From positions 448,001 to 512,000 of the forward strand of contig CAVYGN010000001.1 of NCBI GenBank assembly GCA_963768055.1: DNA of 64,000 nt. The letters are read 5' to 3'. Positions 1-64,000 of this stretch are shown here, piece after piece; the stretch's first letter is position 1; each line of letters opens with the position of its first letter. A program made the position numbers and the translations under genes. The notes under the pieces are model-generated. The model was given only the letters and a program-made list of their open reading frames with translations, did no database searches and was not told where the DNA came from. The stretch comes from an uncultured Spirochaetota bacterium (GTDB taxonomy: Bacteria > Spirochaetota > Brevinematia > Brevinematales > JAOACQ01).

Positions 1-975
1 AATGGCCCCGGCTATATTATCCGCCGATGCGGGATTGAAGTATACCGCTGCTCCGGAGCAAATCTCCTTCAGGGGGTTTATATCTGAAACCGCAACCGGA
101 CATCCGCATGCCATGGCTTCGAGCGGCGGCAGGCCGAAACCCTCATAAAAAGAAGGCAGAACGAGGACTTCCGCGCAATTATATAATTTGACAAGTTCCT
201 CGTCCTCCAGAATTCCTGTAAAAAAAACAGTATTTCCAAGGCCCATAGACCGAGAAACCTTTTCTGCGCCTTCAAAACCCGTTATAAATTTTTCCTTCTG
301 CCCCACGCAAACCAGGGAAAGCCCGCTTCCCCCTTTCCGGATTATCCCGAAGGTATTTAACAGGCCCTCTATATTTTTATGCGGCTTAATATTGCCGACA
401 TAAAGGGCGAACCTCGCCGGCAGTTTTTTTTTATCAAGAAATTCGTTTTTCTTTTCCATACTCATTTCCAGGTTCCTGAATTTCGGATCAGGGTACCGGG
501 GTATGACCATTATCCTCGAACTTTTTTTCGCCATTTCAGGGAAAAACCTCAGGATCTCGGTTTTGGTAAATTCCGAGACTGTAAAAATCGCATCGGAGCT
601 ACGGATGGCATTAGAGTAAAGGATGTTAGTGTATCTGCTTCTAAAAAATCTGTCTTTCAATATGCCTGCAAGGTGGAATACATCATGGATAGTTACGGCC
701 TTTTTTGCGGCCCTGACGGGTAAAATAGGCGCGTTAAAATGAGGGGTCCAGAAAAGGTCTGTCCGGGGTATCTTAAGAGGCAGTTCCGCCTGCTCGAACG
801 GAGAATAGGTCCTTGAAAAGGTCCCGATAATGTCTGTGCCGTATTTTTCAAGTTCCAGAGGATTTCCGAGAAGTGTCAGTTTAAAACTACGGGCCAAAAA
901 AGGTATAAGCGAGTCGATATATCTGCCTATTCCCGACATTTTTACCATTCTCGCATCAAGAACGATCCTCATCAT
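1..975 (-). CDS. Glycosyltransferase family 4 (GT-B), 3' end runs off the window
   Basis: Not in ORF track (no stop in window). Manual translation from ATG at 975: MMRIVLDARMVKMSGIGRY...VTIHDVFH...DAIFTVSEFTK...LYVGNIKPHKNIEGL...GLPPLEAMACG; GGAG RBS upstream. Confidence 0.9.
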   Translation of the reverse strand, partial: MMRIVLDARMVKMSGIGRYIDSLIPFLARSFKLTLLGNPLELEKYGTDIIGTFSRTYSPFEQAELPLKIPRTDLFWTPHFNAPILPVRAAKKAVTIHDVFHLAGILKDRFFRSRYTNILYSNAIRSSDAIFTVSEFTKTEILRFFPEMAKKSSRIMVIPRYPDPKFRNLEMSMEKKNEFLDKKKLPARFALYVGNIKPHKNIEGLLNTFGIIRKGGSGLSLVCVGQKEKFITGFEGAEKVSRSMGLGNTVFFTGILEDEELVKLYNCAEVLVLPSFYEGFGLPPLEAMACGCPVAVSDINPLKEICSGAAVYFNPASADNIAGAI

Positions 976-983
976 AACTCCCT

Positions 984-1190
984 GAAACCACAGATTAAGC
1001 CCTGTAAGGGTTCACTGATTAAGCATAATTATAAGAGGATTTCACTGATATTTCCAAATATATATGTCCTATTGTCATTTCGAGCGAAGTGTTTATCCGG
1101 AGAAATCTTCCCCGGAGCAAGATTTCTCGTTCCAAGTCCTCGAAATGACATCTGTACCATCTGTGTACCCCAGGGCTTAATCTGCAGTTC
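984..1190. repeat. Inverted-repeat element, CCACAGAT family (copy 1), with a nested REP-like palindrome
   Basis: Left arm GAAACCACAGATTAAGCCCTG (984-1004); right arm TGTACCCCAGGGCTTAATCTGCAGTTC (to 1190); related arms at 14876, 20514, 28998. Confidence 0.75.
1073..1150. repeat. REP-like palindrome TGTCATTTCGA..GAGAAATCTT..AAGATTTCTC..TCGAAATGACA
   Basis: Nested inverted repeats read directly; half copies at 24094, 25656, 26439. Confidence 0.8.
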
Positions 1191-1254
1191 GAGTTTTTGA
1201 CTTTAATCCTTTGTCAAATTACACTTATGTGATTATTCTCTCAGGGGGTGATTT

Positions 1255-2205
1255 TTGGCTCGAATCAGTGTAATCATACCCGCATATAACGAAGAGGCCA
1301 CCGTATCGCAGGTAGTCGATGAGTTCTACAAAGCATTGCCCGATGCATTTTTTTGTGTAATCGATAATAATTCCACCGACTTAACCGGAAAAACGGCATC
1401 GGCCAAATTCAGCGAACTTAAGCTGGCGGGCAAAGTGATCTTCGAAGCGCGAAAGGGGAAAGCCAACGCGGTGAGAAAGGCATTCACCGAGATAGATTCG
1501 GAAATATATATCCTGGTAGACGCCGATTGCACTTACAGTGCCGGGGACGCAGCGCGGCTCATATTTCCGGTTGAGAACGAAAGTGCGGATATGGTTGTCG
1601 GAGACCGGCTTTCGGGCGGGGGATACGGCAAGCAGAATAAGAGGATATTTCATAATTTCGGAAATCATCTGGTCAAATTGATAATAAATTTCATTTTCAA
1701 GAGTTCCCTCAGGGATATTATGAGCGGTTACAGGGTTTTCAGCAGAAGGTTTGTGAAAAATTTTCCGATCCTATCCGAGGGTTTTGAGGTAGAGACTGAA
1801 ATGACACTGCATGCCCTTGACAAGAGATTCAGGATCATGGAGATCCCGATAGAATACAGGGACAGGCCGGAGGGAAGCCAGTCGAAGCTGAATACGATGA
1901 AAGACGGATTCAGGGTCGTCAGGACAATATTCCGGATTTTCAGGGATTATAAGCCCCTTCAATTTTTCGGTCTCGCGGCCCTGATCAGTCTTTTAGCAGG
2001 TTTTGTCATAGGCCTGCCCGTTATTTCCGAATATATAAGCTACAAGTATATTTATAAAATTCCTTCGGCGATCCTCGCGACAGGTTTCATCATAATAGGG
2101 CTTTTGCTGTTTTCAATCGGACTTATACTAGACACTGTTTCAAGGCAGCATAAGTTCGATTACGAATATTCCCTCTTAACATATTCGGCGACGCATGACC
2201 GCTAG
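1255..2205 (+). CDS. Glycosyltransferase family 2 (DPM1/GtrB-like), two C-terminal TM helices
   Basis: IIPAYNEE, DNNSTD, VDAD motif, hydrophobic C-terminus; next to GtrA-family gene. Confidence 0.9.
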   Translation: MARISVIIPAYNEEATVSQVVDEFYKALPDAFFCVIDNNSTDLTGKTASAKFSELKLAGKVIFEARKGKANAVRKAFTEIDSEIYILVDADCTYSAGDAARLIFPVENESADMVVGDRLSGGGYGKQNKRIFHNFGNHLVKLIINFIFKSSLRDIMSGYRVFSRRFVKNFPILSEGFEVETEMTLHALDKRFRIMEIPIEYRDRPEGSQSKLNTMKDGFRVVRTIFRIFRDYKPLQFFGLAALISLLAGFVIGLPVISEYISYKYIYKIPSAILATGFIIIGLLLFSIGLILDTVSRQHKFDYEYSLLTYSATHDR

Positions 2206-2587
2206 GTTTTTTTCATGGCGGTATTTCGGCCAGGTTTTCAGGTTCGGTATTATAGGTGCAGCGGCGGCGGTGATCGATTACGGCGTTTATTACATGCTTT
2301 TCCCGATTACAGGGATTATAATCTCAAAAGCCGTTTCATATGTGCTTGCCACTTTCTTTACATTTGTCATGAACAAGCTCTGGACATTCGGTGCAAAGGC
2401 CTATTCCAGGTCCGAGATAGTCCGCTTCATTACTCTTTACGCTCTTTCGATATTTATCAATAACATCGTAAACAAGGCCGTTTTTTCCCTTTCAAAAGAA
2501 AAACTGGCCGGGTTTTTAGCGGCAACGGCAGTCTGCGCTGCAGTCAATTTCTTCGGCCTTAAATATTTTGTATTCCGGAAAAATTAA
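2195..2587 (+). CDS. GtrA family membrane protein
   Basis: RFGIIG, NKLWTF, NFFGLKYFVF; four TM segments. Confidence 0.85.
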   Translation: MTARFFSWRYFGQVFRFGIIGAAAAVIDYGVYYMLFPITGIIISKAVSYVLATFFTFVMNKLWTFGAKAYSRSEIVRFITLYALSIFINNIVNKAVFSLSKEKLAGFLAATAVCAAVNFFGLKYFVFRKN

Positions 2588-3375
2588 TTTTTCAGCCATT
2601 TCCTGAAGCGGGTTAAAATTCCTAAAGCAATGACGGCTATGCAGAAAGCTGCGGCAACGATTACTGTATGCGAATCACCGGTGAGATCCGCTGAACGTTT
2701 GATTATTATGCCTGTAAAAGCCCAAAGAACGACGAATCCGTAAAATATATCGTTCCGCCGGTAAATCATGAAGAGGGTGAGAATGGTGCCGGCCATGATT
2801 GCGGCTATAGTCCAGAAAACCTCGAATAAGCTGTAGCTGTTCAATCCTATTTTAACTAAAAAGGCGGTTGCATTGGCGATGACGGCTATGGAGATCCAGC
2901 CTAAATAGATGCTGAAAGGCATATGGATGCAGAGTTTTTCACTCCATGGAGCCTCCTTAAAACCGATCCCGAGCCTTATATATATGGTTATCAAAACCGA
3001 TAGCAGGATTATAATGATCAGCAGCGACACTAAAACCATTTCATAATGCCAGGCCACGATCCATAAGCTGTTAACCGCGCATGACAGGAAGAAAAAAAGG
3101 CCGATCTTATTTTGAACTGACTGTGTGGACTTTTCCCTTTTAAACAGGTCCCTTGCCTGATAAATTGTATAAATGAGGAGTAAAAGATAGATCACTCCCC
3201 ATATCGCGAAGGTTATGCCGGCGGGTACGAAAAGGTTGGGGTATTTATCCGAAAGCTCGCCGGTATTCTTGCCGTTGAAACGCAGGATGTTTGCAAGCGC
3301 ATTGACGGCGACCATGCAGATAAAGCCGGCGATATTTAAGATCTGTAAAACGATCGGGGATTTGTCCTGCTTCAT
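2584..3375 (-). CDS. TspO/MBR-related tryptophan-rich membrane protein
   Basis: PAGITFAIWGVIY and FSIYLGWISIA motifs, multi-TM. Confidence 0.7.
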   Translation of the reverse strand: MKQDKSPIVLQILNIAGFICMVAVNALANILRFNGKNTGELSDKYPNLFVPAGITFAIWGVIYLLLLIYTIYQARDLFKREKSTQSVQNKIGLFFFLSCAVNSLWIVAWHYEMVLVSLLIIIILLSVLITIYIRLGIGFKEAPWSEKLCIHMPFSIYLGWISIAVIANATAFLVKIGLNSYSLFEVFWTIAAIMAGTILTLFMIYRRNDIFYGFVVLWAFTGIIIKRSADLTGDSHTVIVAAAFCIAVIALGILTRFRKWLKN

Positions 3376-3616
3376 AGATTACCCCCCTAGTCAAATTAAA
3401 AGTTATAATGTTATTTTAACAAGCTTATATTATGTTTGCAAGAATATTCTGTCGGTGCTCGCAATGATCCGCCTACCCCCGGACGGGGTGAATGACAGGA
3501 CTGAGGCACCGGCGGCTCTTACTGAGGCGAATAAATTTGTCAAAAATAATTTTTATTATTATTTTTCTTGTTCAACTTTTAACGGCAATCTATAATATAA
3601 AAAAAAGGCGGGCGCG

Positions 3617-4507
3617 ATGCTTAAAAACGAAGAACTTATCAGGGAATTAAAGAAAAAATTGACTATTGAAATTTCCGAGAAAGAACATCTCCAGGAACTG
3701 AATAAATGGGTGAACGATCAGATAGTACGGTTCAGGGCCCTGTATGTCGGGGCTGTAGAGTACGCCTCAAGCATCGAAAACGATATGGAAAAAAGGATTG
3801 AGCAAATAACGAACAGGACGGATAAAGTACATGAAGATGATTGCCAGGATATATCCGAGATAAAAGAAAAACTCGCGTTCCAGATAGCTATTAACGAAAA
3901 ACTTCAGGAAGAAAACCTGCACCTCAAGGAGGAAAGTGAATCTCTCCGTATTATTCATATAAATGCCCTTGAGCATTCTACCATTCTGGAAAACGATCTC
4001 ACTGAAAAATACGACGAAGCGAACCGTTTAGCCATGACCGATAATCTTACCGGAATATATAACAGATTGAAGTTCAACCAGACCCTCCTCCTGGAAATTG
4101 AAAAGGTTAAGAAAAAAGGGAGCGTTCCTGAACTTATTATGTTCGATATAGATCATTTCAAGAAGATTAACGACAATTACGGGCATATCGCCGGGGATAA
4201 TGTACTTATTAAAATCGCCCAGATAGTCAACAGGATCATCCGGAAAAGGGATACTTTCGCGCGCTGGGGCGGCGAGGAATTCATGATCCTTCTTCCGGAA
4301 ACCGGTCGCAAAGAATCGTCGGCAATAGCTGAAAGGATCAGGGTCGGCATTGAAAACTATAAGTTCGAAACGGTCAAGCACCTGACCTGCAGTTTCGGGG
4401 TAACGGGATACCTGAATAATGAGAAGATCAGCGACCTGTACAAAAGGGTCGATATGGCGCTGTACACCGCAAAGCGTGATGGAAGGAACCAGGTAGTGAA
4501 TTTATAA
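3617..4507 (+). CDS. Diguanylate cyclase (GGEEF) with duplicated N-terminal coiled coil
   Basis: DNLTGIYNR, DIDHFKKINDNYGH, RKRD I-site, RWGGEEF. Confidence 0.92.
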   Translation: MLKNEELIRELKKKLTIEISEKEHLQELNKWVNDQIVRFRALYVGAVEYASSIENDMEKRIEQITNRTDKVHEDDCQDISEIKEKLAFQIAINEKLQEENLHLKEESESLRIIHINALEHSTILENDLTEKYDEANRLAMTDNLTGIYNRLKFNQTLLLEIEKVKKKGSVPELIMFDIDHFKKINDNYGHIAGDNVLIKIAQIVNRIIRKRDTFARWGGEEFMILLPETGRKESSAIAERIRVGIENYKFETVKHLTCSFGVTGYLNNEKISDLYKRVDMALYTAKRDGRNQVVNL

Positions 4508-4528
4508 AACGTTCGGGGATTTGACCCG

Positions 4529-5842
4529 TTATTCCTGCCCTTTATTTCGCCTGATCCTTTCCCGCACAAAATCTATATGTTCGCGAAGGATATAGAACGA
4601 TTCAGCGAATGACACCGGGACGTTTTTATTCACCTGGTTTTCTATCCGGTCGAGTTCGGAATAGACTTCAGTCAGGTCGCCGCCCCCCTTTTTCATGACC
4701 TTCTGCTCGATATTGAGAAGTTCACGGTACCAGCGGTAGATGCGCGACCTGATCCTCCATTGGAAAAAAGCCGGAACGCCCCGGATTACCGAGGGGAATA
4801 TTACTATGAGCGGAAGTATCAAAACAAGGATCCTGTCGGCCAGGCTCGCGATCCAGAAAGGCAGGATCTTGTAAAGAATGCCCTCCCCCGACTTATAAAA
4901 CCGTTTTGCGTCTGAGCTGATGGCTATATCGTTTTCCAGCGGAGCGGGGAATTCATTCCGGTCTTTGATCAGGCCGGGTTTCGAATGCACTTTTATTGCG
5001 GCTTCAAGGATAAGGTCGGAAAGCGCGGGGTGCAGATTTTTTCTGGCTATTATTTCGACAACCGGTCCGACCAGATTAAGGTCATGGGGCGGTAAATTTT
5101 TACCAAAGTCTATCCCTCCCATGGGAATAACGATTTTATGCAGGTATGTAATATGCCTTGCGTAAGCATCCGCCTGAGTGAAATTATAAAGACGGATAAA
5201 AGGATCCCTGAGAAGCTCGCGCATGTTGGTTGTAGTAACAGAATCTCCCATAAGGAAGACAGCGTTAACGCTCCCTTTCAGCAGGTCCTTCACCGCCTCA
5301 TCCGAATCGATCTCGAGCAGGGTTGTCGGGCCGCCTGGAAGGATGCCGTTATTTGAGAGCAGGAGATGGGAAAACTTCCTGGTCCCGCTTCCGGACTCCC
5401 CTACAGCCAGCCGCTTGCCCTTGAAATCGGAGATCAGTTCGAGAGGGACCGGGCTTCTGTAAAAAAGATATATCGGTTCATAAGAGATGCTGCCCAGAGA
5501 TACCAATTTTTGAGTATTGGAACTCTGTATCCCCCCCTGGACGAATCCGATGTCGACCTTGTTAGATAAAACCGACAGGCGTTTGAAATTCTCAATGGAA
5601 CCTTCGGAGGGAAGGATGACCAGCTTTACGCCGTCGCTTTTAAGAATCTTCTGGTATTCTTCAGCGTAATGCCATAATGAACTGCCTTCCGGCCCGGCGG
5701 TAATTATAAGCGTGGTAGGCGGGGCCGAATGGAAAAACCAGAAAACTGCAAAACATGAGACAATAACGAGCAGGATAACAGACCCGAAGATGACAGTGCG
5801 GTTCCGGCCGAATCTGTCAAAATGAAAAAAAGTTGTTTTCAT
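4529..5842 (-). CDS. TAXI family TRAP solute-binding protein with C-terminal membrane extension
   Basis: SEGSIEN, VDIGFVQGG, GESGSGT, LPFWIA..RIYRWY. Confidence 0.8.
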   Translation of the reverse strand: MKTTFFHFDRFGRNRTVIFGSVILLVIVSCFAVFWFFHSAPPTTLIITAGPEGSSLWHYAEEYQKILKSDGVKLVILPSEGSIENFKRLSVLSNKVDIGFVQGGIQSSNTQKLVSLGSISYEPIYLFYRSPVPLELISDFKGKRLAVGESGSGTRKFSHLLLSNNGILPGGPTTLLEIDSDEAVKDLLKGSVNAVFLMGDSVTTTNMRELLRDPFIRLYNFTQADAYARHITYLHKIVIPMGGIDFGKNLPPHDLNLVGPVVEIIARKNLHPALSDLILEAAIKVHSKPGLIKDRNEFPAPLENDIAISSDAKRFYKSGEGILYKILPFWIASLADRILVLILPLIVIFPSVIRGVPAFFQWRIRSRIYRWYRELLNIEQKVMKKGGGDLTEVYSELDRIENQVNKNVPVSFAESFYILREHIDFVRERIRRNKGQE

Positions 5843-5861
5843 TATATTTCCTCCCGGATTA

Positions 5862-8120
5862 TTATGTTATCTTCAATATCTCTTCTATATCTTTTATAGT
5901 GCTCTTTTTTAAGACCTCATTAACCTGCCTGGCGGCTTTTTTTGTGTCTATCCTGGATATAAAATCCTGGACCCTGGGGAAGTTTGCAGGTTCGACGCTT
6001 ATTTTCCTTATACCCGAACCTATCAGGAATGCAAGGTACTCTTTTTTATTCGCCATGTCGCCGCAAATCGAGATGTCAATGCCCCGGCTTATACTTGTTT
6101 TGATAATTTTCTTAAGAGCCCTTAAAACGGCAGGATGATGGGCTATATACATATCCGCCACATCGTCATTTGTCCTGTCGACAGCCAGAATGTATTGAAT
6201 AAGATCGTTTGTCCCGATCGAAAAAAAATCGGATATCGAACAGAAATCATCCATCATTTCTACCACCGAAGGAAGTTCAATCATCATGCCTATTTCGGGG
6301 TTTTTATTATATGGAATTTTTTTACTTTCAAGAAAATCCGAACATTCCAGGACGATATTTTTTGCAGTGATAAATTCCTCGATCGAAGAGATCATCGGGA
6401 ACATGATCTTAATGTTCATCATATGCCCGGCACGGAGTATGGCCCTTAACTGCTGTTTGAAAATGTCGGTTTGCTTCAATGAAAACCGGATCGAGCGCAG
6501 ACCGAGAAAGGGGTTCTGTTCTTTCGGGGAATTATTGTACGGGAGTACCTTGTCGCCTCCTATGTCGAGAGTTCTGAATGTCACTTCCCTTCCCTTGGCC
6601 CTGTCAAGGAGTATTTTGTAGATCTTATACTGTTCTTCCTCGTCCGGAAAATCCTTTCTTACCAGGAAGGGCATTTCAGTCCTGTAAAGCCCCACGCCTT
6701 CGTAAGGCATCTTTTCTGCTGTCTTCAGGTCGCTCAACAGGTTGATATTGATCATCAGTCTTACAGCGACCCCGTCCTTTGTGACCGTTTTCTGCCTAGG
6801 CTTCAGATTTTCCCGCCTGAGATCCATCCTCGCCTTGTTCCTTATATTGAACTGGTCTACTATTTCTTTATGCGGATTAATATATATATTGCCCGCCTCG
6901 GCGTCCATCAAGATCATTGTCGAATCCGGAAGTTCCAGAATCCTCGGATCTTCCACTATCATAACCGGGATATTCAGGGTTCGCGCGAGGATTGAGAAAT
7001 GAGAAGTCGCCCCGCCGGTAAGAAGAATGATGCCCCCCGCTTTTTCCGAATAAAGGCGGATAAGATCCGAAAGAAGAAGCTCATTTGCTACGATGATTTT
7101 GTTCATGACCCCCGGCATCCGGGAATCATTTTTCACAAGATTATTCAAAATCCTTTTAGCAATATCTTCTATATCTTTCGCCTTTTCTTTTATATAATCG
7201 CTGGGGCTGTTCAAGAGAAGTTTGATATAGTTGGTGGCTATTTTGATAAGGGCTGTCGGAGGATTTTCACCATTATCTATAAGTTTCAATATCTCTCCGC
7301 TGAAGTTCCTGTCACGGAGTATTAAAAGATGAGCTCCGAAAATCAATGAAGCAGCCTCCGAAAAGTCTTTCTCTATTATCTTCTGCAGTTCGGCTATTTC
7401 GCTTTCCGTGAGTTTCAGAGATGAGATGAATTCTTCCTTTGTATATTTTTTATTAAACCTGCTTTTAGTGAAAAACTCAAAAGGGTCCGTCTGGCTGATT
7501 TTATAAATCTCCGAGTAATGATACCCCTCTGACGCGGTTTTGCCCTTGATAAAATTGTAGGAAATATCAACACCGTTTTTGACGGCCTTATGGCTTCCGG
7601 CCTTATACCGGCCGCCTATATAGCTCATTAGCCTGTCGTTATCGATCATAATGGCAAGATGGGAAGCTATTATTTTTGATACTTTGATCTCGCTTGCAGA
7701 AAAAGTTTTTCCGATTTCCCGCTGCAGCATCAGGACCCCGATTTTAGTGATCCCCTTTTCAATAGGTAGTACAAGATAAGTGTCGTATTTCTCCTCGTCG
7801 AGGCCGGGAACTCTTTTATAGTTCGGGTTCATTGAGCCCTTCTTTTCATATATGGCCCTTGATTCCCTGAGAGCAAGCCCCGCCAGGCCCTCTGTCATCT
7901 TTATTTTCACACTTTCTACCGCGCCGGGGTCGAAGCCGACATTTGCAAGCATCGTCAGGTCCCCCGATCGTTCATCAAAACAATAAATTGAACAGATAGT
8001 CGATTTCATGAAATCGGCTATTGCATGTACAGTCCTGTCGAGTATCGTCTGCAGATCAGCGCTGTCTTTGTAAATATTATTCAATTCTATAATATTGAAC
8101 AGGAGATCGATTTGTTTCAT
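5862..8120 (-). CDS. ptsP: GAF-containing PEP-protein phosphotransferase (EI-Ntr)
   Basis: N-terminal GAF; GGATSH phospho-His motif; GVGLYRTE, RTLDIGGDK, SIGTNDLIQY. Confidence 0.92.
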   Translation of the reverse strand: MKQIDLLFNIIELNNIYKDSADLQTILDRTVHAIADFMKSTICSIYCFDERSGDLTMLANVGFDPGAVESVKIKMTEGLAGLALRESRAIYEKKGSMNPNYKRVPGLDEEKYDTYLVLPIEKGITKIGVLMLQREIGKTFSASEIKVSKIIASHLAIMIDNDRLMSYIGGRYKAGSHKAVKNGVDISYNFIKGKTASEGYHYSEIYKISQTDPFEFFTKSRFNKKYTKEEFISSLKLTESEIAELQKIIEKDFSEAASLIFGAHLLILRDRNFSGEILKLIDNGENPPTALIKIATNYIKLLLNSPSDYIKEKAKDIEDIAKRILNNLVKNDSRMPGVMNKIIVANELLLSDLIRLYSEKAGGIILLTGGATSHFSILARTLNIPVMIVEDPRILELPDSTMILMDAEAGNIYINPHKEIVDQFNIRNKARMDLRRENLKPRQKTVTKDGVAVRLMININLLSDLKTAEKMPYEGVGLYRTEMPFLVRKDFPDEEEQYKIYKILLDRAKGREVTFRTLDIGGDKVLPYNNSPKEQNPFLGLRSIRFSLKQTDIFKQQLRAILRAGHMMNIKIMFPMISSIEEFITAKNIVLECSDFLESKKIPYNKNPEIGMMIELPSVVEMMDDFCSISDFFSIGTNDLIQYILAVDRTNDDVADMYIAHHPAVLRALKKIIKTSISRGIDISICGDMANKKEYLAFLIGSGIRKISVEPANFPRVQDFISRIDTKKAARQVNEVLKKSTIKDIEEILKIT

Positions 8121-11100
8121 AGTGCATTTCTCCCGTGCATGACGATCCTGTTGCGCCCGATTTTTTTCGCCTTATACAGCGCCTCATCCGCCATTTTCAA
8201 AAGTAATTCGGCGATCTCTTCCTTGATTTTATCGATCTTTTCCCAATCGGCCCCTTCCCTGTCCCTGACTTCGTAAAGATCCTTCAAATCGCCGATTCCG
8301 AGTGTCTTATTTATATAATCCGAATTGTCCCGGAGAGACACAACTCCGAAACTTGAAGTGATCGACAGGGCCTTGTCCCCGTAATTTATTATCGTATTGC
8401 CGATCGAGTTCCGGAGACCCTCTGCAACATGCGCGGCATTTTTCAGATTGGTCTCCGGAAGGATTACAATAAACTCGTCCCCGCCGTACCTTCCGGCTAT
8501 GTCGTATTTCCTGATCGCGGATTTAATTATTTTACCTGTCATCGCGAGGAACAAATCCCCGGCCTGATGACCATGCGAGTCGTTTATTCGCTTGAAAAAA
8601 TCCAGGTCCATAAATATTATCGATATATCCCGGTATTGCCTCACGGATAACTCCCGCTTAAGGTTTTCAAGGGCAGCCCTCCGGTTATTCAAACCTGTCA
8701 ATTCGTCCTTCGAGGCCAATTGCCTGATCTTTTTTAGTTCGTAATATTTCATCAATTGTTCGTCCACAGTAATGATGAGCAGTTTTTCCTCGATAGGTTT
8801 TTTTAAATAGGCCGCCGCACCCAATTCCCTTCTCTCAAGCATCAGCCCTTCGTCAGCTACGGCGGATAAAAATATAAAGGGTATTTCCTTGTGAACCGGG
8901 TTTCCCACAAGGCGGTTATGCAGGTCGTCTCCTTTCATATTGGGCATATTGAAATCGCAGATGACTATGTCGGGCGAATATTCATAAACGGCTTCGAGCC
9001 CCTGCTTGCCGTCCGAAGCGATGATGAAATTCTTGAAGCCGTTTTTGTTCAAATATGTGTAAATAATTTCACAGATGCTCTTATCGTCGTCTATTATCAA
9101 TATTATGCCCTTTTTGTAGTCCGACTCGTTTTCCCTGTTCAAATCCATAAAAATGGTACGAATGTTTTCAATACGCTGTTTTTCGTCAAGCTCGGCCTCT
9201 ATCAGCGTCTTTAAATCCTTTCTCCTTCTGAACGTGTTCTCATCCGAACTTATATCCTTTTCGTTAAAATGCGCCCTCCCTTTTTTCATCTTTATGAGGA
9301 ATCTCGATCCCTTTCCCGGCCCCTCGGATTCCGCCCAGATTTCCCCCTTTAAAAAGTCGGTAAGCTGCTTCGAGAAGGCAAGCCCGATGCCGGTCCCATG
9401 GTACTGGCTGTTTCTCCCGTCATGGAGCTGTTCAAACCTGTTGAAAATAATCTTCAATTTCTCCTTGGGTATTCCGATGCCGTTATCCGAGATGCTGATT
9501 AAAATATGATCGGCCTTTTCTTCAAGCTCGGTTATGATAACCCCGGTATCGGGATTGACGAATTTGATCGCGTTCGATAGAATGTTATCGAGTATCTCCT
9601 CGAGCTTTTCAGTATCCGTGTAAAAATCTTCAATTTTTTTGGCGGGCAATATCCTTTTTATTTTTATTCCGCTCGAACTTACCGAAGACTCGTAATAATC
9701 CAGCAGGGAATTGATGTTTGCCGCCAGGTCGACTTTTTCAATCTTCAATTTAATGCCCCTGGCGTCTATTTTTGCGAGTTCAAGAAGCTTGTCGATCGTG
9801 TCTTTCAGCCGCAGGGACGATTTGTATATCATGCGGAATTTTTCTTTCTCCTCATCGTCTATATTGTCGTCAAAACGGATGGCGAGGTCGGCGGCGTTAA
9901 GGATAACGGTGAGGGGCGACCGGAAATCATGTGTAATATTCGCTATGAAATCGTTTTTCAGCGCGTCGAGTTCTTTCAATTTAGTATTGGCCTTTTCCAG
10001 TTCAATGGTCCTTTCTTTGACTCTGTGTTCAAGCTGGTTTGTGTATACGTATAATTCGTTAGTCAGCCGCGCTCCTTTTATAGCGCCGCTGATCTGAACC
10101 GACAGGGTTTCATAAATAAAACTTGTGAGGGTCTGAATATCGTAAAGTATATAACCGAAATATTCATCCTTAAAATTCAACGCCATTACGACATATTCCT
10201 GGAATCCGGTTTTATTTTTATTAATATCTGATGGAAGTAATTTTTTTGAAGGAAAAGGTTCATTGCCTATCTTTTTATTATTTTTGTCATAGGCGAATAA
10301 AACTCTTGCAAATTCCCTGGTCTGATCTTCGAAAAGGCAGGTATAAAAACTTTTGAATTGGAATTGCGGGGGCAAATTGGAGAGAACCGCTTCTTTTAGT
10401 TTTTCAATGTCGAAAGTATTGATGAAACTCTCCGTAACATCGAATACTACATGCGATTCAAGCGTTATCCTGGCCCTTTTTTCGGATTGTTCTTCTTTGA
10501 TCATTAATCCGAATAACGCAAGAGTTTCGTTCCATAACTGCAGGCCGCTCTCCCGTTCATCCGAACTTAAAAAACGGTTTATTAAATTTCCGTAAAAAAT
10601 TGACATGAATTGATTTATTGAGATTATTTCTTCATTGCTGTCCAGCAGAATGCGGAACAGATCGAGGAATTCTTCAAATAATCGATTTTTATTGCCGCCG
10701 TCTCTTGTTTCGAAATATCTGTCGACCAGTACCTTTAACCGCTTCTTTAAATCTATTTTACTTTTTAAATATGGAAGCTCCTTTGCCATAATAGCGCCGA
10801 TCTCATCGTTGAATTCGCTTTTATCGATGAAAAAAAAGCTTTTTTTATTCTGGTTGCTGTTAGTTATCCTGTCGTTCATTATATGGTTCAATTTATCCAC
10901 GGCCCTGCAGCCGCATGATTCCCTGATTATGAATTCTGTCGGAATAACGACATTTTCAGGGACCTTTTTTCCCTCCATAATTGACAGAAGTAATTTTACG
11001 CTTTCCTGTCCGATGTCGAAAAAAGGCTGTTTTACAGTGGTAAGAGTAGGCTGCGCCGTCCAGCATTCCTGCGTATCGTCAAATCCGGTAACCGCTGCGT

Positions 11101-11809
11101 CATCGGGTATTTTTAATCCGTGTTTTTCCATTTCCCTCATGACGCTGATAGCCATATAATCATTCGAGCAAACGACCGAGTCGAAATTCGTTTTTCTTTT
11201 TTCATACAGGGTTTCGAAGGCCTTTGCCCCACCGAAATAACTGAAATTTCCATTGGTTATCAATTCCTGATCGAGATCGATATTGTGCCTGGCCAGAACA
11301 TTTTTATAGGCTTCAAACCTCTGGATGGCGTCGAAATTACCTTCGGTTCCTGCCATAAACGCTATTTTCTTATATTTATGATACTCAATCAGATGGGTGA
11401 CTAGATCTTCCATTCCTTTCTTATTATCTATAAGGACATTGTGCACTCCATCTATATTCGATCCGATGTTGACAATAGGGATGCCGGTGTATTTTGACAG
11501 GAAAGCCGTCATGTCTTTTTTTGGTATGAAATTGCCGATTGATCCTTCAACAATAATTCCATCGACATTTTCAATCCCAGGAAGATCGAAGATAAAATTG
11601 CAATTTTCGCCCAGAACTGCGCCGCCGGAGGGGCTTTTCAAAAACCCCCCGCCGAAACCTATAAAATTCTGGTTATAATCCCTGCATGTTTTTATTATAT
11701 TATAAAATAAATTTGCAGTATATGCCCCGTAAAAATCTCCGAAAAGAAAGCCGATCGTAAAACGGTCATGTTTCATATCAAACCCGCAATTTATAAAGGA
11801 ATTATACAC
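8117..11809 (-). CDS. Hybrid signalling protein: LacI-type sugar-binding domain, histidine kinase, receiver, GGDEF
   Basis: NDYMA..VTGFDD..PTLTTVKQP..IIRESCGC; THDFRSPL H-box, NILSNAIKF, DNGIGI, GTGIGL; CDFNMP; RYGGDEF. Start may be 11776. Confidence 0.9.
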   Translation of the reverse strand: MYNSFINCGFDMKHDRFTIGFLFGDFYGAYTANLFYNIIKTCRDYNQNFIGFGGGFLKSPSGGAVLGENCNFIFDLPGIENVDGIIVEGSIGNFIPKKDMTAFLSKYTGIPIVNIGSNIDGVHNVLIDNKKGMEDLVTHLIEYHKYKKIAFMAGTEGNFDAIQRFEAYKNVLARHNIDLDQELITNGNFSYFGGAKAFETLYEKRKTNFDSVVCSNDYMAISVMREMEKHGLKIPDDAAVTGFDDTQECWTAQPTLTTVKQPFFDIGQESVKLLLSIMEGKKVPENVVIPTEFIIRESCGCRAVDKLNHIMNDRITNSNQNKKSFFFIDKSEFNDEIGAIMAKELPYLKSKIDLKKRLKVLVDRYFETRDGGNKNRLFEEFLDLFRILLDSNEEIISINQFMSIFYGNLINRFLSSDERESGLQLWNETLALFGLMIKEEQSEKRARITLESHVVFDVTESFINTFDIEKLKEAVLSNLPPQFQFKSFYTCLFEDQTREFARVLFAYDKNNKKIGNEPFPSKKLLPSDINKNKTGFQEYVVMALNFKDEYFGYILYDIQTLTSFIYETLSVQISGAIKGARLTNELYVYTNQLEHRVKERTIELEKANTKLKELDALKNDFIANITHDFRSPLTVILNAADLAIRFDDNIDDEEKEKFRMIYKSSLRLKDTIDKLLELAKIDARGIKLKIEKVDLAANINSLLDYYESSVSSSGIKIKRILPAKKIEDFYTDTEKLEEILDNILSNAIKFVNPDTGVIITELEEKADHILISISDNGIGIPKEKLKIIFNRFEQLHDGRNSQYHGTGIGLAFSKQLTDFLKGEIWAESEGPGKGSRFLIKMKKGRAHFNEKDISSDENTFRRRKDLKTLIEAELDEKQRIENIRTIFMDLNRENESDYKKGIILIIDDDKSICEIIYTYLNKNGFKNFIIASDGKQGLEAVYEYSPDIVICDFNMPNMKGDDLHNRLVGNPVHKEIPFIFLSAVADEGLMLERRELGAAAYLKKPIEEKLLIITVDEQLMKYYELKKIRQLASKDELTGLNNRRAALENLKRELSVRQYRDISIIFMDLDFFKRINDSHGHQAGDLFLAMTGKIIKSAIRKYDIAGRYGGDEFIVILPETNLKNAAHVAEGLRNSIGNTIINYGDKALSITSSFGVVSLRDNSDYINKTLGIGDLKDLYEVRDREGADWEKIDKIKEEIAELLLKMADEALYKAKKIGRNRIVMHGRNAL

Positions 11810-11873
11810 CTTTATTTCAAATTTGACAAGAACGGTAAAATCGTTTCTAAGGCCGCGGAGATAATAAATGTGC

Positions 11874-11905
11874 GGTAGAGACGTTTTTGATAAAACGTCC
11901 CTACC
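11874..11905. repeat. GTAG-type REP-like hairpin just downstream of metY (possible terminator)
   Basis: GGTAGAGACGTTTT-TGAT-AAAACGTCCCTACC. Confidence 0.6.
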
Positions 11906-11911
11906 ACGGTT

Positions 11912-13210
11912 TTAAATTTTATATAGTGCCTGGTCCAGGTCGGCTTTAATGTCTTCGATTTCTTCAAGTCCGATGGAAAGCCTTACAAGTTCCGGCGTTA
12001 ATCCGCCTTCCCTCTGCTGTTCTTCGGTAAGCTGCGAGTGTGATGTGCTTGCCGGGTGGAGTACAAGCGATTTTGCGTCGCCGACATTGGCAAGGTGGGA
12101 AAAGAGCTTTAAATTTTCGATCAAATTTTCGCCGCAGACTTTTCCTCCTTTAACCCCGAATACCACCATGCCTCCGAACCCCTTTTTAAGGTACTTTGAT
12201 GCAATAGGATATGTCGGGTCGTCCTTCAAGCCCGGGTACCTGACCCATGCCACTTTCGGATGTGTTTTTAAAAATTCGGCTACGGCAAGAGCGTTTTCGC
12301 TATGCCGGGGCATTCTTACATGCAGTGTCTCGGTCCCCTGAAGAAAGATCCAGGAATTATCGGGAGAGATGGCGGCGCCGAGGTTCCTTAAAGGGACTGT
12401 CCTGAAGCGGAGCGCGAAAGCGATCTTTTTTAAAGGGTCGGGAAGGTCTATAGCCCAGCGAAGGCCATGATAGTTTTTGTCAGGCTCAGTGTAAAGTGAA
12501 AACTTTTTGTCCGACCAGTCGAAATTGCCGGCGTCAGTAGCTATACCGCCGATGGCGGTTCCATGCCCGCCAATCCATTTTGTTAGCGAGTTAATCACAA
12601 TGTTGGCGCCATGTTCGATTGATTTTAATAAATAGGGGGTTGTAAAGGTAGCGTCGACGATCAGCGGAATATTATATTCCTTCGCGATCCCGGATATCGC
12701 CTCAATGTCCGTAAAATCAAGAACGGGATTGCCGATCGTCTCGATGAAAATCCCGCGGGTCCGGTCGTTGATAAGTTTTTTAAAGCTGGACGGGTCCTTA
12801 TGGTTAGCGAACTTGACATTGATGCCAAGATCGGGAAGGATCGCGTCGAACATTGTGTAAGTGCCGCCGTAAAGATTGGGCGCCGAAACTATCTCATTGC
12901 CGGCTTTAGCGACATTGATTATGGAGTAGAATATCGCGCTCGTACCCGAAGCGACGGCTACAGAAGCCGCTCCCCCTTCCAGGGTTGTGATCCTCTGCTC
13001 GAGGACGTCGGTCGTGGGGTTCATAATCCGGGTGTAAATATTGCCGAATTCCTTAAGCGCGAAAAGATTGGCCGCATGCTCTGTGCTTTTGAATACATAA
13101 GAGCTTGTGCGGTAAAGCGGCACTCCCCTCGATGTGGTTTCATCGATCTTCTGACCGCTATGCAGAGCCTGGGTGTTAAACCCTGCCTTTTCCCATGAAA
13201 AATCTGCCAT
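11912..13210 (-). CDS. metY: O-acetylhomoserine aminocarboxypropyltransferase (sulfhydrylase)
   Basis: GNIYTRIMNPT, SLTKWIGGHG PLP lysine, HLANVGDAKSLVLHPASTSH. Confidence 0.93.
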   Translation of the reverse strand: MADFSWEKAGFNTQALHSGQKIDETTSRGVPLYRTSSYVFKSTEHAANLFALKEFGNIYTRIMNPTTDVLEQRITTLEGGAASVAVASGTSAIFYSIINVAKAGNEIVSAPNLYGGTYTMFDAILPDLGINVKFANHKDPSSFKKLINDRTRGIFIETIGNPVLDFTDIEAISGIAKEYNIPLIVDATFTTPYLLKSIEHGANIVINSLTKWIGGHGTAIGGIATDAGNFDWSDKKFSLYTEPDKNYHGLRWAIDLPDPLKKIAFALRFRTVPLRNLGAAISPDNSWIFLQGTETLHVRMPRHSENALAVAEFLKTHPKVAWVRYPGLKDDPTYPIASKYLKKGFGGMVVFGVKGGKVCGENLIENLKLFSHLANVGDAKSLVLHPASTSHSQLTEEQQREGGLTPELVRLSIGLEEIEDIKADLDQALYKI

Positions 13211-13255
13211 ATATAGCCTCCTTAATTATTTTTTATTACAGCAAATCAAATAAAA

Positions 13256-14179
13256 TTAATCCTCAAATAACCATGTTGAAAGATACCTTTCCCCGGTATC
13301 GCAGGCTATGGTCACGATCGTTTTTCCTTTGTTCTCAGGCCTTTTTGCGGCTTCGATTGCAGCCCATACGTTAGCCCCTGAAGATATGCCGACCAGAATC
13401 CCTTCTACCCTGGCAAGCTTCCTGGACATTGCCCCGGCATCTTCATGTTTTACCTGGATGATCTCGTCAATCAGATCTACCCTGAGAATTTTCGGGATGA
13501 AATTAGGGCCGATACCCTGTATTTTATGAGGGCCGGCTTTACCTCCCGACAATACCGGCGAATCGACCGGTTCAACCGCTATAGTTTTAAAGCCGGGAAC
13601 CCTTGCTTTCATAACTTCTGTAATTCCGGTTAAAGACCCGCCTGTTCCTGTTCCGGAAACCAGGATATCAACCTTGCCTTCCGAGTCCCTCCATATTTCT
13701 TCGGCTGTGGTTTTTTTGTGTATTTCAGGATTGGCCGGGTTGTTAAACTGCTGTGGCATAAAGGCGTTAGGTGTAGATCCGGCGATTTCCTCCGCTTTAT
13801 CCACCGCCCCCTGCATGCCTTTTGATCCTTCTGTAAGGACAAGTTCGGCGCCGAAAAACTTTAGAAGCTTGCGGCGTTCGATGCTGAAAGTTTCAGGCAT
13901 TGTAAGAATCAGCTTGTAACCTTTCGCGGCGGCGGCAAATGCAAGGGCGATCCCCGTGTTGCCGCTTGTCGGTTCAACAATCACCGATTCTTTTGTCAGA
14001 AGCCCTTTTCTTTCAGCGTCTTCTATCATAGCCAGGCCTATCCTGTCTTTGACGCTTGAAAGAGGATTGAAAGATTCGAGCTTTAAAAGAATATCCGCGC
14101 CCAGACCTACGGCGATTTTGTTAAGCCTTAGCAACGGGGTATTTCCGATGAGTTCTGTAATACTGTTCGCCACTTTCAT
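13256..14179 (-). CDS. cysK: Cysteine synthase A
   Basis: SVKDRIG, PTSGNTG, GTGGS, HKIQGIG, ERYLST. Confidence 0.96.
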
Positions 14180-14293
14180 ATATATCCTCCTTTGATATTT
14201 TTTATAGGTATTATTGTATGATATATAATAGTTAAATATGATAGATATCGGCGAATGCTTCGGATTTGAGCATCCGGGCCTCCATAAATTAAA

Positions 14294-14320
14294 TATATCC
14301 TATGGGAATAGTAGGGTATA
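14294..14320. promoter_or_regulatory. Putative Rrf2 (IscR/CymR-like) operator upstream of cysK
   Basis: TATATCCTAT-N7-GTAGGGTATA, arms match 8 of 10; lies between rrf2 and cysK. Confidence 0.6.
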
Positions 14321-14339
14321 ACTGAAAAATTTTTTTACC

Positions 14340-14774
14340 TCAAATATCAAAACTTGGTTCGAAACATATTTTATGGTAATCGTCTACCATGTCCGATAAA
14401 TTTATCTTTATCAATGAGTTTTTAATGGCGTCATTCAGATTTCTCCATACATTCTGTGCGGGGCAGTTCCCGTTTTTAGAACAGTCTCCGCCTTCCAGGC
14501 AATCGATTATTGATAGAGAGCCTTCCAGCCGGCTTACTACATCGGCAAGATTTATTGAAGACGGATCTCCAGACAACTGGTATCCTCCCTGGGCTCCCCT
14601 TTGCGCGGTAATAAAACCGGCGGATTTTAGAAAGCCGGCTATTTGTTCGAGATATTTTTCCGAAATATTTTCTTTTTTAGCTATCTCGTTTAGCTGTACA
14701 GTGCCCTTATCGTAATTTAAAGCAAGCTGAAATAACAGCCTTACTCCGTAGCGGGTTCTTGTAGTCAATTTCAT
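14340..14774 (-). CDS. Rrf2 family transcriptional regulator with three Cys (IscR/CymR-like)
   Basis: MKLTTRTRYG, ISEKYLEQI, RGAQGGY, C-x5-C-x5-C; start trimmed to ATG 14774. Confidence 0.92.
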   Translation of the reverse strand: MKLTTRTRYGVRLLFQLALNYDKGTVQLNEIAKKENISEKYLEQIAGFLKSAGFITAQRGAQGGYQLSGDPSSINLADVVSRLEGSLSIIDCLEGGDCSKNGNCPAQNVWRNLNDAIKNSLIKINLSDMVDDYHKICFEPSFDI

Positions 14775-14804
14775 AATTAATTCCCATATGAATACTATGA
14801 AATG

Positions 14805-14833
14805 ATTATAACTGTTTTGATATATTTTGTCAA
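14805..14833 (-). promoter_or_regulatory. Consensus sigma70 promoter of the rrf2 gene
   Basis: TTGACA (14833-14828), 17 bp spacer, TATAAT (14810-14805) on minus strand. Confidence 0.8.
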
Positions 14834-14875
14834 TAGATAAGAAAATTATTTTCAAGGCGTTTGATTCAGAGTATT

Positions 14876-15514
14876 GAAACCACAGATAACACAGATTTCA
14901 CGGATTATTTCTGTGAAATCTTTTAAAATTAATTAGATCTTTGAATTTAATGAGCTTTCAGGTTTTTTGGTATATAATAAATAAGGTAGGTATTGAGTAA
15001 TTATTATTTGAAGGTGTAAATATGTCTGGCAAAGAAAAATTAGAAGGAAGAATTTATCCTGCCATTAAATCATGTGTTAATAATCGGTATAAAATTATTG
15101 CCGGAATATTTTCAGTGTATGCTTTTATGAAATCATCCTTAAACACTGGAATATTAACAAGCAAGGTTTCCATATATGTGGCTTTCATATTTACTTTTTT
15201 TGTACTTCATAATACTCTTAATTATTATCTCAATTTGGTTGAGCAACAAAAAATTGAAAACAACAAAGTAATAAAAAGTAAATTATTTTGGGATTATTTT
15301 AATGTAGAAGGGGTGTTTGCTATTGTAATGCTGCTTATTATATGGTCGGGTTATTGGTTTGTAATTAAAGAATAGTAGTGAGAAAATAAAAATATTCGGG
15401 GTTATGTCCTATATTTATTGTTTTTCTATCACAATTAAATAATGATTTCACGGATTGTAAAATTATTATTCATGTTTTTATGGTATCTGTGTTCATCTGT
15501 GAAATCTGTGGTTC
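14876..15514. mobile_element. CCACAGAT-family inverted-repeat element (copy 2) enclosing an AT-rich ORF
   Basis: GAAACCACAGATAACACAGATTTCACGGA...TCTGTGAAATC [cargo] GATTTCACGGA...ATCTGTGTTCATCTGTGAAATCTGTGGTTC; mobility is inferred. Confidence 0.55.
15022..15375 (+). CDS. Hypothetical membrane protein
   Basis: 117 aa ORF, GAAGG RBS, about three hydrophobic segments, AT-rich. Confidence 0.65.
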   Translation: MSGKEKLEGRIYPAIKSCVNNRYKIIAGIFSVYAFMKSSLNTGILTSKVSIYVAFIFTFFVLHNTLNYYLNLVEQQKIENNKVIKSKLFWDYFNVEGVFAIVMLLIIWSGYWFVIKE

Positions 15515-15654
15515 TAATCCAGTGGATTAACTCATAAACTTGACTTTTAAAATATCGGGATTAACATATAACTTCTAAAAAATCATACCCGCGGGCCCTT
15601 GGGTCCTGCGGATATTACGAGGTTATAAATACGAAGGTATTAACTTCCGGGGGA

Positions 15655-16017
15655 TTGATATTATTAGTGGATGATGAAGAGTCGATTTTAACGACGACAT
15701 CCGCCATTCTTGATAAAATCGGCTATAGGGTGATATCGTCCCTTTCCGGGGCCCGGGCCCTGGAAATATTCAAGGAAAGATACGCCGATATAAGCCTCGT
15801 AATGCTGGATATGATCATGCCCGGCATGTCCGGGGATGAAACCTTTTTTGAAATGAAAAAAATCCAGCCTGATGTCAATGTTCTGCTGACATCCGGAATT
15901 ATAAATGATAAGAGGGTGGAAAACCTTCTTAAAGCCGGGATCCTGGGCATATTGCAGAAACCTTATACCATAAATGAATTAATTGGCACCCTGGAAAACT
16001 TGAAGAAACGGGAATAG
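15655..16017 (+). CDS. Single-domain response regulator (receiver)
   Basis: ILLVDDE, MLDMIMPGMSG, TSG, KPY. Confidence 0.85.
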   Translation: MILLVDDEESILTTTSAILDKIGYRVISSLSGARALEIFKERYADISLVMLDMIMPGMSGDETFFEMKKIQPDVNVLLTSGIINDKRVENLLKAGILGILQKPYTINELIGTLENLKKRE

Positions 16018-16033
16018 GACATTTTAATATTAT

Positions 16034-17497
16034 ATGATTGATATTCAAAGAGCGGGCAGGAAGCGCCGTATTGTCCTAGTGCATCCGCGCGGTTCAAACT
16101 GGATCAAGGGCAGCAGGGACGTCGTCGCTTCCGCTAACCGAATGATCCCTTATGGAATCCTCTCTATCGCGGCCTGGCTGGAAAGGGAAGGCTGCGAAGT
16201 ATTCGTCCATGACTGCCTTGGTCCCAAGGCGTCTTTCGATTTCGGAATAAATATTAATGAAATACTTAATCTCAATGCGGATATAATCGGTTTTACTGCC
16301 ACTACATCCTCATTTCCAGATGCGGCAAAAATGGCGGCCGCTCTTAAGCTGGCCGATCCCGGCATTATAACGGTATGCGGCGGAGTTCATTGTTCCTCGC
16401 TTGGCGCGACCCTTTTAAAAGATTACCCCGCCTTCGATTTCCTCGTAATGGGAGAGGGGGAAATTACATTAGCTGAACTGGCCCTTGGCTGCGGTCCCGG
16501 CGATGTGAAAGGGATAGTCTGGCGCAACGGCAGAGAGATCGTAGAGAACAAACCCCGCCCGATGATTGACGACCTGGACATTCTGCCTTTCCCGTCATAT
16601 GAAAAACTGAAAGGATTTCCCGGGGGCTACAACCTGCCGCTCTTCAGCTACGCAAAAATTCCCTGCTCGTCAATGGTAACCAGCCGGGGATGCTTGTTTG
16701 CATGCTCCTACTGCGATCGTTCGGTTTTCAAAAAGGGATTCCGCTATAATTCGGCCGGATACATATATGATCATTTAAAATATCTTAATAAAAGGTTCGG
16801 TGTCCGACATGTCAACATTTATGACGATCTCTTCACTACCGATGAGAAACGCATCGTCGAGCTTTGCGAAATGCTGGTCAATAAACCCATCGATATGCAG
16901 TTTAATTGCGCGGTACGCGCCGGATTCGCTCCCGATAAGCTTCTAAGGATGCTTAAAGAAGCCGGCTGTCTTATGGTATCGCTCGGGATCGAATCTGCGG
17001 ACCCTGATATGTTGAACAAACACAAGGCGGGTGTAACAGTGGAAACGATCAGGGATACGGTTGCCCGAATACAGGCGGCCGGCTTGCGGGCAAAAGGCCT
17101 CTTTATGATGGGCCTTCCGGGAGAAACCGAGGAATCGATCCGGCGGACAAGCGACTTTGTCATTTCACTCGGTCTCGATGATATGAATATGGCCAAGTTT
17201 ACCCCCTTTCCCGGTGCGCCATTATGGAAGACTATCCGGGAAGAAGGGTCATTCGAGGAAGACTGGGAACAGATGAACTGCCTCAATTTCGTATTTATTC
17301 CGAAGAGCATAAGCTCAAAGGAACGTCTCGACCAGCTTTATAATGAGCATATCAAACGGTTTTATACCAGTAAAGACTGGCTCCGCAAATTCAGGAAACG
17401 CATCTGGCATCATAGGCATTCTATCTGGCATATTATCAAAAACCTGCCTGATTTTTTAGTAGCCAAGCAGCAATTCGAACCCAAAACGGTAAAATAG
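16034..17497 (+). CDS. B12-binding radical SAM protein
   Basis: N-terminal cobalamin-binding fold (PYGILSIAA, GGVH), TSRGCLFACSYC, GIES, MMGLPGET. Confidence 0.92.
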   Translation: MIDIQRAGRKRRIVLVHPRGSNWIKGSRDVVASANRMIPYGILSIAAWLEREGCEVFVHDCLGPKASFDFGININEILNLNADIIGFTATTSSFPDAAKMAAALKLADPGIITVCGGVHCSSLGATLLKDYPAFDFLVMGEGEITLAELALGCGPGDVKGIVWRNGREIVENKPRPMIDDLDILPFPSYEKLKGFPGGYNLPLFSYAKIPCSSMVTSRGCLFACSYCDRSVFKKGFRYNSAGYIYDHLKYLNKRFGVRHVNIYDDLFTTDEKRIVELCEMLVNKPIDMQFNCAVRAGFAPDKLLRMLKEAGCLMVSLGIESADPDMLNKHKAGVTVETIRDTVARIQAAGLRAKGLFMMGLPGETEESIRRTSDFVISLGLDDMNMAKFTPFPGAPLWKTIREEGSFEEDWEQMNCLNFVFIPKSISSKERLDQLYNEHIKRFYTSKDWLRKFRKRIWHHRHSIWHIIKNLPDFLVAKQQFEPKTVK

Positions 17498-17514
17498 AAC
17501 TTTAGGAGGCAGCA

Positions 17515-18363
17515 ATGGATTCAAGGGAAGCAGGCATATTATTATTTTCGATCATGATTGTTCTTATGACGTCATTTCCAGCCGGATTAACTGCCCTCCT
17601 TCCAAACCTGCCTCCTATGGAGCTTCTTACAAATGTGGAAATTCCGGATAAAGAACATCTCGTTGTCGGGCAATATACCGGCAAACAGAAAACAGGCGAG
17701 ATTCATACAGTGACTACATATATATCGAAAAATATCATTAAGGTTTATACTTTCCAGTGGATCTATAATAATAAGGACCTGCCTCTGCCGGCTCATTATA
17801 CGAATTACGATTATATTTTTACTATCGATTTAAGCACAGGCCAGATGCTTAAATATTATCATGACGATACGGATTATTTTGTCAAAAGAAATAAAAACAA
17901 AGGGGCATATTTTGAGGACTATAGTTTTACAAATCATACGATGACTTCGATCATGAAATTTTGGGACGGAGACGATATAATAGAAAAAAAATTCGAATTC
18001 AAAGATATAGATACGAATTACCCTTTCTGGCATTATATGCCGTTTTTTTTGATCGGGGCAAGAATCTATAATTGGTATAAACCCGGCTTGATAAACATAT
18101 GGCAGGAATACGTAAAAGATCCCTTTTTAGCGGATTTTAAAATTACCGGGGAAGAAATAATAATCGATACCCCTCTCGGAAAGATAAAAACTACCGAAGT
18201 TGTCCCGGTTATTCATGATCCGGTTCTTGCCGGCATTTTAAAACAAGCTACAGATTCTATGAAATTCTGGTATGAAAAAGGGCCGAAAAGAAGATGGATA
18301 AAAATGCACCTTGACGTTGGGGACCAGTCATGGCTGCTGGAAAAATACGATATCTGGAAGTAA
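17515..18363 (+). CDS. Hypothetical exported protein
   Basis: 282 aa, signal-peptide-like N-terminus, AGGAGG RBS, DTPLGKIKT motif. Confidence 0.65.
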   Translation: MDSREAGILLFSIMIVLMTSFPAGLTALLPNLPPMELLTNVEIPDKEHLVVGQYTGKQKTGEIHTVTTYISKNIIKVYTFQWIYNNKDLPLPAHYTNYDYIFTIDLSTGQMLKYYHDDTDYFVKRNKNKGAYFEDYSFTNHTMTSIMKFWDGDDIIEKKFEFKDIDTNYPFWHYMPFFLIGARIYNWYKPGLINIWQEYVKDPFLADFKITGEEIIIDTPLGKIKTTEVVPVIHDPVLAGILKQATDSMKFWYEKGPKRRWIKMHLDVGDQSWLLEKYDIWK

Positions 18364-18375
18364 GTTGGGGGGTTA

Positions 18376-19515
18376 ATGGCCGCAAACTTACCGAATATAG
18401 GGTTCATTGGATTTTACTTGCTGCTGGCCCTCGCTTCCGTTTCAAGTTATGCCGATGACGGGGAAAACCTTCCACTTGACCTTCCGAGAACCCCTGTAAG
18501 TTCGATCAACGGATATTATTTCCCATCGCTAAACTCTTCTTCGCCATATCAATTCTTCGATAATTTCGGTTTTTCAGGATATATAGAGAATATTTTCGTT
18601 ACGGGGCCTAACCTGAATTTCGGTTACGGTTTTCAGCACTTTATCCAGAACAATACCGTAATATCCAACGGCACGCTTGTTTTGAACAATCCTGATTACG
18701 CATGGCAAAGCCAGGATTTATTAGATGTCAATGCCAATTACTCTTTCCTGTATTTCTGCCAGCTCAATGCGGATGTAAACTATGCTATGAACAGGCTGAT
18801 AAATCAGAGCGATATTTACAATTTATATAATTACAATAAGTTAAACTTTAACCTGAGTTTTATATATGACAGGAGATATTCTTCTCTGCAGCAGTGGACC
18901 CTGGGGGAGGTATTTATCTACCCGGAAGAGGGATATCTTTTATCCCTTGGCGACAGCTACAGCATTTTCAGCAATGCGGGAGGGAATTTACAGGACTCTC
19001 TTAATTCGGTCTTCGGCAAGGGAGAACTTTTAATACACCCTTTCAAGATACTGGTCATAGCCATGGATTTATCCGGGCAATCACTATTGCAGCATAATCC
19101 ATACTGGGCCTTCTCTCCCGAGACTAACGTAATAGGGTCCTATAATATGCCCGGCGATTATTTTGTCAATGGAAGCCTTGAAATGAGATTTTTATTTCCG
19201 GGAGGGATGTTTTGGGACACACCCTCCTTTTGGTATTTCAGCAGTTATAATGTTAAATTTTCTCCCGGCATACTCATAGGATATAATGCCGCTTATATCG
19301 GATATTTCAACTATGGTTCACAGCCGGGTTCGGGAAATTTCATTAACTCGGTTTACATTTCCCCAATGCTTGCGATTAGAATAGAAGGATCTTTATTAAC
19401 TGTTTTACGGTTCGATATTGCCGCTGCAAACGGCCCGAACTTAAACTATATATTGAGTTTAAATATAGGCTCCATTGGTTCCGCTCCGGCCAATATATGG
19501 AGAAAGGGATATTAG
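18376..19515 (+). CDS. Hypothetical outer-membrane beta-barrel-like protein
   Basis: Signal peptide, Asn/Tyr/Gly-rich amphipathic strands, YDRR..YPEEG segment reminiscent of BamA/TamA-type barrels. Confidence 0.55.
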   Translation: MAANLPNIGFIGFYLLLALASVSSYADDGENLPLDLPRTPVSSINGYYFPSLNSSSPYQFFDNFGFSGYIENIFVTGPNLNFGYGFQHFIQNNTVISNGTLVLNNPDYAWQSQDLLDVNANYSFLYFCQLNADVNYAMNRLINQSDIYNLYNYNKLNFNLSFIYDRRYSSLQQWTLGEVFIYPEEGYLLSLGDSYSIFSNAGGNLQDSLNSVFGKGELLIHPFKILVIAMDLSGQSLLQHNPYWAFSPETNVIGSYNMPGDYFVNGSLEMRFLFPGGMFWDTPSFWYFSSYNVKFSPGILIGYNAAYIGYFNYGSQPGSGNFINSVYISPMLAIRIEGSLLTVLRFDIAAANGPNLNYILSLNIGSIGSAPANIWRKGY

Positions 19516-19542
19516 GGCTATGATCTTCATCCGAGGGGGCAT

Positions 19543-20451
19543 ATGAAATTTTTCAATAAAACCGGAATTATAATACTTATACTTGAAACTCTTTCATTTT
19601 CCGCCGGCATGGCTTATAACGGCACCGATCTGTCGAAAGAACAGTCTCTTCTGATGGCTTTTCAGAACCAGCTTATTAAGGATACTATCTGCAGTTACCT
19701 CAATATGAAAAAAGCCGAACCTGTTTTAGGAGTTCCCGGGCAGATAACTTTATCGGCGGACCTGTCCTATTGTGACGCCGTTGCCCCGCTATTTTATTAT
19801 AATATCGATAACTCGAAATACCCCTTATTCGGACCCATTGACAATATTTTCGGCAGCGGTGAGGACATACAGACAATTAACCTTTCCCTTGCCGCGTCAT
19901 TTCCTTCAGACCTGCTTGGAACTATAGATGTTTCCTGGCTCCCAACCGCGTATTATGAAAATGCAAGCGAGAACAATTTCAAGATCGGCGCCAACCTCTA
20001 TTATCACCTTCTTAAAGACGCCCTTTTTGTTACAGGCCTTTATGCCGGTGCGGGATACAGTTATACTTACGGATCGATCGACAGGCAGATGAATCCATCG
20101 GCAATAATCGGCGGAACGGATGTTACATTTAACGGTAATTTCAATTCTGATTGGAATTACAACGGGATAAACCTTGAGTTATTCGCAAATAATCAGCTGT
20201 TTATTATTAATTTTTACGGAAGACTGGATTATTATTGTTTATTCGGCCGGACAGAGTCCGGATTTACAGGAAGCAGTTCGGTAAATCAGAATGCCGGTAA
20301 CTCCCTGACAGATAATTCAATAATCCAGGGCCTCGTAATTTCCGCCGGGATGGAAATAGGCATAGGTTTGCTCAAGCTGAATGTAGAAGCCGGCAAGGAC
20401 CTGCTTTCACCGGGGATGTATGCAGATGCGGGCATAAGGTTCGGATTTTGA
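19543..20451 (+). CDS. Hypothetical outer-membrane beta-barrel protein
   Basis: Signal peptide, alternating strands, C-terminal GIRFGF. Confidence 0.6.
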   Translation: MKFFNKTGIIILILETLSFSAGMAYNGTDLSKEQSLLMAFQNQLIKDTICSYLNMKKAEPVLGVPGQITLSADLSYCDAVAPLFYYNIDNSKYPLFGPIDNIFGSGEDIQTINLSLAASFPSDLLGTIDVSWLPTAYYENASENNFKIGANLYYHLLKDALFVTGLYAGAGYSYTYGSIDRQMNPSAIIGGTDVTFNGNFNSDWNYNGINLELFANNQLFIINFYGRLDYYCLFGRTESGFTGSSSVNQNAGNSLTDNSIIQGLVISAGMEIGIGLLKLNVEAGKDLLSPGMYADAGIRFGF

Positions 20452-20513
20452 CCCAGCCGGCGCATGAATTTTTGCGTTATTACTGTCCCTGTTGTATAAT
20501 AATAAACAATACG

Positions 20514-20550
20514 GAACCACAGATTAAGCCCTGAAGGGGTACACAGATGG
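20514..20550. repeat. CCACAGAT-family arm (copy 3, single arm)
   Basis: GAACCACAGATTAAGCCCTGAAGGGGTACACAGATGG, near-identical to the reverse complement of 1158-1190. Confidence 0.75.
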
Positions 20551-20646
20551 AAAGGACAATAAGTTAGAATTGTCTATGAACTGATATATTCTGTTGATAA
20601 TTTTTCCTAATCTTTGCGTTCTTAACATTTCTTTATAAGGGGTTTT

Positions 20647-20753
20647 ACCGCAAAGGACGGAAAGAGGCAGCAAAGGACGCAAAGAGGATCAAAAATTTAT
20701 AATAATATTTCTGAGGTCCTTTCCTTCTTTGCGGCCTTGGCGTCTTTGCGGTG
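20647..20753. repeat. GCAAAG-family inverted-repeat element
   Basis: ACCGCAAAGGACG..GCAAAGGACGCAAAG ... CTTTGCGGCCTTGGCGTCTTTGCGGT; fragments also at 29121 and 29214. Confidence 0.7.
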
Positions 20754-20767
20754 AGGTTATCAAGTCT

Positions 20768-21403
20768 ATGAATAATAAGGTCAGGGATTTTTATAATAGA
20801 AACGCGGCTGTTTATGATAATGAACAGGACAGATTCGGTTTTATCAGAGCGCCGGAATGGGAAATTGCAATAAGCGCTATAAAAAAGATCGCCGGGAAAA
20901 ATCATTCTTTATTGGAGATCGGGGCTGGAACCGGCAGATTTACCCTGGAGGCCGCTCCGTTGGTAAGGCAGGCAACTGTTGTAGATATTTCCGAAAATAT
21001 GCTTGATATTATGTCGAAAAAAGCAAACAAAATGGGAATAAACAATATAAAACAAATAAACGGCAACTTTATGGAAATAAATTTTAATGAACAGTTCGAT
21101 ATCATAACCGGTTTTTCGGCAATAGAGTATATAAATGATGCAAATGCACTATTCGCCAAAATTTCAGGGCTTCTCGCTCCTGGAGGGCATCTTATTTTAA
21201 CGACCCCCCATGATACCTTTTTACGATCATGGGGAATATGGGGTAATTATTTCAGGCAGGGAATTTTTATGAACGCATTCAGCAAAAAGGAAATGGAAAC
21301 GCTTCTTACAGGCAATGGTTTTGTGGTTAAAGATATAAAAGATTTATGTTTTAAAAACCTGTTTGTCAAGGGTATTCTATTATTTGTCTATGCCACGAAG
21401 TAA
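20768..21403 (+). CDS. Class I SAM-dependent methyltransferase
   Basis: LEIGAGTG, VDISENM, LAPGG; start trimmed to ATG 20768. Confidence 0.9.
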   Translation: MNNKVRDFYNRNAAVYDNEQDRFGFIRAPEWEIAISAIKKIAGKNHSLLEIGAGTGRFTLEAAPLVRQATVVDISENMLDIMSKKANKMGINNIKQINGNFMEINFNEQFDIITGFSAIEYINDANALFAKISGLLAPGGHLILTTPHDTFLRSWGIWGNYFRQGIFMNAFSKKEMETLLTGNGFVVKDIKDLCFKNLFVKGILLFVYATK

Positions 21404-21734
21404 ATTTTCAGATTGGGTAAACCTGGAATCCGGGAAAAAGATTGAAAAATTTAACGCCCTGCCCGCCAGGACGCGGATAGGGATTATAATGCTCGTTTCT
21501 TCTTTTATTATAGGCTATGGGGTTCCGGTTTTTATTCTGATAATTTCAGGGATCAATAAAAAACTATTAGCAGGCTTCATAAGCGGTTCCATTGTTTATA
21601 TTTTCAGCTGGATTCTTGGAGCTATTGGGCTCGCCATGGCAGGAAAAGATTGCATAAAATATCCGGTGATCTTATTTGCGAAATTTGTTAAAAAGCTGTT
21701 CCCGGATTATTTTAGAAAAAGGAGCGGGAGTTGA
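21390..21734 (+). CDS. Hypothetical two-TM membrane protein
   Basis: Overlaps both neighbours in the operon; two hydrophobic segments. Confidence 0.6.
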   Translation: MPRSKFSDWVNLESGKKIEKFNALPARTRIGIIMLVSSFIIGYGVPVFILIISGINKKLLAGFISGSIVYIFSWILGAIGLAMAGKDCIKYPVILFAKFVKKLFPDYFRKRSGS

Positions 21735-22528
21735 TTTCTAAATTTTATCTTTCTTCGATAGCGTTCATCTGCGGAATATTAGTTATAATTCTCATATATT
21801 TATTCTATTTTCCATCCGTTTATTTATTGTTAGGGATAGTACTTATTGTATTCATGCAGCAGGTTCTTTATATTTACGGCATGTTCTCGACAAGGTCGAA
21901 TTTTTTCTTTAAAACAATAAAAGGGAAGGAATATTTTCATAACAGGCGCTCTATTTTATTTAGATTCGACGACGGCCCGGATCCGGTGTACACCCCTAAA
22001 ATTCTTGATATTTTAAAATCAGAGGGAATCCAGGCCCTTTTTGCCGTTATGGGTCGTCATGCGGAACTATACCCGGAAATTATCGAAAGGATGCATGGAG
22101 AAAATCATATAATCTGCAACCATACATATTCACATCCTTATAATATCCTGTTATTGGGCTATAAAAGGATCCTCGAAGAAATAGCCTTTACGAATACCAT
22201 CATTCAAGGAATTACAGGCATAAAACCGAAATATTTTTGCCCGCCGCTCGGCCATAAAAACCCTGTTATAGGCATTGCAATAAAAAAGCTTGATCTAATT
22301 CCTGTTATGTGGGATATCAGAACGGTTGATACGCATGTCAGTTCCGAAAAAATATTAAATAAAATAAAGAGAAAATTAAAACCCCCTTCAATAATAATGT
22401 TTCATGACGGAATATTGCCATGGAGCAGAAAGGACAGGGAATATACTGTTCAAGCTTTGAAGGAAACTATTCGGTTTCTGAAAGGAGAAGGGTTTGAAAT
22501 CAATGCGTATAACGGCGGGAATCGTTAA
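21731..22528 (+). CDS. Membrane-anchored polysaccharide deacetylase (CE4/NodB)
   Basis: FDDGP, NHTYSH, PPLG, IMFHD. Confidence 0.9.
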   Translation: MISKFYLSSIAFICGILVIILIYLFYFPSVYLLLGIVLIVFMQQVLYIYGMFSTRSNFFFKTIKGKEYFHNRRSILFRFDDGPDPVYTPKILDILKSEGIQALFAVMGRHAELYPEIIERMHGENHIICNHTYSHPYNILLLGYKRILEEIAFTNTIIQGITGIKPKYFCPPLGHKNPVIGIAIKKLDLIPVMWDIRTVDTHVSSEKILNKIKRKLKPPSIIMFHDGILPWSRKDREYTVQALKETIRFLKGEGFEINAYNGGNR

Positions 22529-23252
22529 GAAAATTCTTTTAAACCTGTATTACTGGCCGATGTTTATATTTGTTACTCTTGCCGGCTTCATTATTCTTCC
22601 CTTGATTCTTCTGGCAATTATCGTTTTCTCAGGCCGTACGATCGATTATTCGGTCAGGTGGGCGATCTCCATTTACGGGTGGACGCTTGTCAGGATCGTG
22701 CCTTTTTTTGCCCCGGTAAGGGTTTTATACAGCGCCGGAAAACTTCCCAAGCCTTCCATTTTGATAGCCAATCATACTTCCGCGATAGATCCGTATTTGT
22801 TCGGGGCCCTTTTAATAAATGCCTGTTTTGTTACGTCATGGCCGTTTAAAATCCCATTTTACGGCCCTTTTATGCGGCTCGCCGGGTATATCGGGGCTAA
22901 AGACGGATGGGACCGGATCAGCAGGAGGGGAGCGGAATTTCTTAATTCGGGCATTTCATTGATTTTATGGCCTGAAGGCCACCGTTCCCGCGACGGCAGA
23001 CTGGGCCGTTTTAAAAAAGGCGCTTTTGCAATTGCCATGGAAACAGGAAGACCTGTTGTGCCGGTCTGCATTATCGGAGCCGGTAATTTTATGGCGCCGG
23101 GCAAGAGGAGTTTTACCCCAAGCCGGATAAAAATGATCCTTCTGGACCCGATATATCCGGACAGGCATGGCGACCCTCAGCGGGAAATAATTTCAATGCG
23201 CGATAAAGCCCGGCTGGCTATTCAAAATACACTTAAGGAAAATTGTATATGA
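22494..23252 (+). CDS. Lysophospholipid acyltransferase (PlsC-like)
   Basis: NHTSAID, WPEGHRS, FKKGAF. Confidence 0.9.
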   Translation: MKSMRITAGIVKKILLNLYYWPMFIFVTLAGFIILPLILLAIIVFSGRTIDYSVRWAISIYGWTLVRIVPFFAPVRVLYSAGKLPKPSILIANHTSAIDPYLFGALLINACFVTSWPFKIPFYGPFMRLAGYIGAKDGWDRISRRGAEFLNSGISLILWPEGHRSRDGRLGRFKKGAFAIAMETGRPVVPVCIIGAGNFMAPGKRSFTPSRIKMILLDPIYPDRHGDPQREIISMRDKARLAIQNTLKENCI

Positions 23253-23998
23253 AGCCTTTCTTTTTGGCTGTGTTATTCCCGGCTTTCCTGCTCCTGTTAT
23301 CCTGTTTTTCTACCAAATACCTCCCCTCCAGGACTTATCTTCTATCGCCTTCAAAAACCCGGGATAACCTCCTTGTATTTCTTCCTGGCCGCGGCAGCGA
23401 TATGAATGATTTTAAAAAGTACGGACTTCTCGAAACAATAAAGTCCGGCGGCCTTCCTGTCGACTGCATCTCGGCCGATGCCAACATATTCTATTATATG
23501 GATAGATCACTTTCGACGCGTCTCGATGCCGATGTTTTCAGCAAAGCAGAGCTTTCAAACTATAAAAATTATTGGTTTATCGGTAACTCAATGGGCGCTC
23601 TCGGGGCTTTTCTTTACGTTCAAAAGCATCCGGGCAAGATAAAAGGGATTATTCTGCTCGGCCCGTTCCTGGGCGAAGGGCAGGTTCCCGATGAAATAGA
23701 AAGGTCAGGTGGCCTGCTCAGGTGGGAATCGAAAGTCCCGGCGGGATCGGATTATATCCGGGATATCTGGGTTTATCTCAAAAACTGCATTCAGGATACC
23801 GAAGGGAAATACCCCAGGATCGTTTTTATTGCAGGTAAAAATGACCGGTATCATAAAATACAGGATCTCGCGGCCCAGGCTCTTCCGGCTGATATGGTTT
23901 TCTGGTCGCAGGGGGACCACGACTGGGATGCCTGGATTCCGGCATTTTCAGACTTTATAAAATCCGATACTGCAAAAAGGCTTTTCATTTCAAAGTGA
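23249..23998 (+). CDS. Alpha/beta hydrolase lipoprotein
   Basis: LLLSC lipobox, GNSMG nucleophile elbow, GDHDW. Confidence 0.8.
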   Translation: MKPFFLAVLFPAFLLLLSCFSTKYLPSRTYLLSPSKTRDNLLVFLPGRGSDMNDFKKYGLLETIKSGGLPVDCISADANIFYYMDRSLSTRLDADVFSKAELSNYKNYWFIGNSMGALGAFLYVQKHPGKIKGIILLGPFLGEGQVPDEIERSGGLLRWESKVPAGSDYIRDIWVYLKNCIQDTEGKYPRIVFIAGKNDRYHKIQDLAAQALPADMVFWSQGDHDWDAWIPAFSDFIKSDTAKRLFISK

Positions 23999-24082
23999 AC
24001 AGGGCCGACCAGATCAATATGCAGATCTGTTATGAAGTTAATTTTTTTTGCACATTATTCGACGGCTTGTACCGCTAAGGCT

Positions 24083-24425
24083 CAAAACGGCAATGTCATT
24101 TCGAGGAGCCCTGGCAGGGCGACGAGAAATCTTCCCTGTTTTGAATTCGGTGGGGAAAGACAGGTGCATCTTTGTCAAATATTTTGCGAGATTTTCAGCC
24201 GGCTGTTAAAATGAAAATAAAAATGAAAAAATTTTGAGAGGCATTGAAATGAAAAAAATTCTTTGTTTTATTGTATTTTCAAGTTTCATATTGCCGCTAT
24301 CGGTAATCGCTGACGATGTATCATCAAGAACGAACGATTACTTTCAAAAAACCCAGTCCATGATCAATTCCCATGTTTTCCTGCAGGAAGGCGGTGCGGA
24401 AAAGATGCAGGAATACTCCACTAAC
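24083..24425 (+). repeat. Direct duplication (copy A) of REP half-site, upstream region and 5' part of P13-like gene
   Basis: Highly similar to 25645-25984; 59 bp identical at 24367-24425 vs 25926-25984. Confidence 0.85.
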
Positions 24426-24878
24426 CTGGATTTTCAGTCAAGGCAGTCCTTATATGAAGATAATAAAAAGCGCCGTGCGTTTGCCTGGTTCAGCATGGCG
24501 GCTCCTTCTGTGGGCAACTGGATTGTCGGCGACAGTGTTGGGGGAGTAATAAATATTGTCGGCTCCGCTGCCGGTTTAACTGCTTATATTGTAGGGGATA
24601 CTATACTAAACATCGGAGCGATTAATAACAACAACCAAACCGCCCTAGACGGTGCTATTGTTATGATAGCCGGTCTAGTGACTTACTTCGGCTTTAATGT
24701 TTACGGCACTATAAGCGCTTTTTCCTACGCCGATTACTACAATGATAATCTTAAAGCCTGCCTGGGCATCTCCTATAACGATTCCTTCAAGCCTGTTAAC
24801 TTAACGGCCTTGGATAACATGAATAACATCAAAGCGCAGGAACTTTTTTATATTACTCTTGTGTCGTACAGTTTCTAA
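24249..24878 (+). CDS. Borrelia P13-like membrane protein, paralog 1
   Basis: Signal peptide, LYEDNKK..PSVGNWIVGD..GG, YNDNLK..LG, C-terminal LVSYSF. Confidence 0.65.
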   Translation: MKKILCFIVFSSFILPLSVIADDVSSRTNDYFQKTQSMINSHVFLQEGGAEKMQEYSTNLDFQSRQSLYEDNKKRRAFAWFSMAAPSVGNWIVGDSVGGVINIVGSAAGLTAYIVGDTILNIGAINNNNQTALDGAIVMIAGLVTYFGFNVYGTISAFSYADYYNDNLKACLGISYNDSFKPVNLTALDNMNNIKAQELFYITLVSYSF

Positions 24879-24900
24879 TAGTGGTGTAAGGAGGGCTTAA

Positions 24901-25494
24901 ATGAAAAGAATCCTTTACATGCTTATTTTTTTCTGCGTTATCGGGCCTGTGTCAGCTATTGCTGACGTCAAAAATATTCCGACACTGGATGAATCCATGA
25001 CCCAGACAAAAGCCATGATCAAATCGGAAAGTTTCATGAGAACAGGAGGCGTGGATGAAATGCTGGAATTTTCAACGAACCTGAACGAAGATATCAGAAA
25101 CCATCTGTTCAATGAGAACAGAAAGATCCGCGGATTAGCCTGGTGGGATTTTGCAGTGCCATCCTTGGGCAACTGGATTGTCGGCGACGCTACAGGAGGG
25201 GTTATAAACCTTATCGGTTCAGGTGCGGGTTTTATTGTTTTTATTGAGGGAGATATCCGGGCTAACAGCGCCCGAACTATTCAAGCTGCAGGGGATGATG
25301 TTATAATCATGATAATTGGCCTAATTGGTATATATGCCTTTGACGGCATCGGCACTTTCATAGGCTTGCATTACGCCGACCGGTACAATGAAAACCTCAA
25401 ATCCGGACTTGGAATAACATTTGATAACTCCGAAAATATGAATAATCGATGGGGAGACCTTTTTCATGTGGACCTTGTGTCATATAGCTTTTAA
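24901..25494 (+). CDS. Borrelia P13-like membrane protein, paralog 2
   Basis: PSLGNWIVGD..GG, YNENLK..LG, LVSYSF. Confidence 0.65.
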   Translation: MKRILYMLIFFCVIGPVSAIADVKNIPTLDESMTQTKAMIKSESFMRTGGVDEMLEFSTNLNEDIRNHLFNENRKIRGLAWWDFAVPSLGNWIVGDATGGVINLIGSGAGFIVFIEGDIRANSARTIQAAGDDVIIMIIGLIGIYAFDGIGTFIGLHYADRYNENLKSGLGITFDNSENMNNRWGDLFHVDLVSYSF

Positions 25495-25644
25495 AGCAAT
25501 CCCTTGATAGGGGCCGTTCAAACAATATCTTACGGATAAATTCAATTTTTATCGAACAGGCGCTCTTCATAAATGCGCATAAAAAAATTAACTTCATATA
25601 GAATTTCATATTGTCTTTAATTCGGAAGAATAGGATGTTATTTT

Positions 25645-25984
25645 CAAAATGGCAATGTCATTTCGATGAGCCCTGGCAGGGCGACGAGAAATCTTCCCTT
25701 TTTTAAATCCGGCGGGGAAAGATATGTGCCTTTGTCAAATATTTTGCGAGATTTTCAGCCGGCTTTTACAATTAAAATTAAATAAAGGTTTTTTATGGAG
25801 GATGGAAATGATAAAAATTCTTTGTTTTATGGTTTTTTTTAGTTTCATTCTGCCGTTAAAAGTAATTGCTGATGACTTATCCTTCAGAACGAATGATTAT
25901 TTCCAGAAAACCCAATCGATGATCGATTCCCATGTTTTCCTGCAGGAAGGCGGTGCGGAAAAGATGCAGGAATACTCCACTAAC
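25645..25984 (+). repeat. Direct duplication (copy B)
   Basis: Matches 24083-24425. Confidence 0.85.
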
Positions 25985-26431
25985 TTGAACGAAGGGTCGA
26001 GAAAGTTATTATATGACGATAACGCCAAGCACCGTGCGCTCGGGTGGTTAAACCTGGCTTTACCTTCATTAGGCAACTGGCTCGTCGGCGACTATAATGG
26101 CGGAACTATTACCGTTATAGGTTATGCGGGAGGAGAGACTCTTTATTTAGGGGGATATATTTTGTTTATAAGCGCTTTTGAACAACAAAATATAGATACT
26201 TTTTTTTACACAGGTATTTCTCTAATGGCAGCCGGTATTATTATTTCAATTGCTTCAGAAATTTACGGTACTGTAAGCGCCTTATCTTATGCAGATTACT
26301 TTAATGATAACCTTAAAGCCGGCCTGGGAATCTCCTATAACGATTCCTTTAAGCCAGTTGATATAACTGCTTCGGTTGATATGAATAACCGGGAACTTTT
26401 TTTCGTGAACCTGGTATCGTATAGCTTTTAG
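25808..26431 (+). CDS. Borrelia P13-like membrane protein, paralog 3
   Basis: PSLGNWLVGD..GG, FNDNLK..LG, LVSYSF; GGAGG RBS before 25808. Confidence 0.65.
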   Translation: MIKILCFMVFFSFILPLKVIADDLSFRTNDYFQKTQSMIDSHVFLQEGGAEKMQEYSTNLNEGSRKLLYDDNAKHRALGWLNLALPSLGNWLVGDYNGGTITVIGYAGGETLYLGGYILFISAFEQQNIDTFFYTGISLMAAGIIISIASEIYGTVSALSYADYFNDNLKAGLGISYNDSFKPVDITASVDMNNRELFFVNLVSYSF

Positions 26432-26438
26432 GCTGTCA

Positions 26439-26505
26439 GGGGAAGATTTCTTCCCGCCGGGGCGGGATAAACCCTTACAGGATAAACCCTTCGGTCGAAA
26501 TGACA
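26439..26505. repeat. Right half of TGTCATTTCGA REP-like element
   Basis: GGGGAAGATTTCT...TCGAAATGACA, inverted relative to halves at 24094 and 25656. Confidence 0.75.
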
Positions 26506-26531
26506 ATCGGTCCGGCAAAACAAGAGGAATT

Positions 26532-27758
26532 ATGCTGTTTTATATAAAACTCGGTCTTCGAAATCTGTCGAAGAATCTCAGGTGCTCGGTTAAAACGATT
26601 TTTACAATTGTGATCGGCATGAGCGCCTGTCTTCTTGCGCAGGGGTTTATGTCCCATACGCTCTGGGGCCTGCGGGAATCCCTGATAAACGGTGGAATGG
26701 GCCACTTTCAGCTTTACCGGAAGGGTTATCTTGAGCATAGTTACGAGGATCCCTATAAATATCTGATAAGCGATACGGAAGATGTTTTCAGGGAACTTGC
26801 CCGCATTCCCGGGATAAAGCTTTACGCCCCCCGCCTGAGTTTCCAGGGGATCGCCTCATCAGGAGAAAAAAGCGCTATCGTTTTAGGCACTGCGGGACTT
26901 CCCGGGAAAGAACAGGGCCTCAATGCTTTTTCAACGATGAAAGAAGGATCTTTCCTCAAAGATGAAATTCCCTACGGGGTTATAATCGGCAGCGGAGTAG
27001 CCAGGAAATTAAATACCCGGGTCGGAAATTCGATAACAGTAATGTCGGCCATGAAGGGCGGAGGGGTTAATGCCCTGGATTTGAATATTATAGGGGTCAT
27101 GGGGGCTCAGGTAAAGGCTTACGACGACGTCCTGATGCTTGCAAACCTTAAAACGATCCAGGGCCTGCTGAACTTGCCGGGCTCGGCCGACAGGATAATA
27201 GTGCTCCTCAGCAATACTGGGGACCTGGGGAAAATAGAACCGTCCATCAGGAAGCTCTGCGATAAAACGGGCCTGGAATATCGCGACTGGCGCCGGCTTG
27301 CCGGACTGCAGTACACCCAGCCCAAGTTATTTTACGATCTGGTATATATGCTCATGATGATGATCATTATCCTGGTCGTAGTTTTTTCGATCACCAATAC
27401 TTTAAACCTCTCGATGTACGAGAGGGTTCGTGAAATCGGCACTATCCGCTCGCTCGGGACTACGCGGTTCCAGGTTGGAAAAATATTCATTGCCGAAAGC
27501 TTTTTGATAGGCTTTATCGGAGGTTTTTTCGGCATTATCGCCGGCTATGGATTGTCTTTCATATTCAACGCTCTCGGAGGCATCCACATTCCGCCCCCTC
27601 CGGGACAGGCCAGGGGTTATACTGCGTTTTTTAAGCCGGATTTTGTTCAAGCCCTATGGCTGTGGCTGCTGTTTTCTATAACGGCGGCGGCGGGGGGATT
27701 TTACCCGGCATTCAGGGCCGCACGGCTTCAGATCGCCGACGCCCTGCGCTGGATATAA
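26532..27758 (+). CDS. ABC transporter permease, FtsX/LolC-E/MacB type
   Basis: RNL..N.R, periplasmic domain, ERVREIGTIRSLG, YPAFRAARL. Confidence 0.9.
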   Translation: MLFYIKLGLRNLSKNLRCSVKTIFTIVIGMSACLLAQGFMSHTLWGLRESLINGGMGHFQLYRKGYLEHSYEDPYKYLISDTEDVFRELARIPGIKLYAPRLSFQGIASSGEKSAIVLGTAGLPGKEQGLNAFSTMKEGSFLKDEIPYGVIIGSGVARKLNTRVGNSITVMSAMKGGGVNALDLNIIGVMGAQVKAYDDVLMLANLKTIQGLLNLPGSADRIIVLLSNTGDLGKIEPSIRKLCDKTGLEYRDWRRLAGLQYTQPKLFYDLVYMLMMMIIILVVVFSITNTLNLSMYERVREIGTIRSLGTTRFQVGKIFIAESFLIGFIGGFFGIIAGYGLSFIFNALGGIHIPPPPGQARGYTAFFKPDFVQALWLWLLFSITAAAGGFYPAFRAARLQIADALRWI

Positions 27759-27770
27759 GAGAGGTTTTGA

Positions 27771-28994
27771 GTGTTTTATTTAAAAGTCGGGTTCAGGAAT
27801 ATAATAAAAAATTTCAGGCGCTCTTTGATGACAATGATCTCGATTATCATCGGCATGACTGCATGCCTTTTGACTCATGGCTTCTTCAACTGGAACTCGA
27901 ACGAGCTTAAAGAATCAATGATACATAACGGGATAGGCCATTACCAGTTATATTCTAAAGGCTATTCAAAGTACGGCAGCGACGACCCCTTTAATTATCT
28001 CATCAGGGACTCCGATCAGATCTTAAAAGAAATCAGGAACATTCCCGGAGTTGAACTGGCTACAACCCGGATGGCCTTCAGCGGGATATTCTCTTCCGGT
28101 GAAAGATCGGCAGTGACTACGGGATTGGCCGGTAATCCCGAGTATGAGACAAGGCTCAATTCATATTCGGGCCTGATCGCCGGCACAAATTTAAGTTCCT
28201 CGAAGCCCAACGGTTTGATCATCGGAGACGGTCTGGCTAAAAAGCTTTCGGCAAAGATCGGCGATACTCTTACATTAATGGCTAACATGAAGGGGGGGGG
28301 GATAAACGCTTCGGATTTTGAGGTGACAGGCATTACTCATAGCGGTTTTGCCGATCTTGACGACCTGTCTGCAACAGCTGCTCTTGGAACGGTCCAGAAC
28401 CTCCTGAATATCGATCGAAGCGTCCAGAGGATCGTTGTCCTTTTAAAGAACACCTCGGATACTCAAAAGATCCTTCCTGAAATCGAGGAAATTTCAAAAA
28501 AATACAAACTGGAATATAAGGTATGGGAATCACTGGCTGAATTTTACCAGAGCGTAAAATTAATGTACAATGCCGTATTTATTATTATCATATTAATAGT
28601 GCTGGGGATTGTCACATTTACAATATCCAATACCGTCAACATGAATCTTTACGACAGGGTAAGGGAGATCGGGACGATCCGCGCCCTCGGGACCAGGAGA
28701 AGTCAGGTAGCCCGGATCTTCATAGCTGAAAGCTCTTTAACCGGCGTTATCGGCGGATTGATAGGGATTATAATAAGTTATATCTTTATCGGGTTTACAG
28801 AATTAATCGGCGGCCTGCCGGTGGCGATATCCGAAGGAGAGCAGCTGGTGGTTATACATGTCTTTTTCCATCCGGATTTGACGGCGATAGCCTTGACACT
28901 TTTGCTGTTCGTGCTTGTGGCTATGATAGCTTCCGTCAGCCCGGCAGGAAGGGCTTCGAGTATTTCGATCGCAGACGCGCTAAGATGGATATAA
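27771..28994 (+). CDS. ABC transporter permease, FtsX/LolC-E/MacB type (paralog)
   Basis: DRVREIGTIRALG, IADALRWI; paralogous to upstream gene. Confidence 0.9.
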   Translation: MFYLKVGFRNIIKNFRRSLMTMISIIIGMTACLLTHGFFNWNSNELKESMIHNGIGHYQLYSKGYSKYGSDDPFNYLIRDSDQILKEIRNIPGVELATTRMAFSGIFSSGERSAVTTGLAGNPEYETRLNSYSGLIAGTNLSSSKPNGLIIGDGLAKKLSAKIGDTLTLMANMKGGGINASDFEVTGITHSGFADLDDLSATAALGTVQNLLNIDRSVQRIVVLLKNTSDTQKILPEIEEISKKYKLEYKVWESLAEFYQSVKLMYNAVFIIIILIVLGIVTFTISNTVNMNLYDRVREIGTIRALGTRRSQVARIFIAESSLTGVIGGLIGIIISYIFIGFTELIGGLPVAISEGEQLVVIHVFFHPDLTAIALTLLLFVLVAMIASVSPAGRASSISIADALRWI

Positions 28995-28997
28995 CCG

Positions 28998-29333
28998 GAA
29001 CCACAGATTACACTGATTACACAGATACTATAGATGGCACAAGTAATGATTTCGGAAATATCTGTGAAATCATTTTATAATTTTAAATTGGATATTATGT
29101 TTATTGTATCTTGAAAAATATCTTTGCGGGATTATTATGATAGTTAAAACTTTTCCTTGAATAAACTAAATGGTATTATTTTTATCTCCATTCAAAAAAT
29201 CATCTCTATGGCACTTTGCGGTGAATCCCAAACCCTGTTATAATTTTATACTGATTTCACAGAAAATCTGCATATCATATATTACCTTTCAGTACCTCCC
29301 TTGCAGGTCTTAATCTGTGAAATCTGTGTTTTC
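28998..29333. mobile_element. CCACAGAT-family inverted-repeat element (copy 4), non-coding interior, inside the ABC operon
   Basis: GAACCACAGATTACACTGATTACACAGAT..TCTGTGAAATCA [AT-rich] TGATTTCACAGA..TAATCTGTGAAATCTGTGTTTTC. Confidence 0.55.
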
Positions 29334-29350
29334 GAACTAGAGGTTTAATT

Positions 29351-30112
29351 ATGAAATTTTTAACAGCGATAATTTTTATTCTTTCGATATCCTCCGCGGG
29401 ATATTCCATAACGGCGGACGAGATTGTAAGTCAATTAGACAGCCGGAGTTCGATCACCAACGATTTTGAAATGACAATACGGGTAGAAAACTATAAAAAC
29501 GGCGTATTTGAGGATTCCACGGTAATGAAGGGTTATGTAAAGAACGGGAAAATGGTCCTGATCACCTATCTGGAACCGGCGAATATGAAAGGCAGGAAGA
29601 TCCTGATCCATGATAAGGATATCCGGATCGTAGTTCCGAATACGAAAAATCCCATACGGATAACGCCCTCTCAAAGGCTGATGGGGGGGGTGTCTTACGG
29701 GGACGTGGCAAGGGTAAGCTATGCGGAAGATTACAATGCAAAGCTCCGGGGAGAGGAGCCGGCCGAAGGGATGGAGCCTGACGGGAGTAAGTCGGACGCG
29801 AAACAATGTTATGCCCTTGAACTGTCGGCGAAGGACACGGGGGCGAATTATAATAAAATCGATATGTGGGTGGACGAGGATATGCTGCTTCCTGTCAAGG
29901 CCGATTTTTTCGCGCTGAGCGGAAAAAAAATGGCTACCGCATATTATACCGACCCGAAAGAATGGGATGGTAAAACCGTAATCACTAAAATATTCCTGTT
30001 TGACCGGATCATAACATCGAAATACTCATCCATGGAATATCTGGATATGAAAGAAACCGTTCTTTCGAACGATTCGGAAAATTTACAAAATGAAGGATCC
30101 CTTACAAATTAA
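29351..30112 (+). CDS. Outer-membrane lipoprotein-sorting protein (LolA-like)
   Basis: Signal peptide, EPANMKG, PIRITPSQRLMG.VSYGD, Y.KI..WVD. Confidence 0.85.
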   Translation: MKFLTAIIFILSISSAGYSITADEIVSQLDSRSSITNDFEMTIRVENYKNGVFEDSTVMKGYVKNGKMVLITYLEPANMKGRKILIHDKDIRIVVPNTKNPIRITPSQRLMGGVSYGDVARVSYAEDYNAKLRGEEPAEGMEPDGSKSDAKQCYALELSAKDTGANYNKIDMWVDEDMLLPVKADFFALSGKKMATAYYTDPKEWDGKTVITKIFLFDRIITSKYSSMEYLDMKETVLSNDSENLQNEGSLTN

Positions 30113-30393
30113 TAACGCTTAAAATTCATAATTTGCTATATTTTAGTCAAAGGTTTATAATGAATAACGTATTATAGCCCCTTAAATAAGGGTTAATATT
30201 TGGAAAAAAGATGCAAAAGTTTAACAAAAAAAAAGATTCTAATATTATTAAAAGAAATTTGAAATAGCATGTTGTTTTTATCAGTAAATAGTTATATTTT
30301 TGTATTTTTTCACATTTCGACATTAAAAAATAAAAATTTAATTAATTTTAATTGTTACGGGGATTTAAAAAAATCTTGAGCAAGCGGTTTATA

Positions 30394-31119
30394 ATGGGAA
30401 AAAAAATTGCATTGATTACAGGTGCAAGCCGCGGGATAGGTTCTTGTATTGCCCTGAAATTAGCTGAAGACGGATATTCTATATGGGCTAATTATAAGAA
30501 TAATCATTCCGCCGCAAACGAGCTGAAGAAAAAAGTCGAGGCGACCGGCATGGATTGCATCCTTCTGCCTTTCGATGTGTCTTCCGGTGCGGAAACGGAT
30601 AAATGTCTTCAACCCCTGCTGGAAAAGGAAGTTCCGGATGTATTGGTCAATAATGCGGGGTTTACGAGAGATTCCCTTCTGGTCTGGATGAAGGACGAGG
30701 ATTGGCAGGACGTGATAGATGTAACTCTTAAAGGTTATTTTAATGTTACGAGAAAAGTCATATTTCACATGCTTCAGAAACGGGAAGGGATTATTGTCAA
30801 TATATCCTCAACCGCCGGACAAAGCGGATTGCCCGGGCAGGGTAATTATTCGGCGGCAAAAGCGGGGATTATCGGCGCCAGCAAATCTTTGGCCCTGGAA
30901 GTGGCAGGCCGCGGCATCAGGGTTAATGTGGTAGCTCCTGGTTTCATTAAAACGGAGATGACTGAAAAACTGCCTGTAGATGAAATAATCAAAAGAGTGC
31001 CCATGAAAAGAATGGGCGATCCGGAAGAAGTGGCCTCGGTTGTTTCTTTTTTGTGCTCGCCGGGCGCATCATATATCACAGGGCAGGTTATCTCGGTAAA
31101 CGGCGGAATTTATGTATAG
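30394..31119 (+). CDS. fabG: 3-oxoacyl-ACP reductase (ApeQ-like)
   Basis: [27 protein letters not shown]. Confidence 0.92.
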
Positions 31120-32326
31120 AGTGGCAATTGTCGGAATGGGTATCGTCTCGTCCCTTGGTTCCGATTATCAAACTGTAACCGATTCGCTACTCCGGGGTGT
31201 TTCCGGAATTATAATAGATCCGGAGAGGATCGAGCTTGGCTTTAGAAGCCCGCTTACCGGGAAGATCAAAGGATTTATCAGGCCGGATTTAAAGAATAAG
31301 CAGCTCAGGACACTTACCGAGGAAGCTCTGCAATCATACTCTTCTGCAATTCAGGCGATCGCTCAGGCGGGATGGAAAGATGAAGATATTATCAATCCCC
31401 AAACCGGATTGATACTGGGAAACGACAGCACGACGATCCCGATAACAGAATCGATAGAGATAACGAAAAACGAAAAAAGGACCCTTTCCATCGGGGCTAC
31501 TCGCGTTTTCATGTCCCTGAATTCGCATGTTACAATGAATTTAAACGCTCTTTTGCAGACACAGGGGGCGAGCTGGACAATCAGCGGCGCCTGCGCCAGC
31601 GGCGGGCATTCTATAGGCCAGTCTGCGGATCTTATAGCAAACGGCAGGCAGGAGAGGATACTTTGCGGCGGTGTCCAGGAGATAAATTGGCAGTCCGTAT
31701 GCAGTTTTGACGCTACGGAAGCATTTTCAATCAGGGTGGACGATCCTTCGGGAGCATCCCGGCCTTTTGATAAAGACAGGGACGGTTTGGTGCCCAGCGG
31801 AGGTTCGGCTATTGTAGCCCTTGAAAGGTTCGACCTTGCCGAGAAAAGAGGGGCGAATATACTTGGTGAAATTTTAGGGTATTCGTTTTCTTCAGACGGG
31901 TATAAATTATCCGTTCCTTCCGGTATCGGGTTGGAACGCTGTATAAAAGACGTTATTTCCCGTTCGGCGGTTAGAGCCGGAGATATCGATTATATTTCTG
32001 CGCATGCCACATCCACCTTAATAGGAGATATTAAAGAAGCCGAGGCTATACATAACGTGTTCGGACAGGATATGCCCTGGATATCATCAATTAAATCGAT
32101 AGCCGGGCATGAGATGTGGATGGCCGGCGCTTCGCAGGTAATATATTGCCTTCTCATGTCTATCGGGGGTTTCATAGCGGCGAATATAAACTTCAGGGAA
32201 CAGGAAGGGGGAACTCCTCAATTAAAAATAGCGGCTGAAACAATTGATCTGAAGCCTGAGATTATGTTGTTGAATTCGGCAGGATTTGGGGGAACGAATT
32301 GCTGTTTGATGATCAAAGCTTTTTAA
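31112..32326 (+). CDS. Beta-ketoacyl-ACP synthase (FabB-like), KS1
   Basis: GACASG Cys, SAHATST, KSIAGH, GFGGTN. Confidence 0.92.
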
Positions 32327-33747
32327 ATAAATACGATGTTATAGTGATCGGAGCGGGCATCGGAGGCTTAACTTCAGCATTAATCTTAGCGAAAGAAGGT
32401 AAAAAAGTCGCCGTATTCGAGAGAGACTCCGATATCGCTCCCTTAATAAGGCCTTATAAAAAAAAGGGTTGTGAATTCAGTCCCGGCCTGCATATCAGCG
32501 GCTGGATGGGAGACGGAGAAGCGATATCTTCTTTCCTGAAATTCTTGAATGTTTCGGACGGCGTTGAAAAACAATTAAATGAAAACGGCTATGGCGACAT
32601 TGTCGTCGGCCGGAACAAATATCATTTTCCGAGAGGATTTGAAAAAGTCGAGAATGCGTTTTTATCCTATTTTCCCGATTGCGCCGAAGCCGTTCATAAT
32701 TATATACGGTTGGTTAAAGAAGTGAACGAGCAGTCATTCTATTTCAATCATTCGCTGATCCCGGGGAAAAACGATAATTACAGCGGTTTTGCCGAGACGG
32801 CTAATTATACCCTTAAAGATTGCCTTATACATTATAACGCTTCCCCGGAATTGATCGATATGCTCGGTTTGTTGAGTTATATTCTCATCGGAAGTAAAGC
32901 GGATGAAGTACCTTTTGTTATGCATGCATTTGTGCTGGGCGGATTATACAAGTCGCCGGGTTTCTTTACTATCAATGGAATAAATAAATTATTATCGAAT
33001 TATAAGAGGGAATTTGAAAGGCTGGGCGTCGATCTCTTCACCAAAACGGAAATAGCCGAGATAAAAGTAGGAAGTGATAGAAATGTCACGGGTGTAATAA
33101 CGGATTCGGGAGCGGAGTATTTTTCTTCTACAGTAGTCGCTTCTTTTAATCCCAAGCTGTTAAAAGATAAAATCGACACAAGCGCTTTCCGCCAGATCTT
33201 TATCCGGCGGCTGGAAGAGGCGGAAAATACCATAGGCTTGTATGTCGCATTTTTTAAGATTGAAAATAATAAAGACTTTGAGAATTTTGTCTGTTACGAT
33301 AAAGACCTGGATGTCGTAGTCGGCACGACTAAAAATCATTCGGGTGAAAAAAATGAGCAGACGATTTTCAGCGTCTTTATGGCATCCGACGACAGGATCG
33401 CTCCTGCCGGAGCCGATGAGAAAAAGGTCCTGGCCGAAGAGAAATTCTCCTTGATGGAAAAGGTATTATTCAATATGATTCCCGGTTTGAAAGGCAAAGC
33501 CGTGCTATTGGATTATTTAAAACCCTGGTCGTTCGAACGTTATACCAAAACAGTCAACGGATCGGCATACGGTTTAAAGCAAACACTGAACTCGATAGGG
33601 TTCCAGCATAAAGTTCCTATCAGGGGATTGTATTTAGCAGGCCAGGCGATCTATCCGGGTTTCCTTGGATCCATGATTTCAGCGTTCAGCCTGGCTTTCG
33701 TGTTATGCGAAACCGGTGAATTCTGGTCAAAGGTAAAGAATCAATGA
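32299..33747 (+). CDS. Phytoene desaturase/retinol saturase family FAD oxidoreductase
   Basis: GAGIGG dinucleotide motif, FERYT..NGSAYG, GLYLAGQ. Confidence 0.85.
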   Translation: MLFDDQSFLNKYDVIVIGAGIGGLTSALILAKEGKKVAVFERDSDIAPLIRPYKKKGCEFSPGLHISGWMGDGEAISSFLKFLNVSDGVEKQLNENGYGDIVVGRNKYHFPRGFEKVENAFLSYFPDCAEAVHNYIRLVKEVNEQSFYFNHSLIPGKNDNYSGFAETANYTLKDCLIHYNASPELIDMLGLLSYILIGSKADEVPFVMHAFVLGGLYKSPGFFTINGINKLLSNYKREFERLGVDLFTKTEIAEIKVGSDRNVTGVITDSGAEYFSSTVVASFNPKLLKDKIDTSAFRQIFIRRLEEAENTIGLYVAFFKIENNKDFENFVCYDKDLDVVVGTTKNHSGEKNEQTIFSVFMASDDRIAPAGADEKKVLAEEKFSLMEKVLFNMIPGLKGKAVLLDYLKPWSFERYTKTVNGSAYGLKQTLNSIGFQHKVPIRGLYLAGQAIYPGFLGSMISAFSLAFVLCETGEFWSKVKNQ

Positions 33748-35003
33748 AGGAAAATAGGGTTGTAATAACAGGGATCGGCGCCGTTTCTCCCTTCGGAAAC
33801 GGGGTTTCCGTCCTCTCTGAAGGGATTTTTTCAAACCGTTCGGGTATTGTCAATATAGGCGCCGAGTGGAAAGAAAGTATATCCGATATGCTATGCGAAG
33901 TCGGCGGCGTCATTAAAGAAGATTTAAAAGAAAAGCGAATTCCCCGCGATTTACGCAGGAATATGGGGAGAACCTCAATCCTTGCCTGTTTATCCTCGGA
34001 AGAAGCTGCCGGAATGGCAGGACTGACTGAAGAACATTTCATGTCGGGCGATTACGGGGTAGCTTTTTCCTCGACAACAGGGAGCAGCAAATCGATTTAT
34101 GATTTTGCCTATAGATTAAAACAGGAAAAGAGCCTTTCCTCCATTAAATCAGGGCAATTTTTCCAGATCATGTCCCACACCACCGCCGCAAATATCGCTT
34201 GTTATTTTAATGTTAAAGGAAGGGTTATTTCGCCCTGCAGCGCATGTTCATCGGCTGCGCAGTCGATCGGGCTGGCATATGAAGCTGTAAAGTACGGCCT
34301 GCAGAAAGGCATGGTTTGCGGCGGAGCGGAAGAACTTCACGTAACTACAAGCGCGACCTTTGATTTGCTCCAGGCGGCTTCTTTTCATTATAACGATAAA
34401 CCCGACGAGACTCCGAAACCCTTCGATAGGGACAGGGACGGCACTGTTTGCGGAGAGGGCGGCGGCGCACTCATTCTTGAAAGCGAAGAGAGCGCAAAAA
34501 AGAGAGGGGCAAAAATTCTCGGGGAGATCGCGGGTTTCTGCACTTTTTCAAGCGGGGAACATATGACCCGCGTGATAGAAAAAGATCTTATTGCAGGAAT
34601 CGAGAGGCTTATAGCCGAATCGGGGATCAAACTTTCTGAAGTCGACTATATAAACGCCCATGGCACGGGAACTATTCTTGGCGACAGCGAGGAATCGAAA
34701 GCCCTGGAAACTGTTTTTAATTCAAAGGGATATAATCCATATGTGAGCAGTCTAAAGGGGCATATTGGACATACTTTGGGGGCAAGCGGCGCTCTTGAAT
34801 TAATTGTCTGTCTCCTGATGATTGAAAAAGGGCGTCTTGTACCCACTAAAAATTTGAAAAACCCCGATGAGAATTGCGGGAAAATAAATTATTTAAGAGA
34901 GTTCATAGACTTCAAACCTAATTTGATAATGAAAGACAGTTTCGCTTTCGGGGGAATAAATTCCATAATAATGTTGAGGAGTTATGATAATGGAAACAAA
35001 TGA
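33744..35003 (+). CDS. Beta-ketoacyl-ACP synthase (FabF/ApeR-like), KS2
   Basis: SACSS, NAHGTGT, KGHIGHTLGA, FAFGGIN. Confidence 0.92.
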   Translation: MKENRVVITGIGAVSPFGNGVSVLSEGIFSNRSGIVNIGAEWKESISDMLCEVGGVIKEDLKEKRIPRDLRRNMGRTSILACLSSEEAAGMAGLTEEHFMSGDYGVAFSSTTGSSKSIYDFAYRLKQEKSLSSIKSGQFFQIMSHTTAANIACYFNVKGRVISPCSACSSAAQSIGLAYEAVKYGLQKGMVCGGAEELHVTTSATFDLLQAASFHYNDKPDETPKPFDRDRDGTVCGEGGGALILESEESAKKRGAKILGEIAGFCTFSSGEHMTRVIEKDLIAGIERLIAESGIKLSEVDYINAHGTGTILGDSEESKALETVFNSKGYNPYVSSLKGHIGHTLGASGALELIVCLLMIEKGRLVPTKNLKNPDENCGKINYLREFIDFKPNLIMKDSFAFGGINSIIMLRSYDNGNK

Positions 35004-35244
35004 GATTTTTGAGAAAGTAAAAAATGTTTTTGTTGATGAATTTGAAATTGACGGGAAATTGATAACCAGGGAATCTTTGATTTTTGACGAACTGGGATTG
35101 GACAGCCTGGATAGCGTGGATTTGATAGTAGCACTTGAAAAGGCGTTTAATTTTAAAATAGACAGGGCTAACGACGGTCCGGTCATCAATCAGATCAGAA
35201 GTATTCAGGACATTCTGAATTATATAGAAACCAAAAGATCATAA
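34984..35244 (+). CDS. Acyl carrier protein (ApeF-like)
   Basis: LGLDSLDSVDL phosphopantetheine motif. Confidence 0.93.
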   Translation: MIMETNEIFEKVKNVFVDEFEIDGKLITRESLIFDELGLDSLDSVDLIVALEKAFNFKIDRANDGPVINQIRSIQDILNYIETKRS

Positions 35245-35276
35245 TTAAGGCGGCAAACCAGGTTCCGAGGCGATCT

Positions 35277-36584
35277 ATGAATAAAATGCTATGGCAATCC
35301 GATTTTGATTTTCAATATGAAAGCAGGGAGAAATCCGACCTGCTGCAGGAGAATCATTTGATCGAGCATGTGAATTACTGCTTGAAGGAAAGCCCATTCT
35401 ATAATAAACGATTCATGAATTCTATCGGAGAAATTTCGTCTATAAAGGATTTTTCAAAAATCGGCTTCACTTATAAAGGTGATTTATTGAAATATAATTA
35501 TGAATTCTTAGCGGTTAAAGAAGCCGATATTGTCGATACCTGTTTTACTTCGGCGACGGAAGGCACCACTCCCGTTAATTTTCTTTTGACTAAAAATGAT
35601 CTTGACCGTTTGGCATATAATGAGCAAATAGCTTTTCAGATAGCCGGGGTCGGAAGAGAGGATAAAATGGCTGTCTGCGTAGCCCTTGAACGGGGATTCA
35701 TGGCGGGCCTGGCTTATTTTCTGGGCGGGGTCAGGTTAGGCACCCATATGATCAGGGTCGGTTCGTCGGGTTCTCAGCATATCTGGAACATCATTAAAAC
35801 GCAATACCCGACAGTGCTGATAGGAGTACCTTCCGTTCTGGCTAACGTCGCGATTTACGCCATCGATGAGGGCGAGGATCCGGCAGCCTTAAAAGTGAAA
35901 AGGATCCTTGCTATCGGAGAACCTGTAAGGGATAAAGATTTAAAACTCCTTCCCTCGGGAAGGCGCATCGAACAATTATGGAACACGCCACTGTATTCAA
36001 CCTATGCCTCAACGGAAATGTCGACCTCTTTCTGTGAATGCAGCGAGAGACAGGGCGGACATTTTCGGCCGGAACTAATTTATATCGAGCTTGTCGATGA
36101 CGATGGAAACAGGACGGCCGACGGGGAAATCGGGGAAGTGGTCGTTACTCCTTTAGGCGTTCAGGGGATGCCCTTAATGAGATTCAAAACCGGGGATATA
36201 TCATATATCATCAGTGAAAACTGCTCCTGCGGCAGGACTACACGGAGAATTGCCCCGGTTCTGGGCAGAAAATCGCAGATGCTGAAATACAAAGGCACGG
36301 TCGTTTTTCCTAATTCTATTGTTTCTATTGTCGAAGCGAACCCGGATTTTTCGGGGTGTTATGTAGAGGCTTATTCGGCGGAATTCGGGGAAGACCGTGT
36401 AGTAGCTGTTATTTCGCCCGCCGATAATAATTACGACCTTGAAAAACTTAAAGAACAATTCAGGGCCGGGCTTAGGGTAGTACCGGAGCTGAAAATTACA
36501 GGCAAAGACGAACTATTAAAAAAAACACAGCCATCCGGGAAAAGGAAAAGACAAATATATTTTGATATGAGAAAGGAAGAATAA
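35277..36584 (+). CDS. Phenylacetate-CoA ligase family (aryl-CoA/ACP ligase)
   Basis: TYASTE, GEVVVT, PLMRFKTGD, CSCGRT, KGTVVFP. Confidence 0.88.
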   Translation: MNKMLWQSDFDFQYESREKSDLLQENHLIEHVNYCLKESPFYNKRFMNSIGEISSIKDFSKIGFTYKGDLLKYNYEFLAVKEADIVDTCFTSATEGTTPVNFLLTKNDLDRLAYNEQIAFQIAGVGREDKMAVCVALERGFMAGLAYFLGGVRLGTHMIRVGSSGSQHIWNIIKTQYPTVLIGVPSVLANVAIYAIDEGEDPAALKVKRILAIGEPVRDKDLKLLPSGRRIEQLWNTPLYSTYASTEMSTSFCECSERQGGHFRPELIYIELVDDDGNRTADGEIGEVVVTPLGVQGMPLMRFKTGDISYIISENCSCGRTTRRIAPVLGRKSQMLKYKGTVVFPNSIVSIVEANPDFSGCYVEAYSAEFGEDRVVAVISPADNNYDLEKLKEQFRAGLRVVPELKITGKDELLKKTQPSGKRKRQIYFDMRKEE

Positions 36585-36585
36585 T

Positions 36586-38178
36586 ATGGACGAGCGGTAT
36601 CAAACTGTTGTTCTTGACGGCAGCAATCTTACGATAGACGATATTGTAGCTATCGGATCGGGCGAAAAACTTGTCGCTTTGAATAAAAGCTCGCTGGAGA
36701 AATGCAGGGCAAGCTGGGAATTTCTGCTTAAAAAAATTAAAGAGGGAAACATTATTTACGGTGTAAATACTTCATTCGGTTCAATGTGCAATAAAATTAT
36801 ACATGAAGATTCTATCGAGCTTCTTCAGGAAAATCTTATCAAAAGCCATGCAGCAGGGTTGGGGGAACCTATAGATCATACCATCGCCATGGCCGCTGTT
36901 GCCGTAAGGCTTAACTCTTTAATCAAGGGTTATTCAGGCGTCCGCGTGGAATTATTGGATTTTATGACCGAGTTGATAAATCATCGAATTGCCCCATATA
37001 TTCCTTCGAGGGGAAGCGTCGGCGCTTCCGGAGATTTAATCCATCTTGCCCACCTGGCTTTAATGATAATCGGGGAGGGGCGGGTTTTCTATAAAGGTCA
37101 ATTAATGGAGGCGGAAGAAGCTTACAGGCTGGCAAATTTAAAGCCTTTTAAACTTGGTTTAAAAGAGGGTATAGCCCTTATAAACGGGACGTCTGTAATG
37201 ACGGCAATTGCCGCATTCGCTGTTTATCAGGCAAAGCAGGCTTTGGCGGTTGAATGCATCGCCGCCGCTTTTTCAATTGAAATATTCAACAGTATCAGCG
37301 ATTTCCTGGATGAAACTCTTCATAATCTTAAGCCTCATCGCGGACAGATAAAGATAGCCCGGATCTTAAGGGAACTGGTCGCAGGATCGAAGAATGTCGT
37401 CAACAGATCCGATCTTCATGAGATTATCAGGGAAGAGTCCAAAGACGGTTCCTGTGTTTTTGAAACCAGCATATTTATCCAGAATGTTTATTCCATAAGA
37501 TGCACTCCGCAGGTCCTGGCCCCGGTTTATGAGGCGGTGGAAACAGCTGAAAATATTGTCGTTCTGGAAGCCAATTCAACAAATGACAATCCGATACTGA
37601 TTCCCGAAGAAAATAAGATCCTCCATGGGGGGAATTTTCATGGCCAGAGCATCGGGTTTTATATGGACAGCCTGGCCATCGCCCTCTCTACAATGTCGAA
37701 TATCTCTGAAAGAAGGCTGAATACATTATTGGACAGCAAGTTAAACGGAGAGCTGCCCGAGTACCTGATCAGCGGAATAAGGGGGCTCGATATGGGATTT
37801 ATGGGAGCGCAGTATCTTGCAACTTCCACTACCGCTGAAAACCGGCAGTTGTCCAATCCGGTCAGCACAAATAACATTTCATGCAATTCATCCAACCAGG
37901 ACGTGGTAAGCATGGGAACGGTAGCTGCGCGTAAAGTGTATACCCAGGTCTGCAATCTGAAGTATATCCTTACCCTTGAAATATTAGCCGATCTGCAGGC
38001 ATTGTCCTTTAAAGATCCTTCTAAAATGGGTAAAGGGATAACCGAATATTATAAAAAACTATCCCCTCATTTTACAGTTTACGACGGCAAGATTGTTTTT
38101 CATAATTTGCTGACGGAATTCCTGGAACTGATATTCGAGAAAGACATACTCAGCCATAGGGATATCTTTAAAATATAA
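36586..38178 (+). CDS. Aromatic amino acid ammonia-lyase (MIO), probably tyrosine ammonia-lyase type
   Basis: YGVNTSFG, GASGDL MIO triad, HGGNFHG, NQDVVSMG. Confidence 0.9.
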   Translation: MDERYQTVVLDGSNLTIDDIVAIGSGEKLVALNKSSLEKCRASWEFLLKKIKEGNIIYGVNTSFGSMCNKIIHEDSIELLQENLIKSHAAGLGEPIDHTIAMAAVAVRLNSLIKGYSGVRVELLDFMTELINHRIAPYIPSRGSVGASGDLIHLAHLALMIIGEGRVFYKGQLMEAEEAYRLANLKPFKLGLKEGIALINGTSVMTAIAAFAVYQAKQALAVECIAAAFSIEIFNSISDFLDETLHNLKPHRGQIKIARILRELVAGSKNVVNRSDLHEIIREESKDGSCVFETSIFIQNVYSIRCTPQVLAPVYEAVETAENIVVLEANSTNDNPILIPEENKILHGGNFHGQSIGFYMDSLAIALSTMSNISERRLNTLLDSKLNGELPEYLISGIRGLDMGFMGAQYLATSTTAENRQLSNPVSTNNISCNSSNQDVVSMGTVAARKVYTQVCNLKYILTLEILADLQALSFKDPSKMGKGITEYYKKLSPHFTVYDGKIVFHNLLTEFLELIFEKDILSHRDIFKI

Positions 38179-38188
38179 GGGGAATTTT

Positions 38189-39082
38189 ATGATGAGCCTG
38201 CCATGCCCGATCCGTGATTTGATACCCCAGAAAGGAAAAATGGGTTTCGATGAAAACCTTATAAAAGTGGAATCGAAAAACGGCGAGGGATCGGCCCTTA
38301 TCAAAGAGGATAATATTTTTTTAAATTTTAATAAAGAATTATCAAATATTGCCCTCATAGAGTTTGTCAATCAGCTTGCCGCGGCTGTCCAGGGATACAA
38401 TGAAAAATCAAATAATAAAAAGCCCGTAAAAGGTTTATTCGTAGGCGTTCAGGAGGCTGAATTTTTCCAAACTGTTAAATCAGGCGATTTACTTACTTTA
38501 ACAGGGTCTGTAACTGAAGAAGTCGCCCAGGTAACCTTTTTAGAGGGTATTATAGAGAGGGACGGGGAAAGAATCACCCGTCTTATAACAAAATTATATG
38601 AAGTCAGCGGCTTATCCGAGTTTGAATCATTGATGAGCCGGGAGCGTCACGAACTGGAAAAGAAGGTTGTTTTATTAAATAAAAATGAGCCGCCTGCCTG
38701 TCTTTCCTCGGACATGCGCAGAAAACTTTATTCCTATATGCAGGGAACGGAAATTGGAAACGATTATATTTCTTTTAAGATTTCCTGCCCGGAGGATTTT
38801 GAGGCGTTTGACGGGCATTTTCCGGGAAACCCCCTATTGCCCGGAATTATGCTCCTGGAGATCGGCAATTTAGCGCTGGAAATCTTTATAAACAGCCCTT
38901 TTGTTATAAATTATATTAAAAAAATGAAAATTGCCGGTATTGTCTTTCCCGGCCAGGCGGTTTCCTGCAATATTAAGATCGACTCGAGAGATGAGTCTAA
39001 ACTTGCATTTTCCGCCTTATTAAAGGGGGAGGACGGCAGGGAGATCTCCCATTATTCCGGATTCGGTAAGGTTTATGGCTAA
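38189..39082 (+). CDS. Double hotdog 3-hydroxyacyl-ACP dehydratase (ApeP-like plus ApeI/FabZ-like fusion)
   Basis: N-domain LIPQ..M..IEFVNQ; C-domain FDGHFPGNPLLPG. Confidence 0.8.
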   Translation: MMSLPCPIRDLIPQKGKMGFDENLIKVESKNGEGSALIKEDNIFLNFNKELSNIALIEFVNQLAAAVQGYNEKSNNKKPVKGLFVGVQEAEFFQTVKSGDLLTLTGSVTEEVAQVTFLEGIIERDGERITRLITKLYEVSGLSEFESLMSRERHELEKKVVLLNKNEPPACLSSDMRRKLYSYMQGTEIGNDYISFKISCPEDFEAFDGHFPGNPLLPGIMLLEIGNLALEIFINSPFVINYIKKMKIAGIVFPGQAVSCNIKIDSRDESKLAFSALLKGEDGREISHYSGFGKVYG

Positions 39083-39542
39083 TAGAAGAAATGATAATTA
39101 TTTTTCAGCCGATGAAAAACCCCCCCTTGTTGCAGAATGCCTTCGAAGAGTTCAATTTGACGAAGTGGACTCGCTAAGGATTGTCTGGCATGGAAGATAT
39201 ATCAGTTATTTCGAGCAGGGTCGGAACGAATGGGGCCGGAAATTCGGATTCACCTATAACGATATGGCGGAGAACGGTTTTGCTATGCCTGTTGTAAAGA
39301 TTTATGTCGATTATTTCTATCCCCTTTTATACGACGAATTGTTCAGGATCAGGACAAGCTGCCACTGGACGGAAGCTTCAAAAATGAATATGAGTTACGA
39401 GATTTTTTCGGAAAAAGGCATTCTTGCCGTTAAGGGATATACCGTTCAGCTTTACACGGATTTTACCGGTAAACCCTTGATTTTGAAACCGGATTTTGCT
39501 GAAAGATTTATTCAGAAATGGGATGATTGGCGTTTGAAATGA
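39075..39542 (+). CDS. Acyl-CoA thioesterase (4HBT family, ApeK-like)
   Basis: FDEVDSLRIVWHGRYISYFEQGR. Confidence 0.9.
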   Translation: MANRRNDNYFSADEKPPLVAECLRRVQFDEVDSLRIVWHGRYISYFEQGRNEWGRKFGFTYNDMAENGFAMPVVKIYVDYFYPLLYDELFRIRTSCHWTEASKMNMSYEIFSEKGILAVKGYTVQLYTDFTGKPLILKPDFAERFIQKWDDWRLK

Positions 39543-40633
39543 AGAGAGATGTATTTTTAAATCATTCTGCAGTAATAACCGGCCTGGGGACTCTGGATAG
39601 CACCTGGAAATCGATTCTTGATAATCGATCCGGTATTGTAAAAAAAGATCATTTTAATAATTCTTTGCTGGGAAAAACAGGCTTATCTTTATTTAATAGA
39701 GATTTATCCGGATTTACTCAAAATTTTACCCGGTTTTTGATGGATGAATGCCTGGCGGGCTTTCCCGATTTACCCGAAGATACTTTTATTATATGGACGG
39801 GAATTAAAAATAATGCCGAAAGCATTGAAAATCAATATAATAAGGCCGAAATGCCGCTATATTCTTCCGAGTACGATTTGCGCTGCTGGCTAAGCGGCAA
39901 ATTAGGTTTAAAAAAGGGCGGCATGGAAATAAATGCCGCATGCGCCTCTTCCACGGTTGGAGCGGGCCTCGCAGTTCAATTTATTAAAGACGGTAAGTAC
40001 GATCATATTCTGGTAGCGGGAGCAGATATCGTCAGCCGGTTTGTTTTCTTCGGTTTCGCCGCTTTAAAAGCAATGAGCGAAGACGTCTGTAAGCCATTTG
40101 ATGTGAATAGAAAAGGATTAACGCTGGGTGACGGTGCGGCCGCATTATTTTTTTCGGCGGAAAGGCAATCGGATATATGTTTATCCGGATACTGCATTAC
40201 AAACGACGCCAATCATATTACCGGCCCTTCAAGGGACGGCGCCGGATTGGAAAAAGCCTTGCGCGGCGCTCTGGAAATGTCATGCATGGAGCCTGAAGAT
40301 GTTCAGGCGTTTTGCGCTCATGGGACCGGGACTCAATATAACGATGCAATGGAATTATCAGCCGCAAAGTCATTATTCGGGGATGACATTCCTCCGGTTT
40401 TCGGCGTAAAGGGAGCGATAGGCCACACTCTTGGAGCGGCGGGGGGGATCGAGATCGCTCTATGCGGGAGATGCCTGTCGGAAGGGATATTGCCTCCTAC
40501 CGTAGGGTGTGCAAAGCCCGAGATTTCCAATGTTGTAATGGAAAAAACCGGTTTTCAGGGAAAGAACATACTGACCAGCAACTCGGGTTTCGGCGGGATC
40601 AACGCAGCCGTTATAATGGAAAATATGTCATGA
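39539..40633 (+). CDS. Beta-ketoacyl synthase, KS3
   Basis: AACASS, AHGTGT, KGAIGHTLGA, GFGGIN. Confidence 0.9.
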   Translation: MKRDVFLNHSAVITGLGTLDSTWKSILDNRSGIVKKDHFNNSLLGKTGLSLFNRDLSGFTQNFTRFLMDECLAGFPDLPEDTFIIWTGIKNNAESIENQYNKAEMPLYSSEYDLRCWLSGKLGLKKGGMEINAACASSTVGAGLAVQFIKDGKYDHILVAGADIVSRFVFFGFAALKAMSEDVCKPFDVNRKGLTLGDGAAALFFSAERQSDICLSGYCITNDANHITGPSRDGAGLEKALRGALEMSCMEPEDVQAFCAHGTGTQYNDAMELSAAKSLFGDDIPPVFGVKGAIGHTLGAAGGIEIALCGRCLSEGILPPTVGCAKPEISNVVMEKTGFQGKNILTSNSGFGGINAAVIMENMS

Positions 40634-41298
40634 ATAACGGTAAAAAAATTTATGTGCTGGGCAGCGGCTGGATTTCTTCCTCCGGATACGGTTTGTTCGG
40701 TTCTAAGCCTGTTTTTTCCTACGATTCAGCGGATTTAAAATATCCCGAATTACAGGATTACCTGGCTGAATTGCCGTCCAGATACGGCCGTTTCGATGTT
40801 TATACGAGAACTTGTTTTTCCGCAGCTGTCCTCGCCTTAAATGACGCGGGCCTGCTTCATACAGGAAAGAAGGAGAATACCGGTATTATTGTGGGAAGCC
40901 GGTCAGGGGTTTATGATAACGATATATCTTTTTTTGAGTCTACACTGGAAGAAAAAGGATCATTTTCAAGCCCCAATCTCTTTTCATATACGCTTCCTAA
41001 TGTCGCTCTGGGGGAAATTGCAGTATTTTTTAACTTTACCGGTCCCTCTTTCTGCGTCGGGAATGATCCGGCCCATCCGGGCAGGGATGTTCTTCAATCA
41101 TCGCTTTGTTTACTTGGAACAGGCAGAAACAGAAAAATATTAATCGGATGGGCTGAAACGGCAAAGAGAATTAAAAACGAAGAAAGATTTTATAAAGGGG
41201 CGGCTTTTGCCGTTTTATCTACAGAAAAAACCGATCGCTTAAAAGAAGAACTTGAATTTGAAAATAACATAAACTTTTTAGAATTATTCGGGTGTTAA
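40630..41298 (+). CDS. Chain-length-factor-like KS N-terminal domain protein, CLF-A
   Basis: RYGRFD, SPNLFSYTLPN; no ACxS catalytic motif; ATGA overlap with KS3. Confidence 0.8.
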   Translation: MNNGKKIYVLGSGWISSSGYGLFGSKPVFSYDSADLKYPELQDYLAELPSRYGRFDVYTRTCFSAAVLALNDAGLLHTGKKENTGIIVGSRSGVYDNDISFFESTLEEKGSFSSPNLFSYTLPNVALGEIAVFFNFTGPSFCVGNDPAHPGRDVLQSSLCLLGTGRNRKILIGWAETAKRIKNEERFYKGAAFAVLSTEKTDRLKEELEFENNINFLELFGC

Positions 41299-41301
41299 AT
41301 T

Positions 41302-42645
41302 ATGGCTAAATTACTGGTGATATCCGCTAACCTGATGGATGATCCTTATCCTGTATATCCCCTCGGGGCTAACCTGGTCGCAAATTCCGTTAAGAAATCA
41401 GGCCATGAAGTTAAAATTCTGGACTTATTAGTGGACGGCGATAACTGCATGGATGGCGTTATATCGGAATTCAAACCCGACTATATCGCTTTAGCTATGC
41501 GAAATGTCGATAATGTTAATTTTAAAGAAACACATACATTTATACTCCAGTATAAATCGGTTATTTCCAGGATAAAAAACAGTACCGGCGTTCCAATAAT
41601 ATTGGGAGGGACCGCTTTTACTATTTTTCCGGATAAATTTATTGAATATCTGGGAGCCGATTACGGCATCACCGGACCCGGAGAGATCAGCCTTCCGAAG
41701 CTTATCGAGGACCTGGAGCATAAAAATCAGCCTGATAGCCGGGTTATCCGGGGCAAGACCGACTATTCGGGGGAAAACTGCTATTATCTTGGCCGGGAGA
41801 ACAGGCTGGCTGAATTCTACCTGAATCAGGGAGGGATGCTTAATATTAGTTCGAAAAGAGGCTGTCCCCATAAATGTTTATACTGTTCCTATCCTAACCT
41901 GGAGGGTAATAAATATATTTTTCGCCAGCCGGAAAGCGTTGTCGATGAAATCGATTATTTAATGGCCGAGCATGCGGCGGATTATATATTTTTTACAGAT
42001 TCGGTGTTCAACGACAAAGACAATCAGTATTTATTAATCATGGAAGAAATGGCCCGGCGCGGGATATCTATTTTATGGACTTGCTACATGAGGCCTGCAA
42101 AATTTCAAAATGAAGAAGTGGAACTAATGAAGAGGACCGGCCTGCATTCCGTAGAATGGGGGACTGACTGTTCAAGCGACCGCACTCTCGCCGGAATGAA
42201 GAAGAATTTTCGCTGGGATGAAGTACAATCGGCAAATAATCTTTTTGCAAAACATAATATTCCAGGCTCGCATTTTATTATTTTCGGCGGTCCGGGCGAA
42301 AATCAGGAAACCGTTCGCGAAGGGATAAAGAATTTATCGGAGCTTGATTTCTGCGTTGTTTTTGGAGGGACAGGGGTCCGGGTTTTTCCGGATACGGGCA
42401 TAAGCAAACTGGCGAAAAGCGAGGGGCTGATCGTTAGTGATAATGAATTGTTTGAAAAAGAGGTGTTTTATCATTCCCCTGAAATCGATATCGAATGGCT
42501 TAACAATTTTCTTTTAGAAGCTTTCTCCGGGAAGAGGCATTGGATTTATCCCTGGACGGATCAGGCGATCAGAAATCAATATATGCATAACTCGGGCATC
42601 AGAGGCCCTTTATGGGAAAACCTTCTGAAAAAGAAGACAAGATGA
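41302..42645 (+). CDS. Lipid-biosynthesis B12-binding/radical SAM protein
   Basis: PYPVYPLG, RNVDNV, KRGCPHKCLYC.YP.LEG, FFTDSVFN, FGGPGE. Confidence 0.9.
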   Translation: MAKLLVISANLMDDPYPVYPLGANLVANSVKKSGHEVKILDLLVDGDNCMDGVISEFKPDYIALAMRNVDNVNFKETHTFILQYKSVISRIKNSTGVPIILGGTAFTIFPDKFIEYLGADYGITGPGEISLPKLIEDLEHKNQPDSRVIRGKTDYSGENCYYLGRENRLAEFYLNQGGMLNISSKRGCPHKCLYCSYPNLEGNKYIFRQPESVVDEIDYLMAEHAADYIFFTDSVFNDKDNQYLLIMEEMARRGISILWTCYMRPAKFQNEEVELMKRTGLHSVEWGTDCSSDRTLAGMKKNFRWDEVQSANNLFAKHNIPGSHFIIFGGPGENQETVREGIKNLSELDFCVVFGGTGVRVFPDTGISKLAKSEGLIVSDNELFEKEVFYHSPEIDIEWLNNFLLEAFSGKRHWIYPWTDQAIRNQYMHNSGIRGPLWENLLKKKTR

Positions 42646-43553
42646 ACCCTGAAAAAAATGCAAAAAAAAACATAACAGGGAGTTACGGCAGCAAACTTGG
42701 TTATTCGATTTTCGAATTTATTTTAAAGTACCTGGGCCTGAACCTGGCTTACGGGATTCTTATTTTTCTGATTCCCTATTATGTGATCCTGAGGCCCGGC
42801 GTTTACATGCGGTCTAAGCCGTATCTCCTGCGGCGTTTTCCGCATGATTCGTTTTTAAGGCGGTATCTCCGCCTGTTCAAGTATATTTTTATCTTCGGGC
42901 AGACACTCATCGACCAGTTTTATTTCGGTATAGTCGGCGAGTCGAAAATAAGGCTGGATTTTGACCGTCAGGATGAACTGCTGGATATTATGGAAAAAAG
43001 GCCCATGATTTTTATCATGTCCCATCTCGGGTTCTGGGAAGTGTCCATGGCCGGATCTTCACGATTTAATAAGATAATGAATGTTATGGCCGACAAAGAT
43101 ATCGATAAGGACAAAAGGAAGAGCTATTACGATATCCATCATAAAAAGGGTTTATTCCGTTTTATTAATGTGACCGGGAATTACGGGGGTATGATAGAAG
43201 CTACAAACGCATTGCTGAGGGGAGAGGTCGTTGGAGTTATGGGCGACAGGGCCTTTCAATGGCGTTCAAAGAAGGTTAACTTTCTCGGTTCTCCGGCTAA
43301 ATTTCCCATTATCGCGGAGCAGCTGGCTATAGCCACGGGAGCTTCACTGATCGTGATCTTAACTTCAAAAAAAAGGAAAAATCATATCGTTTATAAATGG
43401 AAGGATATTTCGACTGATATATTATCAAATGAAAAACTTGATAAAGAAGAAAAAATACAAAGGATGCTGGAACTTTACGTTAAGGAATTGGAAAAACATG
43501 TCCATGACAATCCCTATCTATGGTTTAATTTCTTTGATTTTTGGGGGCAGTAA
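42642..43553 (+). CDS. Lipid A biosynthesis-type acyltransferase (LPLAT)
   Basis: SHLGFWE, MGDR, FLG..A.FP, PYLWFNFFDFW. Confidence 0.88.
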   Translation: MNPEKNAKKNITGSYGSKLGYSIFEFILKYLGLNLAYGILIFLIPYYVILRPGVYMRSKPYLLRRFPHDSFLRRYLRLFKYIFIFGQTLIDQFYFGIVGESKIRLDFDRQDELLDIMEKRPMIFIMSHLGFWEVSMAGSSRFNKIMNVMADKDIDKDKRKSYYDIHHKKGLFRFINVTGNYGGMIEATNALLRGEVVGVMGDRAFQWRSKKVNFLGSPAKFPIIAEQLAIATGASLIVILTSKKRKNHIVYKWKDISTDILSNEKLDKEEKIQRMLELYVKELEKHVHDNPYLWFNFFDFWGQ

Positions 43554-43604
43554 TCTTATTATATAAGGCATCATAAACTATAACTTATTACGGGAGAATT
43601 ATAA

Positions 43605-43859
43605 ATGAACACAGCTGATAAACTCAAAGAACTTCTATGCAAAGAATTAAATCTGAAAATGAAACCTGAGGACATAACTGACGATATGCCCTTATTCGGT
43701 GAAGGATTGGGTCTGGATTCTTTAGATGCCGTGGAAATTGTGGTGATCCTTAAAAAACACATGGGAGTGGTTATTACCGATACCGAACAGGCCCAGAAGG
43801 TTTTTGTTTCCATTAAGACTTTAACCGATTTTATCGACCAAGAATTAGGCAAAAAATAA
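43605..43859 (+). CDS. Acyl carrier protein (ApeE-like)
   Basis: PLFGEGLGLDSLDAVE. Confidence 0.93.
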   Translation: MNTADKLKELLCKELNLKMKPEDITDDMPLFGEGLGLDSLDAVEIVVILKKHMGVVITDTEQAQKVFVSIKTLTDFIDQELGKK

Positions 43860-45035
43860 GTGCGGAACCGAAGCGTTGTTACCGGCATAGGGTGTATCGG
43901 CAGCTCCGGCAGGAATTTGCATGAATTTATGAAGCTCCTTTATTCCGGCAAACGAAACCCGAAACCCCCACGGCGGTTTTCTTATAAATTGGACAAACAA
44001 TATCCGATCTTTGAAGTATTGGATTTTGAAAACCAGCCGAATGGGATAAGTTATTATTTTGCTGAAACTGCAATTCATGAAGCGATTTCAGAAGCCGGAT
44101 TAGATGAAAAATCATTGCAAAAATACAGGGTCGGAGTGGTTTTAGGTTCGACCGCCGGATGTTTTTTATTTAAAGAGGGTTACTACAGGGATTTTCGCAA
44201 TCAAATAAATTTCGACAAATCGTTTTTAGCCGGGTTATTATTAAACGGGAGTATCGCCCATCAAATAAGCAGAAAATTCAACCTGAGCGGCCCTTCCATT
44301 ACATTGTCGAACGCCTGTTCATCCGGTACCGACGCCATAGGGCTCGCCTCTAAAATGATCGAAAGCGGTGTTTGCGATATTGCCCTGGCCGGCGGAGCCG
44401 ATGAAATAGTCAGAATGGTTTATCTCGGTTTTATTTCCCTGATGAATACATCCGACGAGCCCTGCACCCCGTTTTCAATAAAAAGAAAGGGGCTGAATCT
44501 TGGCGAGGGCGCAGGCATATGCGTTCTGGAAAGTCAAGCCGCGGCAAAAGAAAGAGGGGCAAAACCGCTGGGTTCCATCGAGGGTTATTCTACAGTATCG
44601 GATTCATATCATATTACCGCTCCTGAACCGTCCGGAAGGGGGCTCCGAAAGGCGTTTGAAAACGCGTTGGGCCAGGCCGGCGTCAAACCTGAAGATATAG
44701 CTTTTATAAATACTCATGGGACCGGAACGGTAGATAACGACAGGGTCGAAGGGCAGGTAATTTCAGATATTTTCGGCCCGGATATTCCTATTACAGCTAC
44801 AAAGGCTTATACAGGGCACGCCTTGGGGGCGGCCGGAGCCCTTGAAACCGTTTTTTCAATAAGGTCCCTTATAGATAAAAAAATACCGGGAGCTCCTGAT
44901 TATAACGATTTTGATCCGGACTGCAGGGTAAAACCCCATACGGATAATAAAGAAATTTCCGGTAATTACGCATGCTCCTCTTCTCTGGCTTTCGGGGGGG
45001 TGAACTCGGTGATTGTTATTAAGGGTAATGTATGA
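43860..45035 (+). CDS. Beta-ketoacyl synthase (ApeO-like), KS4
   Basis: NACSSG, THGTGT..ND, KAYTGHALGA, AFGGVN. Confidence 0.9.
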   Translation: MRNRSVVTGIGCIGSSGRNLHEFMKLLYSGKRNPKPPRRFSYKLDKQYPIFEVLDFENQPNGISYYFAETAIHEAISEAGLDEKSLQKYRVGVVLGSTAGCFLFKEGYYRDFRNQINFDKSFLAGLLLNGSIAHQISRKFNLSGPSITLSNACSSGTDAIGLASKMIESGVCDIALAGGADEIVRMVYLGFISLMNTSDEPCTPFSIKRKGLNLGEGAGICVLESQAAAKERGAKPLGSIEGYSTVSDSYHITAPEPSGRGLRKAFENALGQAGVKPEDIAFINTHGTGTVDNDRVEGQVISDIFGPDIPITATKAYTGHALGAAGALETVFSIRSLIDKKIPGAPDYNDFDPDCRVKPHTDNKEISGNYACSSSLAFGGVNSVIVIKGNV

Positions 45036-46003
45036 ATATTTCCATAGCGGGATTGGGAATTGTCTCAAAAATAGGCGGGACCCGGGAAATAGAGCAATAT
45101 CTCGCTCTTGAAGAAATCAATACTGTTTTATTACATAACGGCAGGCTTTTACCTGTCGTTTTTCCCGACGATTACGGAGTACCCGAGAAACTGACAAGGA
45201 GAATGAGCCATTTTGCCAAACTTGCACTGCTTTCCGCTTATCATGCTATAAGAGATTCAGGGCTTAATGTCGCAGGAAAGTCAATCGGCATTATTCAGGG
45301 TTCGGTTTACGGGCCTGTTATTTCAGGAATAAAGGCTTTTGACGATTTGATAGATTTCGGCGATAACCAGCTTTCCCCGGTTAATTTTTCAGGATCGGTA
45401 TTCAATACCTCGACATCCTATATTTCTCTCGCGTTAGGCATCCGCGGCTGCACTTTATCGCATACCGGAGGCCAGGATACCCTTTATAATTCCCTTCTTA
45501 CCGCCGGACTGTGGCTTGAAGGCGGAGCTGCGGATTATGTTATTATGGGAATCGGGGACGAGTACTTATCCTTTATTGAGAATCCCGATCCCTGCGGTGA
45601 TAAACCGGGACTTCTGCCTACATCGGAGGGCTGGACGACATTTATCTTAAGCAAGAATGAAAAGGATAAGTACGGTAAAATCGAATACGGTTTATTGAGA
45701 GAGTTGCCCCCGGGAACTGAAAATCAAAAGAATATCTTTTCAGTCTGGAATGATCAAATAAAAACGGATGTTATTCCGTATGATAACAGGTTTTGTTTTC
45801 TTAATTTTTTACGGGGTTCATACCCTAGCGCTTCAGCGTTCGATTTAGCTCTCGCCTTAATCTGCAGTAAAAACAAAAGATTCCCTGTTAATAATTCTTC
45901 AAATTATAATATCATATCATTAGATAAAAATGAGAAGATAAGCTGTTATAATCCGGCTGAAACCGGCGGAATATTTTATTATGACGTTTATTCGGGATGT
46001 TAA
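45032..46003 (+). CDS. Chain length factor (ApeC-like), CLF-B
   Basis: TRRMS, LSPVNFSGSVFN; lacks catalytic Cys motif; ATGA overlap with KS4. Confidence 0.82.
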   Translation: MNISIAGLGIVSKIGGTREIEQYLALEEINTVLLHNGRLLPVVFPDDYGVPEKLTRRMSHFAKLALLSAYHAIRDSGLNVAGKSIGIIQGSVYGPVISGIKAFDDLIDFGDNQLSPVNFSGSVFNTSTSYISLALGIRGCTLSHTGGQDTLYNSLLTAGLWLEGGAADYVIMGIGDEYLSFIENPDPCGDKPGLLPTSEGWTTFILSKNEKDKYGKIEYGLLRELPPGTENQKNIFSVWNDQIKTDVIPYDNRFCFLNFLRGSYPSASAFDLALALICSKNKRFPVNNSSNYNIISLDKNEKISCYNPAETGGIFYYDVYSGC

Positions 46004-47760
46004 AAGCGCGGGCATATCCTGCAGGCATCTGGCGGGTTTCCGCTCAGCATAAGAGCCCGGTATTTTTTCATAATATTACCGTTCCAGATCCCGGTGAAAG
46101 GATCCCTGAATAAATTGCCGATTACCGGATCCGGCTGGCAGTCACATATGGTAATATTGCCGTCGACATCGACCGGAATTGTCTGCCAGGGCGAAAGGCA
46201 CCATGTATGCTCAACAGAACGCCGGTACAATTGCCCCGGAGGAATAAGTAAAAATTCCTGGTATCTCTTTTCAAGGCCGAATTCTTCAAGGCCGTGGACA
46301 GATAAAACGGGAAATTTCTTTGAAAAAGCGCGGGAGACAGCGCTCCTGACAGTCATTTCAATATTATCATCGATATTTTTCCAGACAGAATGATCGAGAT
46401 TCGACTTAAAGTTAATGTCCGATAGCATTATCACATCCATTCCAAGCCCGGAAACCAGATCGATAAGATTTTTCAGAAAAGGGACATTCTTTACCGATAC
46501 TGCGGAAAAAACGGATTTGGAAATATTTTTAATGGATTTTGAAATATTAACGAATTCCTTTATATTATTGATCACCCGGTTGAAATCAGTACCCTTCCTT
46601 ACTAAAGATGCCGAACGCCTGTCGAACCAATCGATGCTGAATGTTATCGAATCAAGTCCTGCATCTAAAAGTTTACGGGAAATTTCAGTATCTAAAAGCA
46701 TCGCATTGGTTACGACCGCCGTTTTCTTTTTTAATGACTTGGCGTACCGGATGAAATCGGCAATTTGAGGATGCATCAGCGGTTCGCCGAGGCCGACAAG
46801 TGTTATCCGGTAGATATCCGGCATTAATGCAAGGATATTGCGAAAAAAACCGAAAGGCATATGCTTGTTCTTTCTTTTGAATTGCGAACGCGCGCAGTAT
46901 TTACATTTTAGATTGCAATAAGTCGTAATTTCTATATTCGCGATGACAGGATCGTTTATTACGGCAGGCGACAGTTCAGGCTTTTCACCTATCGCCCTCC
47001 CCGCTCCGGGGCATAATGCCAGATGACTTTCACCGGAAGGGGTTTCAGTAACAAAATCTTTAATTTCAGGTTCTATTTCAATCAAAGAATTAACAATTCG
47101 TTTGTCTTTATTGCTTTTATTTAAAATATCGGTAATAGCCCTTGTAATAATATCTGCAAGTAAAATACCTCTTTTACTGCAAATATCGTCATGGCCGGCA
47201 TCGGGAATAATAACAATACGGGCGGATTTTGTGAAATTTTCTTTTTTCCATGAGCAGGAATCTTTGACCGGAACAAGTTTGTCATTATCGCCATGAATAA
47301 TTAATACCGGAAATCCCGCGCTGAATTTAATCAATCCCGTTGAATTGATAAATTTTATCATCATTGCTATATCGATAAACGGGACTTCATGCTTACCGGA
47401 CCTGTGAGAATTCCATCTTGATAAATATCCGGAATCGATTTTTTTGGGGACTGATATTAGAATAAGAAGGTCGGGAATAATTGAAAATTTGTATAGTGCC
47501 CGGATCGCAAAATTTCCCCCGGTCGAGTGCCCTATAATAATAATTTTACGGTTTTCAATTTTGAATATATTTATTGAATTAGTAATAGTTTCAACAAATA
47601 AATCATCATTAAAGACCGGTATATCGGGTCCATGACCCGGAAGGGAAATGTTTTTTACAGAATCGTTGCCAAAATTCAAAGAAAGTTCGGAGGCCAGGGG
47701 TTTTAAATCCTGGTCAGAACCGGTATAGCCATGAATTAGAATAATGCCTATAGACTTCAA
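46000..47760 (-). CDS. Alpha/beta hydrolase - radical SAM/SPASM fusion protein
   Basis: IHGYTG, GHSTG, HGDNDKLV, AGH; CNLKCKYC, GEPLMH; CLSPW..ICDC..CRIC. Confidence 0.85.
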   Translation of the reverse strand: MKSIGIILIHGYTGSDQDLKPLASELSLNFGNDSVKNISLPGHGPDIPVFNDDLFVETITNSINIFKIENRKIIIIGHSTGGNFAIRALYKFSIIPDLLILISVPKKIDSGYLSRWNSHRSGKHEVPFIDIAMMIKFINSTGLIKFSAGFPVLIIHGDNDKLVPVKDSCSWKKENFTKSARIVIIPDAGHDDICSKRGILLADIITRAITDILNKSNKDKRIVNSLIEIEPEIKDFVTETPSGESHLALCPGAGRAIGEKPELSPAVINDPVIANIEITTYCNLKCKYCARSQFKRKNKHMPFGFFRNILALMPDIYRITLVGLGEPLMHPQIADFIRYAKSLKKKTAVVTNAMLLDTEISRKLLDAGLDSITFSIDWFDRRSASLVRKGTDFNRVINNIKEFVNISKSIKNISKSVFSAVSVKNVPFLKNLIDLVSGLGMDVIMLSDINFKSNLDHSVWKNIDDNIEMTVRSAVSRAFSKKFPVLSVHGLEEFGLEKRYQEFLLIPPGQLYRRSVEHTWCLSPWQTIPVDVDGNITICDCQPDPVIGNLFRDPFTGIWNGNIMKKYRALMLSGNPPDACRICPRF

Positions 47761-47762
47761 TA

Positions 47763-48971
47763 TTAAACCTCGAGATACCTTGCTAAAGAGTTTGCTCCGT
47801 CATAACGGGAGATCGCTCCCTTTATCGCAGTTAAATTATCCCTTGTTTTACTGTTATTGACAAGGCTGTCGATTTTAAATTTAATTTCATCGTCCGTCAT
47901 TCTATTAAAAACATTCGTATAATCCTCCGGGATCCCGGTAAATTGAGTTGAGGGAATAAGCCGTTTTCCGCAGCCTATCCTTTCAAGACAAACTCCGTTA
48001 TGCGATTGTTCAGGTTGTAAAGGCATGACAATAACAGGGATTTCGTTTTTAAGCGCTTCGAATATGGTCATCTGGCCGCCATGCGTTACCAGCAGGGACG
48101 CATAGGGAAATATTTTAATAAGCGGGGCAAAATTTAAAACTATTACGCGTGAATCAGAATGCCTGATATCAAGCATTTCTTTTTGCCCTCCGGCCGCAAC
48201 TATGACTTTATAACCCAATTCGAATAAAATATCCACTATTTTTTGTACAATTAATTTATCCGAAATACAGGTTCCGAACGACACTATGGCAATAGGATAT
48301 TTTGAATCGATTATATCTTCTAAATTGAAGGGATCGTAAGGCCAATGATTTAATGAAAAAGGCCCGACATGGATGATATTCGAATTTTTATTTATAGGCA
48401 TAAATTCCGGGAAATCCCATAAAAATGTGCGTTCGCCTTTTAAGGCATACCTGATATCCTCTATTTTCCTTAAACCGAATTTCGAGAGAGCCAGACTTGT
48501 TTTATTTCCCGCGAAGCGGAAAAAATTATCAAGGAATTTTTCCTGCAAACCGATCCCTTCGTCATTATGATCAAAACCCAGGACATCATTTGAATCGGGG
48601 ATAATACAGCCGCATATAAGAGAGTCATACGGAACATTTGTTATTTGAGATGAAGCAAAAACCGTAAAACGAAAAACACCGAGAACTCTATCCGGTTTAA
48701 TTTTGTTTAATAAAGCGACTTCTTCATCAATACAATTTGTTATAGTTTCAATATTTGTAAACCATTTGAAAGAAGGGAAGCCCCCGTTATCCGTTTCCTG
48801 AATATCTGATAATACATGGTATTTTATTCCCAATCTATTTAGAAAATCGGAATGCTTTATCCCTATTGCTATATGAACTTCATGCCTGTTATTTATAAGG
48901 ATTTCTCTTATAGATAGGCATTTTGATATATGTGATAAAGAATTATTCTCGGGCATTAGAAGAAATTTCAT
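47763..48971 (-). CDS. Glycosyltransferase family 1-like (GT-B, UDP-sugar)
   Basis: SHISKC, VSFGT, THGGQMTIFEAL, PLQPEQ..NG. Confidence 0.82.
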   Translation of the reverse strand: MKFLLMPENNSLSHISKCLSIREILINNRHEVHIAIGIKHSDFLNRLGIKYHVLSDIQETDNGGFPSFKWFTNIETITNCIDEEVALLNKIKPDRVLGVFRFTVFASSQITNVPYDSLICGCIIPDSNDVLGFDHNDEGIGLQEKFLDNFFRFAGNKTSLALSKFGLRKIEDIRYALKGERTFLWDFPEFMPINKNSNIIHVGPFSLNHWPYDPFNLEDIIDSKYPIAIVSFGTCISDKLIVQKIVDILFELGYKVIVAAGGQKEMLDIRHSDSRVIVLNFAPLIKIFPYASLLVTHGGQMTIFEALKNEIPVIVMPLQPEQSHNGVCLERIGCGKRLIPSTQFTGIPEDYTNVFNRMTDDEIKFKIDSLVNNSKTRDNLTAIKGAISRYDGANSLARYLEV

Positions 48972-49184
48972 TTTAAGCTTTGAACATCCTCATCAATTTC
49001 AAAATAATACAGGTAAATAATTATTGATTGCCCTTTTCATTCCCGGAATGACTGGTTTTAATCAGTCATAACAGATACTAAAATAATTTGATTGGAAGGA
49101 AAATTAATGCTTTAATTTAAAAAATTATATCAGCCGGCCGGAAATATAGCAAGCAAATTGTAAGTTTATAATCGCCGGCTTTCC

Positions 49185-49213
49185 TTGATTTGATAATAAG
49201 TTCACAGTATAAT
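49185..49213 (+). promoter_or_regulatory. Putative sigma70 promoter of the GT2 operon
   Basis: TTGATT, 17 bp spacer, TATAAT. Confidence 0.55.
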
Positions 49214-49235
49214 TTTAATAAAAGGCTGACTCTGA

Positions 49236-50018
49236 ATGGTAAAAAACAATAAAGATTACAAATTAAACTTCTGTGTTATCATACCTACATATAATAATGA
49301 AAAGACCCTGGAAAAAGTTATTCTATCGACACTGGAATACTGCACGGATATAATCGTGGTAAACGATGGAAGTACCGATAAAACGGGGATCATCCTGAAT
49401 AACCTTCAAAATAAAATCGATATAGTTTCTTTGCCAAAAAATCGTGGGAAAGGGGCTGCTTTAAGAAAGGGATTGAAAAGGGCGGAAGAATCGGGATTCG
49501 AATTCGCCATCACTCTTGATGCGGACGGACAGCATTATCCCTCGGACATTCCGAAATTTCTGGAGAAAGCGGCTCCCGGACTGGATATCCTGGTCATCGG
49601 AAACCGCGATATGACCGGCCGGGAAATACCAAAAAAAAGTATTTTCGGAAGAAAATTTTCAAACTTCTGGGTACGTCTGGAAACTAACAGGGATATTCAA
49701 GACTCTCAATCAGGATACAGATTATACACGGTTTCAAAAATTAATAAATTCCATTTTTTTACAGTTAAATATGATTTTGAACTTGAATCGCTGGTCAGAT
49801 GGCTATGGCGCGATTACACTGTGGAAATTGTTTCAATCGGGGTCTATTACGCCCCTGCTGAAGAGAGAATAAGTCATTTTAAAGGTTTTAAAGATAATCT
49901 CTACATAAGCTTGCTGAATACGGTGCTGGTAACGATAACATTCGCGTATATTATCCCGGGAAGATTCTTTAGAATAATTTGCCGCAGGATAAAAAAGTTA
50001 TTATTATTTGAGAGTTAA
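49236..50018 (+). CDS. Glycosyltransferase family 2 (similar to APE/flexirubin cluster GT2 domain)
   Basis: IPTYNN, NDGSTD, DADGQH, DSQSGYRLY, ERISHF. Confidence 0.9.
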   Translation: MVKNNKDYKLNFCVIIPTYNNEKTLEKVILSTLEYCTDIIVVNDGSTDKTGIILNNLQNKIDIVSLPKNRGKGAALRKGLKRAEESGFEFAITLDADGQHYPSDIPKFLEKAAPGLDILVIGNRDMTGREIPKKSIFGRKFSNFWVRLETNRDIQDSQSGYRLYTVSKINKFHFFTVKYDFELESLVRWLWRDYTVEIVSIGVYYAPAEERISHFKGFKDNLYISLLNTVLVTITFAYIIPGRFFRIICRRIKKLLLFES

Positions 50019-50051
50019 GTTTTTGTTATTAAAAACAGGAGGATTCTTATT

Positions 50052-50498
50052 ATGAGTATTTCAGGGAAATATGGAATGATTTTCCGGGCCATGATACTCA
50101 GTTCATGTTTTTTGGTTTTTGTATTATCAAGCTGCTCCGCCGGGCCTGTGAAGCTTACAAAGGCTGAACTTACTACTCTCAAACCTTCAGGCGTGATCAC
50201 CAACGGGGTGCGTGTTATCGATGTAACGGCTAAACAATATGAATATAATCCCGACCCGATCGTGGTAATAAGCGGGGAGCAGGTACAGTTGAATGTTTCA
50301 ACGCTGGATGTATCGCATGGGTTCAGCATTCCGGAATTTAAAATCAACAGCTCTTTGCTGCCCGGGAAGCCAGAGACAATTACCTTCAAGCCCGATGCGG
50401 AAGGCAAATACGCTATCCACTGCACGATATTCTGCGGGATGGGCCACTTCGTTATGGGGGGGCACCTCGTTGTGCTGCCTGCTGAAAAAACGAATTAA
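50052..50498 (+). CDS. Stand-alone CuA cupredoxin lipoprotein (cytochrome c oxidase subunit II-like domain)
   Basis: LSSC lipobox, DVSHGF, CTIFCGMGHFVM. Confidence 0.8.
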   Translation: MSISGKYGMIFRAMILSSCFLVFVLSSCSAGPVKLTKAELTTLKPSGVITNGVRVIDVTAKQYEYNPDPIVVISGEQVQLNVSTLDVSHGFSIPEFKINSSLLPGKPETITFKPDAEGKYAIHCTIFCGMGHFVMGGHLVVLPAEKTN

Positions 50499-50558
50499 GG
50501 GCGGGCTGTCCGCTGTTTTTGAAGAGAAATATCTGTGCGACCTCCGGAGGATAAACAA

Positions 50559-51104
50559 ATGCCGTTTACCGGAAAATTGATCGAATTGATCAACAGGGTC
50601 GCCACAGGCAATATAAAATATAAATTAATTTTTGCTCCGATTGTCGGATTGTTATATTTCAGTTCCATCGTTTTTTTTATATTTTTATCTGTTGAAATCG
50701 ATACTATTTTAAATCTGCCGAAAATATTCAACCGGCAGTTCAATTACTATATCGGCATACCGGTAATTGCAGCGGGTTTTTTCCTTATGGCTTATTGTAT
50801 GTTTCTTTTTATAAAAGTAAGGGGTACGCCTGTGCCCTTAAGCCCGCCTCCCAAGCTTGTTTTTTCAGGCCCGTATAAATATGTGCGCAATCCCATGCAG
50901 ACAGGGATATTTATTCTATTATTCGGCATAGCCGTATTACTAAAATCAATATCGCTGTTTTTTATTTTTACGCCTCTTTTTATTATTATTAATCTCTGGG
51001 AATTAAAAACGGTAGAAGAACCCGAATTAATAAAACGCCTGGGCAACGGCTATATCGAGTATAAAAAAAGAGTACCGATGTTTTTCCCCCGGCTAAAGAA
51101 ATGA
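50559..51104 (+). CDS. Isoprenylcysteine carboxyl methyltransferase/PEMT family membrane protein
   Basis: GTPVP..PP.KLV.SGPYKYVRNPM, EE..L..R.G..Y..Y..RVP. Confidence 0.85.
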   Translation: MPFTGKLIELINRVATGNIKYKLIFAPIVGLLYFSSIVFFIFLSVEIDTILNLPKIFNRQFNYYIGIPVIAAGFFLMAYCMFLFIKVRGTPVPLSPPPKLVFSGPYKYVRNPMQTGIFILLFGIAVLLKSISLFFIFTPLFIIINLWELKTVEEPELIKRLGNGYIEYKKRVPMFFPRLKK

Positions 51105-51850
51105 ACCTCTTCTTCAACACAATACTGCTTATCTGGACCTGCATTGCCGCTTTAATTTTTGTTGCGCTTTTTTTTGTGACGGCGCCTTACGGAAGGCACA
51201 AAAAGCAGGGATGGGGCATTATGTTAAGTTCCAGGCTGGCCTGGCTTATTATGGAAACGCCCTCTCCAGTAATAATGCTTATGCTGTTCCTGACTAGTGC
51301 ATGGAATATTACCGCCTTGATTTTTCTTTTGATGTGGGAAACGCATTATGTTCACAGGGCGTTTATTTTTCCGTTCCGGAGGCGCAGTTCGGTCGCAAAC
51401 TTCCCTTTATCGATCCTTGCATTCGGAATAATTTTTAATTTTGTGAATGCCTATTTCAACGGCGGATATCTATTTCATCTCGCCCCGGAATATTCTCCCG
51501 CCTGGCTTCTCGATCCCCGCTTTATAGCCGGCTTTATCATATTTGCGGCCGGCATGGCTGTGAATATTTCTTCCGATTCCATACTCATCGATTTAAAAAA
51601 ACAAAACGGCGACGTTTATAAAATCCCTCAAAAGGGTTTGTTCAAAATGGTGTCGTGCCCGAATTATCTGGGCGAGATAATAGAGTGGTCGGGGTGGGCG
51701 ATAGCGACATGGTCTCTGCCAGGCCTGGCTTTCGCCGTATGGACTGCGGCGAACCTGGTGCCCAGGGCAAGGGCTAACCATTTGTGGTATAAACAGGAAT
51801 TCAGGGAATATCCGGCAGGCAGGAAAGCGCTTATTCCTTTCCTGTTTTAA
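51101..51850 (+). CDS. 3-oxo-5-alpha-steroid 4-dehydrogenase (steroid 5-alpha-reductase) family protein
   Basis: APYGRH, AW.IME.P, HYVHRA, YKIP..GLF..VSCPNYLGEIIEW, NLVPRA..NH.WY. Confidence 0.88.
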   Translation: MNLFFNTILLIWTCIAALIFVALFFVTAPYGRHKKQGWGIMLSSRLAWLIMETPSPVIMLMLFLTSAWNITALIFLLMWETHYVHRAFIFPFRRRSSVANFPLSILAFGIIFNFVNAYFNGGYLFHLAPEYSPAWLLDPRFIAGFIIFAAGMAVNISSDSILIDLKKQNGDVYKIPQKGLFKMVSCPNYLGEIIEWSGWAIATWSLPGLAFAVWTAANLVPRARANHLWYKQEFREYPAGRKALIPFLF

Positions 51851-51878
51851 AAAAACCGGCATAGGCCCTTGATTTTTC

Positions 51879-51907
51879 TTGAACTCTGAGTATTTTTATA
51901 ATATAAT
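51879..51907 (+). promoter_or_regulatory. Putative sigma70 promoter of the PilZ gene
   Basis: TTGAAC, 17 bp spacer, TATAAT. Confidence 0.55.
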
Positions 51908-51936
51908 AACCAAGTCATGCAACAGCGAGGTTTATT

Positions 51937-52230
51937 ATGGCCAGCGATTATTTTGAAGCGCGAAAAGCTGAAAGAAGGCCGGTCTGCATAGACGCTAATT
52001 ACGAGCTGAAGGGAATAAAAGCGGCTTGCGAAATTTTAGATATTTCATCGACAGGACTAAAAATGAGGGTAAAGGGGCTTCTTTATAAGGACGACCAGGT
52101 TAATATTAAAATGGATAATCAGATCTTTCCATCGGTGGTGATGAATGTCGATGGAAATATTATAGGCGTCAAATTCTCTCAATTATCCGACACTCACCTT
52201 GACTATCTTCTGAAGCTGAAAGATTTTTGA
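51937..52230 (+). CDS. PilZ domain protein
   Basis: RKAER (RxxxR) and DISSTG (DxSxxG). Confidence 0.85.
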   Translation: MASDYFEARKAERRPVCIDANYELKGIKAACEILDISSTGLKMRVKGLLYKDDQVNIKMDNQIFPSVVMNVDGNIIGVKFSQLSDTHLDYLLKLKDF

Positions 52231-52389
52231 TAAAAGCGCATTTTTTAATCGGATCCCTCATAATACTTCCCATAAAATCTTCCAGGAGAAAATGTGGAAC
52301 ATATTTTATGGTGTTTAGGGCATGAATTAGTTCTCGACGATCATAACCATCCTGTTGTTAAATACCGGAAATGGAGGTAGATTGAAAGT

Positions 52390-53655
52390 ATGGAAAACAA
52401 ATATTCGATCGAGACAATCATGGTTCATGGGGATTATGACCCTTATGAAAACAATCATTCGAGAATGGTCCCTATATATCAGACATCCGCTTTTTGCTAT
52501 GATAATTCCGAACATGCGGCGGAATTATTTGCGCTGAATCAGTCCGGGTTTATATATTCAAGATTGAATAATCCTACAGTCGATGAAGCCGAAAAGAGGA
52601 TTGCGCTTCTGGAAGGCGGGATCGGCGCCGTTGCCTTCAGCTCCGGAATGGCCGCAATTTCCGGTTTAATATTTAATTTTTTAAAATCGGGTGATGAAAT
52701 TATTGCCGCCAATTGCCTGTACGGAGCTTCCATAGGATTATTGAAAGACACCCTGAATAATTTCGGTATTCTGATGAATTTTTTCGATCCCGGGACGCCC
52801 GAAGACCTGGAAAAAAAAATCACAGCAAAAACAAGGATGGTTTTTATTGAAAATCTGGCCAATCCGGTATTATCCGTCCCGGATTTCAAAATGCTCTCTC
52901 AAATTGCGGGGAAAAACAATATTCCCCTTATCGTCGATAATACAATAGCTACCCCGTATTTATGCAGGCCGATCGAATACGGGGCCGATCTGGTAATCCA
53001 TTCATGCACAAAATATATGGAAGGCCATGGCAGTATTATCGGGGGCATGGTTGTAGATTCGGGCAAATTCGAGTGGGACCGGGAAAGGTATCCTTTATTA
53101 TTCGATCCTGCGCCGGACGGACAATCCTTTGTGAAAAAATACGGAAAATCGGCTTTTCTCATGCGGCTCAGGGGAAAGGTTTTGATGAATTTAGGCGGCT
53201 GCATGGCGCCTTTTAACGCATTTCTATTGATTCATGGCTTAGAATCCCTTCATGTCAGAATGGAAAGGCATTGCTCTAACGCTTACCATTTAGCGCAGTA
53301 TTTAAATAAGAATAAATCCGTTTCCTGGGTTTGTTATCCGGGGCTGGAGAGCCATTCTTCCCACAGGAATGCTAAAAAATACCTGAAAAACGGCTTCGGG
53401 GCTATGATCGGTTTCGGGTTAAAGGGCGGGTACGACGCATGCAGGAAGTTCATCGATAATATCAAACTTATATCGCATTCTACAAATATCGGCGATACCA
53501 AGACCCTGATAATCCATCCTGCAAGTTCAACCCACCGGGGCCTTTCGCCTGAAGACAGGAAATCCGCCGGAATATCGGACGATTTTATCAGAATTTCTGT
53601 CGGAATTGAAAATGTGAACGATTTGATAAATGCGATTGAAAATGCTCTGCCCTGA
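52390..53655 (+). CDS. metY: O-acetylhomoserine aminocarboxypropyltransferase/Cys-Met metabolism PLP enzyme, second paralog
   Basis: IYSRLNNPT, HSCTKYMEGHG, NIGDTKTLIIHPASSTH. Confidence 0.85.
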   Translation: MENKYSIETIMVHGDYDPYENNHSRMVPIYQTSAFCYDNSEHAAELFALNQSGFIYSRLNNPTVDEAEKRIALLEGGIGAVAFSSGMAAISGLIFNFLKSGDEIIAANCLYGASIGLLKDTLNNFGILMNFFDPGTPEDLEKKITAKTRMVFIENLANPVLSVPDFKMLSQIAGKNNIPLIVDNTIATPYLCRPIEYGADLVIHSCTKYMEGHGSIIGGMVVDSGKFEWDRERYPLLFDPAPDGQSFVKKYGKSAFLMRLRGKVLMNLGGCMAPFNAFLLIHGLESLHVRMERHCSNAYHLAQYLNKNKSVSWVCYPGLESHSSHRNAKKYLKNGFGAMIGFGLKGGYDACRKFIDNIKLISHSTNIGDTKTLIIHPASSTHRGLSPEDRKSAGISDDFIRISVGIENVNDLINAIENALP

Positions 53656-53842
53656 AGCCTGACGGGAGAACGTCCCTTCGGTCCCTGCTTGCTGCTTGCC
53701 GGCAGGCCCCCCAGGTATGCCGACGGACAGGCCGCTGTCGATAACGGACAGCCAGGCTGGCTTTCGATCTTGCAGGATCAACCGGCGACATATGGGTAGC
53801 CGATGTGGTAGAGGATTTATCCGATTAACGACTATTTTCCGA

Positions 53843-55543
53843 TCACGATTTTCCCGATTCATATTCCCTTTCGAGGTCCCTGAATGAAACCTTGCCGATC
53901 ATTGTCTGCGGGAGGGACGTCCTGAACTCGATCCCGGCGGGGACGCTCCATTTATTGAGATTCTTCCTGCAGTACTCGATAATTTCCTCTTCCTTGCCCT
54001 TTGAAGCCTTTGACGGGTCCCTTAAAACGACATATGCCTTAAGGACCTGCATTTTATATTCATCGGGAATTCCTATGACGCAGGACAACGATATATCGGG
54101 GTGGCTGTCGAGGACTTCTTCGACCTGTACCGGGGAGACGCTTATCCCGGAAACCTTTACAATCCTTTTCATTCTCAGCTTGAAATAAACATAACCGTCG
54201 CCGTCCATCGAACATAAGTCCCCGGTATGAAGCCAGAGCCTGCCGTCGTCATGTTTTTTAAGAGTCAGGGCCGTATCGTCCGCGCTGTTCAGGTAGCCGA
54301 GCATAACGGTCGGGCCGCTGATGCACAATTCCCCATCGGTACCTGTTTCGGCTTCGATGCAGGTTCCCGGTACCGTGATTTTTGCGAGCATGTCGGGCAG
54401 CGGGATCCCCATGCTTCCCGCCCTGTATCTTTTACTTGGGGTTACGATGCAGGCTGTCACTGATTCAGTAAGCCCGTAACCCTCCAGCAATTCGGCTTTC
54501 CCCCCCTGTTTTTTTATCAAAGCGTCGAACCTTTCCTTGATGCTTGAGGGCAGCTTGTCTCCGCCCGCGTAAGCGGTTTTCAGGCATTCAAGGCTAATGC
54601 GGTTCATGATTTTATTGCGCAGCAGGGCTTCGAAAAGGGTAGGCACTCCGGCTATATATTGAGGTTTGTTCTTTTTTATGAGCACGGCGACGGATTCCGG
54701 AGTAAAACGGGGGATAAGTACGCACCTGCCGCCGCCTATTAAAAAGGTATGGATGCAAACGCCCAGGCCGAAACCGTGGAACATAGGGAGAATCGACAGG
54801 ATAGTGTCTCCGGGAAGTATAGGCCCCTGTGTCGCCGTCTGCAGGCCAAGGGCGTTAAAATTCCGATTTGACAGCATTATGCCCTTAGGAACTCCGGTAG
54901 TGCCGCCGCTGTAAAGTATCACTGCGCATTCATCCGGACCGGGCGTCTGTCCGTTTTTACCCCTTAAGCCCGTATTTTTCAGGAACACTCTCCAGCTGAG
55001 AATGCGGCTGTCATCTTTAGGCGGTTTCCTGATTTTACGGCCGCTGACAAAGTAAAACGCTAAACCTTTCAAAGGGTCCAGATAATCCGTTATCTTTGCG
55101 ATGATGATTTTTTTTACTTCCGTCTTATCGATAACCTGTTCAAATTTGTGATAAAACGCATCGAGGACGGCGGCCCATACACTGCTGCTGTTCTTCAAAT
55201 AAAACTCTATTTCAGCCGGTGTGCTGAGGGGATGGATCATGCTGGCGACCGCACCTATTTTATTCAGAGCGTAAAAAAGGATGAGGGCTTGAGGGCAGTT
55301 AGGCAGGCACAAAGTCACGACGTCACCCCTGCAAAGACCCCGGCTGATTAAAGCGCCGGCTGCGGTATCGATATCCGCTAAAAGTTCCCTGTATGAAGAC
55401 CTTCTTCCCATGAATTCATACGCAATTTTACCGCCGAAATTGTTTGCGGCGTCGCTGACCATTTGATACATGTTTTTATCAGGATAGTTTATGGAATGGG
55501 GAATATCACCGTAGAATTTTAGCCAGGGTTTTTTTTCATACAT
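53843..55543 (-). CDS. Long-chain fatty acid-CoA ligase
   Basis: YSGGTTGVPKG, EGYGLTE, WLHTGD, GKV. Confidence 0.9.
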   Translation of the reverse strand: MYEKKPWLKFYGDIPHSINYPDKNMYQMVSDAANNFGGKIAYEFMGRRSSYRELLADIDTAAGALISRGLCRGDVVTLCLPNCPQALILFYALNKIGAVASMIHPLSTPAEIEFYLKNSSSVWAAVLDAFYHKFEQVIDKTEVKKIIIAKITDYLDPLKGLAFYFVSGRKIRKPPKDDSRILSWRVFLKNTGLRGKNGQTPGPDECAVILYSGGTTGVPKGIMLSNRNFNALGLQTATQGPILPGDTILSILPMFHGFGLGVCIHTFLIGGGRCVLIPRFTPESVAVLIKKNKPQYIAGVPTLFEALLRNKIMNRISLECLKTAYAGGDKLPSSIKERFDALIKKQGGKAELLEGYGLTESVTACIVTPSKRYRAGSMGIPLPDMLAKITVPGTCIEAETGTDGELCISGPTVMLGYLNSADDTALTLKKHDDGRLWLHTGDLCSMDGDGYVYFKLRMKRIVKVSGISVSPVQVEEVLDSHPDISLSCVIGIPDEYKMQVLKAYVVLRDPSKASKGKEEEIIEYCRKNLNKWSVPAGIEFRTSLPQTMIGKVSFRDLEREYESGKS

Positions 55544-55564
55544 GGCGCTGCTCCTGGATGAATT

Positions 55565-56446
55565 TTACCGGGAGCTTTTAAATGATAAAATCTCCTCGGC
55601 GGATATTTCGGTTTTTTCCAGCAATTCGGGATTTTCGATCAAATTCCGGAAAAGAACAAGAGATCTGGCGTTATAAAAACCTTCGGTTATTCTTTCATCA
55701 AAAGTAAAGGAAACGTCTATGCATTCCAGGGCGGCAATACGGTCATTTTCATCGACCACAGCTTCTTTATGAAGTTTACCTATTACCATGAAGATGCTCG
55801 CGCTTCCATATTCGAAAAGATGATGAAAAGGCGCTTCAAGCCCTATGCTGCCTAAGTTTGCAAGATAGACTGTCGTGTAAAGAGGTATGGCGTTCATAAG
55901 AAAACCCGGCAGGATGTTATGATAATCGAGAAAGCGGATCAGCCAGGCTATGAAATTTATCACCGGCCTCGGTAATGAAGCCACGATATCGACAAGCTTA
56001 TCGTCGTCGCCCTTCGAATCGCTCCTGGCGATGTTTAAATGCCGGTTGACAAGCTCCCTGGCTTCCGCAAGAGTTTCCTTGCCCGTGAATACGATCCTCG
56101 AGTTTGTCTCGGCCGATTCCTCGGTAAAATCTTTTTTCACTATAAACGTTATGCTGATATCCGTATGTTCGTAAATTCTGCGGCCGGCCACAAAACGGTT
56201 AAGCTCCGGCCTTAGCTTGATAGTCCGAGTAATGGCGGCCAGGAAGACATGGAAAATTGTGATCCTGTCTTCACGGTTTTTGCCCTTGTTAATCTTCTCA
56301 AGATGTGCAAGCATCCTGTCCGCATAAATTTTCTGATTGAAATAAATCACAGATTCCATGCGTGTTTTCATAAGGTAGGGGAATATTCTCCGGAACGAAG
56401 GGAGTTTTTTCAGGTAAATGCCGTCTTTCCTTCCTGTAAAAGCCAT
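55565..56446 (-). CDS. 2-oxoacid dehydrogenase E2-like acyltransferase catalytic domain only
   Basis: P.LNRFV, NLGSIG, TFDERITEG in place of DHRxxDG; no lipoyl domain. Confidence 0.75.
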   Translation of the reverse strand: MAFTGRKDGIYLKKLPSFRRIFPYLMKTRMESVIYFNQKIYADRMLAHLEKINKGKNREDRITIFHVFLAAITRTIKLRPELNRFVAGRRIYEHTDISITFIVKKDFTEESAETNSRIVFTGKETLAEARELVNRHLNIARSDSKGDDDKLVDIVASLPRPVINFIAWLIRFLDYHNILPGFLMNAIPLYTTVYLANLGSIGLEAPFHHLFEYGSASIFMVIGKLHKEAVVDENDRIAALECIDVSFTFDERITEGFYNARSLVLFRNLIENPELLEKTEISAEEILSFKSSR

Positions 56447-56476
56447 AAAAAACCCTCTCTATAACCCCGGATATTA

Positions 56477-56505
56477 ATTATAATTCTATTATTGCTTAAT
56501 TGCAA
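56477..56505 (-). promoter_or_regulatory. Putative sigma70 promoter of the E2-like/CoA-ligase operon
   Basis: TTGCAA, 17 bp spacer, TATAAT on minus strand. Confidence 0.5.
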
Positions 56506-56541
56506 CAGGAAAATTCTGACAGAGAAAGAAATCAGATCATT

Positions 56542-57264
56542 TTACCATGGAACTTTTCCGGTATCATCGAAAAATCCGCCTGTCGGACCATTTTCATCTA
56601 AAGTAGCTAATCTGAGAATAACCGCGGCCGCCTGCTGAACAGTCCGGGTGCCTCTGAAGGCGTTTAAATCCGTAGCGGTATAACCCGGAGCCGCCGCATT
56701 GAACTTGAGGGGGGTGTTTTTAAATTCCCTTGCAAATTGCACTGTCAAAGCGTTGACGGCTGTTTTAGAACTGTTATAAGCAAGGGCAAGTAAACTTGAG
56801 GATTCCGGCCTGCTGTTCAATTCGAGCGAACCAAGGCTGCTGGAGATATTCACAATCCTTCCTGCCGGCGATTTTTTCAGCAGCGGAATCATTGCCCTGG
56901 TTACTGCAAACAAGCCGAAAAAGTTGGTTTCAAAAGTTTCTTTTAAAACAGCCGGTTCCAGCCGGCTCGGCAAAGCGCCCTTTTCCAGGGAAATGCCCGC
57001 ATTATTAATAAGCACGTCAAGCGATCCGTATTCTTTTTCAATAAGTCCCTTTGCGGCGTCAATGGTATCCTGCTTCGTAACATCAAGTAATATAAAGCGT
57101 GCGGCAATGCCTTCAATTTTTAAAACCGATTCCGCTTTCCTGCCCCTCTGGTCATTCCTTGAGCCAAGAAGCACTTCAAAACCCCTCTGGCCCAGCTGCC
57201 TTGCCGTTTCAAAGCCGATCCCCTTATTAGCCCCCGTTATCAGGACGGTCTTTGCTTTATTCAT
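56542..57264 (-). CDS. Short-chain dehydrogenase (carbonyl reductase-like)
   Basis: TGANKGIG, NNAG, YNSSK, PGYTATDLN. Confidence 0.9.
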   Translation of the reverse strand: MNKAKTVLITGANKGIGFETARQLGQRGFEVLLGSRNDQRGRKAESVLKIEGIAARFILLDVTKQDTIDAAKGLIEKEYGSLDVLINNAGISLEKGALPSRLEPAVLKETFETNFFGLFAVTRAMIPLLKKSPAGRIVNISSSLGSLELNSRPESSSLLALAYNSSKTAVNALTVQFAREFKNTPLKFNAAAPGYTATDLNAFRGTRTVQQAAAVILRLATLDENGPTGGFFDDTGKVPW

Positions 57265-57315
57265 AATAATTACCTCAATATTTAATCTGTACTATGTTCG
57301 AAAAATAAAGATTTA

Positions 57316-57540
57316 TCAGGCCGCCTTCTTATCAGTATTCTTGAAGAACAGGGGCTTCAGAATAGCTCGAACCTTTTGATGTAATTCAATCTTCTCCATG
57401 AGTTCATCAAGTATCTCAATTTTGAAAAGGAGAAGTAATAATTCTTTTGTCCTCTGCTTATCTTTAGAAATGAGGCAGGCATGCTTTGTCATCATTTTCC
57501 TTGTTTTGATCAATTGGTTTAATCTCGCATTATCCGGCAT
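57316..57540 (-). CDS. Small hypothetical protein
   Basis: 74 aa ORF with GGAGG RBS, fills intergenic gap. Confidence 0.55.
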   Translation of the reverse strand: MPDNARLNQLIKTRKMMTKHACLISKDKQRTKELLLLLFKIEILDELMEKIELHQKVRAILKPLFFKNTDKKAA

Positions 57541-57721
57541 AAATAACCTCCCGCTTATTATTTTTTAAAGTTAAACAATATTGCATCTAAAGTCAAAACT
57601 TCTCCTTGCCGGCTATGAATATTCTGAAAGCCGGGCCTCATAACGGAATTTTGATAAAAACGCCTGTCAGGGTTAGAATAATAGAGGAGTATTGGTGCTG
57701 CTTTTCCTTAGGGAGGATATT

Positions 57722-58078
57722 TTGCTGGAATCGAGACTTACCCGGGTTCAGGTCAATATTAAGGCAAATTATGAGTTGAAAGGAAATCAGGGAGAATGCA
57801 ATATTATTGATATATCGTCAGGCGGTGTCGGTATATCGGCCAGGCAGACTTTTGTTCCCGGCGATTTGATACATGTCATTTTCCGGATTCCATCAGGCAA
57901 AAAAGAGGAAATTGATTTTTGGGGCATCGTTAAAAATGTTAAAAACAATATCATTGGTTTGAAATATGAAGAAATTTCCCATGAGGATGTTGAAAGGATT
58001 GACAATTATATGGCAATTTTGCTTGGACAGGGGGGTAAAAGGTCAAACGAATATTTTGATACCATCCTGGACAAGTAA
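57722..58078 (+). CDS. PilZ domain protein
   Basis: DISSGG; similar to 51937 protein (ANYELKG shared); TTG start after GGAGG. Confidence 0.8.
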   Translation: MLESRLTRVQVNIKANYELKGNQGECNIIDISSGGVGISARQTFVPGDLIHVIFRIPSGKKEEIDFWGIVKNVKNNIIGLKYEEISHEDVERIDNYMAILLGQGGKRSNEYFDTILDK

Positions 58079-58111
58079 ACCGAATAGATAACAGCGATGG
58101 AGAGGGATATT

Positions 58112-58471
58112 ATGATTAATTATTCCAGAAAGGGCCTGGCAAGGGAATTGGGCGTCGGGATTGAGACATTAAGATACTATGAAAAGATGGAATTAATTAA
58201 GCCTCCTGTGAGAACGGGCAATGGCTACAGGGTTTATACCGAAGAAGACGCTTTTAAAGTCAAGCATATTTTAGGAGCAAAAAAATTCGGATTTTCTTTA
58301 AAAGAAATCAAGGCTGTGATAGATAAATCGGAAAAAACGGAAATTAATGACGGGGAAATCGAGTTTTTATTGAGAAATAAAATTAAAGATATTGATAATC
58401 AAATCGATGATTTAAAAAAACTTAAGGATCTTATCCTGGAATATATCGATCCAGCACGGACTGATCGATGA
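58112..58471 (+). CDS. MerR family transcriptional regulator (no Cys)
   Basis: ETLRYYE, R..NGYRVY, GFSLKEI; start may be 58097. Confidence 0.88.
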   Translation: MINYSRKGLARELGVGIETLRYYEKMELIKPPVRTGNGYRVYTEEDAFKVKHILGAKKFGFSLKEIKAVIDKSEKTEINDGEIEFLLRNKIKDIDNQIDDLKKLKDLILEYIDPARTDR

Positions 58472-58548
58472 ATACCGTCTGTATATACACCCGGCCGTTC
58501 TCGGAGGAGGAAAGCCGATGGGGATAAACTGTTGAATAACGAGGATAT

Positions 58549-59124
58549 GTGAATTTAATAAACAGAATATGTGTAAATTGCGGTTCAAACTTCGGCTCGA
58601 AAGAATTATACAAAACGGAAGCCGGGAAACTTGGAAAATATCTTGCGAAAAATAAAATCGGTCTGGTTTACGGCGGAGCCGATGCCGGCCTGATGGGCGA
58701 GATGGCAAATGCGGCCCTTTCGGAAAACGGCGAAGTTATCGGGGTTATTCCTGAATCGATATCTGAAAAAGTCGGCCATAAAGGCTTGTCAAAATTATAT
58801 ATCGTAAGTACCATGCATGAAAGAAAAAAACTGATGTTTGATCTATCGGACGGTTTTATTGCATTTCCGGGCGGAATTGGAACACTGGAAGAGATTTTTG
58901 AATTATTGACCTGGGCGCAATTAGGATTTCATAATAAACCATGCGGTTTTCTGAATCCCGGAAATTATTATGATAAATTGTTTGAATTCCTAGACAAAGC
59001 GGAAGAAGACCAATTTATAAAAAAACAGCACAGAGAAATGATAATGAAAGAAAAGGATATTGAAACTTTGATTGAATTATTTAAAAATTATAAAGCGCCG
59101 GCCATTGAAAAATGGATAAAATGA
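58549..59124 (+). CDS. LOG family nucleotide phosphoribohydrolase
   Basis: LVYGG..GLMG, MHERK, PGGIGTLEE. Confidence 0.92.
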   Translation: MNLINRICVNCGSNFGSKELYKTEAGKLGKYLAKNKIGLVYGGADAGLMGEMANAALSENGEVIGVIPESISEKVGHKGLSKLYIVSTMHERKKLMFDLSDGFIAFPGGIGTLEEIFELLTWAQLGFHNKPCGFLNPGNYYDKLFEFLDKAEEDQFIKKQHREMIMKEKDIETLIELFKNYKAPAIEKWIK

Positions 59125-59160
59125 AACCCCTGCGTTATTTTTATCGCGGAGGAAAAATTT

Positions 59161-59406
59161 ATGAAAATCGGGAAAAGATTGGAAACCTGGGTGATAATTA
59201 TAAGCCTTATAATTATCACATTGGTATCCTTCCATTCAGTATGGGAGATCCATTATTTGAAAACATTTTATCCGAAAAGCTTTACCGTAGCCGAATCTTT
59301 CTATGCGTCCATTGTTGAGCTGATCAAAGTCGCCCTGATCTCCCTTCCTCTTGTATTGATCTCTCTCGTCTGCATTTATTTTGCAGGAAGACAGGATAAA
59401 AAATAG
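59161..59406 (+). CDS. Small two-TM hypothetical protein
   Basis: GGAGG RBS, two hydrophobic segments. Confidence 0.55.
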   Translation: MKIGKRLETWVIIISLIIITLVSFHSVWEIHYLKTFYPKSFTVAESFYASIVELIKVALISLPLVLISLVCIYFAGRQDKK

Positions 59407-59566
59407 CCGAGGATTTTTCAATGAAAGATAAAATTTCTTCAACAATCTCCTGTATATATGGATTTTGAAACCGAGGGCAACGTTGAAGTATTTGACGCAA
59501 ACGACAATATGACTCTACAGGCCGAGTTTGAATGGTTCGTTCAGAAATTAAAAGGTGGAAACTAAA

Positions 59567-60166
59567 ATGAGAGAAATAGTTACAATATTATTCAATAACT
59601 TTGAAACCCTGGATGTTTTTGGACCAATAGAGGTATTTGGAAGATTAAAGGATAAATTTAATCCGCAATTCTATTCCCTGAATGGCGGGATTATTGTGAG
59701 CAGTCAAAAGGTTCCAACAATGACCAAACCGATAGCGGAAATAAATTCGAATAATTACATATTGTTTATTCCCGGTGGAATCGGAACAAGGGAATTGTTT
59801 AAGGATGAGGTATTTATTGATAAGCTTAAGTCATTATCGAAAAATGCTGAGTTTATATTTGCCGTCTGTACAGGGGCAATTCTATTCTCAAAAACGGGTT
59901 TATTAAATGGCAAAAGAGCGACTTCAAACAAACGGTTTTTTGAAATAACAAATGAATCTCCCGATGTCGTTTGGATAAAAAAAGCTCGATGGATTAAAGA
60001 TGGGAATATTTACACCAGCTCAGGCATTAGCGCCGGAATTGATATGACATTAGGATTTATTTCCGATTTATTGGGATATCCTATAGCAAAACAGCAGAGC
60101 AATGAAATGGAATATAATTGGAATGAAGACCCTGAACATGACCCATTTTCCGAATTATATAAATAA
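59567..60166 (+). CDS. DJ-1/PfpI family protein
   Basis: ETLDVFGP.E, PGG.G, VCTGA, SSGISAGIDM. Confidence 0.9.
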   Translation: MREIVTILFNNFETLDVFGPIEVFGRLKDKFNPQFYSLNGGIIVSSQKVPTMTKPIAEINSNNYILFIPGGIGTRELFKDEVFIDKLKSLSKNAEFIFAVCTGAILFSKTGLLNGKRATSNKRFFEITNESPDVVWIKKARWIKDGNIYTSSGISAGIDMTLGFISDLLGYPIAKQQSNEMEYNWNEDPEHDPFSELYK

Positions 60167-60183
60167 ATATGGAGGCTGCTTGA

Positions 60184-61011
60184 ATGAAAGATAAAATTAT
60201 CGTAATAACCGGCGCAAGTGACGGCATAGGAGAAGCGGCAGCAAGGCTTCTGAAAGCTCTAGGTGCAAATGTCATTATAGTCGGAAGATCCACGGTTAAG
60301 ACTAAAAAAGTCGCCGATGATCTTAAATCTCCCTATTATATTGCAGATTTTACAAAGTTGGACGATGTAAGAAAATTAGCCGGACAATTAAAAAAGGATT
60401 TTCCAAGAATTGATGTTCTGGCTAATAATGCAGGCGGAATAATGAGCAGCAAACGAATCCTGACGGTCGACGGTTACGAAATGACGATCCAGGTCAATCA
60501 TCTTGCACCGTTCCTTTTGACAAATCTATTGCTCGATACGCTGATCGCTTCAAAAGCAGCCGTTATCGCGACATCAAGTCTCGGCCATTATACGGCAGGG
60601 AAACTTGATCTGGGAGATATCAATCTTGAACATAATTATTCACAGCAAAGCGCCTATGGTAAAGGCAAGCTTATGAATATTCTGTTCACACGGGAGCTGC
60701 ACAGGCGGTACAATCTCCAGGGTATTTCGGCGGCCTCCTTCCACCCCGGGGCTGTCAGAACCAGTTTTTCCGCCGAATTCGGCGGGATCTGGAAATTTGT
60801 ATATTCTTCATTTATAAATCGTTTGCTGCTTTCCCCGGCACAGGGAGCCGATACCCTGGTTTGGCTGGCTACCTCTGAACCGGGTAAAGACTGGCGATCC
60901 GGGGAATATTTCGAAAAAAGGAAAATTATCAAATCCAGCAAACAAGCCCGGGATTCAAAGCTTGCATTTGACCTCTGGGAACTTTCATCTAAACTGACTA
61001 ATATTAAATAA
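60184..61011 (+). CDS. Short-chain dehydrogenase (retinol dehydrogenase-like)
   Basis: TGASDGIG, NNAG, VNHLAPFLLT, YGKGK, HPGAV. Confidence 0.9.
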   Translation: MKDKIIVITGASDGIGEAAARLLKALGANVIIVGRSTVKTKKVADDLKSPYYIADFTKLDDVRKLAGQLKKDFPRIDVLANNAGGIMSSKRILTVDGYEMTIQVNHLAPFLLTNLLLDTLIASKAAVIATSSLGHYTAGKLDLGDINLEHNYSQQSAYGKGKLMNILFTRELHRRYNLQGISAASFHPGAVRTSFSAEFGGIWKFVYSSFINRLLLSPAQGADTLVWLATSEPGKDWRSGEYFEKRKIIKSSKQARDSKLAFDLWELSSKLTNIK

Positions 61012-61022
61012 GGGAGGGAATT

Positions 61023-61211
61023 ATGGAAGAAGGTATATCAATCCGGATCCTGTTCGGTCCAGAAGAAACACAATTTTATAATAATATAGAAAAACATTGC
61101 CTGGATAGGGGGATCAGCACATCAATTTATATCAAGGAATTGATAAAAAGGGACCTGGGTTGGGGCCAGTTCATGAAACCGAGAAAATCCACCGGTGTCA
61201 ATCGGGGATAG
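61023..61211 (+). CDS. Small hypothetical protein, possibly ribbon-helix-helix
   Basis: GGAGG RBS; strand-helix-helix pattern ending S.YIKELIKRDL. Confidence 0.5.
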   Translation: MEEGISIRILFGPEETQFYNNIEKHCLDRGISTSIYIKELIKRDLGWGQFMKPRKSTGVNRG

Positions 61212-61244
61212 AATAATTGACGCTTATTTTAGGGGATAATGTGA

Positions 61245-61571
61245 ATGTATAAAGAATTAAAATATCATCATATAGGAATACCCACCAGCAAGCCTATTAA
61301 GGGTGAGGTTTATTTAAAAGATTATAAATGTTACCATTATGGATATGATAAAAGTGAATTCGGTATCGAACGGATGAGATATGAAAAAGATTGCCCGCTG
61401 CCTGAGATTGTAAAAACTCTCCCGCATGTTGCCTTTGAAGTAGATGATGTTTATGAAGCAATCAAAGGTAAAAAGGTTATAATCGAACCGAATAGCCCTT
61501 CAGAGGGAAATATAGTCGCTTTTGTCGAAGAGGACGGCGTTCCAATTGAATTAATACAGATAAAAAAGTAG
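61245..61571 (+). CDS. VOC/glyoxalase-like protein
   Basis: HHIGIPT, PHVAFEVDD, PIELIQ. Confidence 0.75.
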   Translation: MYKELKYHHIGIPTSKPIKGEVYLKDYKCYHYGYDKSEFGIERMRYEKDCPLPEIVKTLPHVAFEVDDVYEAIKGKKVIIEPNSPSEGNIVAFVEEDGVPIELIQIKK

Positions 61572-61691
61572 ATGCTCCCTTTGTTTTGCCTGCCCTCCTA
61601 TGTCAGGCCGGACAAAGAATGAAACCTTGATAAAAGAATAAGGAGAAGATAGAATAATGAATAATGCTTATTTTCAAAGATCGAGCATATA

Positions 61692-61877
61692 ATGGATAAA
61701 AATCTATACTTGCAATCATCAGAAATAATTGATTGGGAAACTCCCTCTGTTTTTAATAAAGCCAAAGAATTAGCATCGAATTCAGCGGATGAATTAGAGA
61801 TAGCCAAAAGGTGCTTTGAGTTGGTCCGTGATGAAATATTTCATTGCATGGCGATTAAATTGAAATTGTATCATTAA
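61692..61877 (+). pseudogene. Probable truncated transglutaminase-family gene (N-terminal stub)
   Basis: YLQSSEIIDW..P.V..A..L..CFELVRDEI.H resembles the N-terminus of transglutaminase-like proteins; stops at 61 aa. Confidence 0.55.
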
Positions 61878-61961
61878 TGGGAACCGGGGGAAACATCTTT
61901 CATTTCCCCTCAGGCCGGGCGGAATGCCCGGACTGTTTGAAATATTGGGAGGAGGATTATT

Positions 61962-62321
61962 ATGATTACAGGCGCTCATACAATCATTTATAGTACCGAC
62001 CCTGAAAAAGACCGTGAATTTTTCCGTGACATATTAAAATTTTACTCAATCGATATAGGTGACGGGTGGCTTATCTTTGGATTACCTCAGTCGGAAATGG
62101 CAATTCACCCTTCGGAAAAAAACAACATAGAAGAATTCTATCTGCTGTGCGATAACATTGATGAATTTGTAACCCAAATGAAGGATTTAAAAGTTCAGTG
62201 CAGCGAAGTGCAAAAACACTCCTGGGGCTTATTGGTAAAAGTGAAACTTCCAGGGGGAGGGGACTTGAAGATTTATCAGCCGCTGCACGAGAGCCCCCTG
62301 CCATCGGGAAGCAGGGATTGA
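61962..62321 (+). CDS. VOC family (glyoxalase/extradiol dioxygenase-like) protein
   Basis: GAHTIIYS, DREFFRD, GWLIF, WG...LPGGG..IYQP. Confidence 0.85.
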   Translation: MITGAHTIIYSTDPEKDREFFRDILKFYSIDIGDGWLIFGLPQSEMAIHPSEKNNIEEFYLLCDNIDEFVTQMKDLKVQCSEVQKHSWGLLVKVKLPGGGDLKIYQPLHESPLPSGSRD

Positions 62322-62439
62322 TTATTCGTAATTTTATTTTACTTCCATTTTCCAAAATTATCTTACTTATTTCTAACAATCAAGCTTATTATCTTATAAT
62401 AAATTAGTGAACCATTTTCTTACTTAATTATGCGATGAC

Positions 62440-62470
62440 AAAAACCCCCGTCCCTTTAAAGAACGGGGTT
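62440..62470 (-). terminator. Intrinsic terminator of the GH8-domain gene
   Basis: Minus strand AACCCCGTTC-TTTAAA-GGGACGGGGG-TTTTT. Confidence 0.7.
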
Positions 62471-62488
62471 GAAAATATGGCAGGATTA

Positions 62489-64000
62489 TTATTTCTTTTT
62501 TGCCAGTCCTTTAGAGATAGCGGAGTTCCAGTCGAATGGAACTTGATATACCTTGTCTCCCTGGTGAATCACAACAAATTTGCCCCACACGCACCCGTAA
62601 ACTTCACCGGTCGGAATGCCCCCCACTTGCGCTAATATGTCCACGTCCACGTAGCCCGAATTAGGAGCGATCAATGTTCCGCGCCAGGAAACGCCGGGGG
62701 CTATATATACCTGATTGGGAGAACCGGTAACCACCAGAATTTTTTTCGGGTCGGCGCCCGTGTTATCGGCGTGTTTGAGCATTTTTGTAAAACTCTTCAT
62801 GTTGAAATCACCCTTGACAAAAATTATTATCGGTCCGCCGGTCGTATCCATATAATTTGTGACATTGGGTTCTGCGTCATATGAATTGAAATAGTATATT
62901 CCGTTTGTGAATGTGATATTATTCCTGCCTTTCAGCGTTATATCCCCATAACTGCCGGGGGTTAGAACCGCCATTGACTGGCCAGGCTCGAGGTTAATAT
63001 TTGAGGTACCTGCTGTAATATTGCCGATGCTGAAATCCATGCAGCCCACGTCGTAATTGATATTTGATAAGAAATATGCATCGCCGTTTAAACAAGAGTA
63101 CTGATTTCCTAAAGCATCTACATTATATTCAGCAAGAATCGTCCCATAAACATGCGCGTCTCTCATTTTCAGTAAGCTCAAACCGCAATTGATGTTGAAT
63201 ACATAGCAGCCGACACCCACGTCAAGTTCATCCCCGGCCTTACTATTCAATGTGCCGGCTCCTATATTTCCCCAGGAAGTGCCGTCGGTGTTAAACAGGT
63301 ACGCCCTGTCATGGAATTCGCAGTGTTGCAATCCGTATACTCCGTAATTGATATATGAAAGGTCGATTGTAAGAGGTCCCAGGGTTACATATTGAGAGGG
63401 GTTTCTTACTATTTTAACGGCTGTCCCGTCATAAAAATTAATGAAATTTCCGGACAGGTACAGCAGCGACATCAGTCTCAAAGTATTCCCGTAATAATTG
63501 TTAGTATTTGCGTAAGATTCCTTATTATTTACCGTCTCCTGATAGAATGTTTGAGCATACCCCTGATCTCCGTATGTCAATACAGGCGTCGCGTTCATGG
63601 CTACGAAGGTCGCGGAATGCCATAATCCTCCCGTGCTATAATTAAATCCGTCTCTATCTAACGGGTTCCAGACCCCTCCGGCAATTGAGTATCCGTCTAC
63701 CAGGGTTGTTACTTTGTCAATAAAGAAGCTGCCTACGCGCGTGACAATGGGCTTGGCGTTAGCATCGTTGTACCAACTGTAATCCATGGACAATCTCCAT
63801 GGAACCCTTACAGCGTCATAATAGTAGTTAAAGCTCAACAAATCATAAGCATCCTTTGCCGTTAAAATTCCATCACCATCCCTGTCATCTACTCCATCTT
63901 CCACAGGCAGGTTCGTATTATAGCGCAGATAGTATAACCTGTCGCTAAGTCCCGTTCCCGAGCAGGTCTGAACTTTGCCGCTTGATGTCAGGCACCAATC
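62489..64000 (-). CDS. Glycoside hydrolase family 8 domain protein with beta-rich C-terminal extension, 5' end outside window
   Basis: Frame open to 64000 (DWC...); YDAVRVPWR and YYGNTLRLMSLL GH8-like motifs; C-terminal GTLIAP beta-solenoid-like region. Confidence 0.7.
   Translation of the reverse strand, partial: DWCLTSSGKVQTCSGTGLSDRLYYLRYNTNLPVEDGVDDRDGDGILTAKDAYDLLSFNYYYDAVRVPWRLSMDYSWYNDANAKPIVTRVGSFFIDKVTTLVDGYSIAGGVWNPLDRDGFNYSTGGLWHSATFVAMNATPVLTYGDQGYAQTFYQETVNNKESYANTNNYYGNTLRLMSLLYLSGNFINFYDGTAVKIVRNPSQYVTLGPLTIDLSYINYGVYGLQHCEFHDRAYLFNTDGTSWGNIGAGTLNSKAGDELDVGVGCYVFNINCGLSLLKMRDAHVYGTILAEYNVDALGNQYSCLNGDAYFLSNINYDVGCMDFSIGNITAGTSNINLEPGQSMAVLTPGSYGDITLKGRNNITFTNGIYYFNSYDAEPNVTNYMDTTGGPIIIFVKGDFNMKSFTKMLKHADNTGADPKKILVVTGSPNQVYIAPGVSWRGTLIAPNSGYVDVDILAQVGGIPTGEVYGCVWGKFVVIHQGDKVYQVPFDWNSAISKGLAKKK

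Follow-up and report, generated by a model that had tools for sequence, protein, structure and literature searches.

A region of approximately 34 kb (positions 16034–50018) in the window, the 64,000-nucleotide stretch of DNA analysed here, reads as an envelope-lipid island that would operate as an anaerobe's version of the aryl-polyene-lipid (ape) pathway, with positions 30394–46003 as its core operon; we assign this reading a probability of about 0.55. The product is probably a polyene-type lipid of the outer membrane that derives from tyrosine and carries modifications made by B12 radical enzymes. The host is a spirochaete-related member of the Brevinematales. A spirochaete origin, suspected in the preliminary description of this DNA, is supported by three P13-porin-like ORFs upstream of the operon and by the same-genus and same-family genomes, which are also Brevinematales. 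That description had treated the 15.6 kb operon as the full unit; the conserved cluster is about 34 kb long, most of the added part being kept in five related genomes.

The core operon consists of 16 mostly overlapping ORFs on one strand, and Pfam and NCBIfam matches support the assigned roles of all 16, in agreement with the gene inventory of an APE/flexirubin-like type II PKS operon given earlier. Nine of the 15 junctions overlap, one has a zero gap and five have gaps of 1, 3, 10, 32 and 51 nt, counted with CLF3 starting at position 40630. The stretch from the ketoreductase to the TIGR04072 gene is collinear in 5/5 related genomes. Beyond the operon lie a second B12 radical SAM enzyme, a methyltransferase, a deacetylase, acyltransferases, LolCE/LolA-like export genes and glycosyltransferases. 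The features are as follows.

16034–17497, plus strand: second B12-binding radical SAM enzyme, BchE/HpnJ-like, at the head of the upstream block (NCBIfam HpnJ 178 and BchE 157 bits, both under cut-off)
17515–18363, 18376–19515 and 19543–20451, plus strand: three secreted/outer-membrane ORFs, kept in 4/5 related genomes
20729–21403, plus strand: class I SAM methyltransferase, corresponding in function to ApeB and Kuste3347 (Pfam Methyltransf_23/25/11 and Ubie_methyltran; NCBIfam BioC/UbiE-like)
21363–21734, plus strand: small, conserved two-helix membrane protein
21731–22528, plus strand: polysaccharide (GlcNAc-type) deacetylase, NodB/PgdA-like (116 bits)
22494–23252, plus strand: PlsC-type acyltransferase (PF01553, 69.9 bits)
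23243–23998, plus strand: alpha/beta hydrolase with signal sequence, kept in relatives G001, G003, G004 and G005
24234–26431, plus strand: three P13-porin-like membrane proteins, the variable part of the island (PF05628, 27.8, 23.1 and 25.8 bits; cut-off 25)
26532–28994, plus strand: two LolC/E-type permeases (MacB_PCD and FtsX), 60–85% identity, adjoining the LolA-like gene in 4/5 relatives
29351–30112, plus strand: LolA_like periplasmic lipid carrier, ApeL counterpart (PF17131, 111.8 bits)
30394–31119, plus strand: ketoreductase (KR), SDR/FabG/FlxB-like, ATG start at 30394 (FlxB 309.9 bits, cut-off 340; FabG models)
31112–32326, plus strand: KS1, FabB-like ketosynthase (PRK07967, 336 bits)
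32299–33747, plus strand: CrtD/phytoene-desaturase-like FAD oxidoreductase (Pfam/NCBIfam; homologues in loci L050 and L061 match PF01593)
33744–35003, plus strand: KS2, active-type ketosynthase (PRK09116, 382.8 bits)
34984–35244, plus strand: ACP1 (PF00550)
35277–36584, plus strand: aryl-acid adenylating ligase, FlxY/PaaK type (FlxY 443.3 bits, cut-off 520)
36586–38178, plus strand: MIO-type aromatic amino acid ammonia-lyase (PF00221, 537 bits)
38189–39082, plus strand: dehydratase (DH), 297 aa, FabZ-like hot-dog in the C-terminal half
39075–39542, plus strand: 4HBT/YbgC-type thioesterase, ApeK counterpart (TIGR00051, 83.5 bits, above the cut-off of 68.7)
39527–40633, plus strand: KS3, active-type ketosynthase with divergent N-terminal part (best PDB sequence match 9s5h_B, 140 bits)
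40630–41298, plus strand: CLF3, truncated KS-like partner without the C-terminal domain, Asp-Pro in place of the catalytic Cys
41302–42645, plus strand: TIGR04072 B12-binding radical SAM enzyme (512.2 bits, cut-off 360)
42612–43553, plus strand: LPLAT, lipid A-type acyltransferase, ApeD counterpart (PF03279)
43605–43859, plus strand: ACP2 (PF00550; PRK09184, 66.1 bits)
43860–45035, plus strand: KS4, active-type ketosynthase (family matches, active-site alignment)
45032–46003, plus strand: CLF4, chain-length-factor-like (PF13723; Gln at the Cys position in the alignment)
46000–47760, minus strand: alpha/beta-hydrolase fused to radical SAM/SPASM, accessory, also in G003 and five Bacillota-labelled loci
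47763–48971, minus strand: GT1-family glycosyltransferase, accessory
49236–50018, plus strand: GT2 glycosyltransferase, ApeJ counterpart without DUF2062 (PF00535, 94.8 bits)

In the active-site alignment Cys-His-His is kept in all four KS proteins. A CLF3 start at position 40462 was rejected; the real start, at 40630, forms an ATGA overlap with KS3.

Gene identities, active-site states and conservation are observed, and from them we infer every chemical step of the proposed pathway. The lyase would convert tyrosine to p-coumarate, which the ligase would adenylate and load onto an ACP or CoA. The KS3–CLF3 and KS4–CLF4 heterodimers, with the ketoreductase and dehydratase and without an enoyl reductase, would extend this starter to a conjugated polyene, and the same heterodimers would probably make a second conjugated acyl chain, lacking the aryl group, on the other ACP, comparable with the Xenorhabdus APE lipids. 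The latter are described as an APE and a conjugated 26:5 acyl chain on a glycerol-phosphate-GalNAc backbone, made with two ACPs, ApeD and ApeJ (bioRxiv 10.1101/2020.12.19.423268). The TIGR04072 and BchE/HpnJ-like enzymes may modify the chain, the former most likely by cobalamin-dependent C-methylation at an sp2 carbon, and the CrtD-like flavoenzyme may alter the double-bond pattern. Assembly of the chains on their glycerol/amino-sugar anchor would fall to the two acyltransferases (LPLAT and PlsC-type), to GT2 with GT1, and to the deacetylase, and the LolCE-like permeases, LolA-like carrier and barrel-like proteins would deliver the lipid to the outer membrane. Counting against the ape-type reading are the flexirubin scores under cut-off, the nearness of KS4 to FabF, the missing MMPL, DUF3261 and DUF2062, the absence of LolD, the presence of ligase and lyase in only part or a minority of loci, the ambiguity of the lyase with HAL and aminomutases, and the replacement of TsrM Glu273 by Val.

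Aryl priming in the window cluster is likely, because the lyase lacks the histidine-lyase (HutH) signature, no urocanase (hutU) match is found in the genome (94.75% complete) and the lyase abuts the FlxY-like ligase. HutH proteins above the cut-off carry QEDHVSM (5/5) and the cluster lyases NQD(V/I)VSM (7/7), with Gln replacing the HutH Glu and 18 fixed differences; the latter motif is kept in 17/17 cluster lyases at 58–83% identity. Assignment of the lyase as HutH was rejected on the absence of QEDHVSM. SgTAM is the solved structure nearest to the lyase, and the substrate of the lyase is probably tyrosine. Since the lyase scores alike on HAL models (471/524) and aminomutase models (437, 416), it may, judged by sequence, be a 2,3-aminomutase.

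The flexirubin (flx) cluster of Bacteroidota likewise uses a tyrosine ammonia-lyase and a PaaK-type ligase to supply the starter of a type II PKS, and FlxA, FlxY and FlxB are the top named families for three window proteins. A true flexirubin pathway, in which the aryl polyene is esterified to a dialkylresorcinol, is nevertheless highly improbable. The equivalog scores are all under cut-off (FlxA 457/700, FlxY 443/520, FlxB 310/340), the genes for lipid anchoring and the Lol-type genes are rather those expected for an ape-type lipid, and the window carries radical SAM genes and lacks the DarA/DarB resorcinol module: no KAS III (DarB-type) or DarA-type ORF occurs among the window ORFs scanned. 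Nor does an MMPL ORF occur among them; the absence of DarA/DarB and MMPL had been noted before.

The starter genes also bear on a rival reading in which an anaerobic pathway yields polyunsaturated fatty acids or hydrocarbons that lack an aryl group, as proposed in 2009 by Rattray et al. for Desulfotalea and Kuenenia, where polyunsaturated hydrocarbons of D. psychrophila are described (PMC2649909). On this reading a plain polyunsaturated chain would be produced and altered by the KS set, the CrtD-like desaturase and the radical SAM enzymes; the ligase would serve to activate a fatty acid that is then attached to glycerol, and the lyase would have no connection with the pathway. The ligase is present in only 26/48 and the lyase in only 13/48 full-flank loci, and in Phycisphaerae clusters the core and TIGR04072 are kept but ligase, lyase and thioesterase are missing; a search of three whole Phycisphaerae genomes found no FlxY-like ligase (best 100 bits). 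The family core thus needs no aryl starter. For the window itself we consider a non-aryl pathway unlikely: lyase and ligase, separated from neighbouring genes by 1 nt and 32 nt, are adjacent within the operon here and in 5/5 related genomes; an aryl-acid ligase is the best family of the ligase by a wide margin, the next reaching only 155.7 bits; the lyases form a conserved, cluster-specific group with 58–61% identity across phyla; and the scaffold genes are of ape type.

The profile score of the protein at 41302–42645 confirms the earlier assignment to TIGR04072. Its CX3CX2C motif is C188/C192/C195, and in NCBIfam TIGR04072 is followed by BzaD at 177.6 bits and by the Trp 2-C-methyltransferase family at 151.9 bits. 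TsrM, a cobalamin-dependent tryptophan C2-methyltransferase (PDB 6wte/6wtf), is the top PDB sequence match (124.8 bits; next 45.7) and the top fold match of the structure model (pLDDT 83.9), with TMq 0.71–0.83 over four chains and 0.60–0.67 for the next entries. The two share the B12 domain, CX3CX2C and Arg at the Arg69 position (21/21 family members), but the TIGR04072 enzyme is only ~20–24% identical and ~120 residues shorter, and its context is lipid rather than thiopeptide synthesis. Val takes the place of Glu273 in family members, so that the TsrM mechanism is not simply transferable. The nearest characterised relatives by score and fold are methyltransferases. The enzyme probably acts on the chain rather than the aryl ring, because it is present in cluster versions without the aryl ligase. 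Of the undescribed aryl-headed, radical-modified, partly reduced (glyco)lipid envisaged earlier, a probably aryl-primed glycolipid stands; a radical-modified aryl head does not, given the Phycisphaerae, nor does partial reduction, the conserved cluster having no enoyl reductase.

The second radical SAM gene is cluster-linked in 5/5 related genomes (70–85% identity), and homologues of 41–49% identity adjoin TIGR04072 in other phyla. Neither BchE nor HpnJ is known to be a methylase, and anammox bacteria are the only known source of ladderanes. The likeness to BchE and HpnJ and the loss of the Glu273 ligand would suit B12 radical SAM enzymes that cyclise or cross-link the conjugated chain instead of methylating it, so that the products would be carbocyclic lipids, ladderane-related or of another kind. 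Anammox 'Cluster I' (kustE3603-3608: amxACP, amxFabZ, amxFabF2/amxFabFmut, PDH-like, cobalamin radical SAM) is described with the same six component types, namely an ACP, a FabZ-like DH, a KS, an inactive KS partner, a phytoene-dehydrogenase-like enzyme and a cobalamin radical SAM enzyme, and its described gene order FabZ-FabF2-FabFmut-(PDH)-radical SAM resembles DH-(TE)-KS3-CLF3-radical SAM in the window (bioRxiv 10.64898/2026.05.19.726425). In the window, genes for aryl priming and lipid anchoring come in addition. Ring formation appears improbable, as D. psychrophila has a syntenic cluster yet is described as having no detected ladderanes (PMC2649909), and methyltransferases are nearest to TIGR04072.

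The ape clusters of E. coli CFT073 and Xenorhabdus doucetiae, as described, share with the window an aryl-acid adenylating enzyme, two ACPs, a KS with an inactive CLF, KR, DH, thioesterase, LPLAT, GT2, LolA-like carrier and SAM methyltransferase, and the common logic of mounting polyene chains, destined for the outer membrane, on a glycerol/amino-sugar anchor (PMC8253772; bioRxiv 10.1101/2020.12.19.423268). The window adds three radical SAM enzymes, the CrtD-like flavoenzyme, the FabB-like KS, the ammonia-lyase, the deacetylase and the PlsC-type acyltransferase, whereas it has no MMPL/RND, DUF3261 or COG4648 genes and lacks ApeJ's DUF2062 part. Its KS proteins are no nearer the solved APE ketosynthase than FabF, KS4 being closer in sequence to FabF (205 bits) than to Xenorhabdus 6qsp (151 bits), and its host is neither a proteobacterium nor a member of the Bacteroidota.

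The same architecture occurs in Calditrichota, Cloacimonadota, Planctomycetota, Sumerlaeota, Nitrospirota and Desulfobulbales, with the CrtD-like enzyme, FabB-like KS, ligase, two to three radical SAM enzymes, GT2 and LPLAT among the genes conserved across many anaerobic phyla. The whole gene set is a conserved family and not, as the preliminary description held, an APE operon that gained one 'ladderane-type' enzyme. Homologous clusters carry ApeP-like DH, LolA, MMPL, DUF3261 and GT2-DUF2062, which are described as ape-cluster components (PMC8253772). The window cluster is a further member of the widespread orphan "ladderane-like" family of Desulfotalea and Kuenenia, described since 2009 (Rattray 2009). 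According to the description in PMC2649909, those clusters likewise combine a TIGR04072-type enzyme and further radical SAM enzymes with a phytoene-dehydrogenase-like enzyme, a 'phenylacetyl-CoA/F390' ligase, a glycosyltransferase, a polysaccharide-deacetylase-like gene (Kuste3351 in Kuenenia stuttgartiensis kuste3335-3352), a SAM methyltransferase and multiple FabB/F paralogues, in some of which the active site is degenerate. Desulfotalea sp. (L061) has 12 collinear gene types in common with the window, and its enzyme scores 593.6 bits on TIGR04072; identity to Desulfobulbales proteins is only 21–55%. In contrast to those clusters, the window has the ammonia-lyase (found in 13/48 full-flank loci), extra barrel-like proteins and LolCE-like permeases replacing MMPL; it lacks the B12-like pseudo-partner before TIGR04072, and its host belongs to the Brevinematales.

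Among the anchoring genes, the LPLAT gene overlaps the TIGR04072 gene by 34 nt and is present in 39/48 full-flank loci; GT2 homologues occur in 39/48 such loci and 5/5 relatives, and a PlsC homologue follows ACP1 in 27/48. No LolD-type ATPase gene lies beside the LolC/E-type permeases. The P13-porin-like ORFs are found only in G004 and G007 among the five relatives. The ORFs at 17515–20451 have no Pfam or NCBIfam match; the first two have an N-terminal hydrophobic segment and the last two an aromatic C-terminus. DUF3108-like and Omp85-like atlas matches of these ORFs serve as leads only. In L061 an unfused radical SAM/SPASM gene follows the ligase.

The cluster in the window is a lyase-bearing Brevinematales addition to a known orphan family, the 'ladderane-like' FASII/radical SAM clusters of Desulfotalea and Kuenenia (PMC2649909), referred to below as the Rattray-type family. 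Its core operon is an uninterrupted plus-strand array of ORFs running from 30352/30394 to 46003. The order is a FabG-type ketoreductase (KR), the FabB-like ketosynthase KS1, a CrtD-like FAD enzyme, KS2, ACP1, a PaaK/FlxY-type ligase, an MIO-type aromatic amino acid lyase, a FabZ-like dehydratase (DH), a YbgC-type thioesterase (TE), KS3 with a KS-like partner (CLF3), a B12 radical SAM enzyme, an LPLAT, ACP2 and KS4 with a KS-like partner (CLF4). The roles named for these genes in the preliminary description agree with Pfam and NCBIfam for 16/16 ORFs, and the operon start that it gave, 30394, is a real ATG; the start of CLF3 was corrected from 40462 to 40630, with an ATGA overlap. Within the operon a specific curated cut-off is passed by the TIGR04072 radical SAM enzyme and the thioesterase only, and the radical SAM and LPLAT genes overlap by 34 nt. 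Rfam and tRNA scans of the window gave no match. In a promoter/terminator scan, promoter-like sites numbered 58 (41.4 expected) and terminator-like sites 19 (17.5 expected). The promoter-like hexamers marked in the AT-rich 281-nt gap upstream of 30394 are no evidence for a separate transcript. The operon finding is real and beyond chance.

The extent of the cluster was examined in the five other genomes of the same bacterial family that carry a TIGR04072 gene above the cut-off, with 60 window proteins mapped onto the matching regions. The stretch KR-KS1-CrtD-KS2-ACP1-ligase-lyase-DH-TE-KS3-CLF3-TIGR04072 is collinear in 5/5 relatives at 40-90% identity, and a GT2 homologue stands at the cluster end in all five. 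The block at 16034-30112 is linked to the core stretch in four of the five, being inverted in G007, and in G005 only parts of it are seen within the 40 kb covered. In G001 and G003 the genes outside these limits, a response regulator at 15655 and a sensor at 8117, form a syntenic flank. This sets the conserved unit at some 34 kb, from about 16034 to about 50018.

Features of the conserved unit
16034-30112: upstream block, first part, with a BchE/HpnJ-like B12 radical SAM enzyme, three family-less secreted ORFs, a SAM methyltransferase and a small membrane protein
16034-30112: upstream block, rest, with a polysaccharide deacetylase, a PlsC-type acyltransferase, an alpha/beta hydrolase, two LolC/E-type permeases and a LolA_like protein
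30394-46003, plus strand: core operon
41302-42645, plus strand: gene of the TIGR04072 enzyme

The end of the core is less uniform. The LPLAT-ACP2-KS4-CLF4 module is collinear in G001 and G003 only among the five relatives, and in G004, G005 and G007 (loci L094-L096 and L100-L103) it is replaced by an inverted, divergent module (25-59% identity) with an additional B12-radical-SAM-like ORF at its head. Two forms thus occur within one bacterial family, the collinear one being shared by G000, G001 and G003, which looks like module replacement. A hydrolase-radical SAM/SPASM fusion and a GT1, both on the minus strand, are present in G003 and in five loci titled 'Bacillota', and are accessory to the cluster.

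Alignment of the six KS-like proteins of the window shows that the Cys-His-His triad is kept in KS1, KS2, KS3 and KS4. At the Cys position CLF3 has Asp-Pro and CLF4 has Gln; CLF3 is also missing the C-terminal domain and CLF4 the His pair. Each of these partners is encoded immediately 3' of its own KS. From the state of the triad, four working ketosynthases and two chain-length-factor-like partners are predicted. The KR is the sole SDR within 16034-50018, and the cluster genes show the combination that marks ape clusters: a KS with a catalytically dead CLF, a KR and a DH, and no ER. The window ketosynthases are no closer to the solved APE KS than to FabF. PDB entry 9s5h is the top match of KS3 and the second-best of CLF3; it may be the anammox FabF heterodimer, for which the anammox preprint gives no PDB code.

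On FlxY (cut-off 520) the ligase reaches 443.3 bits, and on the next family 155.7; it is the putative FlxY/PaaK-type counterpart of the aryl-acid adenylating enzyme of ape clusters; the ligases of L061 (a Desulfotalea sp. locus) and L025 score 408 and 472 bits. The lyase scores alike on the HAL, TAL and aminomutase models, below the cut-off on each (456.3 bits on hutH, cut-off 539), and a direct comparison was therefore made: seven cluster lyases were aligned with five HutH proteins from three genomes whose scores of 612-704 bits exceed the hutH cut-off. The sequence QEDHVSM in 5/5 HutH stands against NQD(V/I)VSM in 7/7 cluster lyases (NQDVVSM in the window), with Gln replacing the HutH Glu, which we take to bind imidazole, and Val replacing the HutH His. 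The two groups are separated by 18 fixed differences, and NQD(V/I)VSM is kept in 17/17 cluster lyases that share 58-83% identity. The lyase retains the ASG triplet of the MIO motif. The S-H motif, whose His presumably contacts the phenol in SgTAM, is common to HutH and the tyrosine enzymes and does not discriminate between them. Identification as HutH was rejected on the sub-threshold score, the differing signature and the finding of no urocanase (hutU) match in the genome, which is 94.75% complete. The lyase is most likely an aromatic lyase with tyrosine as its substrate. An aminomutase, a lesser candidate, would fit the similar scores on the three models. The nearest solved structure is SgTAM, a tyrosine aminomutase (312 bits). 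A role of the lyase and ligase in making the photoactive-yellow-protein chromophore was dropped because both genes lie inside the PKS operon and no PAS/PYP match was found among the scanned ORFs.

The wider distribution of the cluster was assessed by an alignment-based scan, which returned 572 radical SAM relatives; a single-protein query found no relative. The best 80 of the 572 loci were used, and 48 of these have full flanks, with at least 8 kb upstream and at least 6 kb downstream.

Homologues of cluster genes in the 48 full-flank loci (among the best 80 of 572)
GT2: 39/48
LPLAT: 39/48
KS4: 35/48
CLF3: 35/48
ACP2: 34/48
Second B12 radical SAM type: 33/48
KS2: 28/48
ACP1: 28/48
DH: 28/48
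PlsC: 27/48
Ligase: 26/48
KS3: 21/48
KR: 21/48
CrtD: 20/48
CLF4: 20/48
TE: 18/48
Lyase: 13/48
KS1: 11/48

More than four of the 18 scored gene types, placing the TIGR04072 gene in a FAS/PKS-type lipid cluster, occur in 41/48 of these loci, and four or fewer in 7/48. By record title, the carriers among the best 80 of 572 include Calditrichota, Cloacimonadota, Phycisphaerae, Sumerlaeota, Lentisphaerota, Nitrospirota, Spirochaetales and many Desulfobulbales. Locus L061 has the order CrtD-KS2-ACP1-PlsC-ligase-TIGR04072-GT2-LPLAT-ACP2-KS4-KR-DH on one strand, and Pfam matches identify ape-type scaffold genes in it (ApeP-like DH, LolA, MMPL and GT2-DUF2062) and in L050, a Phycisphaerales locus (LolA, DUF3261 and GT2-DUF2062). 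In both loci TIGR04072 is preceded by a B12-domain protein of 419-433 amino acids without a radical SAM Pfam match (L061 8727-9986, L050 8690-9991); the window is without a counterpart, CLF3 being followed directly by TIGR04072. The alphaproteobacterium Terasakiella sp. A23 (L053/L109) has a TIGR04072-type gene of 41% identity in a different gene context and a lyase of 34% identity with F-H in place of S-H and the motif NQDKVSM, and may represent a distinct variant of the system.

In L050, PlsC leads directly to DH and the ligase, lyase and thioesterase are absent; the best FlxY-family matches anywhere in three Phycisphaerae genomes reach 100, 82 and 75 bits. This gene order and these genomes suggest that the family core, comprising TIGR04072, the second B12 radical SAM enzyme, the CrtD-like enzyme and the KS/CLF pairs, can work without an aryl starter, and aryl priming would be optional across the Rattray-type family. 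According to the available text of a preprint, the Xenorhabdus APE lipid bears two chains on its glycerol-phosphate-GalNAc backbone, an aryl polyene and, separately, a conjugated 26:5 acyl, and is made using two ACPs, ApeD and ApeJ (bioRxiv 10.1101/2020.12.19.423268). By analogy, the family core may supply a non-aryl conjugated chain, to which lineages with the ligase (and lyase) would add an aryl polyene.

Comparison with described systems gave likenesses of different kinds. The gene list in the available text of PMC2649909 comprises radical SAM, 'phenylacetyl-CoA ligase/F390 synthetase', oxidoreductase, glycosyltransferase, phytoene dehydrogenase, deacetylase-like and methyltransferase genes. 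Within 16034-50018 we found radical SAM genes, a phytoene-dehydrogenase-like gene, a PaaK/F390-type ligase, a GT, a deacetylase-like gene, a SAM methyltransferase and multiple FabB/F paralogues; the window cluster has every tested feature of the Rattray-type family. The same text describes the D. psychrophila cluster as syntenic with Kuenenia kuste3335-3352 and states that no ladderanes were detected in D. psychrophila. The preliminary description had placed TIGR04072 in lipid islands of Desulfotalea and anammox bacteria. The Desulfotalea part holds, the L061 enzyme scoring 593.6 bits (570.0 for that of L050) in a locus syntenic with the window cluster, although L061 is a metagenome bin other than the D. 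psychrophila type strain. No anammox locus was found among the best 80 of 572 relatives, and the likeness to kuste3335-3352 is taken from the description in PMC2649909. Likewise by description, the component set of the window cluster mirrors that of anammox 'Cluster I', which is called unique to ladderane producers in the available text of a 2026 preprint (bioRxiv 10.64898/2026.05.19.726425).

The match to APE and flexirubin clusters, also proposed earlier, holds in part. KS/CLF, KR and DH are shared with ape clusters. Of the two lipid-anchoring components, an LPLAT, the putative counterpart of ApeD, is present, and a GT2, the putative counterpart of the GT2/acyltransferase ApeJ, is without the DUF2062 part seen in L050 and L061. 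The ape export set (LolA-like, RND/MMPL and DUF3261) is incomplete: the window has LolA_like only, with LolCE-like permeases instead, and no MMPL or DUF3261 match was found among the scanned window ORFs. The cluster works like an ape pathway yet has only part of this export set. A flexirubin cluster was rejected because FlxA (456.9/700 bits), FlxY (443.3/520) and FlxB (309.9/340) are below cut-off and there is no resorcinol module, the window holding no KAS III-type or other candidate ORF for DarA/DarB. The previously reported absence of DarA/DarB and MMPL genes was thus borne out among the scanned window ORFs.

The assignment of the radical SAM enzyme to TIGR04072, the family of lipid biosynthesis B12-binding/radical SAM proteins, was confirmed by profile search (512.2 bits, cut-off 360, model positions 1-443 of 443). 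Its domains are PF02310 (B12-binding, 56.3 bits) and PF04055 (64.5 bits); the CX3CX2C motif at C188, C192 and C195 is invariant in 21/21 sequences and the B12 domain is intact. In NCBIfam TIGR04072 is followed by BzaD (177.6 bits) and then by the tryptophan 2-C-methyltransferase family (151.9 bits), and the sole strong PDB sequence match is TsrM (124.8 bits; next 45.7). An AlphaFold model built on the 21-sequence alignment (pLDDT 83.9, pTM 0.85) matches TsrM chains best (TMq 0.71-0.83, E ~1e-23), followed by MgmA, AprD4, TokK, CysS and OxsB (0.60-0.67). In the HMMER alignment of the 21 family members, the position of TsrM Arg69, an Arg that we assume to sit under the corrin, is an invariant Arg67, and that of TsrM Glu273, the Glu presumed to be on the unique iron, is an equally invariant Val235. 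Longer fused radical SAM forms of 784-2235 amino acids were not found at E <= 1e-30, nor was an LPLAT fusion of ~750 amino acids among the 120 matches listed in the 'near' length range. As a cobalamin-dependent C-methyltransferase, TIGR04072 would methylate an sp2 carbon in the conjugated chain, by a polar or a radical mechanism; for methylation alone we put the probability at roughly 0.4. Methylation of the aromatic ring, suggested by the likeness to TsrM and BzaD, was lowered because clusters without any aryl ligase keep the enzyme. Of the radical-modified aryl lipid predicted in the preliminary description, an aryl starter, most likely from tyrosine, is retained as likely, and the radical SAM step is probably on the chain. 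We consider it improbable that TIGR04072 and the BchE/HpnJ-like enzyme form C-C bonds (rings or cross-links) in the polyene chain to give unseen carbocyclic polyene lipids in many anaerobes, with the anammox ladderane pathway as a specialized branch; were this so, the Brevinematales version would be tyrosine-capped and so traceable by labelling.

TIGR04072 is above cut-off in 6/41 genomes, all six among the 12 of the window's family, and in 0/29 genomes of the order or class outside that family. The radical SAM sequences of G001 (same genus), G005 and G007 are identical to those of 'Brevinematales bacterium' records, and three P13-porin-like ORFs lie inside the island; placement as a probable spirochaete is thereby supported at order level. 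Nine 'Bacillota bacterium' records (L011-L018, L022), which share the cluster with the window at 46-85% identity, fall inside the Brevinematales clade in the tree of radical SAM proteins, with 97-100% local support, so that the title given to them is probably an error. L063, a 5.4-kb contig recorded as 'Promethearchaeota archaeon' and carrying TIGR04072-GT2-LPLAT-ACP2, groups with Desulfobulbales sequences in the tree; its archaeal label is most likely a binning error.

Genome-mining tools label clusters of the Rattray-type family 'ladderane' or 'aryl polyene' across many anaerobic phyla. Nine non-anammox phyla have 'ladderane' calls in a 2023 study, which states the function of these clusters as unknown (PMC9902471). 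The same enzyme types are the leading yet unproven candidates for anammox ladderane synthesis (bioRxiv 10.64898/2026.05.19.726425). Our literature search found no paper naming TIGR04072, joining ladderane, ammonia-lyase and polyene, or dealing with ladderane-like clusters in Brevinematales. The window adds a spirochaete-lineage (Brevinematales) member, comparative evidence placing the B12 radical SAM enzyme in the chain-building core rather than at the aryl head, and a version whose built-in tyrosine lyase provides a simple isotope handle on the product. Going by record title, the loci examined include those of three cultured strains, Desulforhopalus vacuolatus DSM 9700, D. singaporensis DSM 12130 and Desulfurivibrio sp. 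D14AmB, and these Desulfobulbales are probably an easier route to the product chemistry than the window organism.

Several genes near the island are recorded here as separate observations.

50052-50498: CuA/cupredoxin-domain ORF with a lipoprotein-like signal sequence, after GT2
50535-51850: PEMT-type methyltransferase and steroid-5-alpha-reductase/TECR-family membrane reductase, directly downstream
11912-14855 and 52390-53655: sulfur amino acid genes on both sides of the radical-SAM-rich island
3617-4507, 8117-11809 and 57692-58078: cyclic-di-GMP signalling genes around the island

The CuA ORF has cluster-adjacent homologues in two relatives: that of G003 (48%) stands between the KR and LolA-like genes, and that of G004 (63%) adjoins GT2. 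The ORF may act as a redox partner, or its position may be coincidental. The five relatives show neither the PEMT-type methyltransferase nor the TECR-family reductase close to the cluster. The family of the latter includes enoyl reductases, and a link to chain reduction is conceivable. The sulfur genes (a Cys/Met PLP enzyme, a PALP cysteine-synthase-like protein, an Rrf2 regulator and an O-acetylhomoserine sulfhydrylase) are possibly linked to methionine/SAM supply. The cyclic-di-GMP genes encode a GGDEF protein, a 1230-aa periplasmic-binding/histidine-kinase/receiver/GGDEF hybrid and a PilZ protein.
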